Assembly: GCA_017510505.1 (NCBI GenBank)
Contig: JAFWNE010000023.1
Location: forward strand, 21,213-85,212
From: Mogibacterium sp.
GTDB taxonomy: Bacteria > Bacillota > Clostridia > Peptostreptococcales > Anaerovoracaceae
Direction: 5' to 3'
DNA: 64,000 nt
A program made the position numbers and the translations under genes. Under the pieces are notes generated by a model that was not told the origin of the DNA, did not search any database, and worked only from the letters and a program-made list of their open reading frames with translations. Of the stretch, positions 1 to 64,000 are shown piece by piece; position 1 is the first letter of the stretch, and every line of letters begins with the position of its first letter.

Positions 1-1181
1 CCTACAGGTACTTCCGCGCCCAGTCTGTCGCTCCATTCCCTTATCTGCCTGGCTGCCGCTCTCCACACGTAGTTGTCGAGGCGGTTTATAAGTCCGTTAG
101 TCTCAAAGGTGCTTATGAAGGCTCCCGGGCTTATGAAGCCGTATTCGGGATGTATCCACCTGACCAGAGCCTCAGCGCTGCAGAGCACCGGCTTGTCACC
201 CCTGATATCGAACTTCGGCTGGAAGTATACCTGGAACTGCTGCTTCTCAATAGCCTCAGGGAAGGCTACTATCAGCTGCTCGCTGTACATGTTCTTTTCG
301 TTCAGCTCGCTGTCATATGTCCCTATAGGCGTGGCATAGTTGCTCTTGACGGAATCAGCGGCCAGCTTTGCCCTGTCGAAGCGCCTTTCTATTTCAATGC
401 TCTTGTCCGCCTCAGGGTATACGCCCATCCTCAGCCTTACGATGCTTTCGGCATTGCCCTCTCCGGATATGCCTTCCGACAAAGTGCCAAACACCTTCTC
501 ATAATCATCGAGGTGCGGGCAGTAGACCATGAAGTGGTCTGCGTCTCTTCTGCATGCCAGTCCTCCGGCCTCTGCCGTCAGAGCGCCCAGCCTGTTTCCG
601 ATGCGCCTAAGGACCTCGTTGGAATAATCCTTGCCGTAGCGCTCATTTATCATGCGGAAGTGATTGATGTCGATAACTATCGCATCCATCAGGCTTTCGC
701 TGTTGTGAGCATCGCTGCGCTCAGCATATAGGTAGAAGAACTCCTTGTTATACAGCCCTGTCAGCTCGTCAAATTCGGTCTGTCCGATGATGACGCGCTT
801 TTCAAAAAGCTCTATGGTGTGGCGTATCCTAGCCTGTATGATCTTGATGTCCGGATACGGCTTAGGTATGAAGTCGGCTGCGCCTATGTCCAGGCACTCG
901 ACCTCAGCCTCTTTATCTGCCGTCAGGACTATGACAGGTATCCTGTGGACCTCCTCTTTTTCATTGATCATGTTAAGGATGTCCACGCCGTGCATGTCCG
1001 GAAGATTAAGATCCAGGAGGATAAGGCTCAGCCGGTCTCCGCTCTCTTCGATATGTTTGAGAGCCTGGCTTCCGTTTTCAGCCAGCAGAACGTCGTAATT
1101 CTGTTCGATCGTCATCTTGAGGATCTCGCGGCTTACGAATTCGTCCTCTACTATCAGGATCAGTTTCCTGTCATCTGTCAT
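1..1181 (-). CDS. Response regulator with receiver, degenerate GGDEF and EAL domains (c-di-GMP phosphodiesterase type); the C-terminus runs off the left edge of the window
   Basis: Not in the ORF track because it has no stop in the window. My minus-strand translation starts from the ATG at 1181-1179. It reads MTDDRKLILIVEDEFVSREIL...LLDLNLPDMHG (receiver), then ELTGLYNKEFF...LACRRDADHFMVY (the GGDEF position reads RRDADHF), then QVYFQPKFDI...SAEALVRWIHPEYGFISPGAFI (EAL). The plus-strand ORFs at 73-1232 are antisense shadows. Confidence 0.8.
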   Translation of the reverse strand, partial: MTDDRKLILIVEDEFVSREILKMTIEQNYDVLLAENGSQALKHIEESGDRLSLILLDLNLPDMHGVDILNMINEKEEVHRIPVIVLTADKEAEVECLDIGAADFIPKPYPDIKIIQARIRHTIELFEKRVIIGQTEFDELTGLYNKEFFYLYAERSDAHNSESLMDAIVIDINHFRMINERYGKDYSNEVLRRIGNRLGALTAEAGGLACRRDADHFMVYCPHLDDYEKVFGTLSEGISGEGNAESIVRLRMGVYPEADKSIEIERRFDRAKLAADSVKSNYATPIGTYDSELNEKNMYSEQLIVAFPEAIEKQQFQVYFQPKFDIRGDKPVLCSAEALVRWIHPEYGFISPGAFISTFETNGLINRLDNYVWRAAARQIREWSDRLGAEVPV

Positions 1182-1282
1182 TTGTTGCGATGTGTTGCTT
1201 TGCGCCATTTTTTGACCTCGCTCATCACGTAATATTCAATGATGATTATATACTATTTACGGCGGTTTTAGATAGCACAAAG

Positions 1283-1309
1283 AAAAAAGACTGCTTCCGC
1301 AGTCTTTTT
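1283..1309 (-). terminator. Intrinsic terminator downstream of the tRNA cluster
   Basis: The stem is GACTGC/GCAGTC with loop TTCC, flanked by an A-run and a T-run (aaaaaagactgcttccgcagtcttttt). On the minus strand it directly follows tRNA-Cys. Confidence 0.6.
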
Positions 1310-1310
1310 C

Positions 1311-1384
<74 letters not shown>

Positions 1385-1420
1385 TTATAGATGAGGGACT
1401 CGCTAGAGTCCCTCATTTCC

Positions 1421-1495
1421 TGGCTAGGGTAGTAGGATTCGAACCTACGAATGACGGAATCAGAATCCGTTGCCTTACCGCTTGGCTATACCCCA
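1421..1495 (-). tRNA. tRNA-Gln (CTG)
   Basis: The reverse complement is tggggtatagccaagcggtaaggcaacggattctgattccgtcattcgtaggttcgaatcctactaccctagcca. The anticodon stem is ACGGA/TCCGT and the loop is UUCUGAU. Confidence 0.8.
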
Positions 1496-1543
1496 TCAGC
1501 ATTGATATTGTAGCATATCGTTCAGTTGATTAAAAGAAGAAAT

Positions 1544-1620
1544 TGGGGTGGATGGTGGGATTCGAACCCACGAATACTGGAGCCACAACCCAGGGTCTTA
1601 ACCACTTGACGACACCCACC
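1544..1620 (-). tRNA. tRNA-His (GTG) with an encoded G-1
   Basis: The reverse complement is g-gtgggtgtcgtcaagtggttaagaccctgggttgtggctccag...ggttcgaatcccaccatccacccca. The anticodon loop is UUGUGGC. An extra 5' G sits opposite discriminator C, as is typical for His. Confidence 0.85.
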
Positions 1621-1639
1621 ACGGGTCTTTTAAAAAAAA

Positions 1640-1716
1640 TGGCGACCGGGAACGGGCTCGAACCGTCGACCTCCAGCGTGACAGGCTGGCATTCTAACCA
1701 GCTGAACTACCCGGCC
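1640..1716 (-). tRNA. tRNA-Asp (GTC)
   Basis: The reverse complement is ggccgggtagttcagctggttagaatgccagcctgtcacgctggaggtcgacggttcgagcccgttcccggtcgcca. The anticodon loop is CUGUCAC. Confidence 0.85.
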
Positions 1717-1722
1717 GCGTAA

Positions 1723-1798
1723 TGGTGGGACCAATAGGGCTCGAACCTATGACCCCCTGCTTGTAAGGCAGGTGCTCTCCCAGCTGAGCTATGATCCC
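1723..1798 (-). tRNA. tRNA-Val (TAC)
   Basis: The reverse complement is gggatcatagctcagctgggagagcacctgccttacaagcagggggtcataggttcgagccctattggtcccacca. The anticodon loop is CUUACAA. Confidence 0.85.
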
Positions 1799-1803
1799 AC
1801 ATC

Positions 1804-1880
1804 TGGTAGCGGCGACTGGACTTGAACCAGTGACCTTCCGGGTATGAACCGGACGCTCTAGCCAGCTAAGCTACGCCGCC
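1804..1880 (-). tRNA. tRNA with a CAT anticodon (elongator Met, or Ile via lysidine; the sequence alone does not distinguish them)
   Basis: The reverse complement is ggcggcgtagcttagctggctagagcgtccggttcatacccggaaggtcactggttcaagtccagtcgccgctacca. The anticodon loop is UUCAUAC. It lacks the three consecutive G-C pairs in the anticodon stem expected of an initiator tRNA. Confidence 0.75.
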
Positions 1881-2016
1881 GCATCGCGTGATTTCCTTAA
1901 TCGCGCTTGATTATACTAACAAAAGTAAAAAGCCTTGTCAACAAATTTCACAAATTTGTGTTATACTATTGCAGTGTCTGTTACAGACTCAAAACAGATC
2001 AAACAGGAGGTTCTGA

Positions 2017-2757
2017 ATGGGTCATCCCGATCCTATAGCGTTCACCATATTCGGCATCGACATAAGATGGTACGGCATCCTTATAGCATGCGGAATGCTG
2101 CTCGCCGTTCTTTTGTCATGCAGGAGAGCTCCGCGCCACGGCTTCACCGGCGATGACGTGCTGGATATAGCCCTCTGGATGCTCCCTATCGGTGTCATAG
2201 GAGCCAGAGCCTATTACGTCCTGTTCAACCTTGACTATTATACAACACTCAGGTCAATGCTCGACATCAGGAGCGGCGGACTGGCGATACACGGCGGACT
2301 CATATTCGGCATACTCACCGTTATAGTGATCGCGAGGCGGAAGAATATTGAACCGCTTAACGTTCTGGACTGTTTCATCCCTACAGTAGCTCTGGCCCAG
2401 GCCATCGGCAGATGGGGCAACTTCTTCAACGGCGAAGCTCACGGCGGTCCAACCGACCTGCCCTGGGCCATACTGGTCGACGGCGAGATGGTACACCCTA
2501 CCTTCCTTTATGAATCGATATGGTGCGTGATACTCTTCTTTGCGCTCAGCTGGTTCGATAAAAACAAAAGGACTGCGCATGGCCAGACCCTTTCGCTGTA
2601 TCTCATATTCTATTCTCTTGAGCGTTTCTTTGTGGAGTCGCTCCGTACGGACTCACTGATGATAGGTCCGTTCAGGCAGGCTCAGGTCATCAGCGTTTGC
2701 GCCATAGTCTTCGGCATATTGCTCTACAGATACTCAAGCAAAAACAAGCGCATATGA
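2017..2757 (+). CDS. lgt: Prolipoprotein diacylglyceryl transferase
   Basis: 246 aa. An AGGAGG ribosome-binding site lies upstream of the ATG. Motifs IRWYGILIACG, HGGLIFG and GRWGNFFNGEAHG are typical of Lgt. Confidence 0.9.
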   Translation: MGHPDPIAFTIFGIDIRWYGILIACGMLLAVLLSCRRAPRHGFTGDDVLDIALWMLPIGVIGARAYYVLFNLDYYTTLRSMLDIRSGGLAIHGGLIFGILTVIVIARRKNIEPLNVLDCFIPTVALAQAIGRWGNFFNGEAHGGPTDLPWAILVDGEMVHPTFLYESIWCVILFFALSWFDKNKRTAHGQTLSLYLIFYSLERFFVESLRTDSLMIGPFRQAQVISVCAIVFGILLYRYSSKNKRI

Positions 2758-2776
2758 TTTTATAATCGTAATACAT

Positions 2777-2806
2777 AAAGAGAAGGCCGCGGCCTTCTCT
2801 TTTTAC
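2777..2806 (+). terminator. Intrinsic terminator after lgt
   Basis: aaagagaagg-ccgcgg-ccttctcttt followed by a T-run, starting about 20 nt after the lgt stop. Confidence 0.75.
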
Positions 2807-2837
2807 TTACAAATGCAGCCACAGAATTCCATATCAT

Positions 2838-2876
2838 CAAAAAATGAAAGAAACCGCAAGGGGTGCGGTCTCTTTC
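2838..2876 (-). terminator. Probable intrinsic terminator downstream of ychF
   Basis: On the minus strand it reads gaaagagaccgca-cccct-tgcggtttctttc followed by attttttg. It lies about 160 nt after the ychF stop. A second clean hairpin (ataggatcgc-ttct-gcgatccctat, 2900-2924) lies between them. Confidence 0.5.
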
Positions 2877-3033
2877 GAAAAAGGGTATTGGGACTAGAGA
2901 TAGGATCGCTTCTGCGATCCCTATTTGCATTATAAAGGCCCTTATGACCTTTTTCAATGATTGTGTACTTCAAAAAAACAATATCCGTGCTTTAAGTACA
3001 ATCTGAACCTCAAAAGCTTGAATTGTCAACCCT

Positions 3034-4128
3034 TTAGACATTGAAGAGGAAGTGCATGACGTCGCCGTCCTTTACGACGTACTCCTTTCCTTCCGACCTG
3101 AGCCATCCTTTTTCCTTGGCTGCGGATATCTTTCCGCCCACCTCCATGAGTTTGTCATAGGATATGGTCTCAGCGCGGATAAAGCCCTTTTCAAAGTCCG
3201 TATGGATCTTTCCTGCAGCCTGAGGCGCCAGTGTGCCGCGCTTTATCGTCCATGCCCTGGTCTCATCCTCACCTGTCGTGAGGAAGCTTATGAGATCGAG
3301 CAATGCGTAGGATGATTTGATCAGCTTATCGAGTCCGGATTCTTCTATGCCAAGCTCTTCAAGGAACATTTCCCTCTCGTCGTCTTCGAGTTCAGCCAGT
3401 TCCGCCTCTACCTTGGCGCTGATGACTACGACTTCCGAACCCTCATTGGCGGCATATTCCCTTACAGCCTTCACGTATTCGTTGTCCTCTCCGGACGCTT
3501 CATCCTCAGCTACATTAGCAGCGTATATGACAGGCTTATATGTCAGAAGGTCAAGCGACTTCACGAAAGCCGCTTCCTCATCGCTGAGATCTTCTATTTC
3601 TCTTGCGCGCCTGCCTTCGGAAAGGAGGTCATAGATGCGCTTCAGAAGATCCAGCTCCCCTCTTGCCGACTTGTCGGCCTTGGCCTGTTTCTCGGTTTTT
3701 GCTATCCTGCGCTCCATGACTTCCATGTCAGCGATTATGAGCTCGGTGTTAATGACATCGATGTCGTTTACAGGATCGATCCTTCCGTCTACATGCACCA
3801 CGTTATCATCTACGAAGCATCTGACTACATGGACTATGGCTTCTACTTCCCTGATGTGTCCGAGAAATTTGTTGCCCAGTCCCTCGCCCTTAGACGCGCC
3901 CTTTACAAGGCCTGCGATATCGCTGAATTCTATTGTAGTGTAAATGGTCTTCCTTGAGTTATAGACCTTTGAGAGCGTAGTTACGCGCTCGTCAGGCACT
4001 GTTACCACGCCTACGTTAGGCTCTATGGTACAGAACGGATAGTTTGCCGCCTCAGCGCCCGCCTTTGTGATGGCGTTGAACAGTGTGCTCTTGCCTACGT
4101 TAGGAAGTCCTACGATTCCGAGTTTCAT
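3034..4128 (-). CDS. ychF: Ribosome-binding ATPase YchF (OLA1 family GTPase-like)
   Basis: 364 aa. It has an N-terminal P-loop ([19 protein letters not shown]) and a C-terminal TGS-like end ([29 protein letters not shown]...VMHFLFNV). Confidence 0.92.
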
Positions 4129-4193
4129 TTTGTCATATCTCCTTTTCTGTATGCCGATTTACTCTATCACGAAGATAAGTTAAAATCAAACAG

Positions 4194-5195
4194 ATGAAAG
4201 TTTTTACAAGAGACTACAGGATAACAGGCGAATACCACCCTCTTTGGGGAGATTATTTCGATGGCATGGAGCCATGCGTATTGGACATAGAGGCTACCGG
4301 CCTTGACCGCAGCAGATGCAAGGCCGTGCTCATCGGTCTTTTGATGCACACGGACAAGGGCGTCACTATCACACAGTTTCTTGCGGAGAACCATTATGAA
4401 GAAGATAAGGTACTGGACGCCGCGATGGACTATCTTGAGAAAAACAACGCGGGCTATCTGGTGACATACAACGGCTGTGCCTATGACGTCCCTTTCCTGA
4501 ATGCGAGGCTGGATGCCAACTTCATGGGCAGACACATCGGGATGTATCATTTTGACCTGTACAGGTTCCTCTGCAAGTGTACGGATATGAGAAAACGCGT
4601 TGAAAGGATGAGCCAGATGTCCATAGAAGACCACTACGGCATATTCTCAGACCGCAGAGACACCATCACAGGTCGCGAAAGCGTTGCTCTATTTGATCAG
4701 TACGCTCTGTCCGGCAACAGTACGGTAGAAAAGATAATACTGACTCATAACCGGGAAGACGTGCTGCACCTTCACAGGCTTATGTATCTCACGCTTGCTG
4801 AGGTGCCTGATATCCATCAGGCACTGGCCGTTTACGGCCTCCCTGCCGCGGGCGGCAGGCTCAGCGTCAGACATACGATAAAAAGAGCTGCTTCAGGCAA
4901 AAAAGCGGACCCAGTCCTGAAGATATCAGGCGAACAGATAAAGGATCCTGTATCCTGCGCGTATTTCCCTGACGGAAACAGTCCTGTAACAGCTGTATTC
5001 AATTCACAGAGCCGCTCATTCGAGATAGATGTGCCTGTAAACACTCATCCGGAATCGTTGTTCATGGACACATCTCTCCTTGGCGCTGACGCGTTCAGGG
5101 ATGATCCGGACTGTGTCAACAACTACCTGATACTCAACGCGCGTACAACGAATCTTGTCTCACGCTATCTTGCTGAAAAGTATTACGATATGTAA
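4194..5195 (+). CDS. RNase H-like / 3'-5' exonuclease-fold protein (YprB-like)
   Basis: 333 aa. It contains the DIEATGLD acidic motif near the N-terminus, with later YNG..YDVPFL and H...D motifs typical of DEDD-type exonuclease-like proteins. No clear ribosome-binding site is present. Confidence 0.55.
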   Translation: MKVFTRDYRITGEYHPLWGDYFDGMEPCVLDIEATGLDRSRCKAVLIGLLMHTDKGVTITQFLAENHYEEDKVLDAAMDYLEKNNAGYLVTYNGCAYDVPFLNARLDANFMGRHIGMYHFDLYRFLCKCTDMRKRVERMSQMSIEDHYGIFSDRRDTITGRESVALFDQYALSGNSTVEKIILTHNREDVLHLHRLMYLTLAEVPDIHQALAVYGLPAAGGRLSVRHTIKRAASGKKADPVLKISGEQIKDPVSCAYFPDGNSPVTAVFNSQSRSFEIDVPVNTHPESLFMDTSLLGADAFRDDPDCVNNYLILNARTTNLVSRYLAEKYYDM

Positions 5196-5209
5196 AGTTT
5201 TCTTTACAT
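5190..5209. repeat. Palindromic motif, copy a: ATGTAAAG-TTTT-CTTTACAT
   Basis: Perfect 8-bp arms. The TAA inside the left arm is the stop codon of the 4194..5195 gene. Confidence 0.9.
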
Positions 5210-5277
5210 AATTGCGCATAATAAATGCTGCCCTTCTGAGGTGAACTAGTCAACAGAAAGTAGACAGTTTAAAAAAG

Positions 5278-6126
5278 TCATACAAAGCCCATTTCAGTCT
5301 TGTACTGGACTGGGCTTTTGTAGTGCAGTGCATAGGCTGGCCGCTCATTGTTGTAATAACTGATGTATTCTTTGATCATTTCTTCGGCGGAATCAAATCT
5401 CCTGTACCATCCTTCAGAGTAGATTTCATCTTTGATCCAGCCATTTATCGCTTCAATCACTGGGTTGTCAGTTGGAGTTCCTGCTCGCGACATTGAACGG
5501 ATTATGTTAGAATTCTTATGAGCGTTGAAGAACGCTTCGGAGGAATAGACAGATCCTTGGTCGGTGTGCAAAATGACGGGAAATGCCTGTTCCTTTGTTT
5601 TTTCCATCAAATCTTCCAAGCATCGGAAATACGGCCGTCTATCTCCAACAACATTAGTTATGTGACTAGAGATTATCTCATTGTTGAAAGCATCCAGAAG
5701 ATATGTCCACTCATAGCGGGCTCCCTTGTGCCTGATCATTGTCATATCCGAAGCTATAAGTTTCATCGGCGCGTCCACTTCCCATTTTCCTCTGACTAAA
5801 TTAGGGAATCGTTTATGCTCTTGCCCAAGCTGAGGACGACTCCAGTTGTAGTGAGTAACCTTCGCCTTTATCCCTGCAAACTTACAGCATTTGTGGGCCA
5901 GATTGTCTGAGAACAGCCATCCGGTTTCATTTCTAACCATTTGAGCCAGTCTATGGTATCCATATGATCTGTGCTTCTTATGCGCTCCGGCCAACAGTTC
6001 AGTGAGCACTTCTCGATCCTTCTCATAACGATTCTTTGTTCCTTTGCGTGCAGCCCACTTGTAATATCCGGATCTGTTTACGTTCATCTCACGGCACAGC
6101 TCTGCTACCGGATATTGTTCCCTCAA
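5278..6126 (-). CDS. IS3-family transposase OrfB (DDE integrase core), normally expressed as an OrfAB fusion
   Basis: 282 aa. It contains HTDQGSVYSS...TPTDNPVIEAINGWIKDE (DDE/rve type). Its reading frame stays open upstream back to the A7 slippery run in orfA. Confidence 0.9.
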   Translation of the reverse strand: MREQYPVAELCREMNVNRSGYYKWAARKGTKNRYEKDREVLTELLAGAHKKHRSYGYHRLAQMVRNETGWLFSDNLAHKCCKFAGIKAKVTHYNWSRPQLGQEHKRFPNLVRGKWEVDAPMKLIASDMTMIRHKGARYEWTYLLDAFNNEIISSHITNVVGDRRPYFRCLEDLMEKTKEQAFPVILHTDQGSVYSSEAFFNAHKNSNIIRSMSRAGTPTDNPVIEAINGWIKDEIYSEGWYRRFDSAEEMIKEYISYYNNERPAYALHYKSPVQYKTEMGFV

Positions 6127-6134
6127 TATGTCTA

Positions 6135-6554
6135 TTATTTGGAATTCAAGTCTTTTGTAGTAACGAATTCCTTGCCGGCACCAACTCCTTTCACTATATA
6201 TCCTTTTTTTAACCGTTCATTCTCTATCTGCAGTTTCTCAACCAACAGTTCAAGCCGTTCCTTCTCAGTCAGAGATTTGCTGCTATGGAGTGCAGAAAAA
6301 TGATTCCCCCGCCGAAGCTTCTCCGGATTCAATGCATCAATCCCGCCGCTTCTATACCGTCGAATCCAGGTTTCCAACGTTCCTTTTGGCACGCCTGAAT
6401 CTCTTGCTAACGTGCGTACAGGTATATGATCTTCCTCACACATGAGAACATATTTCAGTCTCTCCTCGTTGGTCCATTGCCTGTTCTTTCCGCCTTTTGC
6501 TCTTCCCATGAAACCACCTCCTTGAATAAATCCTAGCATAAGAAAAGTAGACAT
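6135..6554 (-). CDS. IS3-family transposase OrfA (helix-turn-helix)
   Basis: 139 aa. It has an HTH region (PVRTLARDSGVPKGTLETWIRRY) and a leucine-zipper-like C-terminus (LLVEKLQIENERLKKG). Confidence 0.88.
   Translation of the reverse strand: MSTFLMLGFIQGGGFMGRAKGGKNRQWTNEERLKYVLMCEEDHIPVRTLARDSGVPKGTLETWIRRYRSGGIDALNPEKLRRGNHFSALHSSKSLTEKERLELLVEKLQIENERLKKGYIVKGVGAGKEFVTTKDLNSK
6204..6210 (-). other. Programmed -1 ribosomal frameshift slippery run (A AAA AAA G) joining orfA to orfB
   Basis: The minus strand reads ttAAAAAAAgga (codons L-K-K-G of OrfA). Shifting -1 here gives an open frame KKRIYSERSWCRQGIRYYKRLEFQIIDILREQYP that runs into OrfB. The frame arithmetic is consistent: orfA first bases are 2 mod 3 and orfB first bases are 0 mod 3. 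Confidence 0.75.
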
Positions 6555-6627
6555 GCCTTTTTTAACATGTCTACTTTCATCTTACTAGTTCACCCTTCTG
6601 AGGCAGCATTTTGATTTGCATTCACTT

Positions 6628-7632
6628 TTATCCGTCTATTTTGTGGATGTCCGAGAATCCTCTTCCCACTCCCCATACGGACTTGACACTGATTACCGAA
6701 ACGAAGGACTTCGGATCTTCCTTGGCCAGGTGCCTTTTTATAAGAAAGCTCTCGCGTGGCGAGCAGAGTATCTTGAGCTGCTTTCTCTTGTCTCCTGTAT
6801 ACTCTCCGGTGATCTCAATACTTGAAACACCGCGGCCGAGTTCATTCATTATGAAATCGGTCAGAGCATCTGCATCACCAGGGATGATATCCAGCTCTAC
6901 TATCTTATTGCTGAGACCGTACATAACAGCCTCGCTTACTCTCATCGACATGTAAATGATGATTACAGCGTAGAGAGCAATATTTACTCCGAATACGAAC
7001 GCGCTGGCTATTACGATCAGGGAGTTGATCGCGAAAGTTATGTCGTTTATGCCAAGATGAGGCAGCCAGCGGAACTTGATGACCTTAGCGAGAGAATCGG
7101 TCCCGCCCGATGAGAAGCCGGCTCTGAACGTGAGTCCTCCAGAAATACCCATTACTACACCGCAGAATACCGAAACAAGGAAAAGGTCATCGCTCTTTAC
7201 GATAACTACATTATTGACTTCAAGTACGAACATCACGATCGGGTAAGTCAAGGACATCAGAAGTATCTTTCTGACCTCCTTCCACCCAAGAAATATCCAT
7301 ACTATCGCGGTTATGATAAGAGCCAAAGCATAGTAAACAAGCGAATAGTTCCAGTGTGTGTAGTTTTGTATGATCCTTGCGATACCTGTGATGCCGCCAA
7401 AAGTCAGCCCGTTTGGGATCATGATGGATACCGTCGCGAGCGAGCCCATTACAACTCCAAGAAGCGCCATCCCTATCTCACGTGCTCTGATCCGGAGCTT
7501 TGAATGTCCGTGAAATTCAGGGTCATGAAAATATCTGGCGTTTGCCTCCTTGTTTTCTGCGACCTCTTTCTCGAGCTTCCTGTCAAGGCTGCTCATAGCT
7601 ATATCTGCTTTTTTCTTTTCTTTATCACTCAT
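6628..7632 (-). CDS. YitT-family membrane protein (multi-pass membrane domain plus a DUF2179-like C-terminal domain), paralog 1
   Basis: 334 aa. It contains GGITGIARI, SGGTDSLAKVIKFRW and a C-terminal soluble domain, and is paralogous to 49717..50616. Confidence 0.75.
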   Translation of the reverse strand: MSDKEKKKADIAMSSLDRKLEKEVAENKEANARYFHDPEFHGHSKLRIRAREIGMALLGVVMGSLATVSIMIPNGLTFGGITGIARIIQNYTHWNYSLVYYALALIITAIVWIFLGWKEVRKILLMSLTYPIVMFVLEVNNVVIVKSDDLFLVSVFCGVVMGISGGLTFRAGFSSGGTDSLAKVIKFRWLPHLGINDITFAINSLIVIASAFVFGVNIALYAVIIIYMSMRVSEAVMYGLSNKIVELDIIPGDADALTDFIMNELGRGVSSIEITGEYTGDKRKQLKILCSPRESFLIKRHLAKEDPKSFVSVISVKSVWGVGRGFSDIHKIDG

Positions 7633-7644
7633 TTTTTATTGTGA

Positions 7645-8964
7645 TCATCCTTCCATGACAAAGGATGCTTCATACTCCTTGCCGAAAATGTCAACAACGA
7701 CAGCCTCAAAGCTGCCGCCCGAGATGAAGCTCATGCTTTCATCATCAGCGTCAAATACGTTTTTAGCCTCAAAGGTTCCGTCGTATTCGGGATCTATTAT
7801 CACATGGTCCGCAAACTGCAGTCTGTCAGCCTTCAGCGCGTTTTCTACATGTATGCGGTCCTTCATCTGCACTGATCCGGTATCTATGTCCGGCACCAGA
7901 TCGATGAGCCTGCACTTGTACAGGTCTCTTCCGTCCTCAAGACGGTCAACGCTCAGTATGGCTATGTCAGCCCTGCCCCTCTGAAGCTTGACCGGCTCTT
8001 GTCTCATGAATTCGAACTTCGCGCCGGCCTTTCTGAGCCTGCGCCTTGCCATCGAAGTCGCTATCTCCTCGCTGTCGCAGCCTATCCACCTTCTGCCGAG
8101 CATCTGGGCAGCCTCAAGCAGGCTTCCGCTTCCGCAGAAGAAATCGCCCGCGAGGTCGCCCTCTTCCGTCGACGCCAGAACAATGCGCTTCATGAGTTCA
8201 AGCGGTTTCTGAGTGGCGTAGCCTGTACGTTCGGACGAGGTTCGTCCTACCATGTCTATGCTCCAGACGTCCTTCATGTTTACGAGAGTGTACCAGCCGC
8301 CCTCGTCCTTGTACTCCGCGACGCCCCTGAACCTGTAAGGTTTGCGGTCTCTGTTATAGGACTTTTCCTTCGGAACGTCAAGATAATATTTTGAAGTTTT
8401 TGAATATACAAGGATGCTGTCGTGCTTTCTGGCGAAATGGCGCTTGCCTGATCCGCCCGACTTATACTGCCAGATGATCTCGTTGACGAAGTTCTTCTCT
8501 CCCATCAGCTCGTCAAGCACAAGCTTGATGTAATGCGACGAATGCCAGTCAAGGTGTATCCACATGAGACCGTCATCCGCCAGAAGATCCTTCATCAGCA
8601 GCAGGCGGACGGCCATGTTCTCAATATAGTATTCGAGGCTGCGGTCGAACTTGTCGTCGTATGCCAGATGGTGCACCTTGTGGCTGGCTCCGGCGCTGTC
8701 TTTTACGCTGACAGAGGCGTTGAAGCTTGAGCGCGTAAAGAAAGGCGGATCGATATAGATCAGCCTGAAAGCGCCCGCATAGCCCCTCGAGAGCAGTCCC
8801 TTCATGTATTCGAGGTTGTCGCCCAGGCACAGTTCGTTTGCACCTGTCATGCCGTCTTCTGCAAGTGAAGGAGAGCCATGCACTTCCTCGTACATGGCTC
8901 TGCCCTTTTTAAGTCCTTCAAGAATCTGTTCTGTCGTTGTCATATCAGTTGAGTACTTCGACAC
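7645..8964 (-). CDS. Site-specific DNA methyltransferase, amino-MTase beta class (N6-adenine or N4-cytosine), with a C-terminal extension of about 130 aa and unknown function
   Basis: 439 aa. Motif IV, IYIDPPFF, precedes the AdoMet motif I, FFCGSGSLLEAA; this order defines the beta class. No endonuclease gene is adjacent. Confidence 0.8.
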   Translation of the reverse strand: MSKYSTDMTTTEQILEGLKKGRAMYEEVHGSPSLAEDGMTGANELCLGDNLEYMKGLLSRGYAGAFRLIYIDPPFFTRSSFNASVSVKDSAGASHKVHHLAYDDKFDRSLEYYIENMAVRLLLMKDLLADDGLMWIHLDWHSSHYIKLVLDELMGEKNFVNEIIWQYKSGGSGKRHFARKHDSILVYSKTSKYYLDVPKEKSYNRDRKPYRFRGVAEYKDEGGWYTLVNMKDVWSIDMVGRTSSERTGYATQKPLELMKRIVLASTEEGDLAGDFFCGSGSLLEAAQMLGRRWIGCDSEEIATSMARRRLRKAGAKFEFMRQEPVKLQRGRADIAILSVDRLEDGRDLYKCRLIDLVPDIDTGSVQMKDRIHVENALKADRLQFADHVIIDPEYDGTFEAKNVFDADDESMSFISGGSFEAVVVDIFGKEYEASFVMEG

Positions 8965-9367
8965 CTTCGAATACGACGCCGATCATCTCTTCAAGCTCTG
9001 CGCTCACGCTGAGAACGAAGTCGATCCCGGATTCCTTCGAAATGATCTTGATCTTCTCAATGAAGCTCGGCAAAACGTCCAGAGCGAAATCTCTGTGTCT
9101 CATGATGCCGTCAAGGAAGATCGTTTCGATATCATTGTCAGAACTCATGATACCGAACAGGAATCCGATATACTCGTCCTCATTGGTGATGTGCGGAAAA
9201 TCCTCCATGCATACGACTCTGATCTTGTAGTCAAGGTCGTAGATGAGTCTTGAATTCTTGTTGATAAATACGATACTTCCTCTGGCTGTCTGGACAGTCT
9301 CATTCGCCAGCTCAATCATTCTTTTGGTCTTGCCGCTTCCTTTATGTCCAATCAATAATTTGACCAT
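8945..9367 (-). CDS. Small P-loop NTPase of unknown function
   Basis: 140 aa with Walker A GHKGSGKT. A strong ribosome-binding site (aaggggagg) lies 22 nt after the glyA stop. Its 3' end overlaps the methyltransferase start by 20 nt, which suggests translational coupling. Confidence 0.6.
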   Translation of the reverse strand: MVKLLIGHKGSGKTKRMIELANETVQTARGSIVFINKNSRLIYDLDYKIRVVCMEDFPHITNEDEYIGFLFGIMSSDNDIETIFLDGIMRHRDFALDVLPSFIEKIKIISKESGIDFVLSVSAELEEMIGVVFEGVEVLN

Positions 9368-9389
9368 AGGTCAGTACCTCCCCTTTAGT

Positions 9390-10667
9390 TTATTTTGCTT
9401 CTGCTGCCTCTGCTGCCTTCTTTGCTCTGAGTTCCTTTACTACGTCATCAATTCTGTGAACGACTTTACGGAAGTCATCTTCGAGGAATCCTCTTGTAGT
9501 CATAGGAGCAGTTCCCACACGTACGCCGGATGTCTGGAACGGCGATCTCTTTTCATTAGGAACGCAGTTCTTGTTGAGCGTGATGCCTACCTCGTCGCAT
9601 GCTGCCTGCAGCTCTTTGCCCGAGAACGGCTCATCGCTGAGGTCTACCAGGAATACGTGGTTGTCTGTTCCGCCTGTAACGATCTTGTAACCCATCTTGA
9701 TGAACTCGTCAGCAAGTGCAGCGCAGTTGAGTCTTACCTGATGAGCGTATGCCTTGAACTCAGGCTTCAGAGCTTCCTCAGCGCATACAGCCTTGCCTGC
9801 GATGATGTGGCAGAGCGGGCCGCCCTGTGCGTATGGGAATACAGCGGAGTCAACAGCCTTTGCGAGCTCCGGTCTTGCGAAGATCAGTCCGCCGCGAGGT
9901 CCTCTGAGTGTCTTATGTGTAGTTGTAGTAACGATGTCAGCATAACCGAACGGCGTTGGATGCTCTCCGGCAGCTACGAGACCGGCAATGTGTGCCATGT
10001 CTACCATGAAGTAAGCTCCTACTTCCTTTGCGATCTCAGCAAATGCAGGGAAGTCGATGATCCTTGCGTATGCAGATGCTCCTGTGAGGATCAGTTTAGG
10101 CTTTACTTCATGAGCTTTCTTTCTTACGTCTTCCATGTCGATACGGCCGTTGTCGTCAACATCATAGGAGACTACGTTGTAAAGCTTGCCGCTGAAGTTT
10201 ACGCCGGAACCATGTGTGAGGTGTCCGCCGTTGTCAAGGCTGAGACCAAGGATGGTGTCACCCGGCTCAAGTACTGACTTATAAGCAGCGAAGTTAGCCT
10301 GAGAACCCGAGTGAGGCTGTACGTTTACGTGATAGTCTGTGTTGAATACCTTTCTCCACAGATCGCAGCAGTACTCTTCGAGTTCGTCTACAACGATAGT
10401 TCCGCCGTAGTATCTGCCCTTGTTGCCTGATGTCCTTACGATAGGAGCCTGAGGATATCCCTCAGCATACTTCCACGAAAGGCAGCTTCCGCAGGCGGCC
10501 ATTACGGCCTCGGAGCAATAGTTCTCGGATGCGATGAGCTCCACGTTGTTCTTCTGTCTCAGATACTCTCTGTTTACGAGGTCTGCAACTTTTTCTGAAC
10601 TCTTGCGGATCTCCTCAACTATCATCTGGTTATAGTTGCTGTTGTCGTTTCCGTTTCTGTCAAACAT
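9390..10667 (-). CDS. glyA: Serine hydroxymethyltransferase
   Basis: 425 aa. It contains the PLP-lysine region [14 protein letters not shown], along with LIASENY and [10 protein letters not shown]. Confidence 0.95.
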
Positions 10668-10737
10668 GGTACCGGTCCTTTCTCCACATTATTGATTTGG
10701 AAATGATTAAGTGATGACTTGATATATATTCGGGATT

Positions 10738-11970
10738 TTAATGATCCTTCATGAACAGGGTCCTAATTTCTCCGGCCAGATATATGGATCCGGTCGTCAG
10801 GATGCACTGAAAAGCCGAGTCCTTAGCGTATTCGTATGCCTCACGGGTCGACTCGAATACCATGCACCCGTGTCCGCATCCGGCGATGAGCTCGCCTATC
10901 CGCCCAGGATCTTCTGCTCTTTCATAATCCACGGCTGCTGCCGCGTAGGAGCATCCCTTGAGACCTCCCGTAAGTAATTGTACCATACGAACCGAATTTT
11001 TGTCTTTCATACAGCCAAAAATTACCAGCGTTCTTTTGATTTTATTTGTACGGGAGAATGCCTCATATGTCTTTACCAGCTCAGATATGGCGTCAGGATT
11101 ATGGGCTCCGTCTATGATGAAGACAGGCTCTTCACCCGGCTCATCATTCAGTATCTCGAATCTGCCCGGGAGCCAGGCATTTGCCAGGCCGTTTTCTATG
11201 GCTTCTTCGGACACTTCTATGCCTGCTGCCTTTATGGCTTCCACGGCTGTAGCTGCGTTCCTTATCTGATGCCCGCCTTTCATGGCCAGCTCATATTTCC
11301 TGTAGCTGTCTGCCACTTCCGACACGTCTATGAACTCGCTTCCGTTCTCAGCGGCCATGCGCCTGAATATGTTCTTGGTATTCATGTCGCCTGTCTGTGA
11401 AACGACCGGAACGCCCGGCTTTATGATGCCTGCCTTCTCTCGCGCTATCTTGAAGATGGTATTGCCGAGCTGGGCAGTGTGATCGAGCCCGACCTGAGTT
11501 ATGACGCTCACGAGAGGCTTTTCAAGGGTATTCGTTGAATCCAGCCTTCCGCCGAGTCCTGTCTCCAGGACTACATAGTCAGGCTGTTCCTTTGCAAAGT
11601 ACAGATAGGCCGCTGCCGTGTACACCTCAAAGACGGTCAGCTTGCCGTACTCGAGCCCGGCATTATGTAAAGTTTTCTTTACATCTTCCTCGACGGAATA
11701 TACTCTCTCCTTAAGCGAGTCAAGCTCCGCCTGCTCTATCATGTGGTGAGTGCCATCCCATATCTGCACTCTCTCGCATTCGTCCTCAAGATGCGGCGAA
11801 GTGAAAAGACCCACGCTGTATCCCGCCTCCTCAAGTATGGAAGCGGTCATCACCACGGTAGAGCCCTTTCCGTTGGTGCCTGCAATATGTATAGCCCTGA
11901 AGCCGGCTTCCGGATCGCCCAGAGCCGCCAGCAGAGCCTTCATTCTCTCAAGTCCGTCAAAGCTTGCCAT
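10738..11970 (-). CDS. folC: Folylpolyglutamate synthase / dihydrofolate synthase
   Basis: 410 aa with a Mur-ligase P-loop (HIAGTNGKGST). Its start shares a base with the valS stop, matching the conserved valS-folC arrangement. Confidence 0.9.
   Translation of the reverse strand: MASFDGLERMKALLAALGDPEAGFRAIHIAGTNGKGSTVVMTASILEEAGYSVGLFTSPHLEDECERVQIWDGTHHMIEQAELDSLKERVYSVEEDVKKTLHNAGLEYGKLTVFEVYTAAAYLYFAKEQPDYVVLETGLGGRLDSTNTLEKPLVSVITQVGLDHTAQLGNTIFKIAREKAGIIKPGVPVVSQTGDMNTKNIFRRMAAENGSEFIDVSEVADSYRKYELAMKGGHQIRNAATAVEAIKAAGIEVSEEAIENGLANAWLPGRFEILNDEPGEEPVFIIDGAHNPDAISELVKTYEAFSRTNKIKRTLVIFGCMKDKNSVRMVQLLTGGLKGCSYAAAAVDYERAEDPGRIGELIAGCGHGCMVFESTREAYEYAKDSAFQCILTTGSIYLAGEIRTLFMKDH
11665..11684. 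repeat. Palindromic motif, copy b: ATGTAAAG-TTTT-CTTTACAT, inside folC coding sequence
   Basis: The 20-mer is identical to copy a. On the minus strand it is read in frame as D-V-K-K-T-L-H-N (gat gta aag aaa act tta cat aat). Confidence 0.9.
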
Positions 11971-14636
11971 TACTTTTTAAGCGACTCCAGTCTCGCAAGC
12001 ACTGTCTCAAGCATGCTGCGGTACTTCTCGCCCTTGGCGCGCTCCTCTTCAACGAGCTTTGCAGGGGCCTTGTCCGTGAATCCCTTGTTTGCGAGCTTCT
12101 TCTCTACTCTTTCGACCTCAGACTCAAGCCTCTTCTGCTCTTTCGTCAGTCTCTCTATCTCCGCCTCTCTGTCGACCAGGTCATCCAGCTTTACGGCTAT
12201 CTCAGCACCGTTTATGACAGCTGTCATGACGTCATCAGGCATGTCGAAGCTGCTGTCCTTTATGTCGATATCCACGACGTTGGCCAGCTTTCTGATGCGC
12301 TCCGCGACCGCCTCTATATCGTCTTTCAGACTGTCGGTCCTGATGATGAGATTGAGCTTTCTTCCCGGTGCAGCCTCAGCTTCCGCTCTTATGTTACGGA
12401 CAGCCTTTATCACTGCCATCGCGGTCTCTATCCTCCTTACGGAGTCGGCGTAATCCATGTCAGGATCACATACCGGCCACTCGGCTCTGATGAGCATGGC
12501 GTCGCGGCCTGTCTTCTCTTCATCCTGAGGCAGGAATCCCCAGATCTCCTCTGTGATGAAAGGCATGAACGGGTGCAGGAACTTCAGAAGATCCTTGAGC
12601 ACCTTGGTCAGTACGAATCTGGCCACTTTCTTGTCCTCTTCATCATCTCCATAGAGTCTGCCCTTGACGAGCTCGATGTACCAGTCGCAGAAGACGTCCC
12701 AGATGAGCTCATAAACTCTCTGGCCCGCCATGCCCAGCTCAAACTTGTCGAGCTGCTCTGTGATGTACTTAGCGCCGTCATTGGCCATCTGCAGTATCCA
12801 TTTATCCTCGTCAGCGAGCCTTGCCTCGTCGAATTCCATCGGGAGCCATTTGCCCTCTTCATCCTGCAGGTTCATTATCGTGAATCTGGAAGCGTTCCAG
12901 AGCTTGTTTGCGAAGTTTCTCGCGGCCTCGATCCTCTTAGGGATGTATCTGGTGTCATTACCCGGCGAGATTCCCGTGCACAGCATGAATCTCAGGGCGT
13001 CCGCGCCGTACTGGGCGATCGAATCCAGAGGATCGACGCCGTTGCCGAGGGACTTGCTCATCTTGCGTCCGAGCTCATCTCTGACCAGTCCGTGGACAAA
13101 GACGTAATCATACGGAGCGTCTCCCATGCACTCATATCCTGAGAATACCATCCTGACTACCCAGAAGAAGATGATATCGTAGCCCGTGACGAGCACCGAG
13201 TTAGGATAGAAATAATCCAGAGCGTCGGTCTTTTCAGGCCAGCCTAGTGTCGAGAACGGCCAGAGCGCTGAGCTGAACCATGTGTCCAGAACGTCCTCAT
13301 CCTGAGTAAAGTGTTTGCATCCGCACTTAGGGCAGACTTCAGGCATATGGTCGGCTACCACTATCTCGCCGCATTCATCGCAGTAAAACGCAGGGATCCT
13401 GTGTCCCCACCAGAGCTGACGGCTGATGCACCAGTCTCTTATTTCATAGAGCCAGTTGAGGTAGACCTTGGAGAATCTCTCAGGAACAAACTTCATGCGG
13501 CCAGTTTCTACCGCGGCTATGGCAGGTTTTGCCAGCTCGTCCATCTTTACGAACCACTGGTCGCTCATCATAGGCTCAACGGCGCTGTGACATCTGTAGC
13601 ACTTTCCGACAGGTATGGTAAGTTCTTCCGTCTTTACGAGGAATCCCGCTTCTTCGAGATCCTTGACCCATGCCCTGCGGCATTCATATCTGTCCATGCC
13701 CTCGTATTTGCCGGCGTATTCGTTCATCGTCGCGTCATCGTTCATGCAGCTGATGATCTCGAGATCGTGTCTCTGGCCGACTTCGAAGTCGTTAGGGTCG
13801 TGTGCCGGCGTGATCTTAACGGCTCCGGTACCCTTTTCAGGATCCGGATATTCGTCCGCGATCACCGGGATCTCCCTGCCCACTATAGGCAGGATGACTG
13901 TCTTTCCTACGAGGTCTTTATATCTCTCGTCGCTCGGATGCACCGCTATGGCGATATCTCCGAACATTGTCTCAGGTCTGGATGTGGCGACGGTTATGCC
14001 CTCGCCTCCGTCCTTTGCAGGATATCTGAAGTACCAGTACTTGCCGTTTTCATCCTCGTGCTCTACTTCCGCGTCGGAAAGAGAGGTCTTGCAGCACGGA
14101 CACCAGTTGATCAGACGGTTGCCCTTGTATATCCATCCCTTCTCGTAGAGGTCGATGAAATACTTTACGACCGCCCTGTTGCACTGCTCGTCCATGGTAA
14201 AGCGCTCGCGTCTCCAGTCGCAGGAGTCGCCAAGCTTGCGGCACTGCTTTGTAATGCGTCCGCCGTATTCTTCCTTCCACGCCCATGCGTGCTTCAAAAA
14301 CTCTTCTCTGCCGAAATCCCTCTTGTCGCGGCCGGTCTTTTCCCTGAGCTCATTCGCTACCTTTACCTCGGTGGCGATGCTCGCATGGTCTGAGCCCGGG
14401 AGCCACAGAGCGGCATAACCCTGCATCCTCTTCCATCTTGTGAGGACGTCCTGCAGAGTATGATCGAGAGCATGTCCCATATGAAGCTGTCCCGTTATGT
14501 TCGGAGGCGGCATCACGATGGTGAACGGCTCTTTGTCTCTGTCTATATCCGCGTCGAAAGCGCCCTCGGATTCCCACATCTCATAGATGCGCTCTTCGAA
14601 TTCTTTAGGATCGTATGTCTTTGCGAGGTTCTTCAT
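11970..14636 (-). CDS. valS: Valyl-tRNA synthetase
   Basis: 888 aa. It has the HIGH-type motif PPNITGQLHMGHA, KMSKSLGN, and a C-terminal coiled coil. Confidence 0.95.
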   Translation of the reverse strand: MKNLAKTYDPKEFEERIYEMWESEGAFDADIDRDKEPFTIVMPPPNITGQLHMGHALDHTLQDVLTRWKRMQGYAALWLPGSDHASIATEVKVANELREKTGRDKRDFGREEFLKHAWAWKEEYGGRITKQCRKLGDSCDWRRERFTMDEQCNRAVVKYFIDLYEKGWIYKGNRLINWCPCCKTSLSDAEVEHEDENGKYWYFRYPAKDGGEGITVATSRPETMFGDIAIAVHPSDERYKDLVGKTVILPIVGREIPVIADEYPDPEKGTGAVKITPAHDPNDFEVGQRHDLEIISCMNDDATMNEYAGKYEGMDRYECRRAWVKDLEEAGFLVKTEELTIPVGKCYRCHSAVEPMMSDQWFVKMDELAKPAIAAVETGRMKFVPERFSKVYLNWLYEIRDWCISRQLWWGHRIPAFYCDECGEIVVADHMPEVCPKCGCKHFTQDEDVLDTWFSSALWPFSTLGWPEKTDALDYFYPNSVLVTGYDIIFFWVVRMVFSGYECMGDAPYDYVFVHGLVRDELGRKMSKSLGNGVDPLDSIAQYGADALRFMLCTGISPGNDTRYIPKRIEAARNFANKLWNASRFTIMNLQDEEGKWLPMEFDEARLADEDKWILQMANDGAKYITEQLDKFELGMAGQRVYELIWDVFCDWYIELVKGRLYGDDEEDKKVARFVLTKVLKDLLKFLHPFMPFITEEIWGFLPQDEEKTGRDAMLIRAEWPVCDPDMDYADSVRRIETAMAVIKAVRNIRAEAEAAPGRKLNLIIRTDSLKDDIEAVAERIRKLANVVDIDIKDSSFDMPDDVMTAVINGAEIAVKLDDLVDREAEIERLTKEQKRLESEVERVEKKLANKGFTDKAPAKLVEEERAKGEKYRSMLETVLARLESLKK

Positions 14637-14651
14637 TTTAACGTGTTCTCC

Positions 14652-15353
14652 TTAGTAATCGCTGTATTTGCTGTCATTCTTCAAAACTTCATGGCGTACG
14701 CGGCTCATCTGCTCGTCCACCTTGTGCAGCGTCTCCGCGCATGTCTTCAGGTAATTGGTGATGTCCGGCGTGAGTTCGCCCTTGTTCTTGTATCTGAGCT
14801 CGTGCTCCAGGCTGGCCCAGGCGTCCATCATGACGCTGCGGAACTGTATCTCCACCGGGACCATCTTTCTCTTGTTAACGAGGTATACCGGTACGGCTAT
14901 TACCACGTGCACGCTGCGGTAGCCGCTTTCCTTAGGCTTGTCGCAGTAGTCCCTTACCCTTATCATCTCGATGTCTTCCTGTGAAAGAAGCAGCCTTGAC
15001 ATCGTGGCTATATCCTCTTCGTAGTTGCACACCACGCGGATGCCCGCGATATCGAGGATCTCGCGCATCACGGTACCGAGGTTGTTCAGAGGATCCTCGA
15101 TGCCGTATCTGCCGGCCTTTTCCATTAAGCTTTCAAATGTCTTCAGCCTCGACTGCACGTGGTGTATAGGCATGTATGAATGCTTCTTGTCAAAATCATC
15201 GGAAAGTATGCTCAGCCTGGTCTCCACCTCTCTTATGGCGGATTTGTACAGCAGGCTTACGTCATCTATCGCCGACTGGAGTTCTTCATCCGTGCCTCTG
15301 AATTCAGGCATCTTTTCGCGTATCCTGTCAGCATAGTAGTATCTGAATCCCAT
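14652..15353 (-). CDS. Small alarmone synthetase (RelQ/RelP-type GTP pyrophosphokinase, RelA/SpoT synthetase domain only)
   Basis: 233 aa. It contains DIAGIRVVCNY, GYRSVHVVI and VEIQFRSVMMDAWASLEHELRYK. No hydrolase domain is present. Confidence 0.85.
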   Translation of the reverse strand: MGFRYYYADRIREKMPEFRGTDEELQSAIDDVSLLYKSAIREVETRLSILSDDFDKKHSYMPIHHVQSRLKTFESLMEKAGRYGIEDPLNNLGTVMREILDIAGIRVVCNYEEDIATMSRLLLSQEDIEMIRVRDYCDKPKESGYRSVHVVIAVPVYLVNKRKMVPVEIQFRSVMMDAWASLEHELRYKNKGELTPDITNYLKTCAETLHKVDEQMSRVRHEVLKNDSKYSDY

Positions 15354-16270
15354 TACATCATCTCCATCAAACTCATCATTCCGTCCCGTTTTGCCCTTTT
15401 CTCGTCCGCCGCTTTTCCGGCAGCCTTTATGATATTGCGGAGCAGTATGGATGTCGTGACCCTGCCGATGCCTCCCGGTACCGGCGTATATGTCAGGTCG
15501 CTGATCTTGCCGCCCGCCTTTATCTCTTCAATGTTCAGGTCGCCGTGCATCTTGCCGTCGGCTCCGGTTCCTGTCCCTACGTCGAAAATGATCTGGCCGT
15601 CGCGGAAGAACTCGCTTCCGAAGCTCTCTGTAAGTCCGGTGGCAAGCACCACTATGTCCGCATTCTTGCAGGCCTTAATGGTGTCTTTCCTTGGCGTGCC
15701 GGAGTGGCATATGGTCACTGTCGCGTTCTTTGCGAGCATCATAAGCGCGATAGGCTTTCCTACAGTGATGCTGCGTCCCAGGACCGTGACATTCCTGCCT
15801 GCCAGATCTATTTTGTGGTAGCGCGCTATTTCCATGCATGCCTCAGCCGTGCAGGCAAAGAAAGCGTCTTCCTTGCCTACGAAGAGGTCGGATATGGACA
15901 TATCCGTTATGGCATCGACGTCCTTTTCAGGATTCAGCATGGTCCTCAGGCGCTCTCCGTCGATATTTTCAGGGAAAGGCCTCAGCAGTATGACCCCGTG
16001 AACGCTCTCGTCCTCATTGACAGCCCTCAGCGCTACCTCCAGCAGCGCCTGATTAGCGTTATGAGGAAAACTGATGGACTGTGTCTCGATACCGAAGTTC
16101 CTGCTCTGGCGGATTATGGCGTTCTCATAGAAAGACTGACCGTCGTCATCGCCCGCTCTGATCACGGCAAGCTTAGGGACTATGTCAAGCTCCGCAAAGC
16201 TTCTGACAGACTCCCTTATATGCTTGTCTAATTCTCTTTTTACTCCGTCTACGGTCAGTTCTTTGAACAT
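15353..16270 (-). CDS. folD: Bifunctional methylenetetrahydrofolate dehydrogenase / methenyl-THF cyclohydrolase
   Basis: It contains VILLRPFP, VTVLGRSITVGKP and YTPVPGGIGRVTT. I prefer the ATG at 16270 (GAAGGA ribosome-binding site 8 nt upstream) over the TTG at 16276 used by the ORF track. Confidence 0.9.
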   Translation of the reverse strand: MFKELTVDGVKRELDKHIRESVRSFAELDIVPKLAVIRAGDDDGQSFYENAIIRQSRNFGIETQSISFPHNANQALLEVALRAVNEDESVHGVILLRPFPENIDGERLRTMLNPEKDVDAITDMSISDLFVGKEDAFFACTAEACMEIARYHKIDLAGRNVTVLGRSITVGKPIALMMLAKNATVTICHSGTPRKDTIKACKNADIVVLATGLTESFGSEFFRDGQIIFDVGTGTGADGKMHGDLNIEEIKAGGKISDLTYTPVPGGIGRVTTSILLRNIIKAAGKAADEKRAKRDGMMSLMEMM

Positions 16271-16303
16271 TCTCAAATTCCTTCGGTAACAGTGTTATCG
16301 TTA

Positions 16304-16321
16304 ATGTAAAGTTTTCTTTAC
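16304..16321. repeat. Palindromic motif, copy c (right arm shortened): ATGTAAAG-TTTT-CTTTAC
   Basis: It lies in the 48-nt gap between the potC stop and the folD start, about 34 nt upstream of the folD ATG. Confidence 0.8.
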
Positions 16322-16324
16322 TTT

Positions 16325-17116
16325 TTATGCTGCCCTTGCGTCTTTCAGATTGTTTGCCTTGTCCTGCCTGATGTTGGCGATCAGAAGCACAGCGAGCGCG
16401 ACCACGAATATGATGGTCGAAAGAGCGAAAAGGCTTGGCCTGATCCCGATCTTGACCTCGCTGTAAATGAGTGTCGAGATGGTATTTATGCCGGCTCCCC
16501 TTGTGAAGTATGTGATGATGAAATCATCTACAGACATCGTGAAGCTCAGAAGGAATCCCGACATTATGCCCGGCTTGAGTTCAGGCAATACTATCTTTCT
16601 GAAAGCGTATTTTTCAGTCGCTCCGAGATCGAGCGCGGCCTCATACAGCCTGTCGGTGTTCTTGTTTACGCGAGGCCTGACTGAAAGTATCACGTACGGT
16701 ATACAGAAGGTCGCGTGGCTGAAGAGTATGGTCATGTATCCGCGCGGCGCCTTTATCATTAGGAAGAACAGCATCAGCGCTATGCCCGTGACTATATCTG
16801 CATTCAGCATAGGGATGTTGTTGAATCCCAGCAGAACGTTCTGCGTGCGCGGCTTCATGGACGCCATTCCAAGAACCGCAAGCGTCCCCACGATGGTCGC
16901 TATCAGGGCTGCCAGAATGGCTATCGAGAACGTATTCACGATAGCGCCCATCATGAGCCTGCTCTGGAACAGCTCCGCGTACCAGTGCAGGCTGAAGCCG
17001 CCCCATACCGACATCGACTTCACATCGTTGAAAGAAAGCACGATAAGCGTCAGTATCGGCAGATACAGGAATAACATGATTATTAAAATATATATCCGTC
17101 CTAGTGTCTTTTTCAT
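16325..17116 (-). CDS. potC: Spermidine/putrescine ABC transporter permease
   Basis: 263 aa. It is a binding-protein-dependent transport permease with the motif EAALDLGATEKYAFRKIVLP. Confidence 0.85.
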   Translation of the reverse strand: MKKTLGRIYILIIMLFLYLPILTLIVLSFNDVKSMSVWGGFSLHWYAELFQSRLMMGAIVNTFSIAILAALIATIVGTLAVLGMASMKPRTQNVLLGFNNIPMLNADIVTGIALMLFFLMIKAPRGYMTILFSHATFCIPYVILSVRPRVNKNTDRLYEAALDLGATEKYAFRKIVLPELKPGIMSGFLLSFTMSVDDFIITYFTRGAGINTISTLIYSEVKIGIRPSLFALSTIIFVVALAVLLIANIRQDKANNLKDARAA

Positions 17117-17117
17117 G

Positions 17118-17936
17118 CTATATCAGGTTTGCTCCTCCCGTCTTGTCGAACTTCTGGAGCAGCAGCATGCTGAAGATAATGAATACCATCATGACAAGCG
17201 AGAGTCCGGAGCCCAGGTACCAGTTTGAGTTCACCGTGAACTCCTGCTCTATGATGTTGCCTATGAGGTTTATCTTGCCTCCGCCCAGCATGTTTGAAAT
17301 AACGAATGTCGTAAGCGCCGGGATGAACACCATGGTTATGCCCGAAACGATGCCCGGCACCGAAAGAGGCAGTATGACTCTGGTGTATACCTTGCCCTTT
17401 GTGGCTCCGAGGTCATATGCCGCCTCGATGAGGTGGTTATCGATCTTGGAGACCGTGTTGTATATAGGGAGTATCATGAACGGCAGAAAGTCGTAGACCA
17501 TGCCCAGTACGATGGCTCCCGGAGTGTTCATCATCTCCTGGCGCGGCAGGCCTATCGCTGTGATTATCGCGTTTATTACGCCCTGCCTTTCAAGCAGCAC
17601 CTGCCATGCCATGGTACGAAGCAGAAAGTTCATCCACATCGGCAGTATGATGACGAATATGAGGAATCCCTGCTTGCCGTACTTGCTTTCCCTCAGGATC
17701 ATTGCCATAGGAAAAGCCAGCAACAGGCATATAGCCGTGCTTATAAGCGCAAGCGAAAGCGAGAGGCCAAGCGCCTGTATGTGATCGTCCCTGAACATCG
17801 CCGCTATGTTGGCGAATGTGAAGCCGCCTTCCCTGCTGGTGAAGCCGTAGTAGGATATCGAAGCCAGAGGGATGACCGTTCCGGCGATTATCCATAATAT
17901 GAATGGAATTGAGTAGCTTTTCTTGTTTGCGGTCAT
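17118..17936 (-). CDS. potB: Spermidine/putrescine ABC transporter permease
   Basis: 272 aa with the motif EAAYDLGATKGKVYTRVILP. It abuts potC and overlaps potA. Confidence 0.85.
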   Translation of the reverse strand: MTANKKSYSIPFILWIIAGTVIPLASISYYGFTSREGGFTFANIAAMFRDDHIQALGLSLSLALISTAICLLLAFPMAMILRESKYGKQGFLIFVIILPMWMNFLLRTMAWQVLLERQGVINAIITAIGLPRQEMMNTPGAIVLGMVYDFLPFMILPIYNTVSKIDNHLIEAAYDLGATKGKVYTRVILPLSVPGIVSGITMVFIPALTTFVISNMLGGGKINLIGNIIEQEFTVNSNWYLGSGLSLVMMVFIIFSMLLLQKFDKTGGANLI

Positions 17937-19018
17937 AGATCCAGTTCGATGGCGGATTCCGCCTCACTCTTAGGTTTGTGCATTATCTGTATGTTTTCAG
18001 GATCGACTTTCATGCCGATCTTCTCGCCCACGTCGTGCTGGTCGTAGTTCTGCAGCAGCCATTCGACCTTTCCGTGCTCGCTCTGAACCAGCATCTCGTA
18101 GTGTACGCCTATGAACAGCTTGGAAATGATGGTCCCGTTCCACTGTCCCTTGCCGTAAGGAACAATATCGATGTCCTCCGGCCTTATTACGACGTCGACC
18201 CTGCGGCGCGGCGGGAAGCCCTCTTCCTTACCGTCGATACACGGGTAATCGATGCCGTCTATGCGTACTACCTTCTCGTCCACCATCTGGCCGGACAGGA
18301 TGTTGCTGTCGCCGATAAAGTCGGCAACGAAAGCGTTGACCGGCTCATCGTAGATCTGCTGAGGGGTGCCCTCCTGCTGGATGTATCCCTCGTTCATGAC
18401 GACTACCTTATCGGACATCGTCAGAGCTTCTTCCTGGTCGTGAGTGATGTAAATGAACGTGATGCCAAGCTCTTTTTTGAGACGCACAAGCTCGTACTCC
18501 ATCTCCTGACGGAGCTTGAGATCGAGCGCGCCAAGCGGCTCGTCAAGGAGCAGTACTCTCGGCTCGTTCACGATGGCTCTTGCCATGGCTATCCTCTGCT
18601 GCTGACCGCCCGACAGCTGGTCTATGCGGCGGTTTTCGAATCCCTTAAGATTGACGAGCTTCAGAGCATTGGCCACTTTTTTCTTTATCTCTGCCTCCGG
18701 TCTGTTCTTGACCCTGAGGCTGAACGCTATGTTCTCTCCCACGCTCATGTGCGGGAAGAGCGCGTAATTCTGGAACACCGTGTTGACCGGTCTCTGGTTT
18801 GCCGGCATGTCCGTGATGTCCTTGCCTTCAAAGTAGACCCTGCCCTGGTCAGGCTTCTCGAATCCCGCGATTATACGCAGAGTAGTCGTTTTTCCGCAGC
18901 CCGAAGGACCCAGCAGCGTGACGAATTCGTTCTCGTCAACGCTGAGGTCTATGCCGTTCAGCACCATGGTGTCGTCAAAACTTTTGACTATTCCTTCAAG
19001 TCTTATCAGTTCGCCCAA
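17933..19018 (-). CDS. potA: Spermidine/putrescine ABC transporter ATP-binding protein
   Basis: 361 aa. It has Walker A GPSGCGKTT, signature LSGGQQQR, Walker B LLLDEP and a PotA-type C-terminal regulatory domain. The start codon appears to be TTG. Confidence 0.88.
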   Translation of the reverse strand: MGELIRLEGIVKSFDDTMVLNGIDLSVDENEFVTLLGPSGCGKTTTLRIIAGFEKPDQGRVYFEGKDITDMPANQRPVNTVFQNYALFPHMSVGENIAFSLRVKNRPEAEIKKKVANALKLVNLKGFENRRIDQLSGGQQQRIAMARAIVNEPRVLLLDEPLGALDLKLRQEMEYELVRLKKELGITFIYITHDQEEALTMSDKVVVMNEGYIQQEGTPQQIYDEPVNAFVADFIGDSNILSGQMVDEKVVRIDGIDYPCIDGKEEGFPPRRRVDVVIRPEDIDIVPYGKGQWNGTIISKLFIGVHYEMLVQSEHGKVEWLLQNYDQHDVGEKIGMKVDPENIQIMHKPKSEAESAIELDL

Positions 19019-19059
19019 TGAAGTTCCCTTTCTTTAAAACACCGTGTTACAGCCAATAC

Positions 19060-19956
19060 TTATTCCGCTTTCAGTCCGAGCTCTTCGAGCACCTCCAGAA
19101 CGGATTCCATCTGTGTGCCCTCGTTGAACTCGATCTTGCCCATGTCCGCCTCCTGCGAAAGCAATGGATCGATCGGAAGTCTCTCAAGAAGCTTGAGACC
19201 GTATTCAGCCGCGACTTCTTCAGCCTTGCTGGCTCCGAACATCTCTATCTTGCGTCCGCAGTCCGGGCATGTGATGTAGCTCATATTCTCTACGATACCG
19301 AGAACAGGTATGTTCATGAGTTTCGCCATCTTTACGGCCTTGCCGACTATCATGCTTACAAGGTCCTGAGGCGATGTGACGACGATGATGCCGTCCACAG
19401 GGAGCGACTGGAATACCGTCAGAGGTACGTCGCCTGTCCCAGGAGGCATATCGATGAAGAGGACGTCAAGATCCCCCCAGTATACGTCGGTCCAGAACTG
19501 CTCAACGACTCCGCCGATGACCGGTCCTCTCCAGACTACAGGGTCCGTCTCATTCTCTACAAGCAGGTTGATGGACATCATCTTGATATCCAGCGGTGTC
19601 TCCTCCGGAAGGATGCCGTAATCGCTTCCGTAAGCCTTGGTCTTTACGCCAAACATCTTAGGGATGGACGGACCTGTGATATCCGCGTCCATGATGCCTG
19701 TCTTAAAGCCGTTTCTTGTGGCAGCGATAGCTGAAAGCGCCGTTACCATTGACTTTCCTACTCCGCCCTTGCCCGAGACTACAGCTATGACTTTCTTTAC
19801 AGAGCTGTATGGGTTGAGCTCGGCCTTCTGTATCCCGCCGTCTCTCGACGCGCAGTCCGCTCCGCATGTGCTGCAGTCATGTGTGCAGTCCTCAGGAGCG
19901 GCTCCGCCCTCATGTCCGCCTTCGTGCATGCAGAAATTCCTGTACTTGTTGATCAT
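19060..19956 (-). CDS. Mrp/NBP35/ApbC-family Fe-S cluster carrier ATPase with a Cys/His-rich N-terminus
   Basis: 298 aa. It contains the deviant Walker A SGKGGVGKS, CPDCG, and an N-terminal CMHEGGHEGG...CTHDCSTCGADC. A good ribosome-binding site (ggagga) is present. Confidence 0.85.
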   Translation of the reverse strand: MINKYRNFCMHEGGHEGGAAPEDCTHDCSTCGADCASRDGGIQKAELNPYSSVKKVIAVVSGKGGVGKSMVTALSAIAATRNGFKTGIMDADITGPSIPKMFGVKTKAYGSDYGILPEETPLDIKMMSINLLVENETDPVVWRGPVIGGVVEQFWTDVYWGDLDVLFIDMPPGTGDVPLTVFQSLPVDGIIVVTSPQDLVSMIVGKAVKMAKLMNIPVLGIVENMSYITCPDCGRKIEMFGASKAEEVAAEYGLKLLERLPIDPLLSQEADMGKIEFNEGTQMESVLEVLEELGLKAE

Positions 19957-19981
19957 CTTATTTCCTCCGTTTGTATGTTTT

Positions 19982-20575
19982 TTACTCCCCGGCGAGTGTT
20001 TTCATCTCGCTCATCATGCCGCCGAAAACGGCATCCTGGAGCTGTTCATTATCCTTTATGTTTGCTATCCACTCTCCGTTGTCGAGAGGCTTTACGCAGA
20101 CAATGTCCACATCCTTGATGCTCTCCTTTTTATCGAGAGCGGCGAGTTTCGCGAAAAGCTCTTCGTAGAACCCGGTAAGCTCTTCATCTCCGGCCAGTGA
20201 ATCGCCGTGTTCTCTGAGATACTCTGTCCACTCCGCGAGGTAGGCCCTGCCGAAATCGTAGGTCTTTATCCTCACCGTGACAGTGGCCTGGTCGCCTCCT
20301 TCCTTCACTCCCGTCAGCTCATAGTCAAAGTCTCTCAGCTTTTTGAGGAATGTGTCGAAGTTGTCCTTTCCCTCATCGGAAAGCAGTTTCTCCATGTCAG
20401 ACACTTCGCTTCCGACCGACTCCGATGTCTTGAGAGCATCCAGTTCTTTGGCCACCTTCTTTTCAGGCTCGCTTTTGGCGGAGCAGCCGGCAGCGATCAG
20501 GACGCACAGCAAAAGAGCAATGACCGAAGCCGCGCGCTTCATCCTATTCAGTTTTGCTGTCCTTTTCTCTGTCAT
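19982..20575 (-). CDS. Putative lipoprotein of unknown function
   Basis: 197 aa. It has a signal peptide with lipobox LIAAGC. Its ATG overlaps the selB stop by 1 nt (TAATG). Confidence 0.6.
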   Translation of the reverse strand: MTEKRTAKLNRMKRAASVIALLLCVLIAAGCSAKSEPEKKVAKELDALKTSESVGSEVSDMEKLLSDEGKDNFDTFLKKLRDFDYELTGVKEGGDQATVTVRIKTYDFGRAYLAEWTEYLREHGDSLAGDEELTGFYEELFAKLAALDKKESIKDVDIVCVKPLDNGEWIANIKDNEQLQDAVFGGMMSEMKTLAGE

Positions 20576-22476
20576 TACTGTCTCTTGACCACTTTGCGAG
20601 TCTCACCGTCGAATACCGTTATGCCGGCTTTGTCCATTGCCGGCAGGAACTCTGCTGCGTACTTGCGCGAGGTCCCCAGCCTGTCCCTGTACTCCGCGAG
20701 CGTGAAGCCGCCTTCGAACGACCTTGCCGCTTCTACTGCCTTGTCCCAGGCTTCTTTTGCTATGTAGTACGAAGGATTGACCTTGTATATCTTCCCTTCG
20801 CCTTCGAGGTCCTCGAGTATGGCGCGGATTATCCTTCCGTCCTTATACAGCGCAAATACCTCATCATTTTTGAACATCTCTATGCCGGCGTTTTCATACA
20901 TTCCGGCGATCTTGTCCTTCAGCGCCTTCTGCTCTTCAGTGTACTCGATGCTGAAGCCGCTTATGGCTATGGACTTCCCCTTGTCTTCTATGACGCCCTG
21001 AGCCAGCATGTGCTTTACGAATGCCTGCACCAGCTTGTCATCTTCCGTGAACCATCTCTCCTTCAGTCTCGAGAGAAGTTCCTGGCGGGGTATGCCGTCT
21101 GCAAGAGGATTGTCCGCGTGGTAATCCTCGGCCATCCTGATCATGTCATCTTTAAGACGGGCCATCTTGACATCATTCACCAGCGTATCATCCGGCAGAA
21201 GTGTCAAAGTTGCTGCTCCGATGCCTTTTTCCGAAGCTGCCTTCATCTCTCCGTCCAGAAGTCCCAATTCGCGGGCCAGCTCCTTCTGTCTCACGAAGCG
21301 CCTTTCGCCTGTCTTGGCGTAGATGATCTCATCTGTAGTGCCCTTGGACAGCACTTCCATGCCGGCAAGCACTTCAGGCTTGTTCCTTTTATGCTTGGCA
21401 GGCTGAGCGTCCAGGATGCGGCCGCCTCCGACCGTGATTATAGGCGAGTAGAATCTTATGATGAACCTGTCGCCCCGCCTTACGGCCGCCGGCTCCTCGA
21501 GCCTCAGCTGCGCGTAGCATGTCTCTCCGGCAGAGATCGCGTCCCTGTCAAGAAGTATCACCTTGCACAGCACTTCGTCCGATCCGCAGTACAGGTGCAC
21601 CCTGCTGTTGTTGAGGACCACCCTGTCGGTCGAGCTGAATATGCTGATCTCGGCGTCTATCATGTTGGTGACTGTGACAGCGTCCGGATATGCTATCACA
21701 TCACCCCTGTCTATGTCTTCCTTGGCGATGCCGGACAGGTTTATCGCCGTCCTCTGCCCCGCCACGGCTGTGTCCGTGTCTTTTCCGTAGGTCTGTATGC
21801 CTCTGACCTTAGCCTTAGTGCCCTTAGGATATATGATCACATCGTCTCCGACCTTCACGTTGCCGTCCATCAGGGTCCCCGTTACGACGGTGCCGAAGCC
21901 CTGCATCGTGAACACCCTGTCCACCGGCAGTCTGAAGAGTTCTTTCTCCTCGCGGCGCTTGTTTTCCCTTTCGCATTTGGCTATGATCTCGGCCTTTAAT
22001 TCCTCAAGTCCTTCGCCTGTCACTCCGCTTACCGGGATGACCGGCTTTCCCTCAAGAAATGAGCCCTTGAAGTAATCGTCGACTTCTTCAAGCAGCATCT
22101 CGAGCCAGTCTTCCTCTACCATGTCTTTCTTGGTCACGGCGATTATGCCGTCGTCTATGCCGAGGGACTGGAGTATCTCAAAGTGCTCCCTTGTCTGAGG
22201 CATTATACCTTCATCGGCAGCCACTACGAAAAGCACGAAGTCTATGCCGCCAATGCCCGCAAGCATGTGCTTTATGAATTTCTCATGCCCAGGAACATCG
22301 ATGACTCCGATGTTGTATCCGGCATCGTTAGGTATGTGGGCAAAGCCCAGTTCTATGGTGATGCCGCGCTTTTTTTCTTCTTCGAGCCTGTCGGTGTTGA
22401 TGCCGGAGAGAGCCTTTATGAGCGTTGTCTTTCCGTGGTCGACATGACCGGCCGTGCCGATGATTATGTTCTTCAT
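20575..22476 (-). CDS. selB: Selenocysteine-specific translation elongation factor
   Basis: 633 aa. It has an N-terminal GTPase (GTAGHVDHGKTTL, DVPGHEKF) and a long winged-helix C-terminal extension. It overlaps the selA stop. Confidence 0.9.
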   Translation of the reverse strand: MKNIIIGTAGHVDHGKTTLIKALSGINTDRLEEEKKRGITIELGFAHIPNDAGYNIGVIDVPGHEKFIKHMLAGIGGIDFVLFVVAADEGIMPQTREHFEILQSLGIDDGIIAVTKKDMVEEDWLEMLLEEVDDYFKGSFLEGKPVIPVSGVTGEGLEELKAEIIAKCERENKRREEKELFRLPVDRVFTMQGFGTVVTGTLMDGNVKVGDDVIIYPKGTKAKVRGIQTYGKDTDTAVAGQRTAINLSGIAKEDIDRGDVIAYPDAVTVTNMIDAEISIFSSTDRVVLNNSRVHLYCGSDEVLCKVILLDRDAISAGETCYAQLRLEEPAAVRRGDRFIIRFYSPIITVGGGRILDAQPAKHKRNKPEVLAGMEVLSKGTTDEIIYAKTGERRFVRQKELARELGLLDGEMKAASEKGIGAATLTLLPDDTLVNDVKMARLKDDMIRMAEDYHADNPLADGIPRQELLSRLKERWFTEDDKLVQAFVKHMLAQGVIEDKGKSIAISGFSIEYTEEQKALKDKIAGMYENAGIEMFKNDEVFALYKDGRIIRAILEDLEGEGKIYKVNPSYYIAKEAWDKAVEAARSFEGGFTLAEYRDRLGTSRKYAAEFLPAMDKAGITVFDGETRKVVKRQ

Positions 22477-23930
22477 TTTCTGAGTGCCTCTGCGACAGTC
22501 TCAAGCTCGTCTTCCGCTATGGTGCGAACGCAGAGAAGCAGCCTGTCTTCGTTAATGCGTGCCACCACAGGTACCTCCGCCTTGCGGAGTTTTCTCTCGG
22601 TCCTGTCGGCTGACTTCATGCCGTCCTTTACCGAGACTGCCCATCCCGGAAGCCTCACCATAGGGGCCGATCCGCCTCCTATCTGGTCCTCTACCGGCAC
22701 GAGCTCGAGTGATAGAGCCGGATTCACCCTCTTGATGGCGTCCGCGAGTCTCTCCGCCTTTGCTCTTATTTCTTCGCCTGATGCGGAGATCATGTTGAGC
22801 ACCGGGATATCCCTCAGGGCCACTTTAGGGTCTCTGTATTTCATGAGCGTCGCTTCGAGAGCGGCAAAGGTCATCTTGTCTACCCTCATAGCCCTCGCGA
22901 GCGGATGCTTCTTCATTGCTTTGATGTATTTCTTTTTGCCTACTATGATGCCCGCCTGCGGACCTCCCAATAGTTTGTCGCCGGAAAAGAGCATCACGTC
23001 GATGCCTGTCGCCAGTGAAGCCGGGATGTTAGGCTCATTGAGTCCGTATGCCGACATGTCCAGCATAAGGCCGTTCCCCATGTCAAAGATGACCGGAAGA
23101 TCGTACTTTTTGCCTATCTCCACAAGTTCCTCAAGGCTCGCTTCTTCTGTGAAGCCGACTATGTCGTAGTTGGACTTGTGCACTTTCATGAGGGCGCCTG
23201 TCTCAAAGCGCATGCCGCCCCTCGGATCCATGTCGAACATGGCTTCTTCAGCCTGCTGTTTGGTGATTATGGCGTTCTCGTAGTCCGATGCCTTTGTCTT
23301 GTTGCTGGTGCCTACCTCCTGAAGGTATGCTCCCGACTGCATCATGATGTCAGGGATCCTGAAGGCTCCGCCTATCTCGACCAGTTCGCCCCTGGATACC
23401 ACTATCTCCTTGCCGGCGCCTATCGTGGCAAGGACAATCATCGTGGCGGCCGCGTTGTTGTTGACCACCATCGCGTCTTCCGCACCCGTAAGCTCTGCTA
23501 TAAGCTCGCTCACAAGATCGTGGCGCGAGCCGCGCTTGCCCTTAGGCACGTTATATTCAAGGTCGGAATAGCCTCTCGATACTCTCGCTACGTTCTCGAC
23601 GGCGTCCCTGCAAAGAGGCGCTCTTCCGAGGTTAGTGTGGAGTATTGTGCCGGTCGCGTTGATCAGAGGATAGAGATTGAGCTCTTCATCGCGCAGGACT
23701 TTCGCCTCCGCTGCCTCTGCAACGGCTTCGATCTCAAGCGCTGACGCGTCGAATTCCTCTGCCTTTTTGTCGCTGAGATCCAGTATGGAAGCTCTCAGTC
23801 CGGCTATCACCGCGCGAACGGCCTCAGTGACCATAAGGTCGCCTTTCTCTTCTGACAATACAACAAGAGACTCCTGCTTAAGCACCTCATCGATCTTAGG
23901 GAGTCCTCTCAGTAATTCTTTCTTTGTCAT
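22473..23930 (-). CDS. selA: L-seryl-tRNA(Sec) selenium transferase
   Basis: It contains LINATGTILHTNLGRAP and the PLP-lysine region FSGDKLLGGPQAG. I prefer the ATG at 23930 (GGAGG 9 nt upstream) because the ORF-track start at 23951 sits only 2 nt past the tRNA-Sec 3' end. Confidence 0.9.
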   Translation of the reverse strand: MTKKELLRGLPKIDEVLKQESLVVLSEEKGDLMVTEAVRAVIAGLRASILDLSDKKAEEFDASALEIEAVAEAAEAKVLRDEELNLYPLINATGTILHTNLGRAPLCRDAVENVARVSRGYSDLEYNVPKGKRGSRHDLVSELIAELTGAEDAMVVNNNAAATMIVLATIGAGKEIVVSRGELVEIGGAFRIPDIMMQSGAYLQEVGTSNKTKASDYENAIITKQQAEEAMFDMDPRGGMRFETGALMKVHKSNYDIVGFTEEASLEELVEIGKKYDLPVIFDMGNGLMLDMSAYGLNEPNIPASLATGIDVMLFSGDKLLGGPQAGIIVGKKKYIKAMKKHPLARAMRVDKMTFAALEATLMKYRDPKVALRDIPVLNMISASGEEIRAKAERLADAIKRVNPALSLELVPVEDQIGGGSAPMVRLPGWAVSVKDGMKSADRTERKLRKAEVPVVARINEDRLLLCVRTIAEDELETVAEALRK

Positions 23931-23953
23931 GGCATCGACCTCCGTAATCATTT

Positions 23954-24051
23954 TGGCGGGAGTACGTGGGAATCGAACCCACCCGGGAGGCTTCTAACCC
24001 CCTGCAAACGGTTTTGAAGACCGCGAGGCACACCAGCACCTATCTACCCCC
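23954..24051 (-). tRNA. selC: tRNA-Sec (TCA)
   Basis: 98 nt. The reverse complement is gggggtagataggtgctggtgtgcctcgcggtcttcaaaaccgtttgcagggggttagaagcctcccgggtgggttcgattcccacgtactcccgcca. The anticodon loop is CUUCAAA, and it has a long variable arm and an extended acceptor stem. It lies directly upstream of selA. Confidence 0.88.
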
Positions 24052-24099
24052 AGGTCGCGGTACAAGCAGCACAAAACAAGTGCTGACCGCACTCAAAAA

Positions 24100-24128
24100 A
24101 TTATACTAAAAAAGCGCCGCCCATTCAA
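24100..24128 (-). promoter_or_regulatory. SigA-type promoter for selC-selA-selB: TTGAAT, 17 nt spacer, TATAAT
   Basis: The minus strand reads TTGAATgggcggcgcttttttagTATAAT. The -35 element and spacer lie inside the cysE terminator hairpin and its T-tract. Confidence 0.6.
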
Positions 24129-24141
24129 CAGTGCGGCGCTT
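24106..24141 (-). terminator. Intrinsic terminator after cysE
   Basis: The minus strand reads aagcgccgc-actgttgaatgg-gcggcgctt followed by TTTTTT, about 15 nt after the cysE stop. Confidence 0.7.
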
Positions 24142-24155
24142 GTTTTTGCATAGGT

Positions 24156-25058
24156 TCAGATGAACCACTCTATGCTTTCCTCAAGCAGTTTTCTGTCCTT
24201 GGATCTGTGCTGTCCGCAGGCGTTGGTAACGATGGTCTCACCAGGTTCCAGCGACTGTGTCAGCCAGACGTTGCCGCCAACCACGCAGTCGTCTCCTATC
24301 TTTGTGTCACCGCCGAGTATGGTCGCTCCGGCATAGATGATGACATTGTTGCCTATGTCAGGGTGACGCTTTACTCCCTTTACAGGAGTGCCGGACTCTG
24401 TAAGAGCAAAGCTCTTGGCCCCGAGCGTCACGTGCTGGTATATCTTCACATGCTCGCCTATGGTGGTGGTCTCGCCTATTACCACACCCGTGCCGTGGTC
24501 TATGAAGAAGTATCTTCCGATCTTAGCGCCCGGATGTATGTCGATACCCGTTGTCTGATGAGCCAGCTCCGTCATGATTCTCGGGATCATAGGGATCTCC
24601 ATCTCATACAGCTTATGGGCTATCCTGTAGATCGCTATCGCGTAGAATGCCGGATAAGTGATGATGACTTCATCCATGCTCTTTGCGGCAGGGTCGCCTT
24701 CATAGCCCGCCTGGATATCGGTCTTTAGGATCTCGAGTATCCCGGGTAAGGCGTCTATGATCTCATTCACCTTTTCCGCGGCCTCTTCATGATCATCCAC
24801 GACCAGCTCAAGGCACTGATCCAGCGCGTCATAAGCCTGCATCAGCTCATATGTCCTCTTCTCCGTCTCGACGAATCTTGCGCGCGACTTCCCGAAGTGA
24901 TACGGGAACATCGCCCTTAACAGATGATCTATGGCTTCAGCGACCTTCTGCTTCATTCCGAGAAGCGACCCGTCGTTTGGCCTTGTATCTATCTCCGTCA
25001 TCTTATATGCAAGGTCTTCCAAATGTCCCGCAACAGCGCCCTTCTTTTTGATTGTCAT
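24156..25058 (-). CDS. cysE: Serine O-acetyltransferase (long form with an N-terminal helical domain)
   Basis: 300 aa. It has left-handed beta-helix hexapeptide repeats (GIDIHPGAKIG, GVVIGETTTIGEHVKIYQHVTLG, IGNNVIIYAGATILGG). Confidence 0.85.
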   Translation of the reverse strand: MTIKKKGAVAGHLEDLAYKMTEIDTRPNDGSLLGMKQKVAEAIDHLLRAMFPYHFGKSRARFVETEKRTYELMQAYDALDQCLELVVDDHEEAAEKVNEIIDALPGILEILKTDIQAGYEGDPAAKSMDEVIITYPAFYAIAIYRIAHKLYEMEIPMIPRIMTELAHQTTGIDIHPGAKIGRYFFIDHGTGVVIGETTTIGEHVKIYQHVTLGAKSFALTESGTPVKGVKRHPDIGNNVIIYAGATILGGDTKIGDDCVVGGNVWLTQSLEPGETIVTNACGQHRSKDRKLLEESIEWFI

Positions 25059-25067
25059 ATTGATCTC

Positions 25068-25643
25068 CTAAAGTCCTATCTCATCCGCGATACCTCTCAT
25101 CGCCTCGAGAGATACATCCACGAAGGTGTCCCAATCCATTCCCGTTTTTTCGATGAGGCTCATGTACTGCCTGTTGGCTCCCGCCGCAAAGCGTGTCTCC
25201 TTGAACCTCTTATTGACTGATTTATGCTTGACGCTCGCGATCTTCTTGTCCGGATAAATCTGGGCGATAGCCTTCAGAAATCCCGACATAGGATCTGCCG
25301 CTATGATAGCATATTCCAGAGTCGTCTCAGGGTTCTTGCCGCATATAGGATTGTGCGACATGATCGCGTTCTCCATCACAGGATCACCGAATCCTTCGTC
25401 CTGAAGGATCTTCGCGGAAGTCGGTCCATGAGTCGCCATGTCCTCTCTCCACGGGCATGTCTCTTCATCCAGATCATGCAGCAGTCCGACGATTCCCCAG
25501 TATTCGACATCTTCCGGTGCCAGTTTCTCTGCGAGTCCTCTCATAATAGCCTCGACCGCGTAGCAGTGAGTTATGTAGTTTTCGCCTTTGACGTACTTGT
25601 GCAGCAGTTCGTTAGCCTGCTCTCTAGTGAGTTTTGCTTCCAT
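25068..25643 (-). CDS. HD-domain (HDIG-type) metal-dependent phosphohydrolase
   Basis: 191 aa. It contains H...HD (ITHCYAVE...GLLHDLD) and later His/Asp ligands. Confidence 0.7.
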   Translation of the reverse strand: MEAKLTREQANELLHKYVKGENYITHCYAVEAIMRGLAEKLAPEDVEYWGIVGLLHDLDEETCPWREDMATHGPTSAKILQDEGFGDPVMENAIMSHNPICGKNPETTLEYAIIAADPMSGFLKAIAQIYPDKKIASVKHKSVNKRFKETRFAAGANRQYMSLIEKTGMDWDTFVDVSLEAMRGIADEIGL

Positions 25644-25678
25644 TTGGGGTTATTATCTCCTTTACCGTATAGTGCTTT

Positions 25679-26494
25679 TTATATATCTATCGCAAGGTCG
25701 ACGACCCTGGCGAATACATCCTTTGCCTTCATGGCAGCTTCTGTGACCTCTGCGCCTGAGAGCGGCTGGTCCAGAACTCCGGCAGCCATGTTGGTCATCA
25801 AAGAGATGCCGATTATCTCGCGTTTGGCATGATTGGCGATTATGGCCTCAGGAACTGTCGACATTCCGGCCGCGTCGCCTCCGATGGTCCTTGCATACCT
25901 TATTTCAGCCGGAGTCTCAAAGCTCGGGCCGCTGAACATGGTATATACGCCCTCGCGGAGCTTAATTCCTTCAGCTGCGGTCGCCTTCTTCAGCTTTTCC
26001 CTGAGATCCTTGTCATATGTATATGTCATGTCAGGGAATCTGACGCCGAAATCGTCCAGATTATCGCCTATAAGAGGGTTGCTTCCCGATAAATTGATAT
26101 GGTCGCTGATCAGCATCAGATCTCCGACGTTCCAGTCCTTATTGACGCAGCCAGCGGCATTGGTGATTATGAAGCGCTTTACGCCCAGCCCGACCAATAC
26201 TCTCGCGGGATACGCGGTTTTCTGCATGTCGCCGCTCTCATAGTAGTGGAAGCGGCCTGCCAGCATCACTATCTTCTTGCCCTTATATGTGCCAAAGACC
26301 AGCTGGCTTCTGTGGTCTGAGACCTTGCCGGACTGCATGTTCGGGATGTCGTTGTATGAGAAGATCACGGGATCGGACATCCTGTCCGCGAAATCGTTAA
26401 GGCCTGATCCGAGTATGATGCCTATCTCCGGATCCTTAACACCGTTCTCATTCAGAAATGCGACAGTCTCTTTTATCTTTTCCCTGAGTTCCAT
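25679..26494 (-). CDS. punA: Purine nucleoside phosphorylase (trimeric PNP family)
   Basis: 271 aa. It contains GIILGSGL, GRFHYYE, NAAG and GPSFETPAE...GADAVGMSTVPE-like motifs. Confidence 0.88.
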   Translation of the reverse strand: MELREKIKETVAFLNENGVKDPEIGIILGSGLNDFADRMSDPVIFSYNDIPNMQSGKVSDHRSQLVFGTYKGKKIVMLAGRFHYYESGDMQKTAYPARVLVGLGVKRFIITNAAGCVNKDWNVGDLMLISDHINLSGSNPLIGDNLDDFGVRFPDMTYTYDKDLREKLKKATAAEGIKLREGVYTMFSGPSFETPAEIRYARTIGGDAAGMSTVPEAIIANHAKREIIGISLMTNMAAGVLDQPLSGAEVTEAAMKAKDVFARVVDLAIDI

Positions 26495-26506
26495 GATGTA
26501 CCCCCG

Positions 26507-26941
26507 TCAGATAAGCTCCGAAATGAGCTTTCTCGCCTCGGATATGCTTATGCCCTGCTCTTTCGCGACACGGGCAAGGTCTTCATATTCGGCCTTGCTT
26601 CTTTTTACTCCGTATCCGCTGACTTCCTTGATCCTTACAGGTCCGTACGGAGTGTCCAGAGTCCTTTCGCTCCTTTCAAGGATATGCCTTTCAGATATGA
26701 GCTCGCGTATGCCTATCGTTGTAGTGTATTTGAAGATGAGCCCGATGAAACGCTCCTTCTCAGCCTCTTCATCGGCGCACATCACAGTCAGCAGAGTGGC
26801 AGGACGCCCCTTCTTCATCCCTATAGGGGCAAGAGTCACGTCCCTGGCTCCCTCTTCCATCAGCCTTTCAGCCGCGAAAGCAAGTTCCTCCGCCGTCATG
26901 TCATCAATATTGCATTCGAATTCGCAGATCCTGTCCTTCAT
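26507..26941 (-). CDS. Stand-alone LarC C-terminal-domain protein (DUF111 C-terminal / LarC2-like)
   Basis: 144 aa. It contains NIDDMTAEELAFAAERLMEEGARDV...MKKGRPATLLTV...TTIGIRE...V..PYG.VRIK, as in the C-terminal third of nickel-insertion protein LarC. No N-terminal LarC portion can exist upstream because the udk stop abuts its start codon. Confidence 0.6.
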   Translation of the reverse strand: MKDRICEFECNIDDMTAEELAFAAERLMEEGARDVTLAPIGMKKGRPATLLTVMCADEEAEKERFIGLIFKYTTTIGIRELISERHILERSERTLDTPYGPVRIKEVSGYGVKRSKAEYEDLARVAKEQGISISEARKLISELI

Positions 26942-27568
26942 TTATCCCTGCTGTTCTACCCTGGCCAGATGCGAGAGTATCTTGACCTTGATCACGTCGA
27001 ATACGACGTCATTCATGCCGCTGTTAAGTACTATGTCAGCCAGATACTTGGTCGGCTCCACGTAGATGTAGTGCATAGGCTTTACCGTAGTCAGATACTG
27101 CTGGGCGATGCCCTCCACATCTCTTCCGCGGTATTTTACGTCACGGATCACACGGCGGAGTATCCTCTCGTCAGCGTCCGCCTCGACGTATATCTTGATG
27201 TCCAGCAGATCTCTGAGTTCAGGATTCTGCAGGACCATTATGCCTTCAACGATGATGACCGGAGACGGATTGATCCTGACTGTCTCCTCGCTCCTGTTAT
27301 GGATGGTGTAGTCATACACCGGGCAGTCGACGGGTTCGCCGTTCCTGAGCTTTCTCAGATGTTCTATGAAGAGATCCGTCTCGAAAGCGTCAGGATGGTC
27401 ATAGTTGATCAGCTTGCGCTCTTCGAACGGGATATCATAGTGAGCCCTGTAGTAGTTGTCATAATAAATGACCGTCACTCTGTCGCCGAACTCATCCTTG
27501 ATACGGTTTGTGAAAGTCGATTTGCCGGAACCGGTTCCGCCGGCAACACCAATGATCAGACAATCCAT
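26942..27568 (-). CDS. udk: Uridine/cytidine kinase
   Basis: 208 aa. It has P-loop GVAGGTGSGKST, plus YDHPDAFE and IVEGI. Confidence 0.92.
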   Translation of the reverse strand: MDCLIIGVAGGTGSGKSTFTNRIKDEFGDRVTVIYYDNYYRAHYDIPFEERKLINYDHPDAFETDLFIEHLRKLRNGEPVDCPVYDYTIHNRSEETVRINPSPVIIVEGIMVLQNPELRDLLDIKIYVEADADERILRRVIRDVKYRGRDVEGIAQQYLTTVKPMHYIYVEPTKYLADIVLNSGMNDVVFDVIKVKILSHLARVEQQG

Positions 27569-27607
27569 TTTGCAGTCTCCTCCGATTTGTGCTCTAACTT
27601 ATTTATT

Positions 27608-28384
27608 TTATAATCCAAGTTCCTTAAGGTCAATATTGCGAAGCCTTGGGGTTTTATCTATTTCGACCTCTTCGTACAGACCGGCCAGAGCTGCTTTGAT
27701 TTCGCTTTCACGCATCAGCGCGTCAGCGTGCTGACCCTCCGCGATCTGCACGAGCGCGTCCTTTCCTCTCATCCTTACCCTGAAGTCACTGAAGCCCATG
27801 TCCTGCATGATGGCTTCGGCTTTTTCGGTAGTCAGGAGCTTATCCGATGTGATCTTTTCTCCGGTCCTGATACGTGTGGCAAGGCAGGCATAGGCAGGCT
27901 TGCTCCAGGTCGGGAGTCCGGCTTCCTTTGACAGCATTCTGATCTCCGTCTTGTTGAGTCCGCACTCCCTGAGAGGTGATCTTATGCCGAGCTCTTGCAG
28001 AGCCTTGGTTCCCGGCCTGTCAGTAGCGTCATCAGACGCGTTGGTCCCGTCGCAGACCATTTCATAGCCATCCGCCGAAGCTGCGGCTTTTACCGCAGTC
28101 ATTATCCGGGTCTTGCAATAGTAGCAGCGGTCAGCCGGATTCGCGGTGACCTTCTCATCCGACAAAACGTCGACCTCTATCACTTCAAACTCTGCGCCTA
28201 TCTGCTCAGCCAGTTTCCGCGCGTCTTCAAACTCAAATCCGGGCTGGAATGCCGATCTGACGCAATAGGCCTTGACATCCGCTCCCGCCCTGACTGCCGC
28301 ATAAAGCAGATATGCCGAATCGACACCCCCTGAGAAAGCGACCGCTATTCTTTTGTTCTCCTCAAAGAATCCATCAAGTTTCAT
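27608..28384 (-). CDS. larE: LarE-like PP-loop ATP pyrophosphatase / sulfur transferase (three-cysteine type)
   Basis: 258 aa. It has the PP-loop AFSGGVDSAYL, the ACLATR cysteine motif, and an additional CYYC pair (DRCYYCKTRI). Confidence 0.75.
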   Translation of the reverse strand: MKLDGFFEENKRIAVAFSGGVDSAYLLYAAVRAGADVKAYCVRSAFQPGFEFEDARKLAEQIGAEFEVIEVDVLSDEKVTANPADRCYYCKTRIMTAVKAAASADGYEMVCDGTNASDDATDRPGTKALQELGIRSPLRECGLNKTEIRMLSKEAGLPTWSKPAYACLATRIRTGEKITSDKLLTTEKAEAIMQDMGFSDFRVRMRGKDALVQIAEGQHADALMRESEIKAALAGLYEEVEIDKTPRLRNIDLKELGL

Positions 28385-28389
28385 TATTA

Positions 28390-28551
28390 TTACTCAAGCG
28401 ATTCACTGATGTAATACGCATTCACGCGGCCTTCGGTTATGAGGACTGATTCCTGGTGGAAGAACACACAAAGGTCCTTAGCAATCTCCTCCACGACCGG
28501 TTTTTTCTCAACGGAATCATTCATTCCCACGTATATTTTTGTTTCGACCAT
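28390..28551 (-). CDS. Small hypothetical protein (53 aa) heading the larE operon; below the ORF-track size cutoff
   Basis: My translation is MVETKIYVGMNDSVEKKPVVEEIAKDLCVFFHQESVLITEGRVNAYYISESLE. A strong ribosome-binding site (caggagacagcggaaATG) is present, and the stop lies 5 nt before the larE ATG. Confidence 0.45.
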   Translation of the reverse strand: MVETKIYVGMNDSVEKKPVVEEIAKDLCVFFHQESVLITEGRVNAYYISESLE

Positions 28552-28724
28552 TTCCGCTGTCTCCTGTTCAGTCTTAGCCTATTTCACCAAATATTATGAT
28601 ACCACACATAAGTTGTTTTGTGCCGCTGTCACAGATTATCGTTTTAGGCATTTATTGTTAACCTGAACAAAAAAGTGGGTTTCATTTTGTTTTTTTTAAA
28701 TACATTTATATTGCTGAAAAAACA

Positions 28725-28753
28725 TTGCAATCGTGTTTTTAAATCAGTACAAT
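28725..28753 (+). promoter_or_regulatory. Near-consensus SigA-type promoter: TTGCAA, 17 nt spacer, TACAAT
   Basis: The sequence reads TTGCAAtcgtgtttttaaatcagTACAAT and is preceded by an A/T-rich tract. No plus-strand protein gene follows it. Confidence 0.55.
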
Positions 28754-28759
28754 CAAGAC

Positions 28760-29127
28760 AAGAAGAAGGGACGTAATAGCCGGACGGAAAAGAAACCAAG
28801 GAAAGACTTTATAAATCGGAAGTCGACGAAGTGATCCGGCAAACTACAAAAGCGCGGGACGCGCAGAAACGGAGGAGCAGACCAATGGGTGCAATTTATA
28901 AGGAGGCTGTTCCGGTATAAATCCTCTGCAAGGCATGCCTACTTAGTGGCAACCGGGAGTGAAAGAAGCCGGACACAAAAGATCTAATCAGCAGATGCGA
29001 TCACGGGGCAGCCTCAGAAACACAAACAAGACAAAACAAAATAAGCCGTATTGCAGACATGTACGGCAAACAACTGAATATCAGGAAGTAACGAGGGACG
29101 GGCAAAGCCCGTCCCCTTATTGTTGTT
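28760..29127 (+). ncRNA. Candidate stand-alone non-coding RNA of about 370 nt, purine-rich, class unknown
   Basis: It is bounded by the promoter above and by a terminator whose U-tract is on the plus strand. All frames are closed except an 11-codon micro-ORF (28885-28920, MGAIYKEAVPV, with a GGAGGA site upstream). An internal repeat AGCCGGAC-NN-AAAAGA occurs at 28778 and 28967. Several local hairpins are present (gcgcg-gga-cgcgc, gccgta...tacggc, gccgga...tccggc). Confidence 0.35.
29095..29127 (+). terminator. Intrinsic terminator oriented for plus-strand transcription (convergent with asd)
   Basis: gggacggg-caaag-cccgtccc is followed by cttattgttgtt on the plus strand. The minus-strand tail (tcgttacttcc) is a poor U-tract. 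Confidence 0.6.
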
Positions 29128-29144
29128 ATCGATTTCTCTCTGCC

Positions 29145-30182
29145 CTACTCCTTGATCAGAAGTTCTGCGATCTGAACAGCGTTTGTGGCTGCTCCCTTTC
29201 TTACCTGGTCGCCGCAGCACCAGAGATTGATGCCGTTCTCGTTAACGAGGTCGCGGCGGATCCTGCCGACATATACGATGTCCTGATTCGATGTCAGTAT
29301 AGGCATCGGATAGATCTTATCGTTCGGTTCATCGTAAAGCCTGCATCCCTGAGCCTGCTCAACAGCCGCTCTTACTTCTGAGAGCTCGAGTCTCTTCTCT
29401 GTGATCACATCGATCGATACCGCATGCGATCTCTCTACCGGCACTCTTACGCATGTGCAGCTGACCTTGAGTTCAGGCAGGTGCATGATCTTGCGGCCCT
29501 CGTTCTGCAGTTTCATCTCCTCGGATGAATACAGGTTCTCGCCGAATCCGCCGATCTGCGGGATAACGTTGTAAGCGATCTGATACTGGAATACCTTCGG
29601 ATCGATGTCCGCGCCGTATGAATTGCCCTCGCCGCCCGCGGCTCTTGCCTTCAGGATGGCTTCAGACTGATCATACATCTCTACAGGACCTGCAGCGCCT
29701 GCGCCGCTCGTTGCCTGATACGACGATGCGTACATGGCCTCTATCTTAGACAGCTGGTTGATAGCATTTACCGCAACCAGTGAGATGATAGTGGTGCAGT
29801 TAGGATTGCTGATTATTCCGTTGTTCCACTCCACGTCCTCAGGGTTTATTTCAGGCACTACCAGCGGAACATCTTCACACAGCCTGAAAGCCGAAGAATT
29901 GTCCACGAAGACCGCGCCGGATGCCTTGATATGAGGAGCCATGGCCTCGGCGATGTCGTTCTCGGAAGCTCCGAGCACTATGTCGAGTCCTTCGAAAGCC
30001 GTCTCGCATGTCCTTTGGATCACTACATCGCCAAACGGCGTGCTCAGGGTCTTGCCCTCCGACCTTTCGCTTGCCAGGCATCTGAGTTCTCCCACAGGGA
30101 AGTTCCTCTCGCCCAGCACCTTTATCATCTGCTGTCCGACCGCTCCGGTCGCGCCCATTACTCCAACATTGTACTTTTTCAT
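29145..30182 (-). CDS. asd: Aspartate-semialdehyde dehydrogenase
   Basis: 345 aa. It contains GATGAVG, the active site NPNCTTI, and SYQATSGAG. Confidence 0.93.
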   Translation of the reverse strand: MKKYNVGVMGATGAVGQQMIKVLGERNFPVGELRCLASERSEGKTLSTPFGDVVIQRTCETAFEGLDIVLGASENDIAEAMAPHIKASGAVFVDNSSAFRLCEDVPLVVPEINPEDVEWNNGIISNPNCTTIISLVAVNAINQLSKIEAMYASSYQATSGAGAAGPVEMYDQSEAILKARAAGGEGNSYGADIDPKVFQYQIAYNVIPQIGGFGENLYSSEEMKLQNEGRKIMHLPELKVSCTCVRVPVERSHAVSIDVITEKRLELSEVRAAVEQAQGCRLYDEPNDKIYPMPILTSNQDIVYVGRIRRDLVNENGINLWCCGDQVRKGAATNAVQIAELLIKE

Positions 30183-30196
30183 TTTGTCCCTTCTTT

Positions 30197-31525
30197 CTAC
30201 TTCTTCGCAAAGCTTTCATAGAGCACGCGTATCGCCTTTTCGAAGTCTTCGTCAAAGACTCCTATCATGATGTTGATCTCATCCGCGCCCTGTTCTATCG
30301 TTCTGATATTGATGTTTTCTTCTCCGAGAGTCCTGAATATCTTGCCCGAAATACCTGTTCTGTAAGCCATCTGGCGTCCTACTATGGCTATCAGGCTGAT
30401 GCCCTCTGTAAGAGCGACATTGTCGATACTTTCAAACTCCGACAGCTCGTGCATTAGTTCGTGCTTTCTGCTTCTTATGCTGTCGCTCGGGAATACCACC
30501 GAGAAGCTGTCCACGCCGCTAGGGATCTGCTCTACCGGAATGTCGTAGCGGGCAAATACCTCGAGCACCTGCCTTAACAGCCCCAGCTTCTCCTCTCCTA
30601 TCCTGCTCTTGTAAATATTGATGATCGAAAAATTGCGCTTTCCGGCGATTCCGGTAATGAATCTTTCGGTCTCCTCTTCAAGTTCATCGTCAAAGTGTTC
30701 TCCGATGATGGTGCCCGGATCTTCCGGCGCGTTGGTGTTGCGGATGTTGACCGGGATATCCCTGACCCTTACCGGGAACACCGTGTCCTCATGAAGTACT
30801 GACGCTCCCATGTAGCTGAGTTCTCTGAGCTCGTCATACGTTACTCTGGCTATGGTCTTAGGGTCTTTTACTATCCTTGGGTCTACCATGAGGATGCCCG
30901 ATACGTCCGTCCAGTTTTCATAAACGTCAGCACCGAGGTAACCGGCGGCCAATGCTCCCGTTATATCCGATCCGCCGCGCGGGAACACCTTGATCTCACC
31001 GTTCGGCAGCGCCCCGTAGAATCCCGGAGTCACTATCCTTCCGTAGATGCTCTTGAGTTCTCTGAGCTTTTCCTCAGATTTTGCGGCATTCACCTTTCCG
31101 CTGTACTCGAAGCAAAGCCATTCTACCGCGTCAACGAACTGATATCCGAGATACTCCGCCATCAGCCTCGCGCTGAAGTATTCGCCTCTTGAAGCCAGGA
31201 AGTCGACGGATGTCTTTTTGTCGACATTGGCAAAGGTGTCATCCATGATACCCGCAATGTCGATATCCAGGCCGCAGCCTTCCTTGATCTCTACGTATCT
31301 CTCCTTGATCATCGAGAGGACGCCGTCGTACGCAACACCGTATTTGATGTGCGCGTGTATCAGATAAAGCAGATCGGTGATCTTGTTGTCACTGCTGTAT
31401 CTCTTTCCCGGAGCCGATACTATGACCACCTCGCGGGAGCTGTCGCTCTCAACTATCTTTTTTACTTTTGCGAATTGCGAGCTGTCTGCCAGACTCGAGC
31501 CGCCGAATTTCAGTACCTTTAGCAT
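30197..31525 (-). CDS. Aspartate kinase
   Basis: 442 aa. It contains KFGGSSL, GGSDITGA and C-terminal ACT-like repeats. Confidence 0.88.
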   Translation of the reverse strand: MLKVLKFGGSSLADSSQFAKVKKIVESDSSREVVIVSAPGKRYSSDNKITDLLYLIHAHIKYGVAYDGVLSMIKERYVEIKEGCGLDIDIAGIMDDTFANVDKKTSVDFLASRGEYFSARLMAEYLGYQFVDAVEWLCFEYSGKVNAAKSEEKLRELKSIYGRIVTPGFYGALPNGEIKVFPRGGSDITGALAAGYLGADVYENWTDVSGILMVDPRIVKDPKTIARVTYDELRELSYMGASVLHEDTVFPVRVRDIPVNIRNTNAPEDPGTIIGEHFDDELEEETERFITGIAGKRNFSIINIYKSRIGEEKLGLLRQVLEVFARYDIPVEQIPSGVDSFSVVFPSDSIRSRKHELMHELSEFESIDNVALTEGISLIAIVGRQMAYRTGISGKIFRTLGEENINIRTIEQGADEINIMIGVFDEDFEKAIRVLYESFAKK

Positions 31526-31546
31526 ATTGTTCCTTCCTTGGTCTTC

Positions 31547-32710
31547 TTATTCCGCAAGAGCCGCGAAGAACATCTCCTTGCCCTTCTCCTTGCGGTGATG
31601 TCCCATCTTATGCATCTCCTCTACCGCTACAGGCTTTGAGATGCAGTAGTAGATGCCTTCCTTCTCTTCATAAGTATCGATGAATGGTTCTATGTGTTCG
31701 CACATGCGGTCATGTCTGATGTAATACCTGTGGACCGCCTTGCTGTTGTCCGCCTTCAGAGCAGAAGCCTCGGCCGGGATGGCCTGTTCCTTGCCGTCAC
31801 GGATGTCCAGTACGTCCTGTATGACCGACTGTCCTGTAGGCATCATGCCGGCTCCCTGTCCGTAGAAGCTCTGAGTGCCGATGTCTCTCGCCGTGAGAGT
31901 GATCAGGTTGTTGTTGACCTTCACGTTTGCCTCGAGCGAGCCCGCCGGGAACGCCGTCGGCTCCACATAGACCTCTACCGAGTCGCCGGATCTCTTTGCC
32001 TTCATCATCAGCTTGCAGACAAGTCCTTTCTCCTTCAGATACGCAACGTCGCAGGACTGGATCGTGTCGATGCCGTAGCAAGGCACTTCATCCTCGGATA
32101 CGACCGTATCGAAGGCAAGGTTCGTGGTCACTACTGTTTTGCGGAGCGTGTCCGTGCCCTCGATGTCCGAGCTTGGGTCCGCTTCCGCATATCCAAGCTC
32201 CTGCGCGATCTTCAGCATCTCTCCGAAATCCGCTCCCTTGTCGTACATGGCGTCGAGTATGTAGTTGCATGTGCCGTTGACTATGCCCCTTACCTCTTCT
32301 ATCTCGTCGCAGCGCTTTGTGCGGAGCAGATTGAAGAGCCACGGGATGCCGCCGCCTACAGCCGATGTGAATCTGAGCTTCACCCCGTTAGCCGCTGCCT
32401 CATCCATAAGTTCCTTATAGCATGCGCTGATCAGGTTCTTATTAGGAGTCACGACGTGCTTTCCTGCCCTGAGACAAGCCAGCACATATTCTCTTGCCGG
32501 GTGTACTCCTCCTATGGACTCGATGACCAGTTCTATCTCCGGGTCATTGGCGATGTCATCTATGTTAGGTGTGATGATATCGTCCAGATGTTCGTAGCCC
32601 GGCCTTCCGTGCCTGGCAAGTATCCTGACGATATCTATACCTCCTGCATTCTTTGCTGTTTCATATGCACCGCTTCCCACGGTGCCGAATCCCATAATGG
32701 CGATCTTCAT
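31547..32710 (-). CDS. hom: Homoserine dehydrogenase
   Basis: It contains MKIAIMGFGTVGSG and NGTCNYIL. I prefer the ATG at 32710 (ggaggcagcgaaATG) over the upstream start used in the ORF track. Confidence 0.88.
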   Translation of the reverse strand: MKIAIMGFGTVGSGAYETAKNAGGIDIVRILARHGRPGYEHLDDIITPNIDDIANDPEIELVIESIGGVHPAREYVLACLRAGKHVVTPNKNLISACYKELMDEAAANGVKLRFTSAVGGGIPWLFNLLRTKRCDEIEEVRGIVNGTCNYILDAMYDKGADFGEMLKIAQELGYAEADPSSDIEGTDTLRKTVVTTNLAFDTVVSEDEVPCYGIDTIQSCDVAYLKEKGLVCKLMMKAKRSGDSVEVYVEPTAFPAGSLEANVKVNNNLITLTARDIGTQSFYGQGAGMMPTGQSVIQDVLDIRDGKEQAIPAEASALKADNSKAVHRYYIRHDRMCEHIEPFIDTYEEKEGIYYCISKPVAVEEMHKMGHHRKEKGKEMFFAALAE

Positions 32711-33001
32711 TTCGCTGCCTCCAAGCTGTTGTTTTGTGTTTTGTATTAAAAAATGTCCAATATTTTCAGCATGGTTTCCGGAAATACTCCGTTTATTTTT
32801 TGTGGTGAAACACAATAGACCGGCTTATATTTCTGAAAAATCCGTGTGTCAAGGACAAGTAATTGACTTGTGTCCGTATACCGAAAACACTTGTCTTTAG
32901 GTTAAAAGTAATGTAACATAATCAATGTATTATTTCAATGGATTTCATTATCTTATAAGATTCGCGGCCACCGTACCGCAATACATGGAAAGGCAATACT
33001 A

Positions 33002-34495
33002 ATGATCGAATACGTAAGCACAAGGAATCAGTCGATAAAAGTCAGTTCAAGCAAGGCCATCCTTGACGGACAGGCAGCCGGCGGCGGACTGTATGTTCCT
33101 GCAGACATCGAAGCAGTAAAAGCAGACTGGCGAAGCATTATAAAACTCGACTTCAGGGGCATGGCAAAGGCCGTATGGAACGTCTTCTTCGATGATTACG
33201 GTGAAGAAGAGGTAAACAGACTGGTTGAAGTCAGCTACAAAGACAAATTCTCAGCGCCTGACATAACGCCGCTCGTCAAGGTGGGCGACGCTTATGTACT
33301 TGAGCTCTGGCACGGACCGACATCGGCGTTCAAGGACGTCGCCCTCTCCGCCCTGCCTAATCTCATGAGCGCGGCGCGCGGAATGAACGGCTTTACCGAT
33401 GACATAATGATACTCACAGCTACATCCGGCGACACGGGAAGCGCCGCTATTCAGGGATTCAGAGATGTGCCGGGCACAGGCATCATCGTATTCTACCCTC
33501 ACGGAGGCGTCTCGGACACGCAGAGACTGCAGATGGTGACTCCTGACAGCTCCAATGTTACCGCATGCGCCATACGCGGCAACTTTGACGACGCGCAGAC
33601 AGGAGTAAAAAAACTCTTCAGGGAGATCCCTAAGCCTGTAAAAGGCGTGTCGCTTTCAAGCGCCAACTCGATAAATATAGGCAGGCTCGTTCCGCAGATA
33701 GTCTATTACTTCTCTGCGTATGCCCAGCTGATAGATAAAGGCGTGATCAAAGAAGGCGACAAGGTAGATTATATTGTGCCGACGGGTAACTTCGGCGACA
33801 TAATGGCAGGCTGGTATGCTCTTAAGATGGGGCTCCCTGTCGGCAGGCTCGTTTGCGCGTCAAACAAGAACGATGTGCTCACCGAGTTCCTCAACACAGG
33901 ACATTACGACAGAAAGCGCGAGTTCTACAAGACAACTTCACCTTCAATGGACATCCTTGTGTCGAGCAATCTTGAACGCCTGCTCTGGTACATTTGCGGA
34001 CCTGAACATACTCTTGCATACATGAAGCAGCTTGAGCAGACCGGCGAGTATCAGATAACGGATGATGAGCTCTTTGAGTTGCAGAAAGTGTTTACCGGCG
34101 TTTTCGCTTCAGACGATGAAGGCGCTGCAGCTATCAGAACCGTATTTGAGTCGGACAAGTATCTGATGGACACTCACACCTCCATCGCATGGGCATGCAT
34201 GGAGAAATACAAATCAGGAGACGCGCCTGCTGATACCGTTCCTTTTGGAAGCGATGCTGCGGCGACTGTCGTTCTCTCGACGGCATCACCATATAAGTTC
34301 TCAGCCGCCGTACTTGAGGCTCTTGGCGAAGAACTGACAGGCAGCGATGAAGGCAATATGCACAAGGTCCGTGAGATCACAGGCGCAGAAGTCCCTTCCG
34401 GACTTGCCGGCATCTTCTCAAAACCTGTTATCCACAAAGATGTCATAGAGATACCGGACATGAAATCGTATGTTATTGAAAAATGCACTAGATAG
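33002..34495 (+). CDS. thrC: Threonine synthase (long form)
   Basis: 497 aa. It contains the PLP-lysine region HGPTSAFKDVAL, along with TSGDTGSAA and PTGNFGD. Confidence 0.92.
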   Translation: MIEYVSTRNQSIKVSSSKAILDGQAAGGGLYVPADIEAVKADWRSIIKLDFRGMAKAVWNVFFDDYGEEEVNRLVEVSYKDKFSAPDITPLVKVGDAYVLELWHGPTSAFKDVALSALPNLMSAARGMNGFTDDIMILTATSGDTGSAAIQGFRDVPGTGIIVFYPHGGVSDTQRLQMVTPDSSNVTACAIRGNFDDAQTGVKKLFREIPKPVKGVSLSSANSINIGRLVPQIVYYFSAYAQLIDKGVIKEGDKVDYIVPTGNFGDIMAGWYALKMGLPVGRLVCASNKNDVLTEFLNTGHYDRKREFYKTTSPSMDILVSSNLERLLWYICGPEHTLAYMKQLEQTGEYQITDDELFELQKVFTGVFASDDEGAAAIRTVFESDKYLMDTHTSIAWACMEKYKSGDAPADTVPFGSDAAATVVLSTASPYKFSAAVLEALGEELTGSDEGNMHKVREITGAEVPSGLAGIFSKPVIHKDVIEIPDMKSYVIEKCTR

Positions 34496-34507
34496 GATTA
34501 GAATTAT

Positions 34508-34945
34508 ATGGAAGGTAAATACCTGATCGTAGACAAGGCGCTTCTGCCGTCATATTGTGAGAAGGTTGCTCTCGCCAAAGAACTGCTGGATGAGGGCAAG
34601 GCCGCTGATGTAAGTGAAGCAGTGAAAATGGTCGGCATATCCCGCAGCACTTTCTACAAGTACCGGGACATGGTAAGAGACATAAGCACAGTCTCGATGG
34701 GCCGTCACGCCATCATTTCCATGATGATGAGTCACCGAGTCGGTACCCTTTCTTCTGTACTGAGCATCATCTCGCGCTACGGATACAGTGTATGGACCAT
34801 AACTCAGAATCCTCCCGTAGACTCCAGGGCAAACGTGGTCATCACGCTTGAACTTGGAGAGGATCCAGGTAGGCTCGACAGCATGTTGAGCGAGATCAGC
34901 GATGTACCGGGGCTTTCCAAGGTACAGCTGCTTGGAATGGACTAG
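34508..34945 (+). CDS. ACT-domain protein with an N-terminal HTH-like region (UPF0735/PheB-like)
   Basis: 145 aa. It contains AVKMVGISRSTFYKYRD followed by an ACT fold (SMMMSHRVGTLSSVLSIISRYGYSV). Confidence 0.7.
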   Translation: MEGKYLIVDKALLPSYCEKVALAKELLDEGKAADVSEAVKMVGISRSTFYKYRDMVRDISTVSMGRHAIISMMMSHRVGTLSSVLSIISRYGYSVWTITQNPPVDSRANVVITLELGEDPGRLDSMLSEISDVPGLSKVQLLGMD

Positions 34946-34959
34946 GAGGATCATTTTTA

Positions 34960-35844
34960 ATGGATTTCAAACAGATAGAAGCTTTCGTAAACGTCGTAAG
35001 GTACAAGAGTTTCAGCAAGGCTGCCGACGCGACGTTCTTCACACAGCCTACCATCAGCACCCACATACGCAATCTTGAAAAAGAACTCGGAGTCAAGCTG
35101 CTCGACAGAAAGAGCAGGACTGTTGAAATGACTCCGCAGGGCTCCAAGTTCTATAAGTACGCCGTTGAAATGATCAACGCGAGGGCTCTGGCGTTTGAGG
35201 CAATCAATGATGACAGCGAGAGCCTTGGCGGAATACTTGAGATACAGGCTTCATCCATTCCGGGTGTCACCTTCCTGCCTGATCTTCTCGCCGGTTTCCG
35301 CAGCGAGCACAAAGGCATACAGTACTATGTATCAGTGTCTGACACCCAGTCTGTCATAGAAAACATCAGCGACCGCAGAGGCGAGATCGGATTCATAGGT
35401 GAAAAAGTGACCTCTTCCTCAATAGAATGCACCAAAGTGGCCGCCGACAAGTCCGTGCTTATAGCGCCGGTGTCCTATGAGATCCCTTCCGAGATCAAAC
35501 TGGCTGACGCTGTCACATATCCGTTTATCTGGCGCGAGACGGGCTCCGCCACAAGAAGGACCTTTGAGCAGGCAGCGCTTGACTCGGGATTCGGAAAGGA
35601 AGATTTCGAAGTCGCCGCGCTCGTCGATGACATGGACGCGATAATCCGTTCGGTAGAGGCCGGGCTGGGATGCGCCATCATATCCGAGAAGATAGCTTCC
35701 TCTCTCGAAGGCAGGGTCAGGGTCGCGAACATCAAGGATTTCAACGAAGACCGCAGTTTCTACATGATAAGGCTCAGGAGCATATCGCTCTCGCCGGCCG
35801 CTGAAGCTTTTGCGTCTTATGTCAAAAGCAAGCTAAGTGAATAG
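34960..35844 (+). CDS. LysR-family transcriptional regulator
   Basis: 294 aa. It has an N-terminal wHTH (FSKAADATFFTQPTISTHIRNLEKELGVKLLDR) and a substrate-binding domain. Confidence 0.9.
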   Translation: MDFKQIEAFVNVVRYKSFSKAADATFFTQPTISTHIRNLEKELGVKLLDRKSRTVEMTPQGSKFYKYAVEMINARALAFEAINDDSESLGGILEIQASSIPGVTFLPDLLAGFRSEHKGIQYYVSVSDTQSVIENISDRRGEIGFIGEKVTSSSIECTKVAADKSVLIAPVSYEIPSEIKLADAVTYPFIWRETGSATRRTFEQAALDSGFGKEDFEVAALVDDMDAIIRSVEAGLGCAIISEKIASSLEGRVRVANIKDFNEDRSFYMIRLRSISLSPAAEAFASYVKSKLSE

Positions 35845-35884
35845 ACAAGTATAGACTTATTGTTAAATAAATCTTATATGACTA

Positions 35885-35930
35885 AAAACTGCAGAGCCTT
35901 GTGATCACATGACTCTGCAGCTTTTTATTG
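35885..35930. terminator. Bidirectional intrinsic terminator between the LysR gene and selD
   Basis: aaaaactgcagag-(16 nt)-ctctgcagcttttt, with an A-run and a T-run on either side. Confidence 0.65.
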
Positions 35931-35946
35931 TTATTTTTTACGATCC

Positions 35947-37152
35947 TTAATCGTGGATCTCTATCGGGAATTTCCCTGTCTTCGGCTTGAAACAGCCTAT
36001 GACGGCAGTCTCACAGCCCTTTTCTCCAAGCTGCTCCGTGAGTCTCGGAAGTTCACTCTCGTTCACGGCAATCAGCAGACCGCCGGACGACTGAGGATCA
36101 TACAGGCAGTCTATCCTTGCCCTCAGATCCGCATCCCTTTCAGGATCCTTTGAGAGGAATTCTATGACATCCTTACCCACGTAATCCTTGTTGCGGTAAG
36201 CTCCCGCAGGGATTATTCCCATGGCAGCCATATCCAGAGCCCTTGGGAATACCGGCACCTTGTGGCTGTAAAGCTCGAGCGTCACGTTCCCTGCCCTTGC
36301 CATTTCCGCAGCATGTCCTAAAAGACCAAAACCCGTGATATCGGTACATCCGTCGACTTTGACACCCCTCATGGCCTCCCATGCGTATTTGTTCAGGAAT
36401 GCCATGGTCGCCTCTATCTCGGCGTTCTCCTCATCCGTCAGAAGATCAGCTTTGGAAGCCGTAGTGAGTATGCCCGTTCCGATCTTCTTTGTGATGACCA
36501 GCAGATTGCCTGCATTGGCGCTGTTGCTGAGTATATCGTCCGGATGAGCAAAGCCCGTGACGGACAGTCCGTACTTAGGCTCCTTGTCATCTATGCTGTG
36601 TCCGCCTACTATAGTCGCTCCTGCCTCTGTTACCTTGTCATTGCCCCCCTCAAGAATGCCCTTGACTGCTTCAAGCGGGAGCTTTCCGTTAGGGAAAGTC
36701 AGGAGATTCATGGCGAGCTTAGGCTGCCCTCCCATCGCGTAGACATCGCTCAGGGCGTTAGCGGCGGCAATCTGTCCGAACATGTACGGATCGTCCACTA
36801 TAGGCGGGAAGAAATCCACTGTATTTATGACCGCTATGTCGTCGGTCAGTTTATAGACACATGCGTCATCGCTGCTCTCAAAACCGACGAGTATGCGCGG
36901 GTCGCTTATCTTAGGCAGACCCGCCAAAAGGTTCGATAGGACTCCCGGCCCTATTTTGGCGCCTCATCCGCCGGCACTCGTCATCTGCGTAAGCAGCACC
37001 TTTCCGGTAGAATCGATGAAATCCGCCTGCCCTCCGGAGGCATGCGAAGAACCACCTGAAGAACTGCCGTCACCGTACGTGGCCGGCTCTATCTTGCAGG
37101 CGAGCTTTTCTTTTGCCTCTTTCAGTGTTTTTTCATCTATCTCTTTTCCCAT
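35947..37152 (-). CDS. selD: Selenide, water dikinase (selenophosphate synthetase) with an in-frame UGA (Sec) codon at 36966-36964
   Basis: ORFs 36964..37152 and 35947..36927 are in the same frame. Read through, they give ...[51 protein letters not shown]..., which matches the SelD N-terminal (Cys/Sec)-Gly-x-Lys loop and the body of the protein. The true start is uncertain because the ATG at 37152 has a poorly spaced ribosome-binding site. Confidence 0.85.
36922..36961 (-). promoter_or_regulatory. SECIS-like mRNA hairpin immediately 3' of the selD UGA
   Basis: The mRNA reads UGA GG CGCCAAAA UAGG GCCGGGAGU CCUA UCGAACC UUUUGGCG. It has an 8-bp lower stem, a 4-bp upper stem and a 9-nt G-rich apical loop about 18-26 nt after the UGA. 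Confidence 0.6.
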
Positions 37153-37282
37153 AGATGTATATATGATAACACCTTTTCACTTTTTTTAATACAAGATATT
37201 GTGTTTTTCTCTATTGTCTTCTCAATATATGTTTATATATAATTACCGCAATAAAAATCCCGCTAACGAAAGAGAGACAATC

Positions 37283-38617
37283 ATGGCTAAGCAAAGACAA
37301 ATCATCCAGATCCAGGAGAAAGTGCCTTTGAGTAAAGGTATACCTCTCTCCATCCAGCACACATTCGCGATGTTCAGCGCATCAGTGCTGGTACCTTACA
37401 TCTTCGGGATAAGCCCTTCCATAGCCCTTCTAATGAACGGTATAGGAACGCTTATCTTTATTTTTGTCACCAAGGGCAAAGCTCCGGCCTACCTCGGTTC
37501 TTCATTCGCTTTCATCTCGCCTGCGCTCATTGTAATGTCAAATCCTGACCTGGGCTTCAGATATGCGCTCGGCGGCTTCGTCGTCACGGGACTTCTGATG
37601 TGCCTTGTGGCGCTGATCATCAAGTTTGTCGGCACCGCCTGGATAGACGCGATCCTGCCTCCTGCGGCCATGGGCCCGGTGGTAGCGCTCATTGGACTTG
37701 AACTCGCAGGCAGCGCAGCGCAGACAGCAGGCATCCTGGGTGATGATGGAAGCATGGTCGCGGACCTCGATCCTAAGGTCCTGATCGTATTCCTCGTAAC
37801 ACTGCTGCTGGCAATATTCGGCGGAGTCCTTTACAGAGGATTCGCAAGCGCCATAGCGATCCTGATCGCAATCATCGCCGGTTATGTCCTGGCTCTCATA
37901 TTCGGGCTCGTGGACTTCTCAGCAGTCGGAACCGCGGGATTGTTCGAACTTCCTGCGTTCCAGACACCGCAGTGGAGCGGACAGGCAATAGCCATCATAA
38001 TCCCTGCGACGCTGGTAGTCGTATCAGAGCACATCGGACACCAGGTAGTCACTTCCGAGGTCGTAGGCAAAGACCTCCTGAAGGACCCTGGTCTCCACAG
38101 ATCGATGTTCGCTGACGGATTCTCGACAGCGCTCTCCGGATTCTGTGGCTCCTGCCCTACAACTACTTATGGCGAGAACATCGGTGTCATGGCTATCACA
38201 AAGGTCTACAGCGTATACGTCATCGGCGGAGCGGCATGCTTCTCCATCCTGCTATCATTCATCGGCAAGGCATCGGCTCTCATCCAGACCATCCCGGGAC
38301 CTGTAATGGGCGGCGTGAGCTTCCTGCTCTACGGAATGATCGGTGCTTCCGGTATCAGACTGATGGTCGATTCAAAGATAGACTACTCCAAGGCACGCAA
38401 CCTTGCGCTTACCTCGGTAGTATTCGTTGTCGGACTCTCCGGCATCGCCATCAACCTCGGACAGGTCCAGCTCAAGGGAATGAGCCTGGCAGCGGTAGTC
38501 GGAATGCTTCTCGGACTCGTTATGTACCTGCTCGACAAGTTCAAGCTCACGAACGAGTACGAAGAAGAAGTCGATGAAGATCAGGAAAAACTCAAGACCT
38601 TCGCTTCGACAAGATAA
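37283..38617 (+). CDS. Uracil/xanthine permease (NCS2 family)
   Basis: It has about 12 predicted TM segments and contains LSIQHTFAMFSASVLVP and YGENIGVMAITKVYS. The start is taken at MAKQRQ (37283). Confidence 0.85.
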   Translation: MAKQRQIIQIQEKVPLSKGIPLSIQHTFAMFSASVLVPYIFGISPSIALLMNGIGTLIFIFVTKGKAPAYLGSSFAFISPALIVMSNPDLGFRYALGGFVVTGLLMCLVALIIKFVGTAWIDAILPPAAMGPVVALIGLELAGSAAQTAGILGDDGSMVADLDPKVLIVFLVTLLLAIFGGVLYRGFASAIAILIAIIAGYVLALIFGLVDFSAVGTAGLFELPAFQTPQWSGQAIAIIIPATLVVVSEHIGHQVVTSEVVGKDLLKDPGLHRSMFADGFSTALSGFCGSCPTTTYGENIGVMAITKVYSVYVIGGAACFSILLSFIGKASALIQTIPGPVMGGVSFLLYGMIGASGIRLMVDSKIDYSKARNLALTSVVFVVGLSGIAINLGQVQLKGMSLAAVVGMLLGLVMYLLDKFKLTNEYEEEVDEDQEKLKTFASTR

Positions 38618-38729
38618 AAACAGAAAATAATAAGTGAGCCGTTTTCACAAACGGCTCATTTTTTTTGCCGGTTTCTGTGATACAATCCTCTTGTACTTAG
38701 ATATAACAAACTATTGCGGAGGAATGAAG

Positions 38730-39875
38730 ATGAAAAAAGAAAGGATCCTCGTCATGAACCTCGGCTCCACTTCGAGCAAGATCGCGGTTTACGACGATGA
38801 CAAGGAAGTGTTCAACGACACCATACGCCACTCGACAGAAGAGCTCGCTCCTTTCGGAGACGTTGTAGAGCAGTTCGAATTCAGAAGAGACAAGATATTC
38901 GAATCCATGGAAAAAAACGGTGTTCCGGTCGACTCACTCACAGCCGCGGTATCAAGAGGCGGCAACATCATAGCCTGCCCTCACGGCGCCATTGCCATCG
39001 ATCAGGCAATGATAGACTACCTGACCAGGCCTGAGGATATGGCCAAGCACCCTTCGCTCATCGGAAGCATGATTGCCTTCGACCTCAATAAGGAGAAAGG
39101 CATCCCTGTATGCATATATGACGCGATAGGCACGGATGAGAAGATCCCTGTATGCAGAGTCAGCGGAGTGCCTGAACTCCCTCACTTCACCGTCGGCCAC
39201 ACGCTCAATACACGCGCCATGGCCATCAAGTGCGCAGAGGAAAAGCTCGGTAAGAGATTCGATGAGTGCACGTTCATCGTAGCGCATCTGGGTGGCGGCA
39301 GCTCTATCAGGCTGTACAAGGACGGAGTCAATATCGACAGCGCCAATGATGACGAAGGCAACTTCACGCCGGAGCGCGGAGGCGGAGTCGGCGCAAAGGG
39401 CCTCGTAGACCTCTGCTTCAGCGGCAAGTATTCGTATAAGGAAGCCATGAAGCTCTTCCACGGCAAGGGCGGACTCATCGCTCACCTCGGTACTGCAGAC
39501 GCGCGTGACGTAGAAAAGATGATCGATGACGGCGACGGCTACGCGGCCATAGTTTACGAAGCCATGTGCCTCAATGTCGCAAAGGATATCGCCAAACTAG
39601 CTGCTACTGTCTCCGGCAAGGTCGACAGGATAATCCTCACCGGCGGCATCTCCTATTCGAAGTATGTTGCCGATTATATCACTGAGCATGTCAGTTTCAT
39701 CTGCCCTGTCGAGGTCATGGCCGGCGAGTACGAGATGGAAGCTCTCGCAGCCGGCTGCCTCAGAGTTCTGCGCGGCGAAGAAAAGCTGCAGGACTTCGGT
39801 GAGATCGCAGCGACCGCAAAGGACCGCATCCGCATCTACCCGGGCGTTGAACCGTACACCGCTCCAAAGCGTTAA
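38730..39875 (+). CDS. buk: Butyrate kinase family (acetate/propionate kinase superfamily)
   Basis: It contains ILVMNLGSTSSKIAVYDD, HLGGGSS and GGISYS. The start is at 38730, 6 nt after a GGAGGA site. No phosphotransbutyrylase gene is adjacent. Confidence 0.8.
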   Translation: MKKERILVMNLGSTSSKIAVYDDDKEVFNDTIRHSTEELAPFGDVVEQFEFRRDKIFESMEKNGVPVDSLTAAVSRGGNIIACPHGAIAIDQAMIDYLTRPEDMAKHPSLIGSMIAFDLNKEKGIPVCIYDAIGTDEKIPVCRVSGVPELPHFTVGHTLNTRAMAIKCAEEKLGKRFDECTFIVAHLGGGSSIRLYKDGVNIDSANDDEGNFTPERGGGVGAKGLVDLCFSGKYSYKEAMKLFHGKGGLIAHLGTADARDVEKMIDDGDGYAAIVYEAMCLNVAKDIAKLAATVSGKVDRIILTGGISYSKYVADYITEHVSFICPVEVMAGEYEMEALAAGCLRVLRGEEKLQDFGEIAATAKDRIRIYPGVEPYTAPKR

Positions 39876-39879
39876 ATTC

Positions 39880-39899
39880 ATGTAAAGTCTTCTTTACAT
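39880..39899. repeat. Palindromic motif, copy d: ATGTAAAG-TCTT-CTTTACAT
   Basis: It starts 5 nt after the buk stop codon. Confidence 0.9.
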
Positions 39900-39912
39900 A
39901 ACCGGGCAATAT

Positions 39913-39943
39913 AAAACACGCTTCTTCAGGAAGCGTGTTTTTG
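39913..39943. terminator. Bidirectional intrinsic terminator between buk and the aminotransferase gene
   Basis: aaaacacgcttc-ttcag-gaagcgtgttttt. Confidence 0.8.
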
Positions 39944-39953
39944 TTGGCAATAT

Positions 39954-39973
39954 ATGTAAAGTTATCTTTACGT
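39954..39973. repeat. Palindromic motif, copy e: ATGTAAAG-TTAT-CTTTACGT
   Basis: It has one mismatch in the right arm, and its last base is the first base of the reverse-strand stop codon (tta at 39973-39975). Confidence 0.85.
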
Positions 39974-41169
39974 TATATCAGATTGAATCTTTTTCCGAGA
40001 TTCATCCAGGATTCCTTTGAGTTCTGTATGGTCTCGTTCTTTCCACAGAAAGAAGCTCTTACCCAGCCCGGTCCGTTGAACGCGCTTCCCGGTGTGATCA
40101 GTATCCTCTCCTTCTTGGCTGCCGATACGAAATCATATTCGTTCTCTACCGGCGACTTGATCCACATGTAGAACGCGCCCTGAGGATAAAGCGCTTCAAG
40201 CCCTGCGCCGGTCACTATCTCATAAAGATCCTTTGCGTTTTTCTTGTAGTAATCAAGATCAGATCTCGCTTTAAGGCATCTTTCAACTATCAGTTCCTGT
40301 ATGGTCGGAGCATTCGTGCCTCCGAGCACCCTGCCTGCGACGACTAGAGCTTCACTTAGTTCAGCATGACCTTCAGCGCATTTCGGAACAGCCACATAGC
40401 CTATACGGTCGCCCGGCATCGAAAGTGATTTCGACCAGGAATATGCGATCAGCGAGTCAGCGTAGTAATCTCCCGGGAACGGAACATCACTGCCGTCATA
40501 TACCAGCTCTCTGTACGGTTCATCACAGATCAGATAAATGGTATGTCCGAACCTTTCCTCTGCCTCTCTCAGCACGTCCGCTACAGCGTCCAGGGCCTTT
40601 CTTGAATAGATCTTGCCCGTCGGGTTGTTAGGATTGTTGAGCATGACGCCCTTGACCTCCGGAACGAGGAGCTTTCTGAGAGCTTCTGCGTCAGGGTCGA
40701 AGCTCAGTTCATCATTTGCCGGGACCACGATGGTCTCTGCGCCCCAGTTACGAGCCCAGTTGGCATATTCGACAAAGTATGGCGCAAACACTACCAGCTT
40801 GTCGCCCGGATCGAAGATGCACTTGTTGATCATGTTTATGGAATATGCCGCTCCGCACGACATGATTATGTGATCCACATCGAAATAGTCGCCGCCTGCC
40901 CTCTCGTTTAGGTCATCAGCTATCGCCTTTCTTGTGGATTCGTAGCCGGCGTTAGACGGATACCCGTGAACATAGAGCGGATCGAGTTCGTGATTGATCT
41001 CATCTATTGCGTCAAAAACTTCCTGTGGCGGCTTAAGTCCCGGGTTTCCTATGCTGAAATCATAAACGTTTTCAGCACCATAGACCTTAGCCATTCTCTT
41101 GCCTTCCTCGAACATAGCTCTTATCTGTGAGCTACCCGCGAGGAAAGGCTCCATTGCTTTGGAAATCAT
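39973..41169 (-). CDS. Class I/II PLP-dependent aminotransferase (AspC/AlaT-like), paralog 1
   Basis: It contains SIGNPG, NNPNNPTGK and YSWSKSLSMPGDRIGY. The start is at 41169 (aggagggatttcaATG). It is paralogous to 61273..62466. Confidence 0.85.
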   Translation of the reverse strand: MISKAMEPFLAGSSQIRAMFEEGKRMAKVYGAENVYDFSIGNPGLKPPQEVFDAIDEINHELDPLYVHGYPSNAGYESTRKAIADDLNERAGGDYFDVDHIIMSCGAAYSINMINKCIFDPGDKLVVFAPYFVEYANWARNWGAETIVVPANDELSFDPDAEALRKLLVPEVKGVMLNNPNNPTGKIYSRKALDAVADVLREAEERFGHTIYLICDEPYRELVYDGSDVPFPGDYYADSLIAYSWSKSLSMPGDRIGYVAVPKCAEGHAELSEALVVAGRVLGGTNAPTIQELIVERCLKARSDLDYYKKNAKDLYEIVTGAGLEALYPQGAFYMWIKSPVENEYDFVSAAKKERILITPGSAFNGPGWVRASFCGKNETIQNSKESWMNLGKRFNLI

Positions 41170-41371
41170 TGAAATCCCTCCTGAGCAAATGCATATAAAA
41201 CACTTATTTATCAAGGCCGCGCGGGCCCTTTCTTCTTATCATAATTGTACCACATATGACCTTGCAAATAATCCCTTTTTGGTCGATAATAAGTACAGTA
41301 AACAAGCGCTGCCGCAGCATGTGCGGCGGACGTTTCCTGATGCTGTTTATTCAAAATTTGGAGGAATACAA

Positions 41372-42682
41372 ATGGCAAAATATGATTGGAGCAAGTTCGG
41401 TCTGCATGTACCTCAGATCATGCTGCCGAAAGAAGGAACGGACTATTTCAAATGGGCTGTCGTAGCATGCGACCAGTTCACATCCGAGCCTGAGTACTGG
41501 GACAAAGTCGAGGAGATCGTAGGTGACGCGCCGTCGACACTCAGACTGATGCTTCCTGAGCTTTACCTCGACAAGCCGGGTGAAGCTGAGAGGATCAAAG
41601 ATATCCGCGCAGCCATGGACAAGTATCTTGCAGACGGCACTCTCAGAAAGATGGATCCCGGCTGCATGCTCGTAAAGAGGACTGCTGAAGGCCGTACACG
41701 TCTCGGCCTGGTCATCGCTACAGACCTCGAGGCATATGACTTCAACAAGGGCTCGACTTCTCTCACAAGAGCGACTGAGGGCACAGTAGTAGAACGTATA
41801 CCGCCTCGCCTGAGGATCAGAGGAGACGCTCCTATCGAGATGCCTCACATCCTCATCCTTATCGACGACCCTGACAAGACAGTCATCGAGCCGCTCGTTG
41901 ACCAGCCTAGGGAAGTCATCTATGACACAGACCTCATGATGGATGGCGGACACATCACAGGTTCTTTCATCGAAGAGAAGAACCTTGAGGGCGCTAAGGA
42001 AGCTCTTTCCGCTCTCTATGACAAGGCTGAAGAGAAATACGGCGCAGGACATGTCATCTTCCAGGCCATGGGAGACGGAAACCACTCGCTGGCTACAGCC
42101 AAGACCGCATGGGAGAACATCAAGAAGACTCTCTCGCCTGAAGAGATCGAGGGACACCCTGCAAGATACGCTCTTTGCGAGATCGAGAACATCCATGATG
42201 ACGGCATCGTATTCGAGCCTATCCACAGAGTTATCTTCGCTAAGGAAGGCCAGTCCGGAATGGATCTTGTAGACAAGCTTCTTGGCCACCTCAATAAGCT
42301 GAACGGCAAGGCATATCTGGCTGACGCTGATGCCGCCGTACCTGAAGGCGCATTCGAGATCCCTTACATCACCGGTGAAAAGAGAGGCAAGATCATTATC
42401 GAGAAGCCTGAGAGCAAGCTGGAAGTCGGCGCGCTTCAGGCAGCCCTTGACATCATGGTCAAGGAAGAGAAAGTCTGCGATATCGACTACATCCACGGCG
42501 CTGCTGTCGTTGAGAGACTGTCCGCAAAGGACGGCAATGCAGGATTCCTGCTGCCGCCAATGGACAAGTTCATGCTCTTCCCTGCTGTTGCCGCTGACGG
42601 AGCTCTTCCTCGCAAGACATTCTCGATGGGTGAAGCGAACGAGAAGAGATACTATATCGAATCCCGTTACATCGCCAAGTAA
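41372..42682 (+). CDS. DUF1015-family protein
   Basis: It begins MAKYDWSKFGLHVPQIMLP...WAVVACDQFTSEPEYW and contains HIIFQAMGDGNHS-type motifs. The start is at 41372, following a GGAGGA site. Confidence 0.6.
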   Translation: MAKYDWSKFGLHVPQIMLPKEGTDYFKWAVVACDQFTSEPEYWDKVEEIVGDAPSTLRLMLPELYLDKPGEAERIKDIRAAMDKYLADGTLRKMDPGCMLVKRTAEGRTRLGLVIATDLEAYDFNKGSTSLTRATEGTVVERIPPRLRIRGDAPIEMPHILILIDDPDKTVIEPLVDQPREVIYDTDLMMDGGHITGSFIEEKNLEGAKEALSALYDKAEEKYGAGHVIFQAMGDGNHSLATAKTAWENIKKTLSPEEIEGHPARYALCEIENIHDDGIVFEPIHRVIFAKEGQSGMDLVDKLLGHLNKLNGKAYLADADAAVPEGAFEIPYITGEKRGKIIIEKPESKLEVGALQAALDIMVKEEKVCDIDYIHGAAVVERLSAKDGNAGFLLPPMDKFMLFPAVAADGALPRKTFSMGEANEKRYYIESRYIAK

Positions 42683-42707
42683 ATCGGCTTAAAATCGTTT
42701 GTAACAG

Positions 42708-42745
42708 AAAAACTGACGCAGACTGATATCTGCGTCAGTTTTGTT
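42708..42745. terminator. Bidirectional intrinsic terminator
   Basis: aaaaactgacgcaga-ctgata-tctgcgtcagttttgtt. Confidence 0.8.
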
Positions 42746-42763
42746 ATTTACTCGCTTTATAAG

Positions 42764-43708
42764 TCAATATACGTTGAACGGCTTGTTGACCAGTGTGAGG
42801 GTCTGTACAGAATCCGTGGCTATCACCTGATAAGTATATGAACCTCTTTTGAGCTTCTTGAACTTTATCTTACTATCCAGCTTTTTTACACTGTAAGATT
42901 TTGCGTTAGGCTTTTTAGATGCCTTCAGCACCGCTGTACCCGCGCTGTCGAGCACCTGTACGGTCACCTTCTTGATCTTTTTGTTGGACTTGACCGTTCC
43001 CTTTATAGTGAACGCCTTGCCCTTCTTTACCCTGGAAGGAGCTTTGACCGATTTGATCTTGAGCGTACTTGTAGGGACTGCCGCCGCAGAAGAAGTGCTG
43101 CTTGGTTTTGTCCTGGTAGAAGCATTGATCTCGCTTATGTACCAGTATTTTGTCACTCTGCTCACATTGAGCATGGTAGTGTCTTCCCATTTCTGGATGC
43201 CTTTGTTGTTGAGACCGGTGTTGCGTGACGAGTCCGCGGCGTAAAGCACTCCGTTCTTTACGCTTACTACCAGCACTCCGTGTGTTCCTGAAACCGCAGC
43301 GTTATCTCCATGCACAACAATGCCTTCCGGATGCACCCTGAGAAGATCCTCTATCTCCTTTACCCTTGCCGCGTCTCCATTCCCATTGAAGTATCCGCAA
43401 TCGACCTTGTAGACAAGGCCTTCGACATCTACCTTGAATGAATTGAGCAGCAATCCGAAGATCGTGGCGATGCTGCGCAGCGACTCGTTGCTTATCTTTG
43501 TCCAGTCGCCCCTGCCTTTAATGATGCATGCCCTTCTGATCATGATCTTTGATGCCGTGAGTATGCAGTCTCCGCTCTTGTAATCCGAGGCAGGCGTATA
43601 GTATACCGCCTTGTCATCAAGCGATGACTGCGCGGCAAAAGCAGGCGCCGGCATGACCGTTACCAGAAGCGCCAGGGCTATCAATAATGTCGTAAACCTT
43701 TTTTTCAT
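42764..43708 (-). CDS. Secreted Cys/His peptidase-like protein with a lysine-rich Ig-like C-terminal domain (paralog P1)
   Basis: 314 aa. It has a signal peptide (MKKRFTTLLIALALLVTVMPAPAFA) and conserved SGDCILTA (candidate nucleophile Cys) and GTHGVLVV (candidate His). The C-terminal approximately 100 aa is beta-rich. Confidence 0.55.
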   Translation of the reverse strand: MKKRFTTLLIALALLVTVMPAPAFAAQSSLDDKAVYYTPASDYKSGDCILTASKIMIRRACIIKGRGDWTKISNESLRSIATIFGLLLNSFKVDVEGLVYKVDCGYFNGNGDAARVKEIEDLLRVHPEGIVVHGDNAAVSGTHGVLVVSVKNGVLYAADSSRNTGLNNKGIQKWEDTTMLNVSRVTKYWYISEINASTRTKPSSTSSAAAVPTSTLKIKSVKAPSRVKKGKAFTIKGTVKSNKKIKKVTVQVLDSAGTAVLKASKKPNAKSYSVKKLDSKIKFKKLKRGSYTYQVIATDSVQTLTLVNKPFNVY

Positions 43709-43774
43709 ACAGATTCCTCCGCATTATAAAGGATAAACTCTTGCCCTTTTCCGGTAAACCAATCTAAACACTTG

Positions 43775-44431
43775 TTATGCCCGCCTTAATATATTGAAAT
43801 ACAATTCCTTTATCGGCTTTATCTTTGTTTCAGGTTCAGTGCGTACTATTTCGTCTATGTACCAGTACTGTGTGACCATCCACGGATCCAGCATCGTGGT
43901 ATCCTGCCACTTCTGTATGCCTTTGTTGAAGTCTCCCTTATTGTACGTAGCGTCGACCGCGTAAACCTGATAACCGTCGACTCCTACGACCAGAACTCCA
44001 TGAGTCCCTGTTTCTGCGGCGCCTTCTCCATGCACGACGATTCCTTCAGGATGCTCCTTAAGAAGCTTCCTGAACTCCTCTATCCTTTCGCCATCGGAAC
44101 TGCCGCTGAACTCCGCGTATCTGACTCTGTATGAGAGTCCTTCATCTACGAAGCGGAAATCACTTATAAGGCATCCGTCTTCATATGTGGCCGTTGGCCG
44201 GAGCAGCTCATTCGTGATATCGCCCCACTCCGACTGACCGTTCATGATGGCAGCTCTCTTTATCATCATCTTGGTCGCTGTCAGCACGCAGTCACCCGGT
44301 ATGTAATCGGATTCCTCAGTGTGATATGTCGCGTTACTCAGGAGTGGATCATCATCGGCAAACGCCTGACCCGGTACGCCCAGCACCAGCAATGCAAACA
44401 TCAGAAATGCAGTGATCATTCTCTTTTTCAT
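43775..44431 (-). CDS. Secreted Cys/His peptidase-like protein (paralog P2; no Ig-like tail)
   Basis: The start is at 44431 (aggaggttatcaccATG). It has a signal peptide (MKKRMITAFLMFALLVLGVPGQAFA). It shares PGDCVLTA, HPEGIVVHG, GTHGVLVV and NKGIQKW.DTTML...YWYI.EI with P1. Confidence 0.55.
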   Translation of the reverse strand: MKKRMITAFLMFALLVLGVPGQAFADDDPLLSNATYHTEESDYIPGDCVLTATKMMIKRAAIMNGQSEWGDITNELLRPTATYEDGCLISDFRFVDEGLSYRVRYAEFSGSSDGERIEEFRKLLKEHPEGIVVHGEGAAETGTHGVLVVGVDGYQVYAVDATYNKGDFNKGIQKWQDTTMLDPWMVTQYWYIDEIVRTEPETKIKPIKELYFNILRRA

Positions 44432-44625
44432 GGTGATAACCTCCTTTTTTGAGTAATAGTCCCCCACGATTACACAGAATAATCATGCTGTCCCTATACG
44501 TAAACGAATCTAAATGCTTGTTATGCTCTTTCTTAACAGAATGAAATATAAGCAAAAAAAGCCTTCAGGCCTGCTCTTATGTTTACCGCTCTCTCCGGGG
44601 CGGCCAATATGTGATCTGTACAACG

Positions 44626-44658
44626 AAAAAGATGCAGGCCGGTAAGCCTGCATCTTTT
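44626..44658 (-). terminator. Intrinsic terminator after putP
   Basis: aaaagatgcaggc-cggtaa-gcctgcatctttt, with T-runs in both orientations. Confidence 0.75.
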
Positions 44659-44693
44659 AATTCTGTTTATTTGTCTGTAACTGTCTTGAGTAA

Positions 44694-46208
44694 TTATTCA
44701 GCTACAGCATCTCTTTCTCTTGCCTTGTCGTATACCGCTCTCTCCTTGTCGAGTGTCGGTGTTACCTTTGCAACGATGAACGCTACGAGTCCGCCGCAGA
44801 TGAATCCAGGCAGGAGCTCATATACACCTGTCGAAGCGGAAAGTCCGCCAAAGAGCCAGCCGAGGTCTACGATGAAGCCAGCGAGAATACCCGCGATAGC
44901 TCCCTTGTAGTTGAACTCTCTCCAGAAGAGCGACAGGATGATGACCGGTCCGAACGAAGCGCCGAATGCGCCCCATGCGTTCTCTACCAGGTTCATGATA
45001 GCCTGCGCTCCTGCTCCCTTGCTGGATGCGATCAGGTAAGCGATGACAGCAATGACAACTACTACGATACGTCCTACCATTACGGCTTCCTTCTCACTTA
45101 CGTTCTTCTTGAACTGTGTGTAGAGGTCAGCTGTGAACGAGCTGGATGCTACGAGCAGCTGTGAGTCTGCAGTCGATACGGATGCAGCAATGATAGCAGC
45201 GAGCAGCAGTCCGGAGAGCGCAGGCGGGAAGAACTTCCTTGCCATTGTAATGAATACGATCTTCTGCATTCCGAAAGGAAGCAGTTCGTCCGCTACGAGC
45301 ATTCTGCCCATGTAGGCGATGAGGCAGGCACTTCCGAGCGAGATGACTACCCAGATGATGGCGATCGTCGAGGACTTCTTGATTTCCGAAGGCTTCTCGA
45401 TCGACATGAATCTTACGATGATGTGCGGCATACCGAAGTATCCGAGACCCCACGCAAGACCTGTCAGAACGTCAGGCAGGCTCGCGCTGAAGATTCCGCT
45501 TCCGAAGTCGCATGTTACTACCGCTCCGCTTGCGTCTGTGTACTCATATACCTGCGAAAGAAGCGAGGTATCGAGATTTGTGTGTGTTGCCCAAACAGCA
45601 ATAGGAACCGCCATCAGAGCGATCATCATCAGCATGCCCTGGAAGAAGTCTGTCCAGCATACAGCAGTGAATCCGCCGAAGATCGTGTAGAATACGATCA
45701 GAAGAGCGAATATGACCATCGCAGTTGTTGTCGAGATATTAGGGAACAGTGTTCCGAATACCGTTGTGCCCGCTACGAATGCGGAAGCAACATAGATGGT
45801 ATATGCGAAGAGGAAGATCAGAGCGCAAATAACCTGCAGTGTCTTGCTGTCAGCATCGAATCTGTTTGCGAGGAACTGCGGGATGGTGATCGAGTCATTA
45901 GCTTCCTCCGAGAATACTCTCAGCCTTCTCGCGCAGAGGATCCAGTTTGCGGCAGTACCGAGAGCAAGTCCGATACCGATCCAGATCTGGCCGAATCCGA
46001 ATGCGAGGATCGATCCAGGAAGTCCCATCAGCAGCCAGGCCGACATATCGGAAGCCTGTGCTGAGAGAGCAGCTACCCAAGGGCCCATCGCACGTCCGCC
46101 GAGGAAGTAGTCCTCCTGGCTTCTCTGCTTATCCTTGATATAGAAGTAGATTACTACTCCCATAAGGGCCACAAAGTACAGAATAAAAGTTAACATTTCA
46201 GAATTCAT
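44694..46208 (-). CDS. putP: Sodium:proline symporter (SSS family)
   Basis: It has about 13 TM segments and contains YFLGGRAMGPWVAALSAQASDMSAWLLMGLPG. The start is at 46208 (aaaggagtattatATG). Confidence 0.88.
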   Translation of the reverse strand: MNSEMLTFILYFVALMGVVIYFYIKDKQRSQEDYFLGGRAMGPWVAALSAQASDMSAWLLMGLPGSILAFGFGQIWIGIGLALGTAANWILCARRLRVFSEEANDSITIPQFLANRFDADSKTLQVICALIFLFAYTIYVASAFVAGTTVFGTLFPNISTTTAMVIFALLIVFYTIFGGFTAVCWTDFFQGMLMMIALMAVPIAVWATHTNLDTSLLSQVYEYTDASGAVVTCDFGSGIFSASLPDVLTGLAWGLGYFGMPHIIVRFMSIEKPSEIKKSSTIAIIWVVISLGSACLIAYMGRMLVADELLPFGMQKIVFITMARKFFPPALSGLLLAAIIAASVSTADSQLLVASSSFTADLYTQFKKNVSEKEAVMVGRIVVVVIAVIAYLIASSKGAGAQAIMNLVENAWGAFGASFGPVIILSLFWREFNYKGAIAGILAGFIVDLGWLFGGLSASTGVYELLPGFICGGLVAFIVAKVTPTLDKERAVYDKARERDAVAE

Positions 46209-46499
46209 ATAATACTCCTTTTCTATTGTCACCTCTTAGCTTTTTTCGACTTTTATTTTTTACGGCATGGTCAGATCCGGTTTATCTTTATTGATTCGAA
46301 TCGTCGCAAGAATGGGGTTGGTGACAATATACAATTATGTATATATTATCGGTCCTTTTCTGCTTTAAGTCAATCTTAAATTGACATTTAGTTATCGTTT
46401 TCACAAGGTTTTTTTGAGTATTTTCACTTTAGCGTGATGAATTGACCGTTGAAATTTCAATGCTTTGACTCTATTTCTATTGCAAATTGACCTGTTTTT

Positions 46500-46519
46500 C
46501 TCGTTAATTAATTAACGAG
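46500..46519. promoter_or_regulatory. Perfect 20-bp palindrome, CTCGTTAATTAATTAACGAG (candidate operator)
   Basis: It directly abuts the -35 element of the predicted promoter for the SDR gene. Confidence 0.45.
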
Positions 46520-46548
46520 TTTACATAGCTATCACCAGGTGCAATAAT
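46520..46548 (+). promoter_or_regulatory. Candidate SigA-type promoter: TTTACA, 17 nt spacer, AATAAT
   Basis: The sequence reads TTTACAtagctatcaccaggtgcAATAAT and lies about 50 nt upstream of the SDR ATG, which has an AAGGAGG site. Confidence 0.4.
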
Positions 46549-46598
46549 AATCTTGTAAAAACTCTTCTATTTATACATAAAGCAAGGAGGTAATACCA

Positions 46599-47372
46599 AT
46601 GAGTGATCTTTTCGATCTTAAAGGCAATGTCGCCATTGTGACAGGCTGCTCCACAGGACTCGGAGTACAGATGGCAAAGGCTCTTGCGCGTCAGGGCTGC
46701 AACATCGTTGCTGTTGCCCGCCGTCAGAACCTCATTGAAGAAGTAGCGGCCGATCTCACTAAGGAATATGGTGTGGAAACTCTTGCCGTCAGATGCGACA
46801 TCACTGATACAGAGATGGTAGAAAACGCCGTAAAAACTGTCATGGACAGATTCGGCCGCATCGACATCCTCATCAACAACGCCGGCACGGGAGCTGTCGC
46901 CCCTGCGGAAGACATCACAGATGATCAGTTCATGAATGAGCTCAATATAGATCTCTTCGGAACATTCAAGATGGCACGCGCAGTTGCGAAACAGGCTATG
47001 ATCCCTGCCAAGTATGGCCGCATCATCAACATCGCTTCAATGTACGGACTCGTGGGAAACAAGGTGGCCCCTGCTTCGCCTTATCATGCCGCAAAGGGCG
47101 GCGTAGTCAATCTGACACGCGCTCTTGCTGCTGAATGGGGCAAGTATGGCATCTCTGTCAATGCGATCTGCCCTGGATACTTCTACTCGCCGCTCACGAG
47201 AGAGACTCTCGACAGCGAGTTCTTCCAGGCCAACGCAAAGACCATGATCCCAATGGAAAGATATGGTGACGAGGGCGAACTCGACACAGCTGCCATCTTC
47301 CTGGCATCCCCTGCTACCACTTATGTGACAGGCGTCGCGCTGCCGGTTGACGGCGGATATACATCCATGTAG
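46599..47372 (+). CDS. Short-chain dehydrogenase/reductase (classical SDR)
   Basis: 257 aa. It contains TGCSTGLG, NNAG and Y...K (SPYHAAKGG). Confidence 0.88.
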   Translation: MSDLFDLKGNVAIVTGCSTGLGVQMAKALARQGCNIVAVARRQNLIEEVAADLTKEYGVETLAVRCDITDTEMVENAVKTVMDRFGRIDILINNAGTGAVAPAEDITDDQFMNELNIDLFGTFKMARAVAKQAMIPAKYGRIINIASMYGLVGNKVAPASPYHAAKGGVVNLTRALAAEWGKYGISVNAICPGYFYSPLTRETLDSEFFQANAKTMIPMERYGDEGELDTAAIFLASPATTYVTGVALPVDGGYTSM

Positions 47373-47382
47373 AAAAACACAA

Positions 47383-47421
47383 AAAAGATGCGAAGGATAT
47401 ACGGTCCTTCGCATCTTTTTT
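47383..47421. terminator. Bidirectional intrinsic terminator
   Basis: aaaagatgcgaagga-tatacgg-tccttcgcatctttttt. Confidence 0.8.
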
Positions 47422-47463
47422 GTGCCCTTTTCAGAGCCCTATTATTTTGACATGTCCCTGCTT

Positions 47464-48246
47464 CTAGTTGAGATTGAGATGCTTCTCCATCAGGTACTTG
47501 CAGACGAAGAAGTATACCGCCGAGAGCGCTATTGTGGCTATGACTCCCGGAATGAATATCATTGTGAAGTTCAGGAATCCGTCATCACCGTATCCGGTAT
47601 GCGCGAAGAGAGGCAACAGCATTCTTCCAACCACTGATTCAAAGATCAATATCACTATATATGCTCCTATCGATGCCAGGGTCGTGTGATTCTGAGCCTG
47701 GTGTCCTATTGTGACAGCAGCATAGATCTGCATGATCGTTTTTACTACACTTGTTATGATCATGATCAGGATTTCAACGATGTATAGTCCCAGATGCTTA
47801 GGCCAGTCGATATCCATGTTCATAAGATCGTGTATCATTTCCTTAAGGCTGAAGCTGTCTCCCGATACTATGATGGCACCTATGGCTATCAGTATGGCTG
47901 TCAGTATCGCGACCAGCACAGTAATGAAGACCCACAGCGTCGCGGATATCGCCTTGTTGCCGATATGCGCGGATACGCTTACCGGAAGAGCATGGTTGAA
48001 ATACGCCTCGTCGCCGAGAAGGCTGTTGCTGTATCTCTGTACTATCAGGATTATGGTCATCACGAAGATGGCTGTCGCCACTGCCGTGTACAGAAGTGCG
48101 GAAATGACTACCATGAATTCGGTTTTTGAATCTGCCGACTGTGTCGTCAGTCCCAGAAACAGCGCTGTTGCAGACCATGCCACGTACAGCGGCAGCAGCT
48201 TGCGTCCCATCGCCGGGATCTCATATTTAAGCAGTTTACCTAACAT
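47464..48246 (-). CDS. Polytopic membrane protein, probable permease partner of the adjacent ABC ATPase
   Basis: 260 aa with about 6 hydrophobic segments. It overlaps the ATPase gene stop. Confidence 0.6.
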   Translation of the reverse strand: MLGKLLKYEIPAMGRKLLPLYVAWSATALFLGLTTQSADSKTEFMVVISALLYTAVATAIFVMTIILIVQRYSNSLLGDEAYFNHALPVSVSAHIGNKAISATLWVFITVLVAILTAILIAIGAIIVSGDSFSLKEMIHDLMNMDIDWPKHLGLYIVEILIMIITSVVKTIMQIYAAVTIGHQAQNHTTLASIGAYIVILIFESVVGRMLLPLFAHTGYGDDGFLNFTMIFIPGVIATIALSAVYFFVCKYLMEKHLNLN

Positions 48247-48935
48247 TTGAATACCTCCCTGAAGAGTTTATCTACACTTTCGCCCTTCTCTTCGCGGATC
48301 TCGTCCGCGGCCTGATGAAGGACTACTTTGCCTTCCTTGAGGAACACGACGTCATCGAGTACCGATTCGACATCAGATATCAGATGTGTCGAGATGATGA
48401 CTACAGCATCCTCGTTGTAGTTTGAGATGATAGTCCTGAGAATGTAATCTCTCGTTGCCGGGTCGACTCCGCCGATCGGCTCATCCAGCAGATATACCTC
48501 AGCCTTTCTTGCCATCACCAGGCAAAGCTGCAGCTTTTCCTTTGTTCCCTTGGACATCTTTTTCATCGCCTGCTTGCGGTCGATGCCCAGATCATCTACC
48601 ATCGCTTCCGCCTTCTGTCTGTCGAAGTCTTCAAAGAAATCCTGGTAGATATCCATAAGCTGCGAAGCTGTCATGTAATCAGGAAGCGCGTTCCTGTCCG
48701 GCAGATAGGCTACGACTCTCTTTGTCCCTACGCCCGGCTCCATGCCGTTTATGGTCACATTGCCTGCTGTCGGCTGGAGCAGTCCGTTCAATATCTTTAT
48801 AAGCGTTGTCTTACCGCTTCCGTTAGGTCCCAGCAGACCGACTATCTGTCCCTTCTCGAGCTTGAGCGCTACGCTGTCCAGCGCAGTCAGGCTTCCGAAT
48901 TGTTTTGTTACGTGATTGATCTCTATTCTTGCCAT
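48240..48935 (-). CDS. ABC transporter ATP-binding protein (ABC-2 / YtrB-like)
   Basis: It has Walker A GPNGSGKTT, signature MSKGTKEKL and Walker B YLLDEP. I prefer the start at MARIEINH (48935) to avoid overlapping the GntR gene. Confidence 0.85.
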   Translation of the reverse strand: MARIEINHVTKQFGSLTALDSVALKLEKGQIVGLLGPNGSGKTTLIKILNGLLQPTAGNVTINGMEPGVGTKRVVAYLPDRNALPDYMTASQLMDIYQDFFEDFDRQKAEAMVDDLGIDRKQAMKKMSKGTKEKLQLCLVMARKAEVYLLDEPIGGVDPATRDYILRTIISNYNEDAVVIISTHLISDVESVLDDVVFLKEGKVVLHQAADEIREEKGESVDKLFREVFKC

Positions 48936-48949
48936 TTTTCTCGCCTCCT

Positions 48950-49318
48950 CTACCTGATGTCCTCGAGCCATTTCTTCATGGCTCCGGCGATGTCTTCGCC
49001 CGACATCCCTATCTTGCGGAGCTTGTCAGCAAACTCCTCGAAATACTTTCTGGCAAGTTCCTCATGCAAAGCCTTCAAAACTTTTTCCTCCTTAGTGACG
49101 AATCTTCCGCTGGTGCGCTCTGAGAAAACCAGTCCTTTGCGTTCGAGCTCTGCCAGCGCTTTCTGCATCGTGTTGGGATTGACTCCCGCATCCATTGCCA
49201 GATCCCTGACCGACGGCAGTTTCTCGCCGGGTTCATATGCCCCGCTGGCGATCCGCATCGTCATCTCGTCAATGATCTGGGAGTAGATCGGCACTCCGCC
49301 TTTGAAATCCCATTCCAT
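48950..49318 (-). CDS. GntR-family transcriptional regulator, YtrA subfamily (short, wHTH only)
   Basis: 122 aa. It contains IYSQIIDEMTMRIASGAYEPGEKLPSVRDLAMDAGVNPNTMQKAL. Confidence 0.88.
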   Translation of the reverse strand: MEWDFKGGVPIYSQIIDEMTMRIASGAYEPGEKLPSVRDLAMDAGVNPNTMQKALAELERKGLVFSERTSGRFVTKEEKVLKALHEELARKYFEEFADKLRKIGMSGEDIAGAMKKWLEDIR

Positions 49319-49388
49319 TCTTTACTTCCTTTCTGCTGTCCGGCAGCTTTTATCGGCCGTGTATTGTGTTACGTATATACGTTTGTTT

Positions 49389-49424
49389 TGTATTATTGTA
49401 TTAACTACTTAGTACAATAATACA
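49389..49424. promoter_or_regulatory. Inverted repeat TGTATTATTGTA-N12-TACAATAATACA (candidate YtrA-type operator)
   Basis: It has perfect 12-bp arms and lies 70-105 nt upstream of the GntR-family gene. Confidence 0.5.
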
Positions 49425-49525
49425 CACTTGCTTCCCTGTCAAGACCCTTCTGAAAAAAATTATTAAAAAAGAATAGCCTTTATGGCTATTCCCCTAAAAC
49501 TTTTTCTCTCTGTAAAGCGCCGGCG

Positions 49526-49699
49526 CTATTTATCCAGGTCGTTGCCGTTTCTGTTGTACCTGATAAAGGAATAGATGCCAAGCATCAGCCAGATGACCGA
49601 TGCTGCGAGCCAGCCCCACTGATGCTTTCCGAAGAACACCACAAGGCATGCGATGAACGCTATAAGGTATAATGGCGCTAAGTATTTGTTGTCTACCAT
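49526..49699 (-). CDS. Small two-TM membrane protein (57 aa); below the ORF-track cutoff
   Basis: My translation is MVDNKYLAPLYLIAFIACLVVFFGKHQWGWLAASVIWLMLGIYSFIRYNRNGNDLDK. It starts 17 nt after the YitT paralog 2 stop, and its ribosome-binding site is weak. Confidence 0.4.
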   Translation of the reverse strand: MVDNKYLAPLYLIAFIACLVVFFGKHQWGWLAASVIWLMLGIYSFIRYNRNGNDLDK

Positions 49700-49716
49700 G
49701 TTCTTCTCACTTTCTT

Positions 49717-50616
49717 TTATGTATTATCCGCTTCATTGATGTCCTGGAAGCGCTTTCCCCATACATTTGTCAGGGACATTACCGTCGCGAACGAATCAGG
49801 ATCGACATCCGCGACATACTTTTTGATCTTGATGCTCTCCGCCGGTGTGCAGATCACGGAAAGCGTCCTGCGCTCCTCATGAGTATACTCGCCTCGTGAG
49901 ACATGTGACGTGACTGCCCTGTTCACGTCATTCAGCACATATTCCGTTATCTGATCGGACTTTTCTTTTGAGCTTGCAATTATGTCAAACTGCACGAACC
50001 TTCCGCTGTATCCAACCGTGATCAGCGAGATCACTCTGGCTGCCACTACAGCTGTGACGATGGCGTACATCGCGATATTTGTATCGAATACGAATGCCGA
50101 TATGGCGATGATTGCCACATCCATGGCCATCTGTATGTCCCCTGTACGCAGATGATTGAACAGTTTGAATTTGACTACTCTGGCAAGCGTATCGGTGCCG
50201 CCTGAAGAATAGCCCCCTATATATCCGACACCGGTCGCGATCCCGTAAAACAGACCAATAAGTATGGCTGCGAGAAACGGGTCAGGCGAATTCAGGAATA
50301 CGTAATCGATATGTTCAAATATGAAAAGCATTATCGGGTACGCGAAACCCAGAGCCACTATGCGTTTCACTTCGCCCTTCCCCATGGTTATCCATGCGAT
50401 CACCAGCACCACCATTGACAGTGTATAGTAGACCAGCGAATAGCTTACCGGTAAAAAGTGAGTGATCAGTCTGGCGATACCCGGCATCCCGCCCGATGTC
50501 ATGCCATTTGGTATCATGACGAATATCTGCACCGATGAACCGAAAAACGCTGATGTAAGAACTATCAGCGTCTCTCTTATGAATCTGCCTGCTTTTGTCT
50601 TAGGAGTCTTCAACAT
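49717..50616 (-). CDS. YitT-family membrane protein, paralog 2
   Basis: 299 aa. It contains GGMPGIARL, SGGTDTLARVVKFKL and a DUF2179-like C-terminus. Confidence 0.75.
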   Translation of the reverse strand: MLKTPKTKAGRFIRETLIVLTSAFFGSSVQIFVMIPNGMTSGGMPGIARLITHFLPVSYSLVYYTLSMVVLVIAWITMGKGEVKRIVALGFAYPIMLFIFEHIDYVFLNSPDPFLAAILIGLFYGIATGVGYIGGYSSGGTDTLARVVKFKLFNHLRTGDIQMAMDVAIIAISAFVFDTNIAMYAIVTAVVAARVISLITVGYSGRFVQFDIIASSKEKSDQITEYVLNDVNRAVTSHVSRGEYTHEERRTLSVICTPAESIKIKKYVADVDPDSFATVMSLTNVWGKRFQDINEADNT

Positions 50617-50619
50617 CTG

Positions 50620-51624
50620 TTATTTCCAATCTACCTGATCGCGGTAGCTTCCGAACGGTGTTACAGGAATGTATACCTGAACATCGAATCCGAACTCTCC
50701 ATAAGTATCATATACCGGCTTCATTGTGAGGCATAATGCCCAGCCGCCGTCAAAGTTAAGCTGGATCGTGTCTCTGGATACCTCGCCGTATTTGCCTGTG
50801 GCGAATCTGACTTCAAGAAGTTCCGAAGGGAATCCTGTTTTAGGTGTCATCAGATTTGTGTTGTTTGGCATGCGTCCGAGACCGCCGTGGGCATTCACGC
50901 AGCCTATGCGCGTCACCTCGAATTCTTCTATAGGCTTGATGAAATAATAGTCTATCGTGCCGTAGAAGTAATCGTAAAGTTTCTGAGCGGCTTCAGGATG
51001 GAACTTGAATATGCGCGGGAATTCGCGGCTGAATGCCTGAAGCATAGGTGTGATGAGCGATCCGTATATGAACTTTTCGTCCTTGATCAGCTCTGCCCAG
51101 TTTTCACTGTCGCGCGGAGCAATGTTCAAGAGGATATCATTCACATCATCGAAATACTCGTTTGAGCACGGTACGCCGAAAATACGGTCGCCGAAATCAT
51201 CGATACCGTTGAATGAATTCTTGATCACATCCTTGTCCATGTCGAGCTCGCGGTCCGCGACCGGCAAAGCGGAAAGGATCCTGGCATCGTTCTTTACGGA
51301 TATGGAGAAACGCCAGTCAAGGTCAGGGCGCTCAAGCAGGATCTCTCCGAATGAGTCCCTTTCGAGTTTTCTGTCCAGATAGTTTAAACGTATGCAAAGC
51401 GGTTCTCCGCCGGTTTCGAAAATATATGGTTCGTGCGATACAATGCGCTCGATCGCAGGAGCAGCCTGTCTGTATGCCAGCTCTTTTTCTTCATCAGTCT
51501 CTTCCCATAGATTGTAGAAGTACTGAGCCTCTTCATCATCTCTTATGAAATACGGTACATTCTCTCTTTCAAGGATGGCTTTGAATGCTTTCACACATGC
51601 TTCAACAAGGATCTTGTTTATCAT
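50620..51624 (-). CDS. Hypothetical protein with a PD-(D/E)XK-like nuclease signature (possibly a HaeIII-like restriction endonuclease family)
   Basis: 334 aa. It contains ERPDLDWRFSISVKND (D...S-x-K), then DFGDRIFGVPCSNEY and LYDYFYGTIDYYF. The resemblance to type II endonuclease families is from memory only and has not been searched. Confidence 0.3.
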   Translation of the reverse strand: MINKILVEACVKAFKAILERENVPYFIRDDEEAQYFYNLWEETDEEKELAYRQAAPAIERIVSHEPYIFETGGEPLCIRLNYLDRKLERDSFGEILLERPDLDWRFSISVKNDARILSALPVADRELDMDKDVIKNSFNGIDDFGDRIFGVPCSNEYFDDVNDILLNIAPRDSENWAELIKDEKFIYGSLITPMLQAFSREFPRIFKFHPEAAQKLYDYFYGTIDYYFIKPIEEFEVTRIGCVNAHGGLGRMPNNTNLMTPKTGFPSELLEVRFATGKYGEVSRDTIQLNFDGGWALCLTMKPVYDTYGEFGFDVQVYIPVTPFGSYRDQVDWK

Positions 51625-51712
51625 ATTGAACTCCTCCTTTGGGAATTAGAACTCTTTATGTGATACCCTAAGGGCCAAAATAATCCGTATATATTATATC
51701 CTATTCAAAACT

Positions 51713-51738
51713 TAAAAAAAACGGCCTGAGCCGTTTTT
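51713..51738 (-). terminator. Intrinsic terminator after tRNA-Glu
   Basis: On the minus strand it reads aaaacggc-tcag-gccgtttt followed by a T-run. Confidence 0.7.
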
Positions 51739-51740
51739 CG

Positions 51741-51815
51741 TGGTAGCGCATCAGGGAATCGAACCCTGGATTCCGCCGTGAGAGGGCGACGTCTTGACCT
51801 CTTGACCAATGCGCC
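51741..51815 (-). tRNA. tRNA-Glu (CTC)
   Basis: The reverse complement is ggcgcattggtcaagaggtcaagacgtcgccctctcacggcggaatccagggttcgattccctgatgcgctacca. The anticodon loop is CUCUCAC. Confidence 0.8.
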
Positions 51816-51925
51816 ACATTTTTTACATGCGCAAGTAGTATTATAAACAAAAGGCCCCTTCTTGTCTACAAAATTATGAAAAAAGTTGTCAAGTTTCATT
51901 AAGTCTTATATGGTATCATTCTAAT

Positions 51926-52954
51926 ATGGAAAAGAAAAAAATACTCATTATTCATACCGGCGGCACCATAGGCATGGTTCCCACGGAAAACGGTTTTGCT
52001 CCTAAGCAGGGAGTGCTTCTGGAGGAACTTAAGAACATCCGTGACCTCAGCTCTCCTGATATGCCCGTATGGGATCTCATAGAATTCGAGCCCCTTCTTG
52101 ATTCGACCAATATCAGATATGAGCAATGGAATTCCATAGCTGACTCGATAGCCCTGTATTATGATAAATACGACGGATTTGTAGTGCTTCACGGGACCGA
52201 CACTCTGGCCTACAGCGCTTCTGCCCTTTCATTCATGCTTGAGGGGCTGGACAAGCCTGTCGTTTTTACGGGAGCACAGATCCCGCTTTGCGAACTCAGG
52301 AGTGACGGGCGCGACAATCTGATCACTTCGATGATGATCGCGGCCGACGGAGTCATTCGTGAAGTAAGCCTGTGCTTTGGAGACTCGATACTGCGCGGCA
52401 ACCGTGCCATCAAGTACTCGGCTGACGGCATGATGGCCTTCACATCACCTAACTTCAACAAGCTCGCTGATGCAGGGATCACGATTGAGTATAACCATGC
52501 TTCGATAAACGAATATGAAAAGACAAGTCTGCATTCCGGGCCCCTTAATATCGTCAAACTGAATGAAAGCCGTATAGCCGTCATCAAGATCGTTCCGGGC
52601 ATACAGTTCGACATCTTTGAGCCTATAATGCTTGAATCGCTTGATGGACTCGTGCTTGAGACTTTCGGCAAAGGCAATATACCTGATTATGACACTGCTC
52701 TTTCGCGTCTCATTTCGGAGGCCAGCAGATGCGGTACTATCGTCGTGGTCTGCACACAGTGTCCAGCGGGTACGGTGAGTCTCGGCACTTACAAGGCAGG
52801 TTCGGCTCTTGTGGAAGCAGGCGCAGTCAGTGGAGGCAACATGACCACCGAAGCTGTGATCACAAAGCTCACATACCTGCTAAGCAAAGGCCTGCCAAAG
52901 GAAGATATCCGGAGGCTCATGCAGACCGACCTGAGAGGCGAGCTTACAAAATAA
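51926..52954 (+). CDS. ansA: L-asparaginase, type I (cytoplasmic)
   Basis: 342 aa. It contains ILIIHTGGTIGM, HGTDTLAYSA and GAQIP. Confidence 0.9.
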   Translation: MEKKKILIIHTGGTIGMVPTENGFAPKQGVLLEELKNIRDLSSPDMPVWDLIEFEPLLDSTNIRYEQWNSIADSIALYYDKYDGFVVLHGTDTLAYSASALSFMLEGLDKPVVFTGAQIPLCELRSDGRDNLITSMMIAADGVIREVSLCFGDSILRGNRAIKYSADGMMAFTSPNFNKLADAGITIEYNHASINEYEKTSLHSGPLNIVKLNESRIAVIKIVPGIQFDIFEPIMLESLDGLVLETFGKGNIPDYDTALSRLISEASRCGTIVVVCTQCPAGTVSLGTYKAGSALVEAGAVSGGNMTTEAVITKLTYLLSKGLPKEDIRRLMQTDLRGELTK

Positions 52955-52969
52955 GGATATTTGCGCAAT

Positions 52970-53005
52970 AAAAAGATTCCCGTCAAACGGGAATCTTTTT
53001 GTTTT
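52970..53005. terminator. Bidirectional intrinsic terminator between ansA and glpK
   Basis: aaaagattcccg-tcaaa-cgggaatctttttgtttt. Confidence 0.8.
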
Positions 53006-54493
53006 CTATTCTTCACGGAACGCGATCGTTGCTTTGACCGCCCTGTGCCATCCGTTCAGTTTTTCTTTTCTCTCCTTTTCACCGAGAGAAGGCTTGAACG
53101 TCATTGCGATCTCCTTGCTTGCAACGATATCTGCAAGGCTGTCGTAATACCCTACCGCAAGGCCTGCCAGATATGCCGCTCCGAGCGACGTGGATTCGAT
53201 GGAAGCGTATCTCACGATATCCACATCCGAGATATCAGCCTGGAACTGCATCAGCAGGTTGTTCATTGCAGCGCCGCCGTCGACCTTGAGCGAGGTGATC
53301 TCCTTGCCGGTATCTGCTTTCATGGCTGCAAGGAGGTCTTCATTCTGGTAAACCAGAGACTGGAGGGTCGCCCTTACGATATGCTCACGCGTGGTTCCCC
53401 TTGTGATACCGAACATGGATCCTCTTGCTTCAGGATCCCAGTAAGGAGCGCCCAGTCCCACAAAGGCCGGAACTACGAATACTCCGCCTGCATCAGGGAC
53501 CTGATTGGCGAGTTCCTCAGACTCCGACGCATCACGGAAGAACCGCAGCTGGTCTCTCAGCCACTGAACAGCTGCTCCGCATACGAATACCGAACCCTCG
53601 AGAGCGTATGTGACCTTTCCGTCGAGGCCCCACGCGATGGTGGTGAGCAGTCCGTTCTTGGACATTACAGGCTTGTCTCCCGTATTAAGCAGCAGGAAGT
53701 TGCCCGTTCCGTATGTGCTCTTTACGTCTCCCTCATTGAAGCACGCTTCGCCAAAGAGAGCGGCCTGCTGGTCTCCGGCAGCCCCCGTGATAGGTATCGG
53801 ACCTCCGAATATCTCGTCGATGGTGTCGCCGTAGTATGATGAGCACTCCACCGGTTCAGGCAGCATGCACATCGGGATATTCAGGAGTCCGCAGAGCTCC
53901 TCGTCCCACTTCAGCGTATTGATGTCAAAAAGCATGGTCCTGCAGGCATTCGAGTAATCTGATACGTGTACCTTGCCGCCCGTCAGCTTCCAGATGAGCC
54001 AGCTTTCTATCGTTCCGAACAGCAGCTCGCCCTTCTCTGCCCTGGTTCTTATGCCCGGAACGTTCTCCAGTATCCAGGCCAGCTTTGTGCCGCTGAAGTA
54101 AGGGTCTGCGAGAAGTCCCGTCTTCTGCCTGATCATTTCTTCATGCGGTTTCAGCTTCGCGGCATAATCGGCCGTTCTGCGGCACTGCCATACTATGGCG
54201 TTGTATACAGGGATGCCCGTCTTCCTGTCCCATACTACGGTCGTCTCTCTCTGATTTGTTATGCCAATGGCGGCGATATTCTTGTATGTCAGTCCCGCCT
54301 TGAGCAGCGCCTCCTGAGCGGTACCCATCTGGGAAGCCCATATCTCCATCGCGTCGTGTTCTACCCATCCTTCATGCGGAAATATCTGGGTGAACTCTCT
54401 CTGGACCACGGATATCATGTTGCCCGCTCTGTCGTAGATGATAGTTCTTGAGCTTGTAGTACCCTGATCGAGCGCCATTATGTATTTTTCCAT
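53006..54493 (-). CDS. glpK: Glycerol kinase
   Basis: 495 aa. It contains [23 protein letters not shown] and [12 protein letters not shown]. Confidence 0.95.
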
Positions 54494-54507
54494 GCTTCTG
54501 TCCTTTC

Positions 54508-55728
54508 CTATACAAACAGTGACATTATTTGGTTGCTTATATCTATGCCCTGCTCTGTGAGCTTAAGGCCTTTGTCATCTATTATGAGAAGACCGCGCCT
54601 TACATAGTCTTCCGCCTCCTCCTTCGCTTCCGCGAATATGCGCCAGAACGCGGCCTTAGGATCCTCATGCATCAGTCCTTCGGCGCATCTCAAATAGGCG
54701 TCTATCGCTTCCTCGTAGCTGATGCCTTCCGCGCGCCTCAGTCCCGTGAATACCGCCTCGCTTATGTTGTCGAAGCTGCTGTTCAGATGGTCTTCTTCGA
54801 GAGGTATTTCGATGCGGCCGCCTTCTTCAGGCAGCTTCGCGAAAGCCTCTATGTATGCCTCTATATCCGATATGTTCTTATACCTGCGTCCATCCATGAA
54901 ACCGCTCGCCCCAAGGCCGACGCCTATGTAGTCGGACATGTCCCAGTAAAGGCTGTTATGGCGCGATCTGAATCCCGGCTTAGCGAAATTGCTTATCTCA
55001 TAATGCTCATAGCCGGCTTCCCTCAGCACCCTGCAGATCTCATGGTATGTCCGTCTGTCTTCTTCATCCGGCACCTCAGTCAGCTCACCTGCCTCCGCCA
55101 TGTCACCGAAAGGCGTCCCCTCTTCTATCTGCAGGCTGTAGCAGGATATATGTTCAGGATCCAGCCCGAGTATCCTTTCAAGATCGCTCAGGGCATCCTC
55201 AGTAGTCTCTCCCGGTATAGAAAACATGAGATCGAGATTGACATTGTCAAAGCCTTTTCGCCTTATGAGCTCCATGTCCCTGACAACGTTCTCAGCGGTG
55301 TGTATGCGGCCCATGTAATGCAGCCTGTCGTTGTCCATCGCCTGGACGCCCATGGACAGCCTGTTGAAACCCATGAACCTGTATGCCTGCAGCTTGGCAA
55401 GCATGACTCCGTCCTTGCGCCCCAGAGTCGCCGGATTGGCCTCGATGGTTATCTCAGCACCTTCCTTTACCCTGAACGACTTGCCGACAGCGTGCATTAT
55501 GTCGCGCATCTGCGAAATGTCCAGCACTGACGGAGTTCCGCCTCCGACATATACGCTGTCGATCTCCGGTTGGCCCAGCTGCTCTCCCCTGTATGTGATC
55601 TCGTTCACAAGAGCGTCGGTGTATTCCTTCCGCGGCGAAGTCTCTGCGTCGAAAGACAGGAAAGCGCAGTAATTGCACTTCCTGACACAGAAAGGTATGT
55701 GAATATAAAGTCCTGTCTTTTTTATCAT
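54508..55728 (-). CDS. hemW: Radical SAM heme chaperone HemW (HemN-like, coproporphyrinogen oxidase-like)
   Basis: 406 aa. It contains [17 protein letters not shown] and YVGGGTPS. Its position after lepA is conserved. Confidence 0.88.
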
Positions 55729-55739
55729 TATCAGTCGAT

Positions 55740-55759
55740 ATGTAAAGTATCCTTTACAT
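55740..55759. repeat. Palindromic motif, copy f: ATGTAAAG-TATC-CTTTACAT
   Basis: It lies 12 nt upstream of the hemW ATG. Confidence 0.9.
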
Positions 55760-55774
55760 TATTGTGTCGTTAGT

Positions 55775-55794
55775 ATGTAAAGTAATCTTTACAT
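55775..55794. repeat. Palindromic motif, copy g: ATGTAAAG-TAAT-CTTTACAT
   Basis: It is the second unit of the tandem array, offset 35 nt from copy f. Confidence 0.9.
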
Positions 55795-55806
55795 ATCTGC
55801 ATCAAA

Positions 55807-55826
55807 ACGTAAAGTGTTCTTTACAT
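55807..55826. repeat. Palindromic motif, copy h: ACGTAAAG-TGTT-CTTTACAT
   Basis: It is the third unit, offset 32 nt from copy g. It has one mismatch in the left arm and ends 10 nt from the lepA stop. Confidence 0.85.
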
Positions 55827-55835
55827 ATTTAGTCT

Positions 55836-57644
55836 CTACTTTCCGTCATCAAGCTTGAGGACTTCTGTAAACGCCTCCTGCGGCACCGTTACCTGGCCGA
55901 ACTGGCGCATCCTCTTCTTGCCTGCTTTCTGCTTTTCCAGAAGTTTCTTCTTTCTCGAGACGTCGCCTCCATAGCACTTGGCCAGAACGTCCTTGCGGTA
56001 CGCCCTTACCGTCTCGCGGGCGATTATCTTCTGCCCTATTGCAGCCTGGATCGGCACCTCGAACTGATGCCTTGGGATTATATCCTTAAGCTTCTCGCAG
56101 ATGCCTCTGCCCTTGGCCATGGCTTCCTCTTCAGGCACGATGGTAGACAGCGCGTCTATCTGCTCACGGTTAAGCAGTATGTCGAGCTTGACCAGCTTGG
56201 CCGGCTGATATCTCAAAAACTCGTAGTCGAGCGAGGCGTAGCCTCTGGTACGTGACTTGAGAGCGTCAAAGAAGTCGTAGATGACCTCGTTGAGCGGCAT
56301 CTCGTAGTGCAGCTGTACCCTGGTCTTGGTCAGATATTCCATGTGGATCATCTTTCCGCGGCGGTTCTGGCACAGCGTCATGATGCTTCCGACGTAATCG
56401 TTCGGAGTCATGATATCCGCCTTTACTATAGGCTCCTCTATGCGGGATATGAGTATAGGGTCAGGCAGGTTCGACGGATTCTGTATGTCGAGAACACTTC
56501 CGTCCTTCATCACTACCTTGTAGACTACCGAAGGCAGCGTCGTGATTATATCCAGATCAAACTCTCTTGCAAGCCTTTCCGTGATGACATCCATGTGCAG
56601 GAGTCCCAGGAAACCGCATCTGAAGCCGTATCCCAGGGCTGCTGAGTTCTCAGGCTCGAAATTGAATGCCGCGTCGTTTACCTGCAGCTTCTCAAGAGCG
56701 TCCTTGACGTTCTCGTACTTCTCGCCCTCGGCCGGGAATATCCCGCAGTACACCATGGACTGGGCTTTTTTATAGCCCTTGAGCGGCTCTTCCGCCGGAT
56801 CCGATGCCAGAGTTATGGTATCACCTACGCGGGCATCAGCCACCTGCTTGATGCTTCCGCAGATATAGCCTACCTCACCTGCCTTCAGCTCATCCGAAGG
56901 CACGGTGCCCGGTATGCAGTAGCCTACCTCTGTGACTTCGTAGTTCTTGCCGGTGTTCATCATGCGTATAACGTCGCCCTTCCTGACCCTTCCGTCAAAG
57001 ATGCGGGTATAGATGATGACGCCCTTGTAGCTGTCATAGTACGAATCGAATATGAGAGCTTTCAGCTTGCCGTCCGGGTCGCCCTTAGGAGGTGGTATCA
57101 CCTCGACGAGCTTCTCCAGCATCTCATCGATGCCCATGCCGGTCTTGGCGGAGATCTCCGGCGCCTCAGAAGCGTCAAGGCCTATGATGTCCTCTATCTC
57201 TGCCCTCGCGTCTGCCGGACGGGCGGAATCAAGGTCCATCTTGTTAAGCACAGGCATTATCTCGAGGTCTTCATCGAGAGCCAGATATACGTTGCCAAGC
57301 GTCTGCGCCTCTACGCCCTGCGTTGCGTCAACGACAAGCACAGCCCCGTCGCACGCGGCAAGCGAGCGCGAGACCTCATAGTTGAAGTCCACATGTCCCG
57401 GTGTATCTATGAGGTTCAGGATATACTCCTGCCCGTCCTTCGCCTGATACTTAAGACGTGTTGTCTGCAGCTTGATGGTAATTCCGCGCTCACGCTCTAT
57501 GTCCATGTTGTCGAGGTACTGCTCCTTCATGTCGCGGGCCTCGACAAGGCCGGTCTTCTCTATCAGACGGTCGGCAAGCGTCGACTTGCCGTGGTCTATG
57601 TGGGCTATTATGCTGAAATTTCTTATGTTATCCAGATAACTCAT
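55836..57644 (-). CDS. lepA: Elongation factor 4
   Basis: It contains [18 protein letters not shown] and DTPGHVDF and has a LepA-specific C-terminal domain. I prefer the ATG at 57644 ([10 protein letters not shown]) over the TTG at 57674. Confidence 0.95.
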
Positions 57645-57742
57645 TTGCGTCTCTTTTCTTTGAACTCTAACCAATTAATTATAAAGGAAAAACGCCTTGC
57701 TTGTCAGTAATCGTTTTTGTTTATGACCTTTTTCTTCGCAAA

Positions 57743-57770
57743 GAAAAACAGCCGGGAGACACTCCGGCTG
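57743..57770 (-). terminator. Intrinsic terminator after rpsT
   Basis: The minus strand reads cagccgg-agtgtctc-ccggctg followed by tttttc. Confidence 0.7.
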
Positions 57771-57811
57771 GATGCGCATTTAACTTATACGCTGTGTGGG
57801 GACGGGTGAGA

Positions 57812-58081
57812 CTACTTTGCGCTAAGCGCGTTCAGTTTGCTCGCGAATCTGGAAATCTTTCTTGCGACAGTGTTCTTGTGGAATGTGCCCTTTGCAGCTG
57901 CCTGCATGAGCTTCTTCTCAACATGCTCGAAAGCCTTCTTGGCTTCTTCCGCATTACCGGATTCGATCGCAGCGAGGAATGCCTTCTCAGCTTCCTTGAT
58001 GTGATTCTTTACTCTGATATTGCGTGCTGTCTTCTTGTCGATAACCTTGATTCTTTTCTTTGCGGATTTAATGTTTGCCAT
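57812..58081 (-). CDS. rpsT: 30S ribosomal protein S20
   Basis: 89 aa. It begins MANIKSAKKRIKV and contains ARN...K. It is basic and helical. Confidence 0.93.
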   Translation of the reverse strand: MANIKSAKKRIKVIDKKTARNIRVKNHIKEAEKAFLAAIESGNAEEAKKAFEHVEKKLMQAAAKGTFHKNTVARKISRFASKLNALSAK

Positions 58082-58164
58082 TATTTTACCCCACTTTCAA
58101 TTATTAATGCATTAATTCGCAACGGGTATTATATGAAATGCCGGCAATAAAAGCAAGAGAAAAA

Positions 58165-58920
58165 TCAGAATATTTCAATGGATACCGGGCAGTGGTCACT
58201 TCCGTAAATATCCGTGAGTATTTCCGCCTCTTTGAGGCAGTCTCTGAGACGGTCTGAGATGATGAAATAGTCTATACGCCACCCTGCATTTCTCTCTCTG
58301 GCCTTCATTCGGTATGACCACCAGGAGTATGTGACAGTTTCAGGATACATGTAGCGGAAGCTGTCCGTGAAGCCTGCTCCAAGCAGGTCGGTCATCTTGC
58401 CTCTCTCCTCATCGGAGAAGCCCGCGTTTCCTCTGTTTGGACCCGGGTTCTTCAGGTCGATCTCATTGTGAGCCACATTCAGATCACCGCAGTAGATCAC
58501 CGGTTTTGTTTTGTCGAGCTCACGCATGTACTCTCTCATCGCGTCCTCGAATTCGCATCTGTAGCCTATGCGGGCAAGGCCGTCCTGAGCGTTAGGTACA
58601 TAACAGCAGATCAGATAGAACTCAGGGTACTCAAGAGTGATCACCCTGCCCTCATCGTCATGCTCGCCGTTGATGCCGTACGCGACAGAGAGCGGCTCGC
58701 CTGCAGACTTCTTCGCGAATATTGCGGTGCCTGAGTAGCCTTTTTTCTCCGCGTAGTTGTAGAACTCATAGTAGCCTTCCGGGTGGAAGTCCGCCTGACC
58801 CTCCTGCATCTTGGTCTCCTGCAGGCAGAAGAAGTCCGCGTCAAGACCGGCGAATATATCTTCAAATCCTTTTTTGAGCACGGCCCTGAAGCCGTTGACG
58901 TTCCAGCTTACGAATCTCAT
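58165..58920 (-). CDS. xth: Exodeoxyribonuclease III (AP endonuclease)
   Basis: 251 aa. It contains SWNVNGFRA, LQETK, GDLNVAH and SDHCPV. Confidence 0.92.
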   Translation of the reverse strand: MRFVSWNVNGFRAVLKKGFEDIFAGLDADFFCLQETKMQEGQADFHPEGYYEFYNYAEKKGYSGTAIFAKKSAGEPLSVAYGINGEHDDEGRVITLEYPEFYLICCYVPNAQDGLARIGYRCEFEDAMREYMRELDKTKPVIYCGDLNVAHNEIDLKNPGPNRGNAGFSDEERGKMTDLLGAGFTDSFRYMYPETVTYSWWSYRMKARERNAGWRIDYFIISDRLRDCLKEAEILTDIYGSDHCPVSIEIF

Positions 58921-58929
58921 GTTTACCTC

Positions 58930-60051
58930 TTATTCTATGGTGAATGCCTTGGTCGTCCAGTCTTTATACTTTCCGATGCCGTGCACTATCACGTACCCGG
59001 TGCCGCTCACGGTATTGCGGACATAAGATAATATGTAATCCTTTCCCAGATGCAGCTTTTTATCTCCGTTCATCACTACGACTTTAGGCTTTGCCCTGTT
59101 GTTTTTCAGCTTGCAGCTTCCGGAGTCCATCAGTATCTCGCATTCGCCTATCGACGTCTGATCCTTTTTGCCCGCGGCTTTTGTCTCATAGACTTTTCCC
59201 GGCTCGATGTACCAGACATCATGGTCTACAGGATCCTTGATGCCGTCTATGGCCGTTTCCTCAGAGCACTGCCAGAACAGATAGTCGCCCTTTACAGTGC
59301 ATTCTCCACCGTACTGCGCAGCCCAGATGGTAACATCGTCATCCAGTATGGATGCATCCATGTAATTCGTGAGCATGTCATAGTTGGCATAGACCGCGGA
59401 TTCGTAGCCGGCCTCCTCGACTCTCCTGCAGAATGCGATCACTATGTCATGATAGAGCGATGCAGCAGGGAGATCCCCGGCCTCGATGGCTTTCTCAAGC
59501 CTGCCTCCGTGGTATATCTCGTAGTCTATGACCAGCGGCATGTCTATATCGTATTTCTTCACGAGATCGATCAGGTAGTCGGCTTCTTCGATCGCTTCAG
59601 TCTCGTTCACTGCCTGCGAGAAGAAGTACGCGCCGGTCATGATGCCTGCGCGGTTCGCCTTCCTGATGTTTTTTTTGAACTCCTCATCCTCTTTGAGTTC
59701 GCCTGTCTCAGCCTTGCGGTAGCCCGCGCGTATGAACACGAAATCCGCCTCGCTCGATTTGACTCTCTTCCAGTTGATATCGTCCTGGAACTGCGACACG
59801 TCTATGCCGTGCACCACGACGCTGTTCTGGAAACGTATGGCATGAGTAAGTCCATCTTCTGAAAGATGAGTATGCGAAAAACTGCCGAGATAGACAGCCA
59901 GTCTTATCACGCCCGTGATCACGAGGCAGGCCGCGAGGATGATGCCTGCCAGTTTCAGCTTGCTGATGCGCTTTGCCGGTTTCTTCTTTTCTTCAGTTGT
60001 TTGGGTCTGTTTTTCTTCTGTCAGGACCTGTTTTTCTTCTGTGTCAGCCAA
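58930..60051 (-). CDS. Membrane-anchored GH25 muramidase (lysozyme) with an Ig-like C-terminal domain
   Basis: 373 aa. It has an N-terminal Lys/Glu-rich tail followed by a TM helix, and the GH25 core (GIDVSQFQDDINW...DFVFIRAGYR...GAYFF...PLVIDYE). Confidence 0.8.
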   Translation of the reverse strand: MADTEEKQVLTEEKQTQTTEEKKKPAKRISKLKLAGIILAACLVITGVIRLAVYLGSFSHTHLSEDGLTHAIRFQNSVVVHGIDVSQFQDDINWKRVKSSEADFVFIRAGYRKAETGELKEDEEFKKNIRKANRAGIMTGAYFFSQAVNETEAIEEADYLIDLVKKYDIDMPLVIDYEIYHGGRLEKAIEAGDLPAASLYHDIVIAFCRRVEEAGYESAVYANYDMLTNYMDASILDDDVTIWAAQYGGECTVKGDYLFWQCSEETAIDGIKDPVDHDVWYIEPGKVYETKAAGKKDQTSIGECEILMDSGSCKLKNNRAKPKVVVMNGDKKLHLGKDYILSYVRNTVSGTGYVIVHGIGKYKDWTTKAFTIE

Positions 60052-60063
60052 AACCGTGTTCTC

Positions 60064-61098
60064 CTACTCTTCTATATGCATGTACGGCATGAGTTCGCGT
60101 TCAAACTCCACCCTGTGGTGCAGCGTGTAAATGCCCGGAAGTCCTCCTGTGTGCATGAATATCACGTTTGTGCCCTGCTTTATATCTCCCCTCTTGGCTC
60201 TGTCAACTATCGCCTCGAAAGTCTTGCCCGTGTAACATGGGTCGATTATTATGGCTTCCTTGCGAGCAAGATAGTACATGACCTCTCTGACTTCTTCGAC
60301 GGCGTTGTTGTACGCCCCGTGGATGTAAGATGTGGTTATGTCAAAGTCATCCGGGAAAACATTGAAGTCTCTGCCGTAGAACTCACATATCCTTTTATAG
60401 TAATCACTCAGCGCCTCACGCAGAGCTGCTTCGTTGCCCTTCTCATCAGCAGCGTTCTCAGAGTACGGAAGCACGTTAACTCCCTTTACGCGTAGAGACG
60501 ATCCGCATTCCTTCAAGCCTATCAGAAGACCCATGTACGTTGACATGCTGCCGACCGTTACGTAGATCTCGGCATCATCTATGCCCATCTCCTTTGCCTG
60601 GGCATCAAGCTCGGAAGCGCACTCGGCATAACCGAGGATTCCAAGCTCGTTGGATCCTCCCATAGGCACATAATATACCTTCTCTCCCTTGGCGGTGTAT
60701 TCGTCTATGACCGCCTGCCTGCCGGTCTCCATGTCCTTTACGAAGTGTACGTTGCAGCCGAGCATGCCGTCCAGCAGCAGATTAGCGCTTATCTCGCCCG
60801 GATAAGGATCCGAGGTCACTATGGCGCTCTTCATACCGTATTTTGCCGCCACAGCCGCTGTCAGCCTGCCGTGGTTGGTCTGAGCACCGCCCTCGGTGAT
60901 GAGCATCGTAGCTCCCTTGTCCTGAGCGTCCTTCAGGAAGTATTCAAGTTTGCGCAGCTTGTTGCCTCCCGTCGCCAGATTCGTCAGGTCATCTCTTTTG
61001 CAGTACACGTTTATGCCGAGATCTTCCGACACGTTCTTAAGATGCTCAAGCGGTGTCGGCAGATGCAGTATCTCTGTCTTTTCATGTCCGAACAGCAT
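60064..61098 (-). CDS. PLP-dependent ACC deaminase / D-cysteine desulfhydrase family protein
   Basis: It contains PTPLEHL, KRDDLT..ATGGNKLRKLEY, GGAQTNH and HTGG. The start is at 61098 (aagggggaaccATG). Confidence 0.8.
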   Translation of the reverse strand: MLFGHEKTEILHLPTPLEHLKNVSEDLGINVYCKRDDLTNLATGGNKLRKLEYFLKDAQDKGATMLITEGGAQTNHGRLTAAVAAKYGMKSAIVTSDPYPGEISANLLLDGMLGCNVHFVKDMETGRQAVIDEYTAKGEKVYYVPMGGSNELGILGYAECASELDAQAKEMGIDDAEIYVTVGSMSTYMGLLIGLKECGSSLRVKGVNVLPYSENAADEKGNEAALREALSDYYKRICEFYGRDFNVFPDDFDITTSYIHGAYNNAVEEVREVMYYLARKEAIIIDPCYTGKTFEAIVDRAKRGDIKQGTNVIFMHTGGLPGIYTLHHRVEFERELMPYMHIEE

Positions 61099-61272
61099 GG
61101 TTCCCCCTTTTTGATCAGTCAGAAATATTAGATACCTCATTGTAGCATAACGGACTGCGGCGGTCGAAATAAAAACACTCACATACAAAGGTATGTGCTA
61201 AAATAGAGACAATAGAAGGAATACCTTCGGCACTGAAAGTGTAAAAGATAAATCAGATAAAGGAGATTCGCC

Positions 61273-62466
61273 ATGGTAAATGAGAAGTATTACGGCTACG
61301 GCACCGCGCCTAGCATCATCCGAGAGCTCTTCGCCTACGGACTGGAGCAGGCCAAAAAACTCGGTAGAGACAAAGTCTATGATTATTCACTGGGCAATCC
61401 GAGCATACCTGCTCCTAAAAAAGTAAACGAGACTATCAAGAAGCTCGTTGATGAAGAAAGTTCCATCCTGCTGCACGGCTACTCGATGGCTCCGGGATTT
61501 GAGAGCACAAGAGAGGCTATCGCAGCAAATCTCAGAAAAAGATTCAATACCAACGCGCAGGCAAACGAACTCTTTATGACCTGCGGATGCGCTCCGGCTC
61601 TTGTAGCTGTTGCGTGCGCTCTCACCACCAAGCCTGATGACAATTTCGTCGTCATCGCTCCATACTTCCCTGAATACAACGTTTTCTTCAAAGCCGGCGG
61701 CGGCAAAGTCAGAAGAGTCGATCCTGACATTCCTGATTTCCAGATCAACCTGGAAGCTCTCGAGGAGACCATAAATCACGACACCGTTGCTCTGGTCATC
61801 AACTCCCCTAACAACCCATCCGGAGTAGTCTATACCAGAGAGACCCTCGAGAAGATAGCTGCTGTGCTCAGAAAGAAAGCTCTGAAATACGATCATCCTA
61901 TTTATATCATCGCTGATGAACCATACAGAGAACTCGTTTACGGCGACGCTGTCGTGACATTCATCCCTGAAGTATACGAAGACACCATAGTCTGCTATTC
62001 ATGGTCAAAGAGCCTGTCACTTCCGGGCGAGCGTATCGGATATGTATATGTTCCGGCAACATGCCACGATCAGAAAGGAGTGCTCAGCGCAGTCGCAGGA
62101 GCAGCCAGAGAGATCGGTTCCGTCTGCCCTCCTACTCTCATCCAGAGAGTCGTGGAAGAGTGCGTAGACTGCGAGCCTGACCTTGTTGCATACGATGAGA
62201 ACAGAAACGACCTCTACAACGGTCTGACTGCCATGGGTTATGAATGCGCAAAGCCTGACGGAGCCTTCTATCTCTTCATGAAAGCTCCTAACGGAGACGA
62301 CCTTGCATTCAGCGATGCGGCAAAGCTTGAGGAGAACATCCTCATCGTACCGGGAACCGGATTCGGATGCCCGGGATACCTCAGACTCGCGTATTGCGTA
62401 TCCAACGAGACCATAAAGAATTCGATGCCTGGATTCAAGAGACTCATCGAGAAATACGGCAAGTAG
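61273..62466 (+). CDS. Class I/II PLP-dependent aminotransferase, paralog 2
   Basis: 397 aa. It contains SLGNPS, NSPNNPSGV and YSWSKSLSLPGERIGY. Confidence 0.85.
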   Translation: MVNEKYYGYGTAPSIIRELFAYGLEQAKKLGRDKVYDYSLGNPSIPAPKKVNETIKKLVDEESSILLHGYSMAPGFESTREAIAANLRKRFNTNAQANELFMTCGCAPALVAVACALTTKPDDNFVVIAPYFPEYNVFFKAGGGKVRRVDPDIPDFQINLEALEETINHDTVALVINSPNNPSGVVYTRETLEKIAAVLRKKALKYDHPIYIIADEPYRELVYGDAVVTFIPEVYEDTIVCYSWSKSLSLPGERIGYVYVPATCHDQKGVLSAVAGAAREIGSVCPPTLIQRVVEECVDCEPDLVAYDENRNDLYNGLTAMGYECAKPDGAFYLFMKAPNGDDLAFSDAAKLEENILIVPGTGFGCPGYLRLAYCVSNETIKNSMPGFKRLIEKYGK

Positions 62467-62488
62467 ACGATACTCCATTATCAGCAAT

Positions 62489-62521
62489 AAAAAAACCGGC
62501 GCGTCTGACGCGCCGGTTTTA
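62489..62521. terminator. Bidirectional intrinsic terminator between the aminotransferase gene and dnaJ
   Basis: aaaaaccggcgcg-tctga-cgcgccggtttt. Confidence 0.85.
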
Positions 62522-62527
62522 TGATGT

Positions 62528-63685
62528 TTAGAATTTGAGTTTTTCGAATCTCTGCTTTTTCGGATAAGCATCGCTTCCCAGCTGCTCTGCCATCTCCTCT
62601 ATAGCCTTCTTTTCCTTGCGGCTGAGCTTGCTTGGAACTTCCACTACGACCTTCACGTACAGGTCGCCCTTGCGGCCCGTCCTGACGTTAGGAACTCCCT
62701 TGCCTCTCAGTCTGAACGATGATCCGGTCTGAGTTCCCGGAGTGATCGTGTAGCTGTAGGTCTCGCCAAATCCCGGCACCTGCACCTTTCCGCCAAGCGC
62801 CGCCACATCGAATGTGATAGGCAGGTCGAGGTAGAGGTCGTCTCCTCTCCTCTTGTAGGTGCTGTGAGGCCTTACGTTGACGACGATATAGAGATCGCCG
62901 TCAGGTCCGCCGTTGATCCCCGGCTCGCCCTGTCCTCTGACTGTCACGATGCTGTCGGTATCGACTCCCGCAGGGATGTCCACCTTGATCTTGACTGTCT
63001 TGCGGTTCATTCCCGAGCCTCCGCAGTCTGTACACGGTGTCTCGATCATCTGCCCTGTGCCTCCGCACTTAGGACATGTAGTGACGTTCTGGAACCTTCC
63101 GAAAGGCGTGTTGCTTACCTGGGATATCTGGCCGCTTCCTCCGCACTGGTCGCAGGTCTTCTTGCCTGTGCCAGGCTTGCATCCGCTTCCGCCGCAGGTC
63201 TTGCACTTGACGTTCTTTGAAAGCTCGATCTGCTTGCTGCACCCGAAGAGCGCATCAGTGAAATCGATGGTGACCGTCTTCTGCAGGTCTCTGCCCTTCT
63301 GCGGACCGCCTCTGCGCCTGCTGCTCCTGCCGCCTCCCATGCCTCCGAACATATCGAATATGTCATCGAAGTTCATGCCGGCTCCGCCGAAGCCGCCGCC
63401 GAAGTTCCCGAAGCCGCCAAAACCGCCGAAGCCGCCCTGGCCCGCTCCGAAATTCGGGTCTACGCCCGCGAATCCGAATCTGTCATATTTATCCTTTTTA
63501 TCGGGATCTGAAAGGACTTCGTAAGCCTCATTGACTTCCTTGAACTTCTCTTCAGCTGTCTTGTCTCCCGGATTCTTGTCCGGATGATACTTCATTGCCA
63601 GCTTATGATAAGCCTTCTTTATCTCCGCTTCCGAAGATCCCTTATTGACCCCAAGGACTTCATAGTAATCCCTTTTATCTGCCAT
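62528..63685 (-). CDS. dnaJ: Molecular chaperone DnaJ
   Basis: 385 aa. It has a J domain (DYYEVLGV...HPDKN), a Gly/Phe-rich linker and four CxxCxGxG zinc-finger repeats. Confidence 0.96.
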
Positions 63686-63703
63686 TATGCCAATCCTTCC
63701 AGA

Positions 63704-64000
63704 TTAGTTTTCGTCGTCTACTACCTCATAATCTGCATCGACTGTTCCGTCATCATGAGGAGCGCTGCCGCCGGCGTTGAAGCCACCCATGTTGTTAGGG
63801 TCGAATCCCTGTCCGCCGGCTGCTCCCTGAGCTGCCTGAGCCTCCTGGTAGATCCTTGTCGAGATCGGATAGAACGCGTTTGTGAGAGCTTCCATCTTGG
63901 TCTTCATGCCCTCGACGTCGTTCGCGTCGATAGCTGCCTGCAGGTCTGCCTTAGCGGACTCTACAGCGGACTTCTCGCTCTCTGTGACCTTGTCTCCAAG
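63704..64000 (-). CDS. dnaK: Molecular chaperone DnaK, C-terminal end only (the gene continues beyond the right edge)
   Basis: The C-terminus reads ...QAAQGAAGGQGFDPNNMGG...VDADYEVVDDEN. The frame stays open upstream to the window edge, and the gene lies directly upstream of dnaJ. Confidence 0.85.
   Translation of the reverse strand, partial: LGDKVTESEKSAVESAKADLQAAIDANDVEGMKTKMEALTNAFYPISTRIYQEAQAAQGAAGGQGFDPNNMGGFNAGGSAPHDDGTVDADYEVVDDEN

Follow-up and report, generated by a model that had tools for sequence, protein, structure and literature searches.

A dispersed 20-bp dyad at gene ends in Mogibacterium-like Clostridia, possibly maintained as a site for a CylR2-type protein

The window, the whole 64-kb stretch of DNA analysed here, from Mogibacterium sp., a gut or rumen bacterium, carries eight copies of a 20-bp dyad, ATGTAAAG-N4-CTTTACAT, five exact and three with one mismatch. 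They are part of a lineage-wide family in Mogibacterium-like (Anaerovoracaceae-type) Clostridia. Judging from sequence comparison, we tentatively favour (probability about 0.45) a REP-like dispersed dyad that is preserved as the target of a dimeric, CylR2-type HTH protein. A REP/MITE-like mobile hairpin and a dimeric DNA-binding-protein site had both been named as candidates in the first-pass annotation, and both gained support: the former from varying presence and copy number, arrays, gene-end positions and in-frame copies, the latter from the finding that the same 16 bases form paired operator-like sites in other genomes and that the arms are conserved as sequence.

Copies of the dyad in the window

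A pattern search recovered all eight copies that had been listed before, including the five with perfect arms. The copies, and a terminator lying among them, are as follows.

5190..5209, copy 1: exact, spacer TTTT; its ATG-TAA is the last codon and stop of an RNase_H_2/YprB-like gene, 4194-5195 (+)
11665..11684, copy 2: exact, spacer TTTT; in-frame in folC, 10738-11970 (-), encoding DVKKTLHN in a variable-length loop
16304..16323, copy 3: CTTTACTT, mismatch at position 19; between the potC stop (16325-16327), of which it falls 1 nt short, and the folD start (16276), 27 nt away
39880..39899, copy 4: exact, spacer TCTT; 4 nt past the stop of butyrate kinase, 38634-39875 (+)
39913..39941, terminator hairpin: bidirectional, intrinsic, between copies 4 and 5; outside the repeat family
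39954..39973, copy 5: CTTTACGT, mismatch at position 19; last base within the stop codon of an aminotransferase gene, 39973-41214 (-)
55740..55759, copy 6: exact, spacer TATC; array member closest to hemW, 11 nt from its ATG (55728)
55775..55794, copy 7: exact, spacer TAAT; central array member
55807..55826, copy 8: ACGTAAAG, mismatch at position 2; 9 nt from the lepA stop (55836)

Dinucleotide shuffles of the window gave an expectation of 0.00 exact dyads and of 0.03 dyads with up to two mismatches, and the mismatch spectrum was sharp: all eight copies had 0-1 mismatches, no degenerate relics with 2-3 were found in the window, and background started at 4-5. These two results rule out a chance origin (8 copies seen against 0.03 expected). 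Every ATGTAAAG 8-mer in the window lies within a dyad copy; there are no lone half-sites. In the family sample of 37 copies (window plus relatives) nine were variant, each changed in a single arm at position 1, 2 or 19, and no compensatory arm changes were found among these nine. The GTAAAG/CTTTAC cores, separated by one helical turn, are invariant, and the flanks in the window and its relatives show a weak A/T bias and no conserved sequence.

The gene maps put seven of the eight copies close to a stop or start codon (distance 0-11 nt), in agreement with the gene-end location first described, and one is in-frame within folC. The two copies said to share bases with stop codons are those at 5190 and 39954, and the copy noted beside the hemW start is that at 55740; no Shine-Dalgarno sequence was found between it and the hemW ATG. 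When relatives were included, intergenic copies lay 0-16 nt off stop codons.

The spacer TTTT is indeed identical in three copies, the others having TCTT, TTAT, TATC, TAAT and TGTT. The spacer is A-rich on the purine-rich strand, whichever way the neighbouring gene points; at 5190 and 39880, behind plus-strand genes, the bias tracks the DNA strand and not the transcript. All eight window copies show the pattern first described, an initial T and a final T or C in the spacer, but relatives break it: read in window orientation, locus L130 has two CGTA spacers and one TTAG. The polarity that had been tentatively tied to the chromosome stands as a real strand asymmetry, but one that is inseparable here from strand composition. 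Array spacers are A-rich on one shared strand, so the units are arranged head-to-tail.

Turnover between related species

The relatives examined were loci (L-numbers) from Mogibacterium-like MAGs, about 330 kb in all. In the lepA-hemW spacer the copy number was 0, 2, 3 or 6: three copies in the same species (L120-127, L140), two in L128, six in L130/131 and none in L129 and L132. Dyad arrays have a period of 30-36 bp with linkers of 10-16 nt; in the lepA-hemW arrays of relatives the linkers were unalignable and the arms intact. In L134 the orthologue of copy 1 takes up all the space between YitT and RNase_H_2, which are convergent there; it is absent in L135 and L136. The orthologue of copy 3 is kept in L133 and L134 and is missing in L135 and L136, where potC and folD abut or overlap (gaps of 3 nt and -4 nt). 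At orthologous loci, copies were found at folC, at potC/folD and in the arrays; at the intergenic sites some relatives are without them.

Copies inside genes

In-frame copies were also present in hemW (three in L142, two in L075), folC (two in L137) and cbiD (L022) of relatives, and both open frames were used. The HemW of L142 has a segment 8 aa longer that holds two copies, and one copy in this gene swaps for a segment of equal length, with no length gained. FolC homologues vary in length by 7-14 aa at the loop encoded by the dyad.

The folC copy is under strong nucleotide-level constraint in five species. It has the same gene position in L133-L136 as in the window; in the five species its arms are identical at 15-16 of 16 bases, compared with a third-codon identity of 41-60%, and the dyad DNA is kept despite a D-to-N change in the encoded peptide.

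The same palindrome in CylR2/CylR1-like modules

Among the 119 exact matches listed from unrelated genomes, about 64 adjoin a gene for a 65-78 aa Cro/C1 HTH_3 protein and a gene for a small membrane protein. The sites in these modules are dyad pairs 37-46 bp apart, located upstream of the HTH_3 gene, and they occur in many phyla. The arms of the window dyad equal the consensus of 93 module-associated sites, and a G variant of the module sites is confined to the promoter-proximal arm (CTTGACAT, a -35-like box). The spacers differ: the module operators have a symmetric Y-W-W-R, whereas the window type is the strand-asymmetric, A-rich A-A-W-A. The HTH_3 protein of the modules is CylR2-like (PDB 9k3w at 4e-16, CylR2 at 4e-12).

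A comparable arrangement is the cytolysin locus of E. faecalis, with the CylR2 operator (IR1) and the CylR1/CylR2 regulator pair (PMC3709268; PDB 1utx, 2xiu). In both, a small CylR2-like HTH_3 protein is paired with a small membrane protein, as is CylR1 with CylR2. The cyl promoter dyad, taken from a plasmid record, is TTTTGTCAAGTG-T-CACTTGACAAAA with the half-site TGTCAAG, and TGT(A/C)AAG half-sites are common to this dyad and that of the window. It was fair to say at first that the motif is not recognisable as any described regulator box, but this has to be qualified by its resemblance to the CylR2 half-site. To our knowledge the boxes of Rex, cre, TnrA/GlnR, PadR, NtcA, CRP/FNR, PlcR, WalR, parS, NBS and Ter each differ from the dyad by spacing or bases.

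Some differences count against reading the dyads as dimer sites. The spacing of the cyl dyad is 1 bp longer than that of the module operators and the window dyad. In addition, the window copies are many, with no adjoining regulator gene and no promoter overlap; they lie at 3' ends and within ORFs, which are unusual places for repressor action. A CylR2-like gene was not found in the window or in the approximately 330 kb of relatives' loci, so that the reader protein is hypothetical for the Mogibacterium-like host. The regulators seen in the window were one LysR-type and one GntR-type protein, and with an Alkaliphilus XRE protein as query seven homologues were retrieved, none from Mogibacterium.

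A possible mechanism

According to the preferred reading, the dyads would form a REP/BIME-like family that settles behind stop codons and at operon junctions, builds short arrays, and is gained and lost between species. New copies would arise mostly by local duplication beside existing ones and would sometimes land in-frame within tolerant protein loops. The dyad would act as duplex DNA, a high-affinity site for a Cro/C1 (HTH_3) dimer of the CylR2 type; we infer such binding in the Mogibacterium-like host, and any boundary function, from the comparisons above. Bound at gene ends, the protein may mark or insulate the boundaries of transcription units, or it may merely preserve and multiply the sites.

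Alternative explanations

The rival that survives best, although we consider it unlikely, is a selfish single-strand hairpin of the REP/REPIN or IS200-type PATE kind, for which duplex protein binding would be incidental. A Y1/HUH transposase encoded elsewhere, acting on the lagging-strand template, would recognise the hairpin and place further copies beside old ones and at new gene ends. The arrays, the gain and loss between species, the extragenic bias and the in-frame insertions are all in line with such an element, as are betaproteobacterial MAGs in which the 20-mer lies in a longer repeat, also conserved, with flanks that might extend the palindrome. The asymmetric spacer, which binding of a symmetric dimer to duplex DNA leaves unexplained, hints at a single-strand step, and the A-rich bias on the purine-rich strand, seen in the window (5190 and 39880 included) and at most other loci sampled, fits a replication-strand-specific step. 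However, the Pfam tables, which cover the window and about 330 kb of relatives' loci, showed no Y1 transposase or RAYT gene, the flanks have no conserved GTAG-like tetranucleotide, the window has no degenerate relics, and array spacers point one way with no alternation. Moreover, the folC copy stays perfect across species although synonymous sites are near saturation, which is unexpected if the copy is selfish and unselected.

A bolder form of the dimer-site reading, which we regard as improbable, takes the dyads as genome-wide, strand-polarised sites of an abundant CylR2-like HTH protein with a chromosomal role. The protein might punctuate or insulate transcription units or have a function linked to replication, and selection would have to be strong enough to write sites into ORFs and keep them across genera.

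Action at the RNA level is less probable again. An 8-bp stem with a 4-nt loop after the stop codon could serve in 3'-end protection, in cistron processing or as a site for an RNA-binding protein; copies abut stop codons and occupy co-directional operon junctions, the A-rich loop falls on the sense strand in most of them, and one copy in L142 is extended by G-C pairs and a T-tract into a terminator-like hairpin. However, the stem of the dyad is weak (-4.4 to -7.0 kcal/mol) and variants disrupt pairing with no compensation. The two copies behind plus-strand genes have a U-rich mRNA loop, opposite to all others, and conservation of the folC copy, 950 nt from the folC 3' end, is left unexplained. 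An Rfam search gave tRNAs and tRNA-Sec alone, with nothing at the dyads, and a known RNA family was therefore rejected. The mRNA 3'-end stabiliser that had been offered as a third candidate is weak, both for the low hairpin energy and because the spacer bias follows the DNA strand.

The dyads are not intrinsic terminators either: the stem is weak, none of the eight window copies has a U-tract, and genuine terminators adjoin copies. The hairpin at 39913..39941 reaches -16.2 kcal/mol and is flanked on both sides by A/T tracts; as this real terminator stands between copies 4 and 5, the dyad copies are additional to it. At the same butyrate kinase/aminotransferase junction in L132 the terminator is present and the dyad copies are absent. 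That the copies are no ordinary terminators, as first concluded from the missing U-tract, is thus upheld. Targeting of the dyad by an IS3 element was ruled out, since the IS lies 30 nt from the dyad, in the loop of another terminator hairpin; a look-up of the IS3 OrfA gave the same locus as sole match.

It is more doubtful still that the copies form a conventional regulon, with hemW, folD and other downstream genes each controlled by the adjoining copy as operator. The array of three directly precedes hemW, one copy stands 27 nt before the folD start, and the dyad equals a repressor operator in other genomes, but four of the six sites in the window are between convergent genes or within an ORF and copy number varies freely. 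Some orthologous junctions in relatives lack not only the copies but also the spacer (10 nt or 3 nt long). No credible promoters were found at the dyad arrays; the arms hold TTTACA, yet no acceptable -10 box follows downstream, and a promoter was rejected.

Molecular drive, by which a DNA-uptake or self-recognition signal would be written into coding and non-coding DNA, is very improbable: ORF copies at poorly conserved protein segments, the equal-length substitution in L142 hemW, conservation across related species and copies at gene 3' ends would suit it, but half-sites never occur alone, the density, at about one copy in 8-10 kb, falls far short of known uptake sequences, the window shows no competence genes, and we know of no sequence-specific DNA uptake in Firmicutes.

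Comparison with known repeats

REP/BIME elements of Proteobacteria are short palindromes, present in more than 100 copies per genome and tied to transposases of the RAYT type (Nunvar 2010 PMC2817692; Bertels & Rainey 2011 PMC3116915). The family described here resembles them in unit size (20 nt, within the 20-40 nt class; 8 copies in 64 kb), in its mostly extragenic location at 3' ends and operon junctions (7 of 8 in the window, with exceptions in folC, hemW and cbiD), and in regularly spaced, lineage-specific clusters whose presence and copy number differ between related genomes. It differs in its perfect, AT-rich, weak 8-bp stem and its Clostridia host lineage; in head-to-tail arrays where REP clusters alternate unit orientation; in missing the Y1-type GTAG flanking tetranucleotide and, in the loci searched, a RAYT gene; and in having in-frame ORF copies, an orthologous copy conserved across species and no degenerate copies.

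Two other families invite comparison. The Rickettsia palindromic elements reportedly described by Ogata and colleagues in 2000 are said to measure 100-150 bp and to degrade over time. Like them, the dyad occurs in-frame in conserved genes, tolerated as an additional peptide segment, but it is 20 bp long, without conserved flanks, mostly extragenic and near-perfect. Neisseria has dRS3/NIME repeats and DUS pairs, 20-bp dyads that form intergenic mosaic arrays and inverted pairs at gene ends; DUS/USS pairs stand at gene ends in both Neisseria and Haemophilus. Scattered intergenic 20-bp dyads, arrays and gene ends are shared with the present family, whose linkers are, in contrast, far shorter (10-16 nt), which has no single half-sites, and which shows no link to phage integration or uptake.

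Dispersed palindromic repeats are much studied in Proteobacteria and scarcely in gut and rumen Clostridia. What goes beyond standard REP biology here is the near-perfection of the copies, the nucleotide conservation in folC, the in-frame copies in several essential genes, the strand-tied spacer bias, and the identity, across phyla, with the operator of a repressor/membrane-protein module. If a reader protein were found, the family would become a tractable case for studying how a transcription-factor site comes to be repeated genome-wide and how a repeat is domesticated; strand-polarised sites, if real, would give Firmicutes a novel class of nucleoid or boundary site that stems from the operator of a quorum-type repressor. 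Literature searches gave nothing useful on the dyad sequence or on DUF2178, and no report was found in the literature searched of ATGT(A/C)AAG-YWWR-CTT(T/G)ACAT, which the aligned sites suggest as a candidate consensus operator for CylR2/CylR1-like modules and which may be a practical by-product of this analysis.

Definition and placement of the dyad

The exact dyad ATGTAAAG-N4-CTTTACAT was found by pattern scan at 5190, 11665, 39880, 55740 and 55775 of the window, and copies with a single arm mismatch at 16304, 39954 and 55807, which bears out the eight palindromes listed in the first-pass annotation. Dinucleotide-preserving shuffles yielded 0.00 exact matches and, at up to two mismatches, 0.03 matches against the eight copies, confirming the excess in the window. 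When up to five mismatches were allowed, the eight copies fell into the class of zero or one mismatch, none was found with two or three, and four or five gave only background. All ATGTAAAG 8-mers of the window lie within copies. The enrichment over shuffles, the clean mismatch gap and the confinement of the 8-mers show that the family is real and sharply delimited.

The window belongs to the ordinary core chromosome of a Clostridia-type organism (valS-folC-glyA, potABC-folD, selenocysteine genes, thr/asd/hom genes, buk and rpsT-lepA-hemW, with dnaK/dnaJ beyond); its GC skew is negative throughout and the minus strand holds most genes. NCBI labels proteins that match those of the window at 98-100% identity as Mogibacterium sp. 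MAG. In the window no XRE-type genes were found, and no transposases besides one IS3 element. The copies are placed as follows.

Positions of the dyads in the window
5190: its ATG-TAA ends a YprB/RNase_H_2-like gene
11665: in frame within folC, peptide DVKKTLHN
16304: between the potC stop (1 nt off) and the folD start (27 nt off)
39880: begins 4 nt past the buk stop
between 39880 and 39954: strong bidirectional terminator (-16.2 kcal/mol)
39954: shares bases with the stop of the convergent aminotransferase gene
55740-55826: three copies, occupying the 107-nt lepA-hemW spacer

Between the YprB-like and YitT genes a bidirectional terminator hairpin (ATGCTGCC...GGCAGCAT) is interrupted in its loop by the IS3-family element, which occupies 5240-6594 (OrfB 5278-6126, OrfA 6135-6554; inverted repeats at 5240-5281 and 6553-6594); CCCTTCTGAGG is apparently duplicated on either side. 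Insertion into the dyad was ruled out: the hairpin is separate and lies 30 nt from copy 5190. The exact OrfA protein occurs at one locus only, on five contigs.

Constraint on the nucleotide sequence

Orthologous loci of relatives were retrieved through HemW and FolC homologues, and further loci of related organisms by a metagenome scan for neighbouring exact pairs; the homologues include more than 50 HemW/FolC variants of metagenomic strains at 97-99% identity. In the window and in L133, L134, L135 and L136, relatives whose FolC identity goes down to about 75%, the folC copy begins at one shared nucleotide position (about nt 287), in a loop where FolC homologues differ by 7-14 residues. Its arms are identical at 16 of 16 positions (15 of 16 in L135), six third-codon positions included; third-codon identity in the well-conserved first 95 folC codons is 41-60%. 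The motif survives even a D-to-N replacement (GAT to AAT).

Further copies lie inside genes. The folC of L137 has two in frame with a 36-nt period, and the hemW of L142 has three, two read as C-K-x-x-F-T and one as D-V-K-K-T-L-H-N, a peptide thus common to this HemW and FolC. Two copies lie within hemW of 'Candidatus Crickella equi' (L075) and one within cbiD of a rumen Clostridiales MAG (L022).

Across 37 copies of window and relatives together, a sample size that is overstated as orthologous copies are not independent, the arms vary at positions 1, 2 and 19 only, in one arm each time and never with a compensatory change. These one-arm variants, and the lack of degenerate copies, show that the sequence itself is maintained rather than base pairing. 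The evidence also speaks against a dead insertion undergoing neutral decay.

The same dyad in CylR2-like modules

An exact-pattern scan of one genome per prokaryotic species returned at least 119 loci. In about 64 of the 119 matches listed the dyad is directly upstream of an operon encoding, in either order, a Cro/C1 HTH_3 protein of 65-78 aa and a small membrane protein of 130-145 aa; about 55 of the 119 have a second near-copy 18-54 bp (mostly 37-46 bp) away. Among the matches listed, these modules span Bacillota, Pseudomonadota, Spirochaetota, Chloroflexota, Patescibacteria and others. The consensus of 93 module sites, oriented by the HTH gene, is ATGTAAAG-YWWR-CTT(T/G)ACAT, with the G variant limited to the arm reading CTTGACAT, a -35-like box, towards the operon. 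Such a layout is the anatomy expected of a putative autoregulated promoter with two operators.

The closest matches of the module HTH protein are a PbsX-family regulator (PDB 9k3w, 4e-16) and CylR2 of Enterococcus faecalis (1utx/2xiu, 4e-12). In the cytolysin promoter CylR2 binds to an inverted repeat, and its partner is CylR1, a small membrane protein (PMC3709268). On an E. faecalis plasmid cylR1 is preceded by the dyad TTTTGTCAAGTG-T-CACTTGACAAAA, which has a TGTCAAG half-site like that of the window dyad but a spacing 1 bp longer; CylR2-type operators and the window family share sequence, not location. From the module consensus and the likeness to CylR2 it follows that the window motif is the consensus site of a widespread HTH family, which supports the earlier suggestion of a site for a dimeric DNA-binding protein; we infer that a protein of this family would bind the dyad in this organism as well.

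We favour, at a probability of about 0.45, the reading that the dyad is a REP-like repeat kept intact by its use as a site of an HTH protein that binds duplex DNA sequence-specifically. The identity with the operator consensus, the perfect copies without relics and the conserved orthologous copy speak for it.

Examples of the modules, in which the membrane protein is CylR1-like with a weak DUF2178 match, are those of L015 (753-1461), L030 (5599-6282) and L077 (3909-4603). The modules are preceded by two ATGT(A/C)AAG-YWWR-CTT(T/G)ACAT copies, usually at a distance of 37-46 bp, and a -35-like TTGACA overlaps the first; no report of this candidate family-wide operator consensus was found in the literature searched. 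L044 (5188-6834) encodes a 548-aa protein in which an HTH_3 domain is joined to a C-terminal domain of lipase-like type, with an exact dyad inside the fusion gene and a one-mismatch copy upstream (sites 6484 and 6935); dyad-using HTH_3 proteins therefore occur in other architectures.

Spacer polarity and a possible mobile hairpin

The proposed rule that spacers start with T and end in T or C was only partly sustained: all eight window spacers begin with T on the plus strand, but the rule fails in L130 (CGTA twice, TTAG once). When the 37 copies were oriented by synteny or local strand composition, the spacer consensus was A-A-W-A on the purine-rich strand, with a purine at position 4 in 37/37 and at position 1 in 30/37. 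This strand is the gene-sense and presumably the leading strand. In the window and at most other sampled loci, the strand on which the spacer is A-rich is also the one rich in G and A; the exceptions are the intragenic copies of L022 and L075 and some mixed spacers.

Copies 5190 and 39880, which lie behind plus-strand genes, retain the same DNA-strand bias, and the loop would therefore be U-rich in the mRNAs of the preceding genes. These observations favour a DNA-strand over a transcript explanation, on no more than two or three informative cases; the chromosome-tied polarity first proposed is supported as an asymmetry. The asymmetric spacers of the window type contrast with the symmetric ones of the module operators, and it is chiefly for this asymmetry that a symmetric dimer bound to duplex DNA gives no account.

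The strand-tied loop bias, together with the clustering of copies, would suit a selfish element that a Y1/HUH enzyme moves as a single-strand hairpin, as would the betaproteobacterial occurrence of the 20-mer as part of a longer, conserved repeat that may extend into a larger palindrome through its flanks. Of the two readings left, this one and preservation by an HTH protein, we hold the mobile hairpin to be the less probable. Both may apply, since a mobile repeat could have been domesticated.

Betaproteobacterial MAGs (Polaromonas and others) carry several dispersed ccaaaATGTAAAGTCGACTTTACATtttgg copies in this repeat (L032 at 437 and 7127, L034 at 2044 and 5472, L040, L104, L053, L002, L008, L050); in these genomes the dyad may have expanded independently. 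In L032 a type I restriction-modification island, running from hsdM to hsdR, lies between the two copies.

Turnover among relatives

The dyad was found at orthologous loci of relatives, present or absent by junction and species. As these loci were picked around window sites, copy densities there are biased.

Copies at orthologous junctions
lepA-hemW, window species (L120-127, L140): three
lepA-hemW, L128 (HemW 83% identical): two
lepA-hemW, L130/131 (HemW 78%): six, period 33-35 bp
lepA-hemW, L129 (HemW 80%): none, spacer 10 nt
lepA-hemW, L132 (HemW 72%): none
potC-folD, window, L133 and L134: copy present
potC-folD, L135 (3-nt gap) and L136 (4-nt gene overlap): none
YitT/RNase_H_2, L134: copy forms the whole gap, overlapping a stop codon
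YitT/RNase_H_2, L135 (ordinary terminator) and L136 (nothing): none
buk/aminotransferase, window: copies; L132: terminator only

In the lepA-hemW arrays the arms are intact and the linkers between copies cannot be aligned across species. Arrays in L139 and L143 lie at co-directional junctions, touching the upstream stop; in L146 a copy shares bases with a nifS-like stop, once more as ATG-TAA; and at position 4270 of L142 a stem lengthened by G-C pairs, with a T-tract, makes a terminator-like hairpin.

A conventional regulon is unlikely, because most sites lie at convergent gene ends or in ORF interiors, relatives get by with junctions of 3-10 nt and copy number varies freely. The hairpin is weak (-4.4 to -7.0 kcal/mol), the dyad has no Rfam match, and no credible promoter or terminator was found at the copies, in agreement with the initial view that these are not ordinary intrinsic terminators; as the variants are also non-compensatory and the folC copy is conserved, a role as RNA stabiliser or terminator is unlikely, and the mRNA 3'-end stabiliser proposed earlier is disfavoured.

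Comparison with known repeats

Like REP elements, the dyads are short, clustered and mostly extragenic palindromes, and to this extent the REP/MITE-like suggestion holds; unlike them, the window family has no flanking tetranucleotide or alternating orientation. No RAYT was seen in the window or the relatives' loci. Rickettsia palindromic elements likewise enter ORFs in frame, but the window dyad is five to seven times shorter and shows no decay. No description of the dyad family was found in the literature searched.

Further observations

The stretch of 27 nt that separates copy 3 from the folD start (16277-16303, TAACGATAACACTGTTACCGAAGGAA...) is conserved in the three copy-bearing species, L133 and L134 among them, and missing from species without the copy; it includes a small imperfect inverted repeat, CGATAAC-ACT-GTTACCG. 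Copy and flank may be one inserted unit. At 55728-55740 the hemW start codon follows the last copy after 11 nt, and no Shine-Dalgarno sequence can be recognised there, likewise in L128 and L130; L132, which has no copies, has GGAGGA upstream of hemW.

Genomes of the Streptococcus mitis group have one exact copy between the stop of htrA and the start of parB (spo0J) (L011 7215-7234, also L048, L099 and other loci), an operon junction as in the window family; it could be a chance match or serve a related purpose.

The gene for a HaeIII-type restriction endonuclease (50620-51624) has no methyltransferase called beside it. At 7645-9367 the gene of a 140-aa protein that matches no family precedes one for an N6/N4 DNA methyltransferase (PF01555); most relatives keep the two downstream of glyA, and L136 has the 140-aa gene without the methyltransferase. 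The tRNA genes of the window form a six-gene cluster at 1314-1880, with tRNA-Sec at 23958-24051 by the selenocysteine genes and another at 51744-51815.

What the first reader, a model, noticed from the sequence alone, without database searches (positions are those of the whole stretch)
28725..29127. Promoter- and terminator-bounded purine-rich non-coding unit of about 370 nt between the larE operon and asd
A near-consensus promoter (TTGCAA, 17 nt spacer, TACAAT) fires on the plus strand into about 370 nt with no credible ORF. The unit ends at a GC-rich hairpin whose U-tract lies on the plus strand, so the terminator is oriented for this transcript rather than for the convergent asd gene. The transcript is strikingly A/G-rich. 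It contains a duplicated AGCCGGAC-NN-AAAAGA element, several local helices, and an 11-codon micro-ORF with a good GGAGGA site. I could not match it to tmRNA, RNase P RNA, SRP RNA, 6S RNA, T-box leaders or the common riboswitch cores that I can recall. The minus-strand larE operon appears to have its own promoter region further left, near 28600, so this stretch is not needed as its leader.
Basis: partly seen in the sequence, partly recalled or inferred. Interest (0 to 1): 0.65.

Follow-up and report, generated by a model that had tools for sequence, protein, structure and literature searches.

The report
Abundant new structured RNA gene
This stretch is a real stand-alone gene for a very abundant, folded, non-coding RNA, found so far only in a small group of uncultured rumen and gut bacteria; it matches no described RNA family, and its function is unknown.

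Summary
Window 28761-29125 (+) is an independent transcription unit, with promoter TTGCAA-17-TACAAT and a terminator hairpin at 29095-29115. In eight rumen metatranscriptomes the only assembled piece from this 3-kb area is 28770/79-29084/88, at depth up to 655, while the flanks are at 0. In a relative the same RNA reaches depth 17,946 against 5.3 for asd.

Homologues occur in about nine lineages of rumen/gut Anaerovoracaceae ('Mogibacterium'-like MAGs). They share the promoter, the terminator and a core of four helices. In the model-made alignment 93% of cells pair, against 21-43% when partners are slid, and nine pairs change on both sides. A covariance model built from six lineages recovers the three left out. 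The 5' domain varies from 0 to about 400 nt.

No Rfam family matches in three divergent members. Tests for tmRNA, 6S, SRP, RNase P, raiA, OLE and a CsrB-like sponge were all negative. There is no co-oriented downstream gene, so it is not a leader or riboswitch.

One odd feature is invariant. A Shine-Dalgarno sequence, an AUG and a 10-11-codon mini-ORF run into helix P1. The stop codon stays in frame across an indel, but the peptide is not conserved.

The most likely reading is a new trans-acting RNA, perhaps one that engages the ribosome.

The parts
28725..28753 (+). Sigma-70-type promoter: -35 TTGCAA (28725-28730), 17-nt spacer, -10 TACAAT (28748-28753). An A/T-rich block lies upstream.
   Evidence: Found by the scan. 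The same TTGCA/TTGTA-17-TACAAT sits at the same distance from the RNA start in L001, L004-7, L017, L139, L179, L184 and L115.
28761..29125 (+). Primary transcript, about 365 nt. The start at about 28761 and the end in the U-tract are inferred.
   Evidence: The run X25 contig starts at 28761, 8 nt after the -10. Other runs give 28770/74/79/83 to 29084/87/88, with depth 0 in the flanks.
28779..28842 (+). Variable 5' domain. A closing stem GCCGGA/UCCGGC holds an inner hairpin at 28805-28824. The domain is absent in L017 and L139 and expands to about 400 nt in L009.
   Evidence: Coordinates, MFE fold, comparison of homologues.
28852..28864 (+). P0 hairpin GCGCG-GGA-CGCGC.
   Evidence: Compensatory change GCGCG/CGCGC to GCGTC/GACGC in L013, L115 and L184. 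It is shorter in L007, L009 and L116 and absent in L017.
28865..28902 (+). Nearly invariant single-stranded segment J01: AGAA, Shine-Dalgarno GGAGGA (28871-28876), CAGACCA, AUG (28885-28887), GGNNCAUUU.
   Evidence: Invariant columns. Unpaired or only weakly paired in the MFE fold.
28885..28920 (+). Mini-ORF MGAIYKEAVPV plus TAA. Codons 7-11 form the 5' strand of P1.
   Evidence: In all 21 distinct homologues the ORF is 10 or 11 codons and ends in TAA or TAG. It stays in frame in the lineages that carry a 1-nt deletion. The peptide itself varies.
28903..28915 (+). P1, 5' strand. It pairs with 29003-29015.
   Evidence: 13 pairs, 5 of them with changes on both sides, 89% of cells paired. L116 has GGTTATCCTG/CAGGATAACC in place of GGCTGTTCCG/CGGGGCAGCC.
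28926..28929 (+). P2, 5' strand CUGC. It pairs with GCAG at 28991-28994 and is followed by the invariant AAGGC.
   Evidence: 99% of cells paired, with mostly wobble changes. A second register is possible in two lineages.
28937..28950 (+). P3 hairpin GCC-UACUUAGU-GGC. The loop core is the conserved (G/U)(A/G)CUUA.
   Evidence: The stem never varies, so it is neither supported nor refuted. The loop core is almost invariant.
28953..28972 (+). P4 hairpin CCGG-GAGUGAAAGAAG-CCGG. Absent in L009 and L116.
   Evidence: CCGG/CCGG changes to CCCG/CGGG, and 3 of 4 pairs change on both sides.
28959..28976 (+). Candidate pseudoknot. GUG in the P4 loop (28959-28961) would pair with CAC just 3' of P4 (28974-28976). 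In most lineages it is GGUG/CACC.
   Evidence: The 3 core pairs are invariant. The helix is extended by C-G in L017, by U-A on both ends in L070, and by C-G in L013, L115 and L184. 68% of cells pair. Support is weak.
28991..29015 (+). P2 3' strand (28991-28994), J21, and P1 3' strand (29003-29015).
29016..29044 (+). A-rich linker. Its sequence and length vary.
29045..29067 (+). 3' hairpin GCCGUA...UACGGC.
   Evidence: Compensatory change to GCUGUA...UACAGC in L004-6, L136 and L148. It is replaced by other hairpins in L013, L017 and L070.
29068..29094 (+). Conserved 3' segment ACAACnGAAUA-ucAGGAAGUAAC. ACAAC..AAUA can pair with UAUUGUUGU after the terminator.
   Evidence: Conserved in most lineages. 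Window RNA-seq contigs end inside it, at 29084-29088.
29095..29127 (+). Intrinsic terminator. A 9-bp G+C hairpin (29095-29115) is followed by CUUAUUGUUGUU.
   Evidence: Found by the scan. The hairpin is kept with compensatory variants in L017, L139, L115, L009 and L116. In L004 one RNA contig includes the whole homologous hairpin.

Best explanation
This is the gene of a previously undescribed, lineage-restricted, very highly expressed, structured non-coding RNA that acts on its own in trans.

Shown:
- A sigma-70-type promoter starts transcription at about 28761, and an intrinsic terminator ends it at about 29125.
- The RNA accumulates as a discrete species of 310-365 nt, orders of magnitude above the neighbouring mRNAs.
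- It folds into a conserved core: hairpin P0, an invariant unpaired stretch, and a junction closed by the 13-bp helix P1 that holds P2, P3 and P4.
- Around this core sit a 5' domain of freely variable size, an A-rich linker, a variable hairpin and the terminator.

Inferred:
- The invariant loops and junctions are sites for a partner, as in other abundant RNP RNAs.
- The partner may be the translation machinery. The invariant stretch is a strong Shine-Dalgarno sequence, an AUG 8 nt later, and a 10-11-codon frame whose second half is the 5' strand of P1. P1 starts about +19 to +21 from the AUG, roughly at the edge of the mRNA channel (textbook value). A 30S or 70S particle could therefore dock without melting the core but could not proceed without unfolding it.
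- Docking would either protect the RNA from 5' decay, as SD-type '5' stabilisers' do in Bacillus, or hold or sense ribosomes.
- The peptide itself is not the product.
For: Expression:
- Contigs cover 28770-29088 in 8 independent metatranscriptomes, with depth up to 655 and 0 in the flanks.
- The L004-type RNA is assembled even from runs of 3-10 million letters.
- The L009-type RNA has depth 17,946 against 5.3 for asd.

Conservation:
- 23 homologous loci, 21 distinct sequences, about 9 lineages. All come from Anaerovoracaceae/'Mogibacterium'-labelled MAGs or from metagenome contigs.

Structure:
- 93.1% of cells pair, against 21-43% with slid partners. Nine pairs change on both sides, and 0 of 500 shuffles reach the observed values.
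- The hand alignment gives 87.5% paired and 8 such pairs.
- Model R1, built from lineages A-F only, finds the held-out lineages at 71-75, 72 and 38-41 bits, and nothing else in 1.3 Mb of held sequence.

Independence:
- The downstream gene is convergent (asd or hom). In L070 the RNA gene is inverted relative to its neighbours.

Not a known family:
-.

Mini-ORF:
- The SD and AUG are invariant. The length is 10-11 codons and the stop is in frame in 21 of 21 sequences. P1 starts at +20/21 in all.

Precedents:
- raiA RNA is abundant, acts in trans and has no known function (PMC12968392).
- OLE RNA carries an SD/anti-SD mimic that binds ribosomal protein bS21 (PMC12054373).
Against: - No functional datum exists. 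Trans action, the partner and ribosome docking are all inferences.
- The 13 nt from the SD spacer into codon 2 (ACAGACCAAUGGGA) are invariant. Translation initiation alone does not require that, so the 'SD-AUG' may be a tertiary or protein-binding motif that only looks like a ribosome-binding site.
- The in-frame stop kept across the 1-nt deletion probably reflects a single evolutionary event (lineages F and G share UARCAA), so it is weak evidence.
- A very abundant translated minigene would be costly to the cell.
- The RNA stays next to an aspartate-pathway gene in most lineages. That could mean a local role.
- The alignments used for pair counting were fitted to the structure.
- Contigs carry no strand information, and the adapter orientation is only suggestive.
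Confidence: 0.6

Rival explanations
1. It is a small-ORF messenger. The product would be the 10-11-residue peptide (MGAIYKEAVPV in the window), and the folded part would only stabilise the mRNA.
For: A strong SD, an AUG, constant length and an in-frame TAA/TAG occur in all 21 distinct sequences. This fits the formal 'sORF candidate' criteria used in PMC11109978.
Against: The peptide is not conserved. Codons 3-6 change at all three positions, and two lineages read the last four codons in another frame (GAVPL against GLFR/GLFH). Nucleotide conservation follows helices and loops rather than codons. About 90% of the RNA lies outside the ORF and is structurally conserved.
Confidence: 0.08
2. It acts locally on the convergent aspartate-pathway operon (asd, aspartokinase, homoserine dehydrogenase). 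The means would be collision of convergent transcription, read-through antisense RNA, or service as a shared two-way terminator.
For: The RNA gene faces asd in lineages A, B, D, E, F, H and in L013, and faces hom in L184 and L188. In L139 it lies between asd and aspartokinase on the other strand. The run X25 contig runs from 28761 through the terminator to 29262, into asd antisense, at low depth.
Against: The abundant species stops at or before the terminator and does not overlap asd. In L070 the gene is inverted and 2 kb from asd. L100 and L116 have other neighbours. A complex conserved core and a level about 3,400 times that of asd are not needed for interference. Adjacency can be inherited synteny within one family.
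Confidence: 0.1
3. It is a protein sponge of the CsrB/RsmZ type. It would titrate a GGA-binding or other single-strand-binding regulator through its many purine-rich motifs.
For: The RNA is very abundant and purine-rich, and GGA lies in the conserved AGGAAGU just before the terminator. The L009 5' expansion has seven AAGUAC(A/C) repeats, some followed by GGA, for example GUACCAGGAUGG.
Against: GGA is not enriched over dinucleotide-preserving shuffles: 13 against 9.9±2.2 in the window and 19 against 17.8±2.7 in L009. There is no array of similar GGA hairpins. The conserved part is one complex junction. No csrA, fliW or hfq lies in the 64-kb window, though that check is uninformative.
Confidence: 0.05
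4. It is a very divergent copy of a known housekeeping or orphan RNA (6S, tmRNA, SRP, RNase P, raiA, OLE) that Rfam models fail to see.
For: Its abundance is in the range typical of such RNAs. Short word matches exist, such as GAAGUAA against the raiA linker UUAGA(C/A)GUAA.
Against: No hit even at E up to 10 in three divergent members. ARAGORN finds no tmRNA. The conserved helices leave the two purine-rich ends outside P1 and give no 6S-like rod or tRNA-like domain. The single-sequence MFE fold does pair the extreme ends over about 10 bp, but the 5' domain is variable and is absent in L017 and L139. The cultured relative M. pumilum has an ordinary 163-nt raiA RNA (PMC12968392).
Confidence: 0.03
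5. It is a cis-regulatory leader (a riboswitch, or a uORF attenuator with the terminator as expression platform).
For: An SD-AUG-uORF followed by structure and an intrinsic terminator is the layout of leader-peptide attenuators. In L070 a purine nucleoside phosphorylase gene follows in the same direction.
Against: In every other lineage where the downstream flank is held, the next gene is not co-oriented: it is convergent in the asd- and hom-facing lineages. The L116 contig ends soon after the RNA. The uORF has no run of regulatory codons. The terminated RNA is itself the abundant stable product.
Confidence: 0.03

Closest known systems
raiA motif RNA (Rfam RF03072)
   Same: A stand-alone, very abundant, compactly folded ncRNA of Bacillota with variable peripheral stems. 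It acts in trans and its function is unknown. It has a conserved exposed single-stranded stretch proposed as a protein (KhpA/KhpB) site (PMC12968392).
   Different: There is no covariance-model match. The conserved P1 here is internal and does not join the two ends. The conserved linker UUAGA(C/A)GUAA is absent. raiA has no SD-AUG mini-ORF. The distribution here is one narrow clade, against more than 2,700 species for raiA.
OLE RNA and its bS21-binding SD/anti-SD mimic
   Same: A large abundant orphan RNA of anaerobic Bacillota. A ribosome-binding-site look-alike inside that ncRNA is a functional protein-binding site (PMC12054373).
   Different: There is no Rfam OLE match. The size is 280-665 nt against about 600 nt. 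In OLE the SD-like strand is paired to an anti-SD copy in cis. Here the SD is unpaired and is followed by a real AUG and frame. Only lineage A has a UCCUCU that could pair with it.
tmRNA
   Same: An abundant RNA of about 350 nt with pseudoknot-type structure and an internal frame of about 10 codons ending in a stop that lies at a helix.
   Different: There is no tRNA-like domain and no ARAGORN or Rfam hit. The frame here has its own SD and AUG, which tmRNA lacks. The peptide has no degradation-tag character.
SD-type 5' stabilisers and leader-peptide attenuators of Gram-positive bacteria (e.g. ermC leader, cryIIIA STAB-SD; from general knowledge)
   Same: A strong SD, with or without a short ORF, whose bound ribosome changes the fate of the RNA rather than making a useful peptide.
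   Different: Those elements sit in front of a gene that they stabilise or regulate. Here no gene follows, and the SD lies 30-500 nt from the 5' end.
CsrB/RsmZ sponges
   Same: Abundant, purine/GGA-containing, terminator-ended, trans-acting RNAs.
   Different: There is no repeated GGA hairpin array and no GGA enrichment. One complex conserved junction stands in their place.

Membership tests
Stand-alone bacterial ncRNA gene (generic) | Own promoter and own intrinsic terminator, both conserved | tested here: met
   -35/-10 and hairpin plus U-tract lie at the same positions in about 9 lineages.
Stand-alone bacterial ncRNA gene (generic) | Discrete transcript detected, with no conserved protein-coding frame | tested here: met
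   (contigs bounded inside the unit, flanks at 0). (only a 10-11-codon frame, with a non-conserved peptide).
Stand-alone bacterial ncRNA gene (generic) | Secondary structure supported by compensatory changes | tested here: met
   8-9 pairs change on both sides, and 0 of 500 shuffles reach the observed values. Slid controls give 16-43% paired.
raiA motif RNA | Match to the family covariance model | tested here: not met
   No RF03072 hit at gathering score or at E up to 10 in the window, L116 and L009.
raiA motif RNA | Closing P1 that joins the 5' and 3' ends; conserved linker UUAGA(C/A)GUAA (PMC12968392) | tested here: not met
   The conserved, covarying P1 is internal (28903-28915 with 29003-29015), with 140 and 110 nt outside it. 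The about 10-bp end-to-end pairing in the window's MFE fold was not tested across homologues, and the 5' domain is variable and absent in L017 and L139. The linker pattern is absent from the RNA even with 1 mismatch.
OLE RNA | Match to the family model; association with oapA/oapB/oapC genes | tested here: not met
   No RF01071 hit. The neighbours are the LarE-type operon and asd. The rest of the genome could not be searched.
tmRNA | tRNA-like domain with paired ends plus a tag frame without SD/AUG | tested here: not met
   ARAGORN finds no tmRNA in the window and there is no Rfam hit. The frame has an SD and an AUG.
6S RNA | Long rod formed by the two ends, with a central bubble | tested here: not met
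   No Rfam 6S hit. The conserved structure is an internal junction, with no conserved rod or central bubble. The window's MFE fold pairs the extreme ends over only about 10 bp.
CsrB/RsmZ-type sponge | Many GGA motifs, more than composition predicts, presented in repeated hairpin loops | tested here: not met
   GGA count is 13 against 9.9±2.2 in shuffles in the window, and similar in 8 homologues. The only PrrB_RsmZ 'hit' is 10 bits, on the terminator.
Riboswitch / leader-peptide attenuator | Located upstream of, and co-oriented with, the regulated gene | tested here: not met
   The downstream gene is convergent in the window and in most lineages. It is co-oriented only in L070.
Ribosome-engaging ncRNA (proposed, not an established family) | 30S/70S binding at the SD-AUG of the folded RNA | not testable with these tools
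   Only sequence features are available: an invariant SD, 8-nt spacing, an AUG, and P1 starting at +20/21.

The most novel reading that the evidence does not exclude
This would be a new class of ribosome-engaging RNA. It is an extremely abundant ncRNA that loads a 30S or 70S particle on an invariant SD-AUG mini-frame. That frame runs straight into a 13-bp helix closing a pseudoknotted junction. The RNA would then work as a ribosome trap or a sensor of translation status, a global translation or growth-state regulator, in rumen Anaerovoracaceae. The variable 5' expansions would tune its load or its partners.
Probability: 0.15. Interest if true: 0.9.

Novelty: new member of a known kind. Interest (0 to 1): 0.7.

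Why it matters
Orphan RNAs that are both highly structured and extremely abundant are few; OLE, raiA, ROOL and GOLLD are the main examples. Each of them has opened new biology or structural work.

This one is a new family, not a member of any of those. It is backed here by expression data from many independent studies and by covariation. It belongs to uncultured bacteria that are common in the rumen.

In some public rumen metatranscriptomes it is assembled at very high depth, 17,946 in one run. It may therefore be an unannotated contaminant of expression analyses, and it is a handy marker for this clade.

Its invariant ribosome-binding-site look-alike, fused to the core helix, gives a concrete and cheap hypothesis to test. 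It also adds a case to the emerging theme that large ncRNAs of Bacillota talk to the translation machinery.

Tried and rejected
- Rfam. Gathering score on the whole window gave only 8 tRNAs. E up to 10 on the window region, L116 and L009 gave only noise, at terminators and in the upstream A/T block.
- ARAGORN found no tmRNA.
- The raiA linker pattern is absent.
- CsrA-sponge idea. GGA counts equal the shuffles. tblastn for CsrA, FliW, Hfq and SmpB in the window was empty and is uninformative.
- Group II intron domain 5. The 3' hairpin (AGCCGUAU...GUACGGC) looks like it, but the look-alike is not conserved in homologues and has no Rfam hit. This was judged by reading the sequences.
- 11-nt receptor, anticodon-loop and K-turn look-alikes were considered by eye and dropped for lack of conservation or fit.
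- Trans targets. All 11-13-mers of the RNA complementary to either strand of the window gave 21 hits. This is of the order of the roughly 11 expected by a rough estimate, and none lies in an invariant segment.
- Mobile-element origin. There is no blastn match in 50,697 phage or 72,556 plasmid records. One viral-contig pattern hit (L081) is a chance match inside a coding region.
- Metagenome pattern scan. Most of the 112 hits (soil, sediment) were chance. Fourteen were real.
- RNAalifold on the raw MAFFT alignment recovered only P1, P2 and P3, because indels misaligned P4. A hand alignment and a model-made alignment were used instead.
- MAFFT shifted the P0 region of the N-padded alignment, so P0 was left out of the formal count.
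- Literature. There is no mention of such an RNA in the 224-motif or 50-genome surveys, or in searches for Mogibacterium or rumen ncRNAs.
Full report
**1. What is in the sequence**

- Flanks: the 53-aa ORF at 28390-28551 and larE at 27608-28384, both on the minus strand, and asd at 29145-30182, also on the minus strand. Pfam confirms these genes.
- Promoter-like site: TTGCAA-17-TACAAT at 28725-28753 (+).
- Terminator-like site: a 9-bp G+C hairpin at 29095-29115, followed by CTTATTGTTGTT on the plus strand.
- Chance level: such consensus matches are no more frequent here than in shuffled sequence, 2 against 1.7 and 3 against 1.0. Their reality rests on the comparative and expression evidence below.
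- Composition: the unit is 64% purine and has strongly positive AT skew.
- Coding: no credible ORF.
- Fold: the plus strand folds better than shuffles (z = -3.5). The minus strand gives z = -2.6.

**2. It is transcribed as a discrete and very abundant RNA**

The window is DNA of a rumen/gut bacterium. Its words occur in bovine, sheep and other gut metagenomes and in many rumen metatranscriptomes.

Logan contigs of eight RNA runs from several studies were laid on the window.
- The only piece assembled from 27500-30500 is the unit itself.
- Its 5' ends lie at 28761, 28770, 28774, 28779 or 28783. Its 3' ends lie at 29084, 29087 or 29088.
- Depth reaches 655, with depth 0 over larE and asd. The exception is a 30-nt conserved asd word.
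- Illumina adapters abut the contig ends in runs X26, X28 and X31, so many fragments really end there.
- The run X25 contig starts at 28761, 8 nt after the -10 box.
- The 10-20 nt missing at the 5' end in other libraries, and the stop just before the G+C hairpin, are what random-primed cDNA usually gives (general knowledge).

Related RNAs behave the same way.
- For the homologous RNA of L004, one contig includes the whole terminator hairpin.
- The L004-type RNA is assembled even from runs of only 3-10 million letters.
- The L009-type RNA reaches depth 17,946 where asd has 5.3.

Contigs carry no strand. The plus strand is supported by three things: the promoter and terminator orientation; adapter orientation in run X28, which is suggestive only; and, best of all, conserved U-G and G-U pairs in P1 that would be A-C on the other strand.

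**3. Relatives**

The asd protein was used to fetch 80 loci from species-representative genomes. The closest are MAGs labelled Mogibacterium, Anaerovoracaceae or 'uncultured Clostridiales RUG', from cattle, sheep, goat and horse.
- nhmmer found the RNA downstream of, and convergent to, asd in L001, L004-7, L009, L013 and L017.
- In L070 it lies elsewhere.
- It is not at that place in L002, L003, L010-12 or L014-16, nor in M. pumilum.

A motif scan of metagenome contigs added 14 real homologues among many chance hits. Together there are 23 loci, 21 distinct sequences and about nine lineages (A-I).

No similar DNA exists in the phage or plasmid collections.

**4. Anatomy**

All lineages keep the promoter at a fixed distance and the first transcribed bases (AGACAAG/AGACAAC, less exact in three lineages), followed by these elements.
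- A 5' domain of very variable size. It is absent in L017 and L139, 64 nt in the window, and about 400 nt with seven AAGUAC(A/C) repeats in L009. The L009 RNA-seq contigs are 525-600 nt long.
- A G+C hairpin, P0.
- An almost invariant unpaired stretch: AGAA-nn-GGAGGA-CAGACCA-AUG-GGNNCAUUU.
- Helix P1 (13 bp), which closes a junction holding P2 (CUGY/RCAG), the invariant AAGGC-nn, and P3 (GCC/GGC with loop kRCUUAnn).
- P4 (CCGG/CCGG or CCCG/CGGG), with a possible pseudoknot between the P4 loop (GGUG) and the CACC that follows P4.
- An A-rich linker.
- A hairpin that shows a clean compensatory change (GCCGUA/UACGGC to GCUGUA/UACAGC).
- A conserved ACAACnGAAUA..AGGAAGUAAC segment.
- The terminator.

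**5. Is the fold real?**

Two alignments were counted.

| Measure | Hand-curated alignment, 21 sequences | Model-made alignment, 23 sequences |
|---|---|---|
| Cells forming standard pairs | 87.5% | 93.1% |
| Same, with partners slid 1-3 columns | 16-42% | 21-43% |
| Pairs with changes on both sides | 8 | 9 |
| Shuffles reaching the observed values | 0 of 500 (paired cells and covariation score) | 0 of 500 |

Per helix:
- P1 and P4 are well supported. For example, L116 has GGUUAUCCUG/CAGGAUAACC where the window has GGCUGUUCCG/CGGGGCAGCC.
- P2 varies only by wobble.
- P3 never varies, so it is unproven.
- The pseudoknot has only extensions in three lineages as support.

Both alignments are fitted to the structure, which inflates the figures somewhat. 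As an independent check, a covariance model was built from lineages A-F only. It recovers the three held-out lineages at E of 1e-8 to 1e-18 and finds nothing else in the window or in about 1.3 Mb of fetched loci.

**6. What it is not**

- Rfam 15 gives only tRNAs in the window at gathering score. At E up to 10 it gives only noise in the window region and in the two most divergent homologues.
- ARAGORN finds no tmRNA.
- The conserved helices give no 6S-like rod and no closing helix of the two ends as in raiA. The raiA linker motif is also absent (PMC12968392). The window's single-sequence MFE fold does pair the extreme ends over about 10 bp. That pairing was not tested across homologues, and the 5' domain is variable.
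- GGA motifs are not enriched, so a CsrB-like sponge has no support.
- It is not a leader. The next gene is convergent in nearly every lineage, and in L070 the RNA gene alone is inverted relative to its neighbours.
- A search for complementary sites in the 64-kb window gave only chance-level matches.

**7. The mini-ORF**

- In all 21 sequences a GGAGG-type Shine-Dalgarno (GAGAGG in one lineage) lies 8 nt before an invariant AUG.
- The frame is 10 or 11 codons long and ends in UAA or UAG in the junction just after the 5' strand of P1.
- The G-G core of P1 starts at +20/21 from the AUG.
- Two lineages with a 1-nt deletion before P1 have changed UAUAR to UARCA, so the stop remains in frame. They share this motif, so it is probably one event and weak evidence.
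- The peptide is not conserved. Codons 3-6 vary at all positions, and the C-terminal half is read in another frame in those lineages. The peptide is therefore unlikely to be the product.
- The spacer and the first codons (ACAGACCAAUGGGA) are invariant, which initiation alone does not demand. The 'ribosome-binding site' may be, or may also be, a binding or tertiary motif.

**8. Most likely mechanism and rivals**

Shown: this is an independent, strongly expressed gene for a stable, structured RNA of a new family.

Inferred: it acts in trans as part of an RNP, as other abundant RNAs with a conserved core and variable arms do. The SD-AUG module placed one ribosome footprint ahead of a strong helix could let a 30S or 70S particle dock without proceeding. 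That would either stabilise the RNA or hold or sense ribosomes.

Two precedents exist. OLE RNA has an SD/anti-SD mimic that binds bS21 (PMC12054373). raiA RNA is abundant, acts in trans and is still without a known function (PMC12968392).

My estimates:
- About 0.85 that it is a genuine new ncRNA family.
- About 0.5 that it acts mainly in trans.
- About 0.2-0.25 that ribosome docking is part of its function.

The rivals are a micro-peptide messenger, a local effect on the convergent aspartate-pathway operon, a protein sponge, a divergent known RNA, and a leader. They are listed separately with their evidence.

**9. Novelty**

No Rfam family and no paper found here describes it. It is best filed as a new family within the known, loosely defined kind of abundant orphan structured ncRNAs of Bacillota. 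Its unusual twist is a conserved ribosome-binding-site-plus-mini-frame fused to the core helix. Its distribution appears narrow, a clade of uncultured rumen/gut Anaerovoracaceae.

Noticed in passing
window 28619-28633 and 28596-28606: A CRP/FNR-type palindrome, TGTGCCGCTGTCACA, lies about 20 nt upstream of a minus-strand extended -10 (TGGTATCAT) in front of the LarE-type operon. It is conserved in L001 as TGTGATGCTGTCACA. It is a candidate operator for a LarR-like (Crp/Fnr family) regulator. It belongs to the divergent operon, not to the RNA.
   Followed up: partly
window 28390-28551 (-); L188 4604-4969: The 53-aa ORF ahead of larE has no Pfam hit. A near-identical strain (L188) has a 121-aa version with a weak DUF3574 match. 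The window copy therefore looks like a truncated remnant.
   Followed up: partly
window 25679-28384 (-): The operon has an odd make-up: a PP-loop ATPase (LarE-like), uridine kinase, a 144-aa ORF that matches only the C-terminal third of LarC (Ni_insertion 242-373 of 375), then purine nucleoside phosphorylase. No LarB or full LarC is present here, whereas L115 and L184 have larE-larB-larC.
   Followed up: partly
window 23954-24051 (-) and 1311-1880 (-): A selenocysteine tRNA gene and a cluster of six tRNA genes (Cys, Gln, His, Asp, Val, Met).
   Followed up: no
L009 5152-5790 (-): In this lineage the RNA is 525-665 nt long. The 5' domain is expanded by about 300-400 nt and carries seven AAGUAC(A/C) repeats. 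Depth is 17,946 in one metatranscriptome against 5.3 for asd.
   Followed up: partly
L159 1800-1995; L009 5129-5151: In a variant of the L009-type RNA the terminator is replaced by three ATCTGTAGGA repeats. The very deep RNA contig of run X83 continues into that variant.
   Followed up: no
L004 about 5102 (run X53): One RNA contig carries 36 extra A-rich letters after the terminator (AAAAAAAAAAAUAAGAAGAAGAAGAAAGAA in RNA sense). This may be a poly(A)-like tail or a chimeric contig.
   Followed up: no
L010 5040-5418: Four tandem copies of a roughly 62-bp unit lie directly after asd, where other species have the RNA gene. Each copy has an internal inverted repeat TTAGTTAG...CTAACTAA.
   Followed up: no
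L139 5724-6222: Here the RNA gene lies between asd and aspartokinase on the opposite strand. In L188 and L184 the convergent neighbour is a homoserine dehydrogenase instead of asd. The RNA stays beside an aspartate-pathway gene although the partner changes.
   Followed up: partly
window 28922-28927: Only lineage A (window, L001, L188) has UCCUCU in the junction after P1. It is complementary to the Shine-Dalgarno GGAGGA at 28871-28876, giving a possible cis SD/anti-SD pairing that is absent from other lineages.
   Followed up: partly
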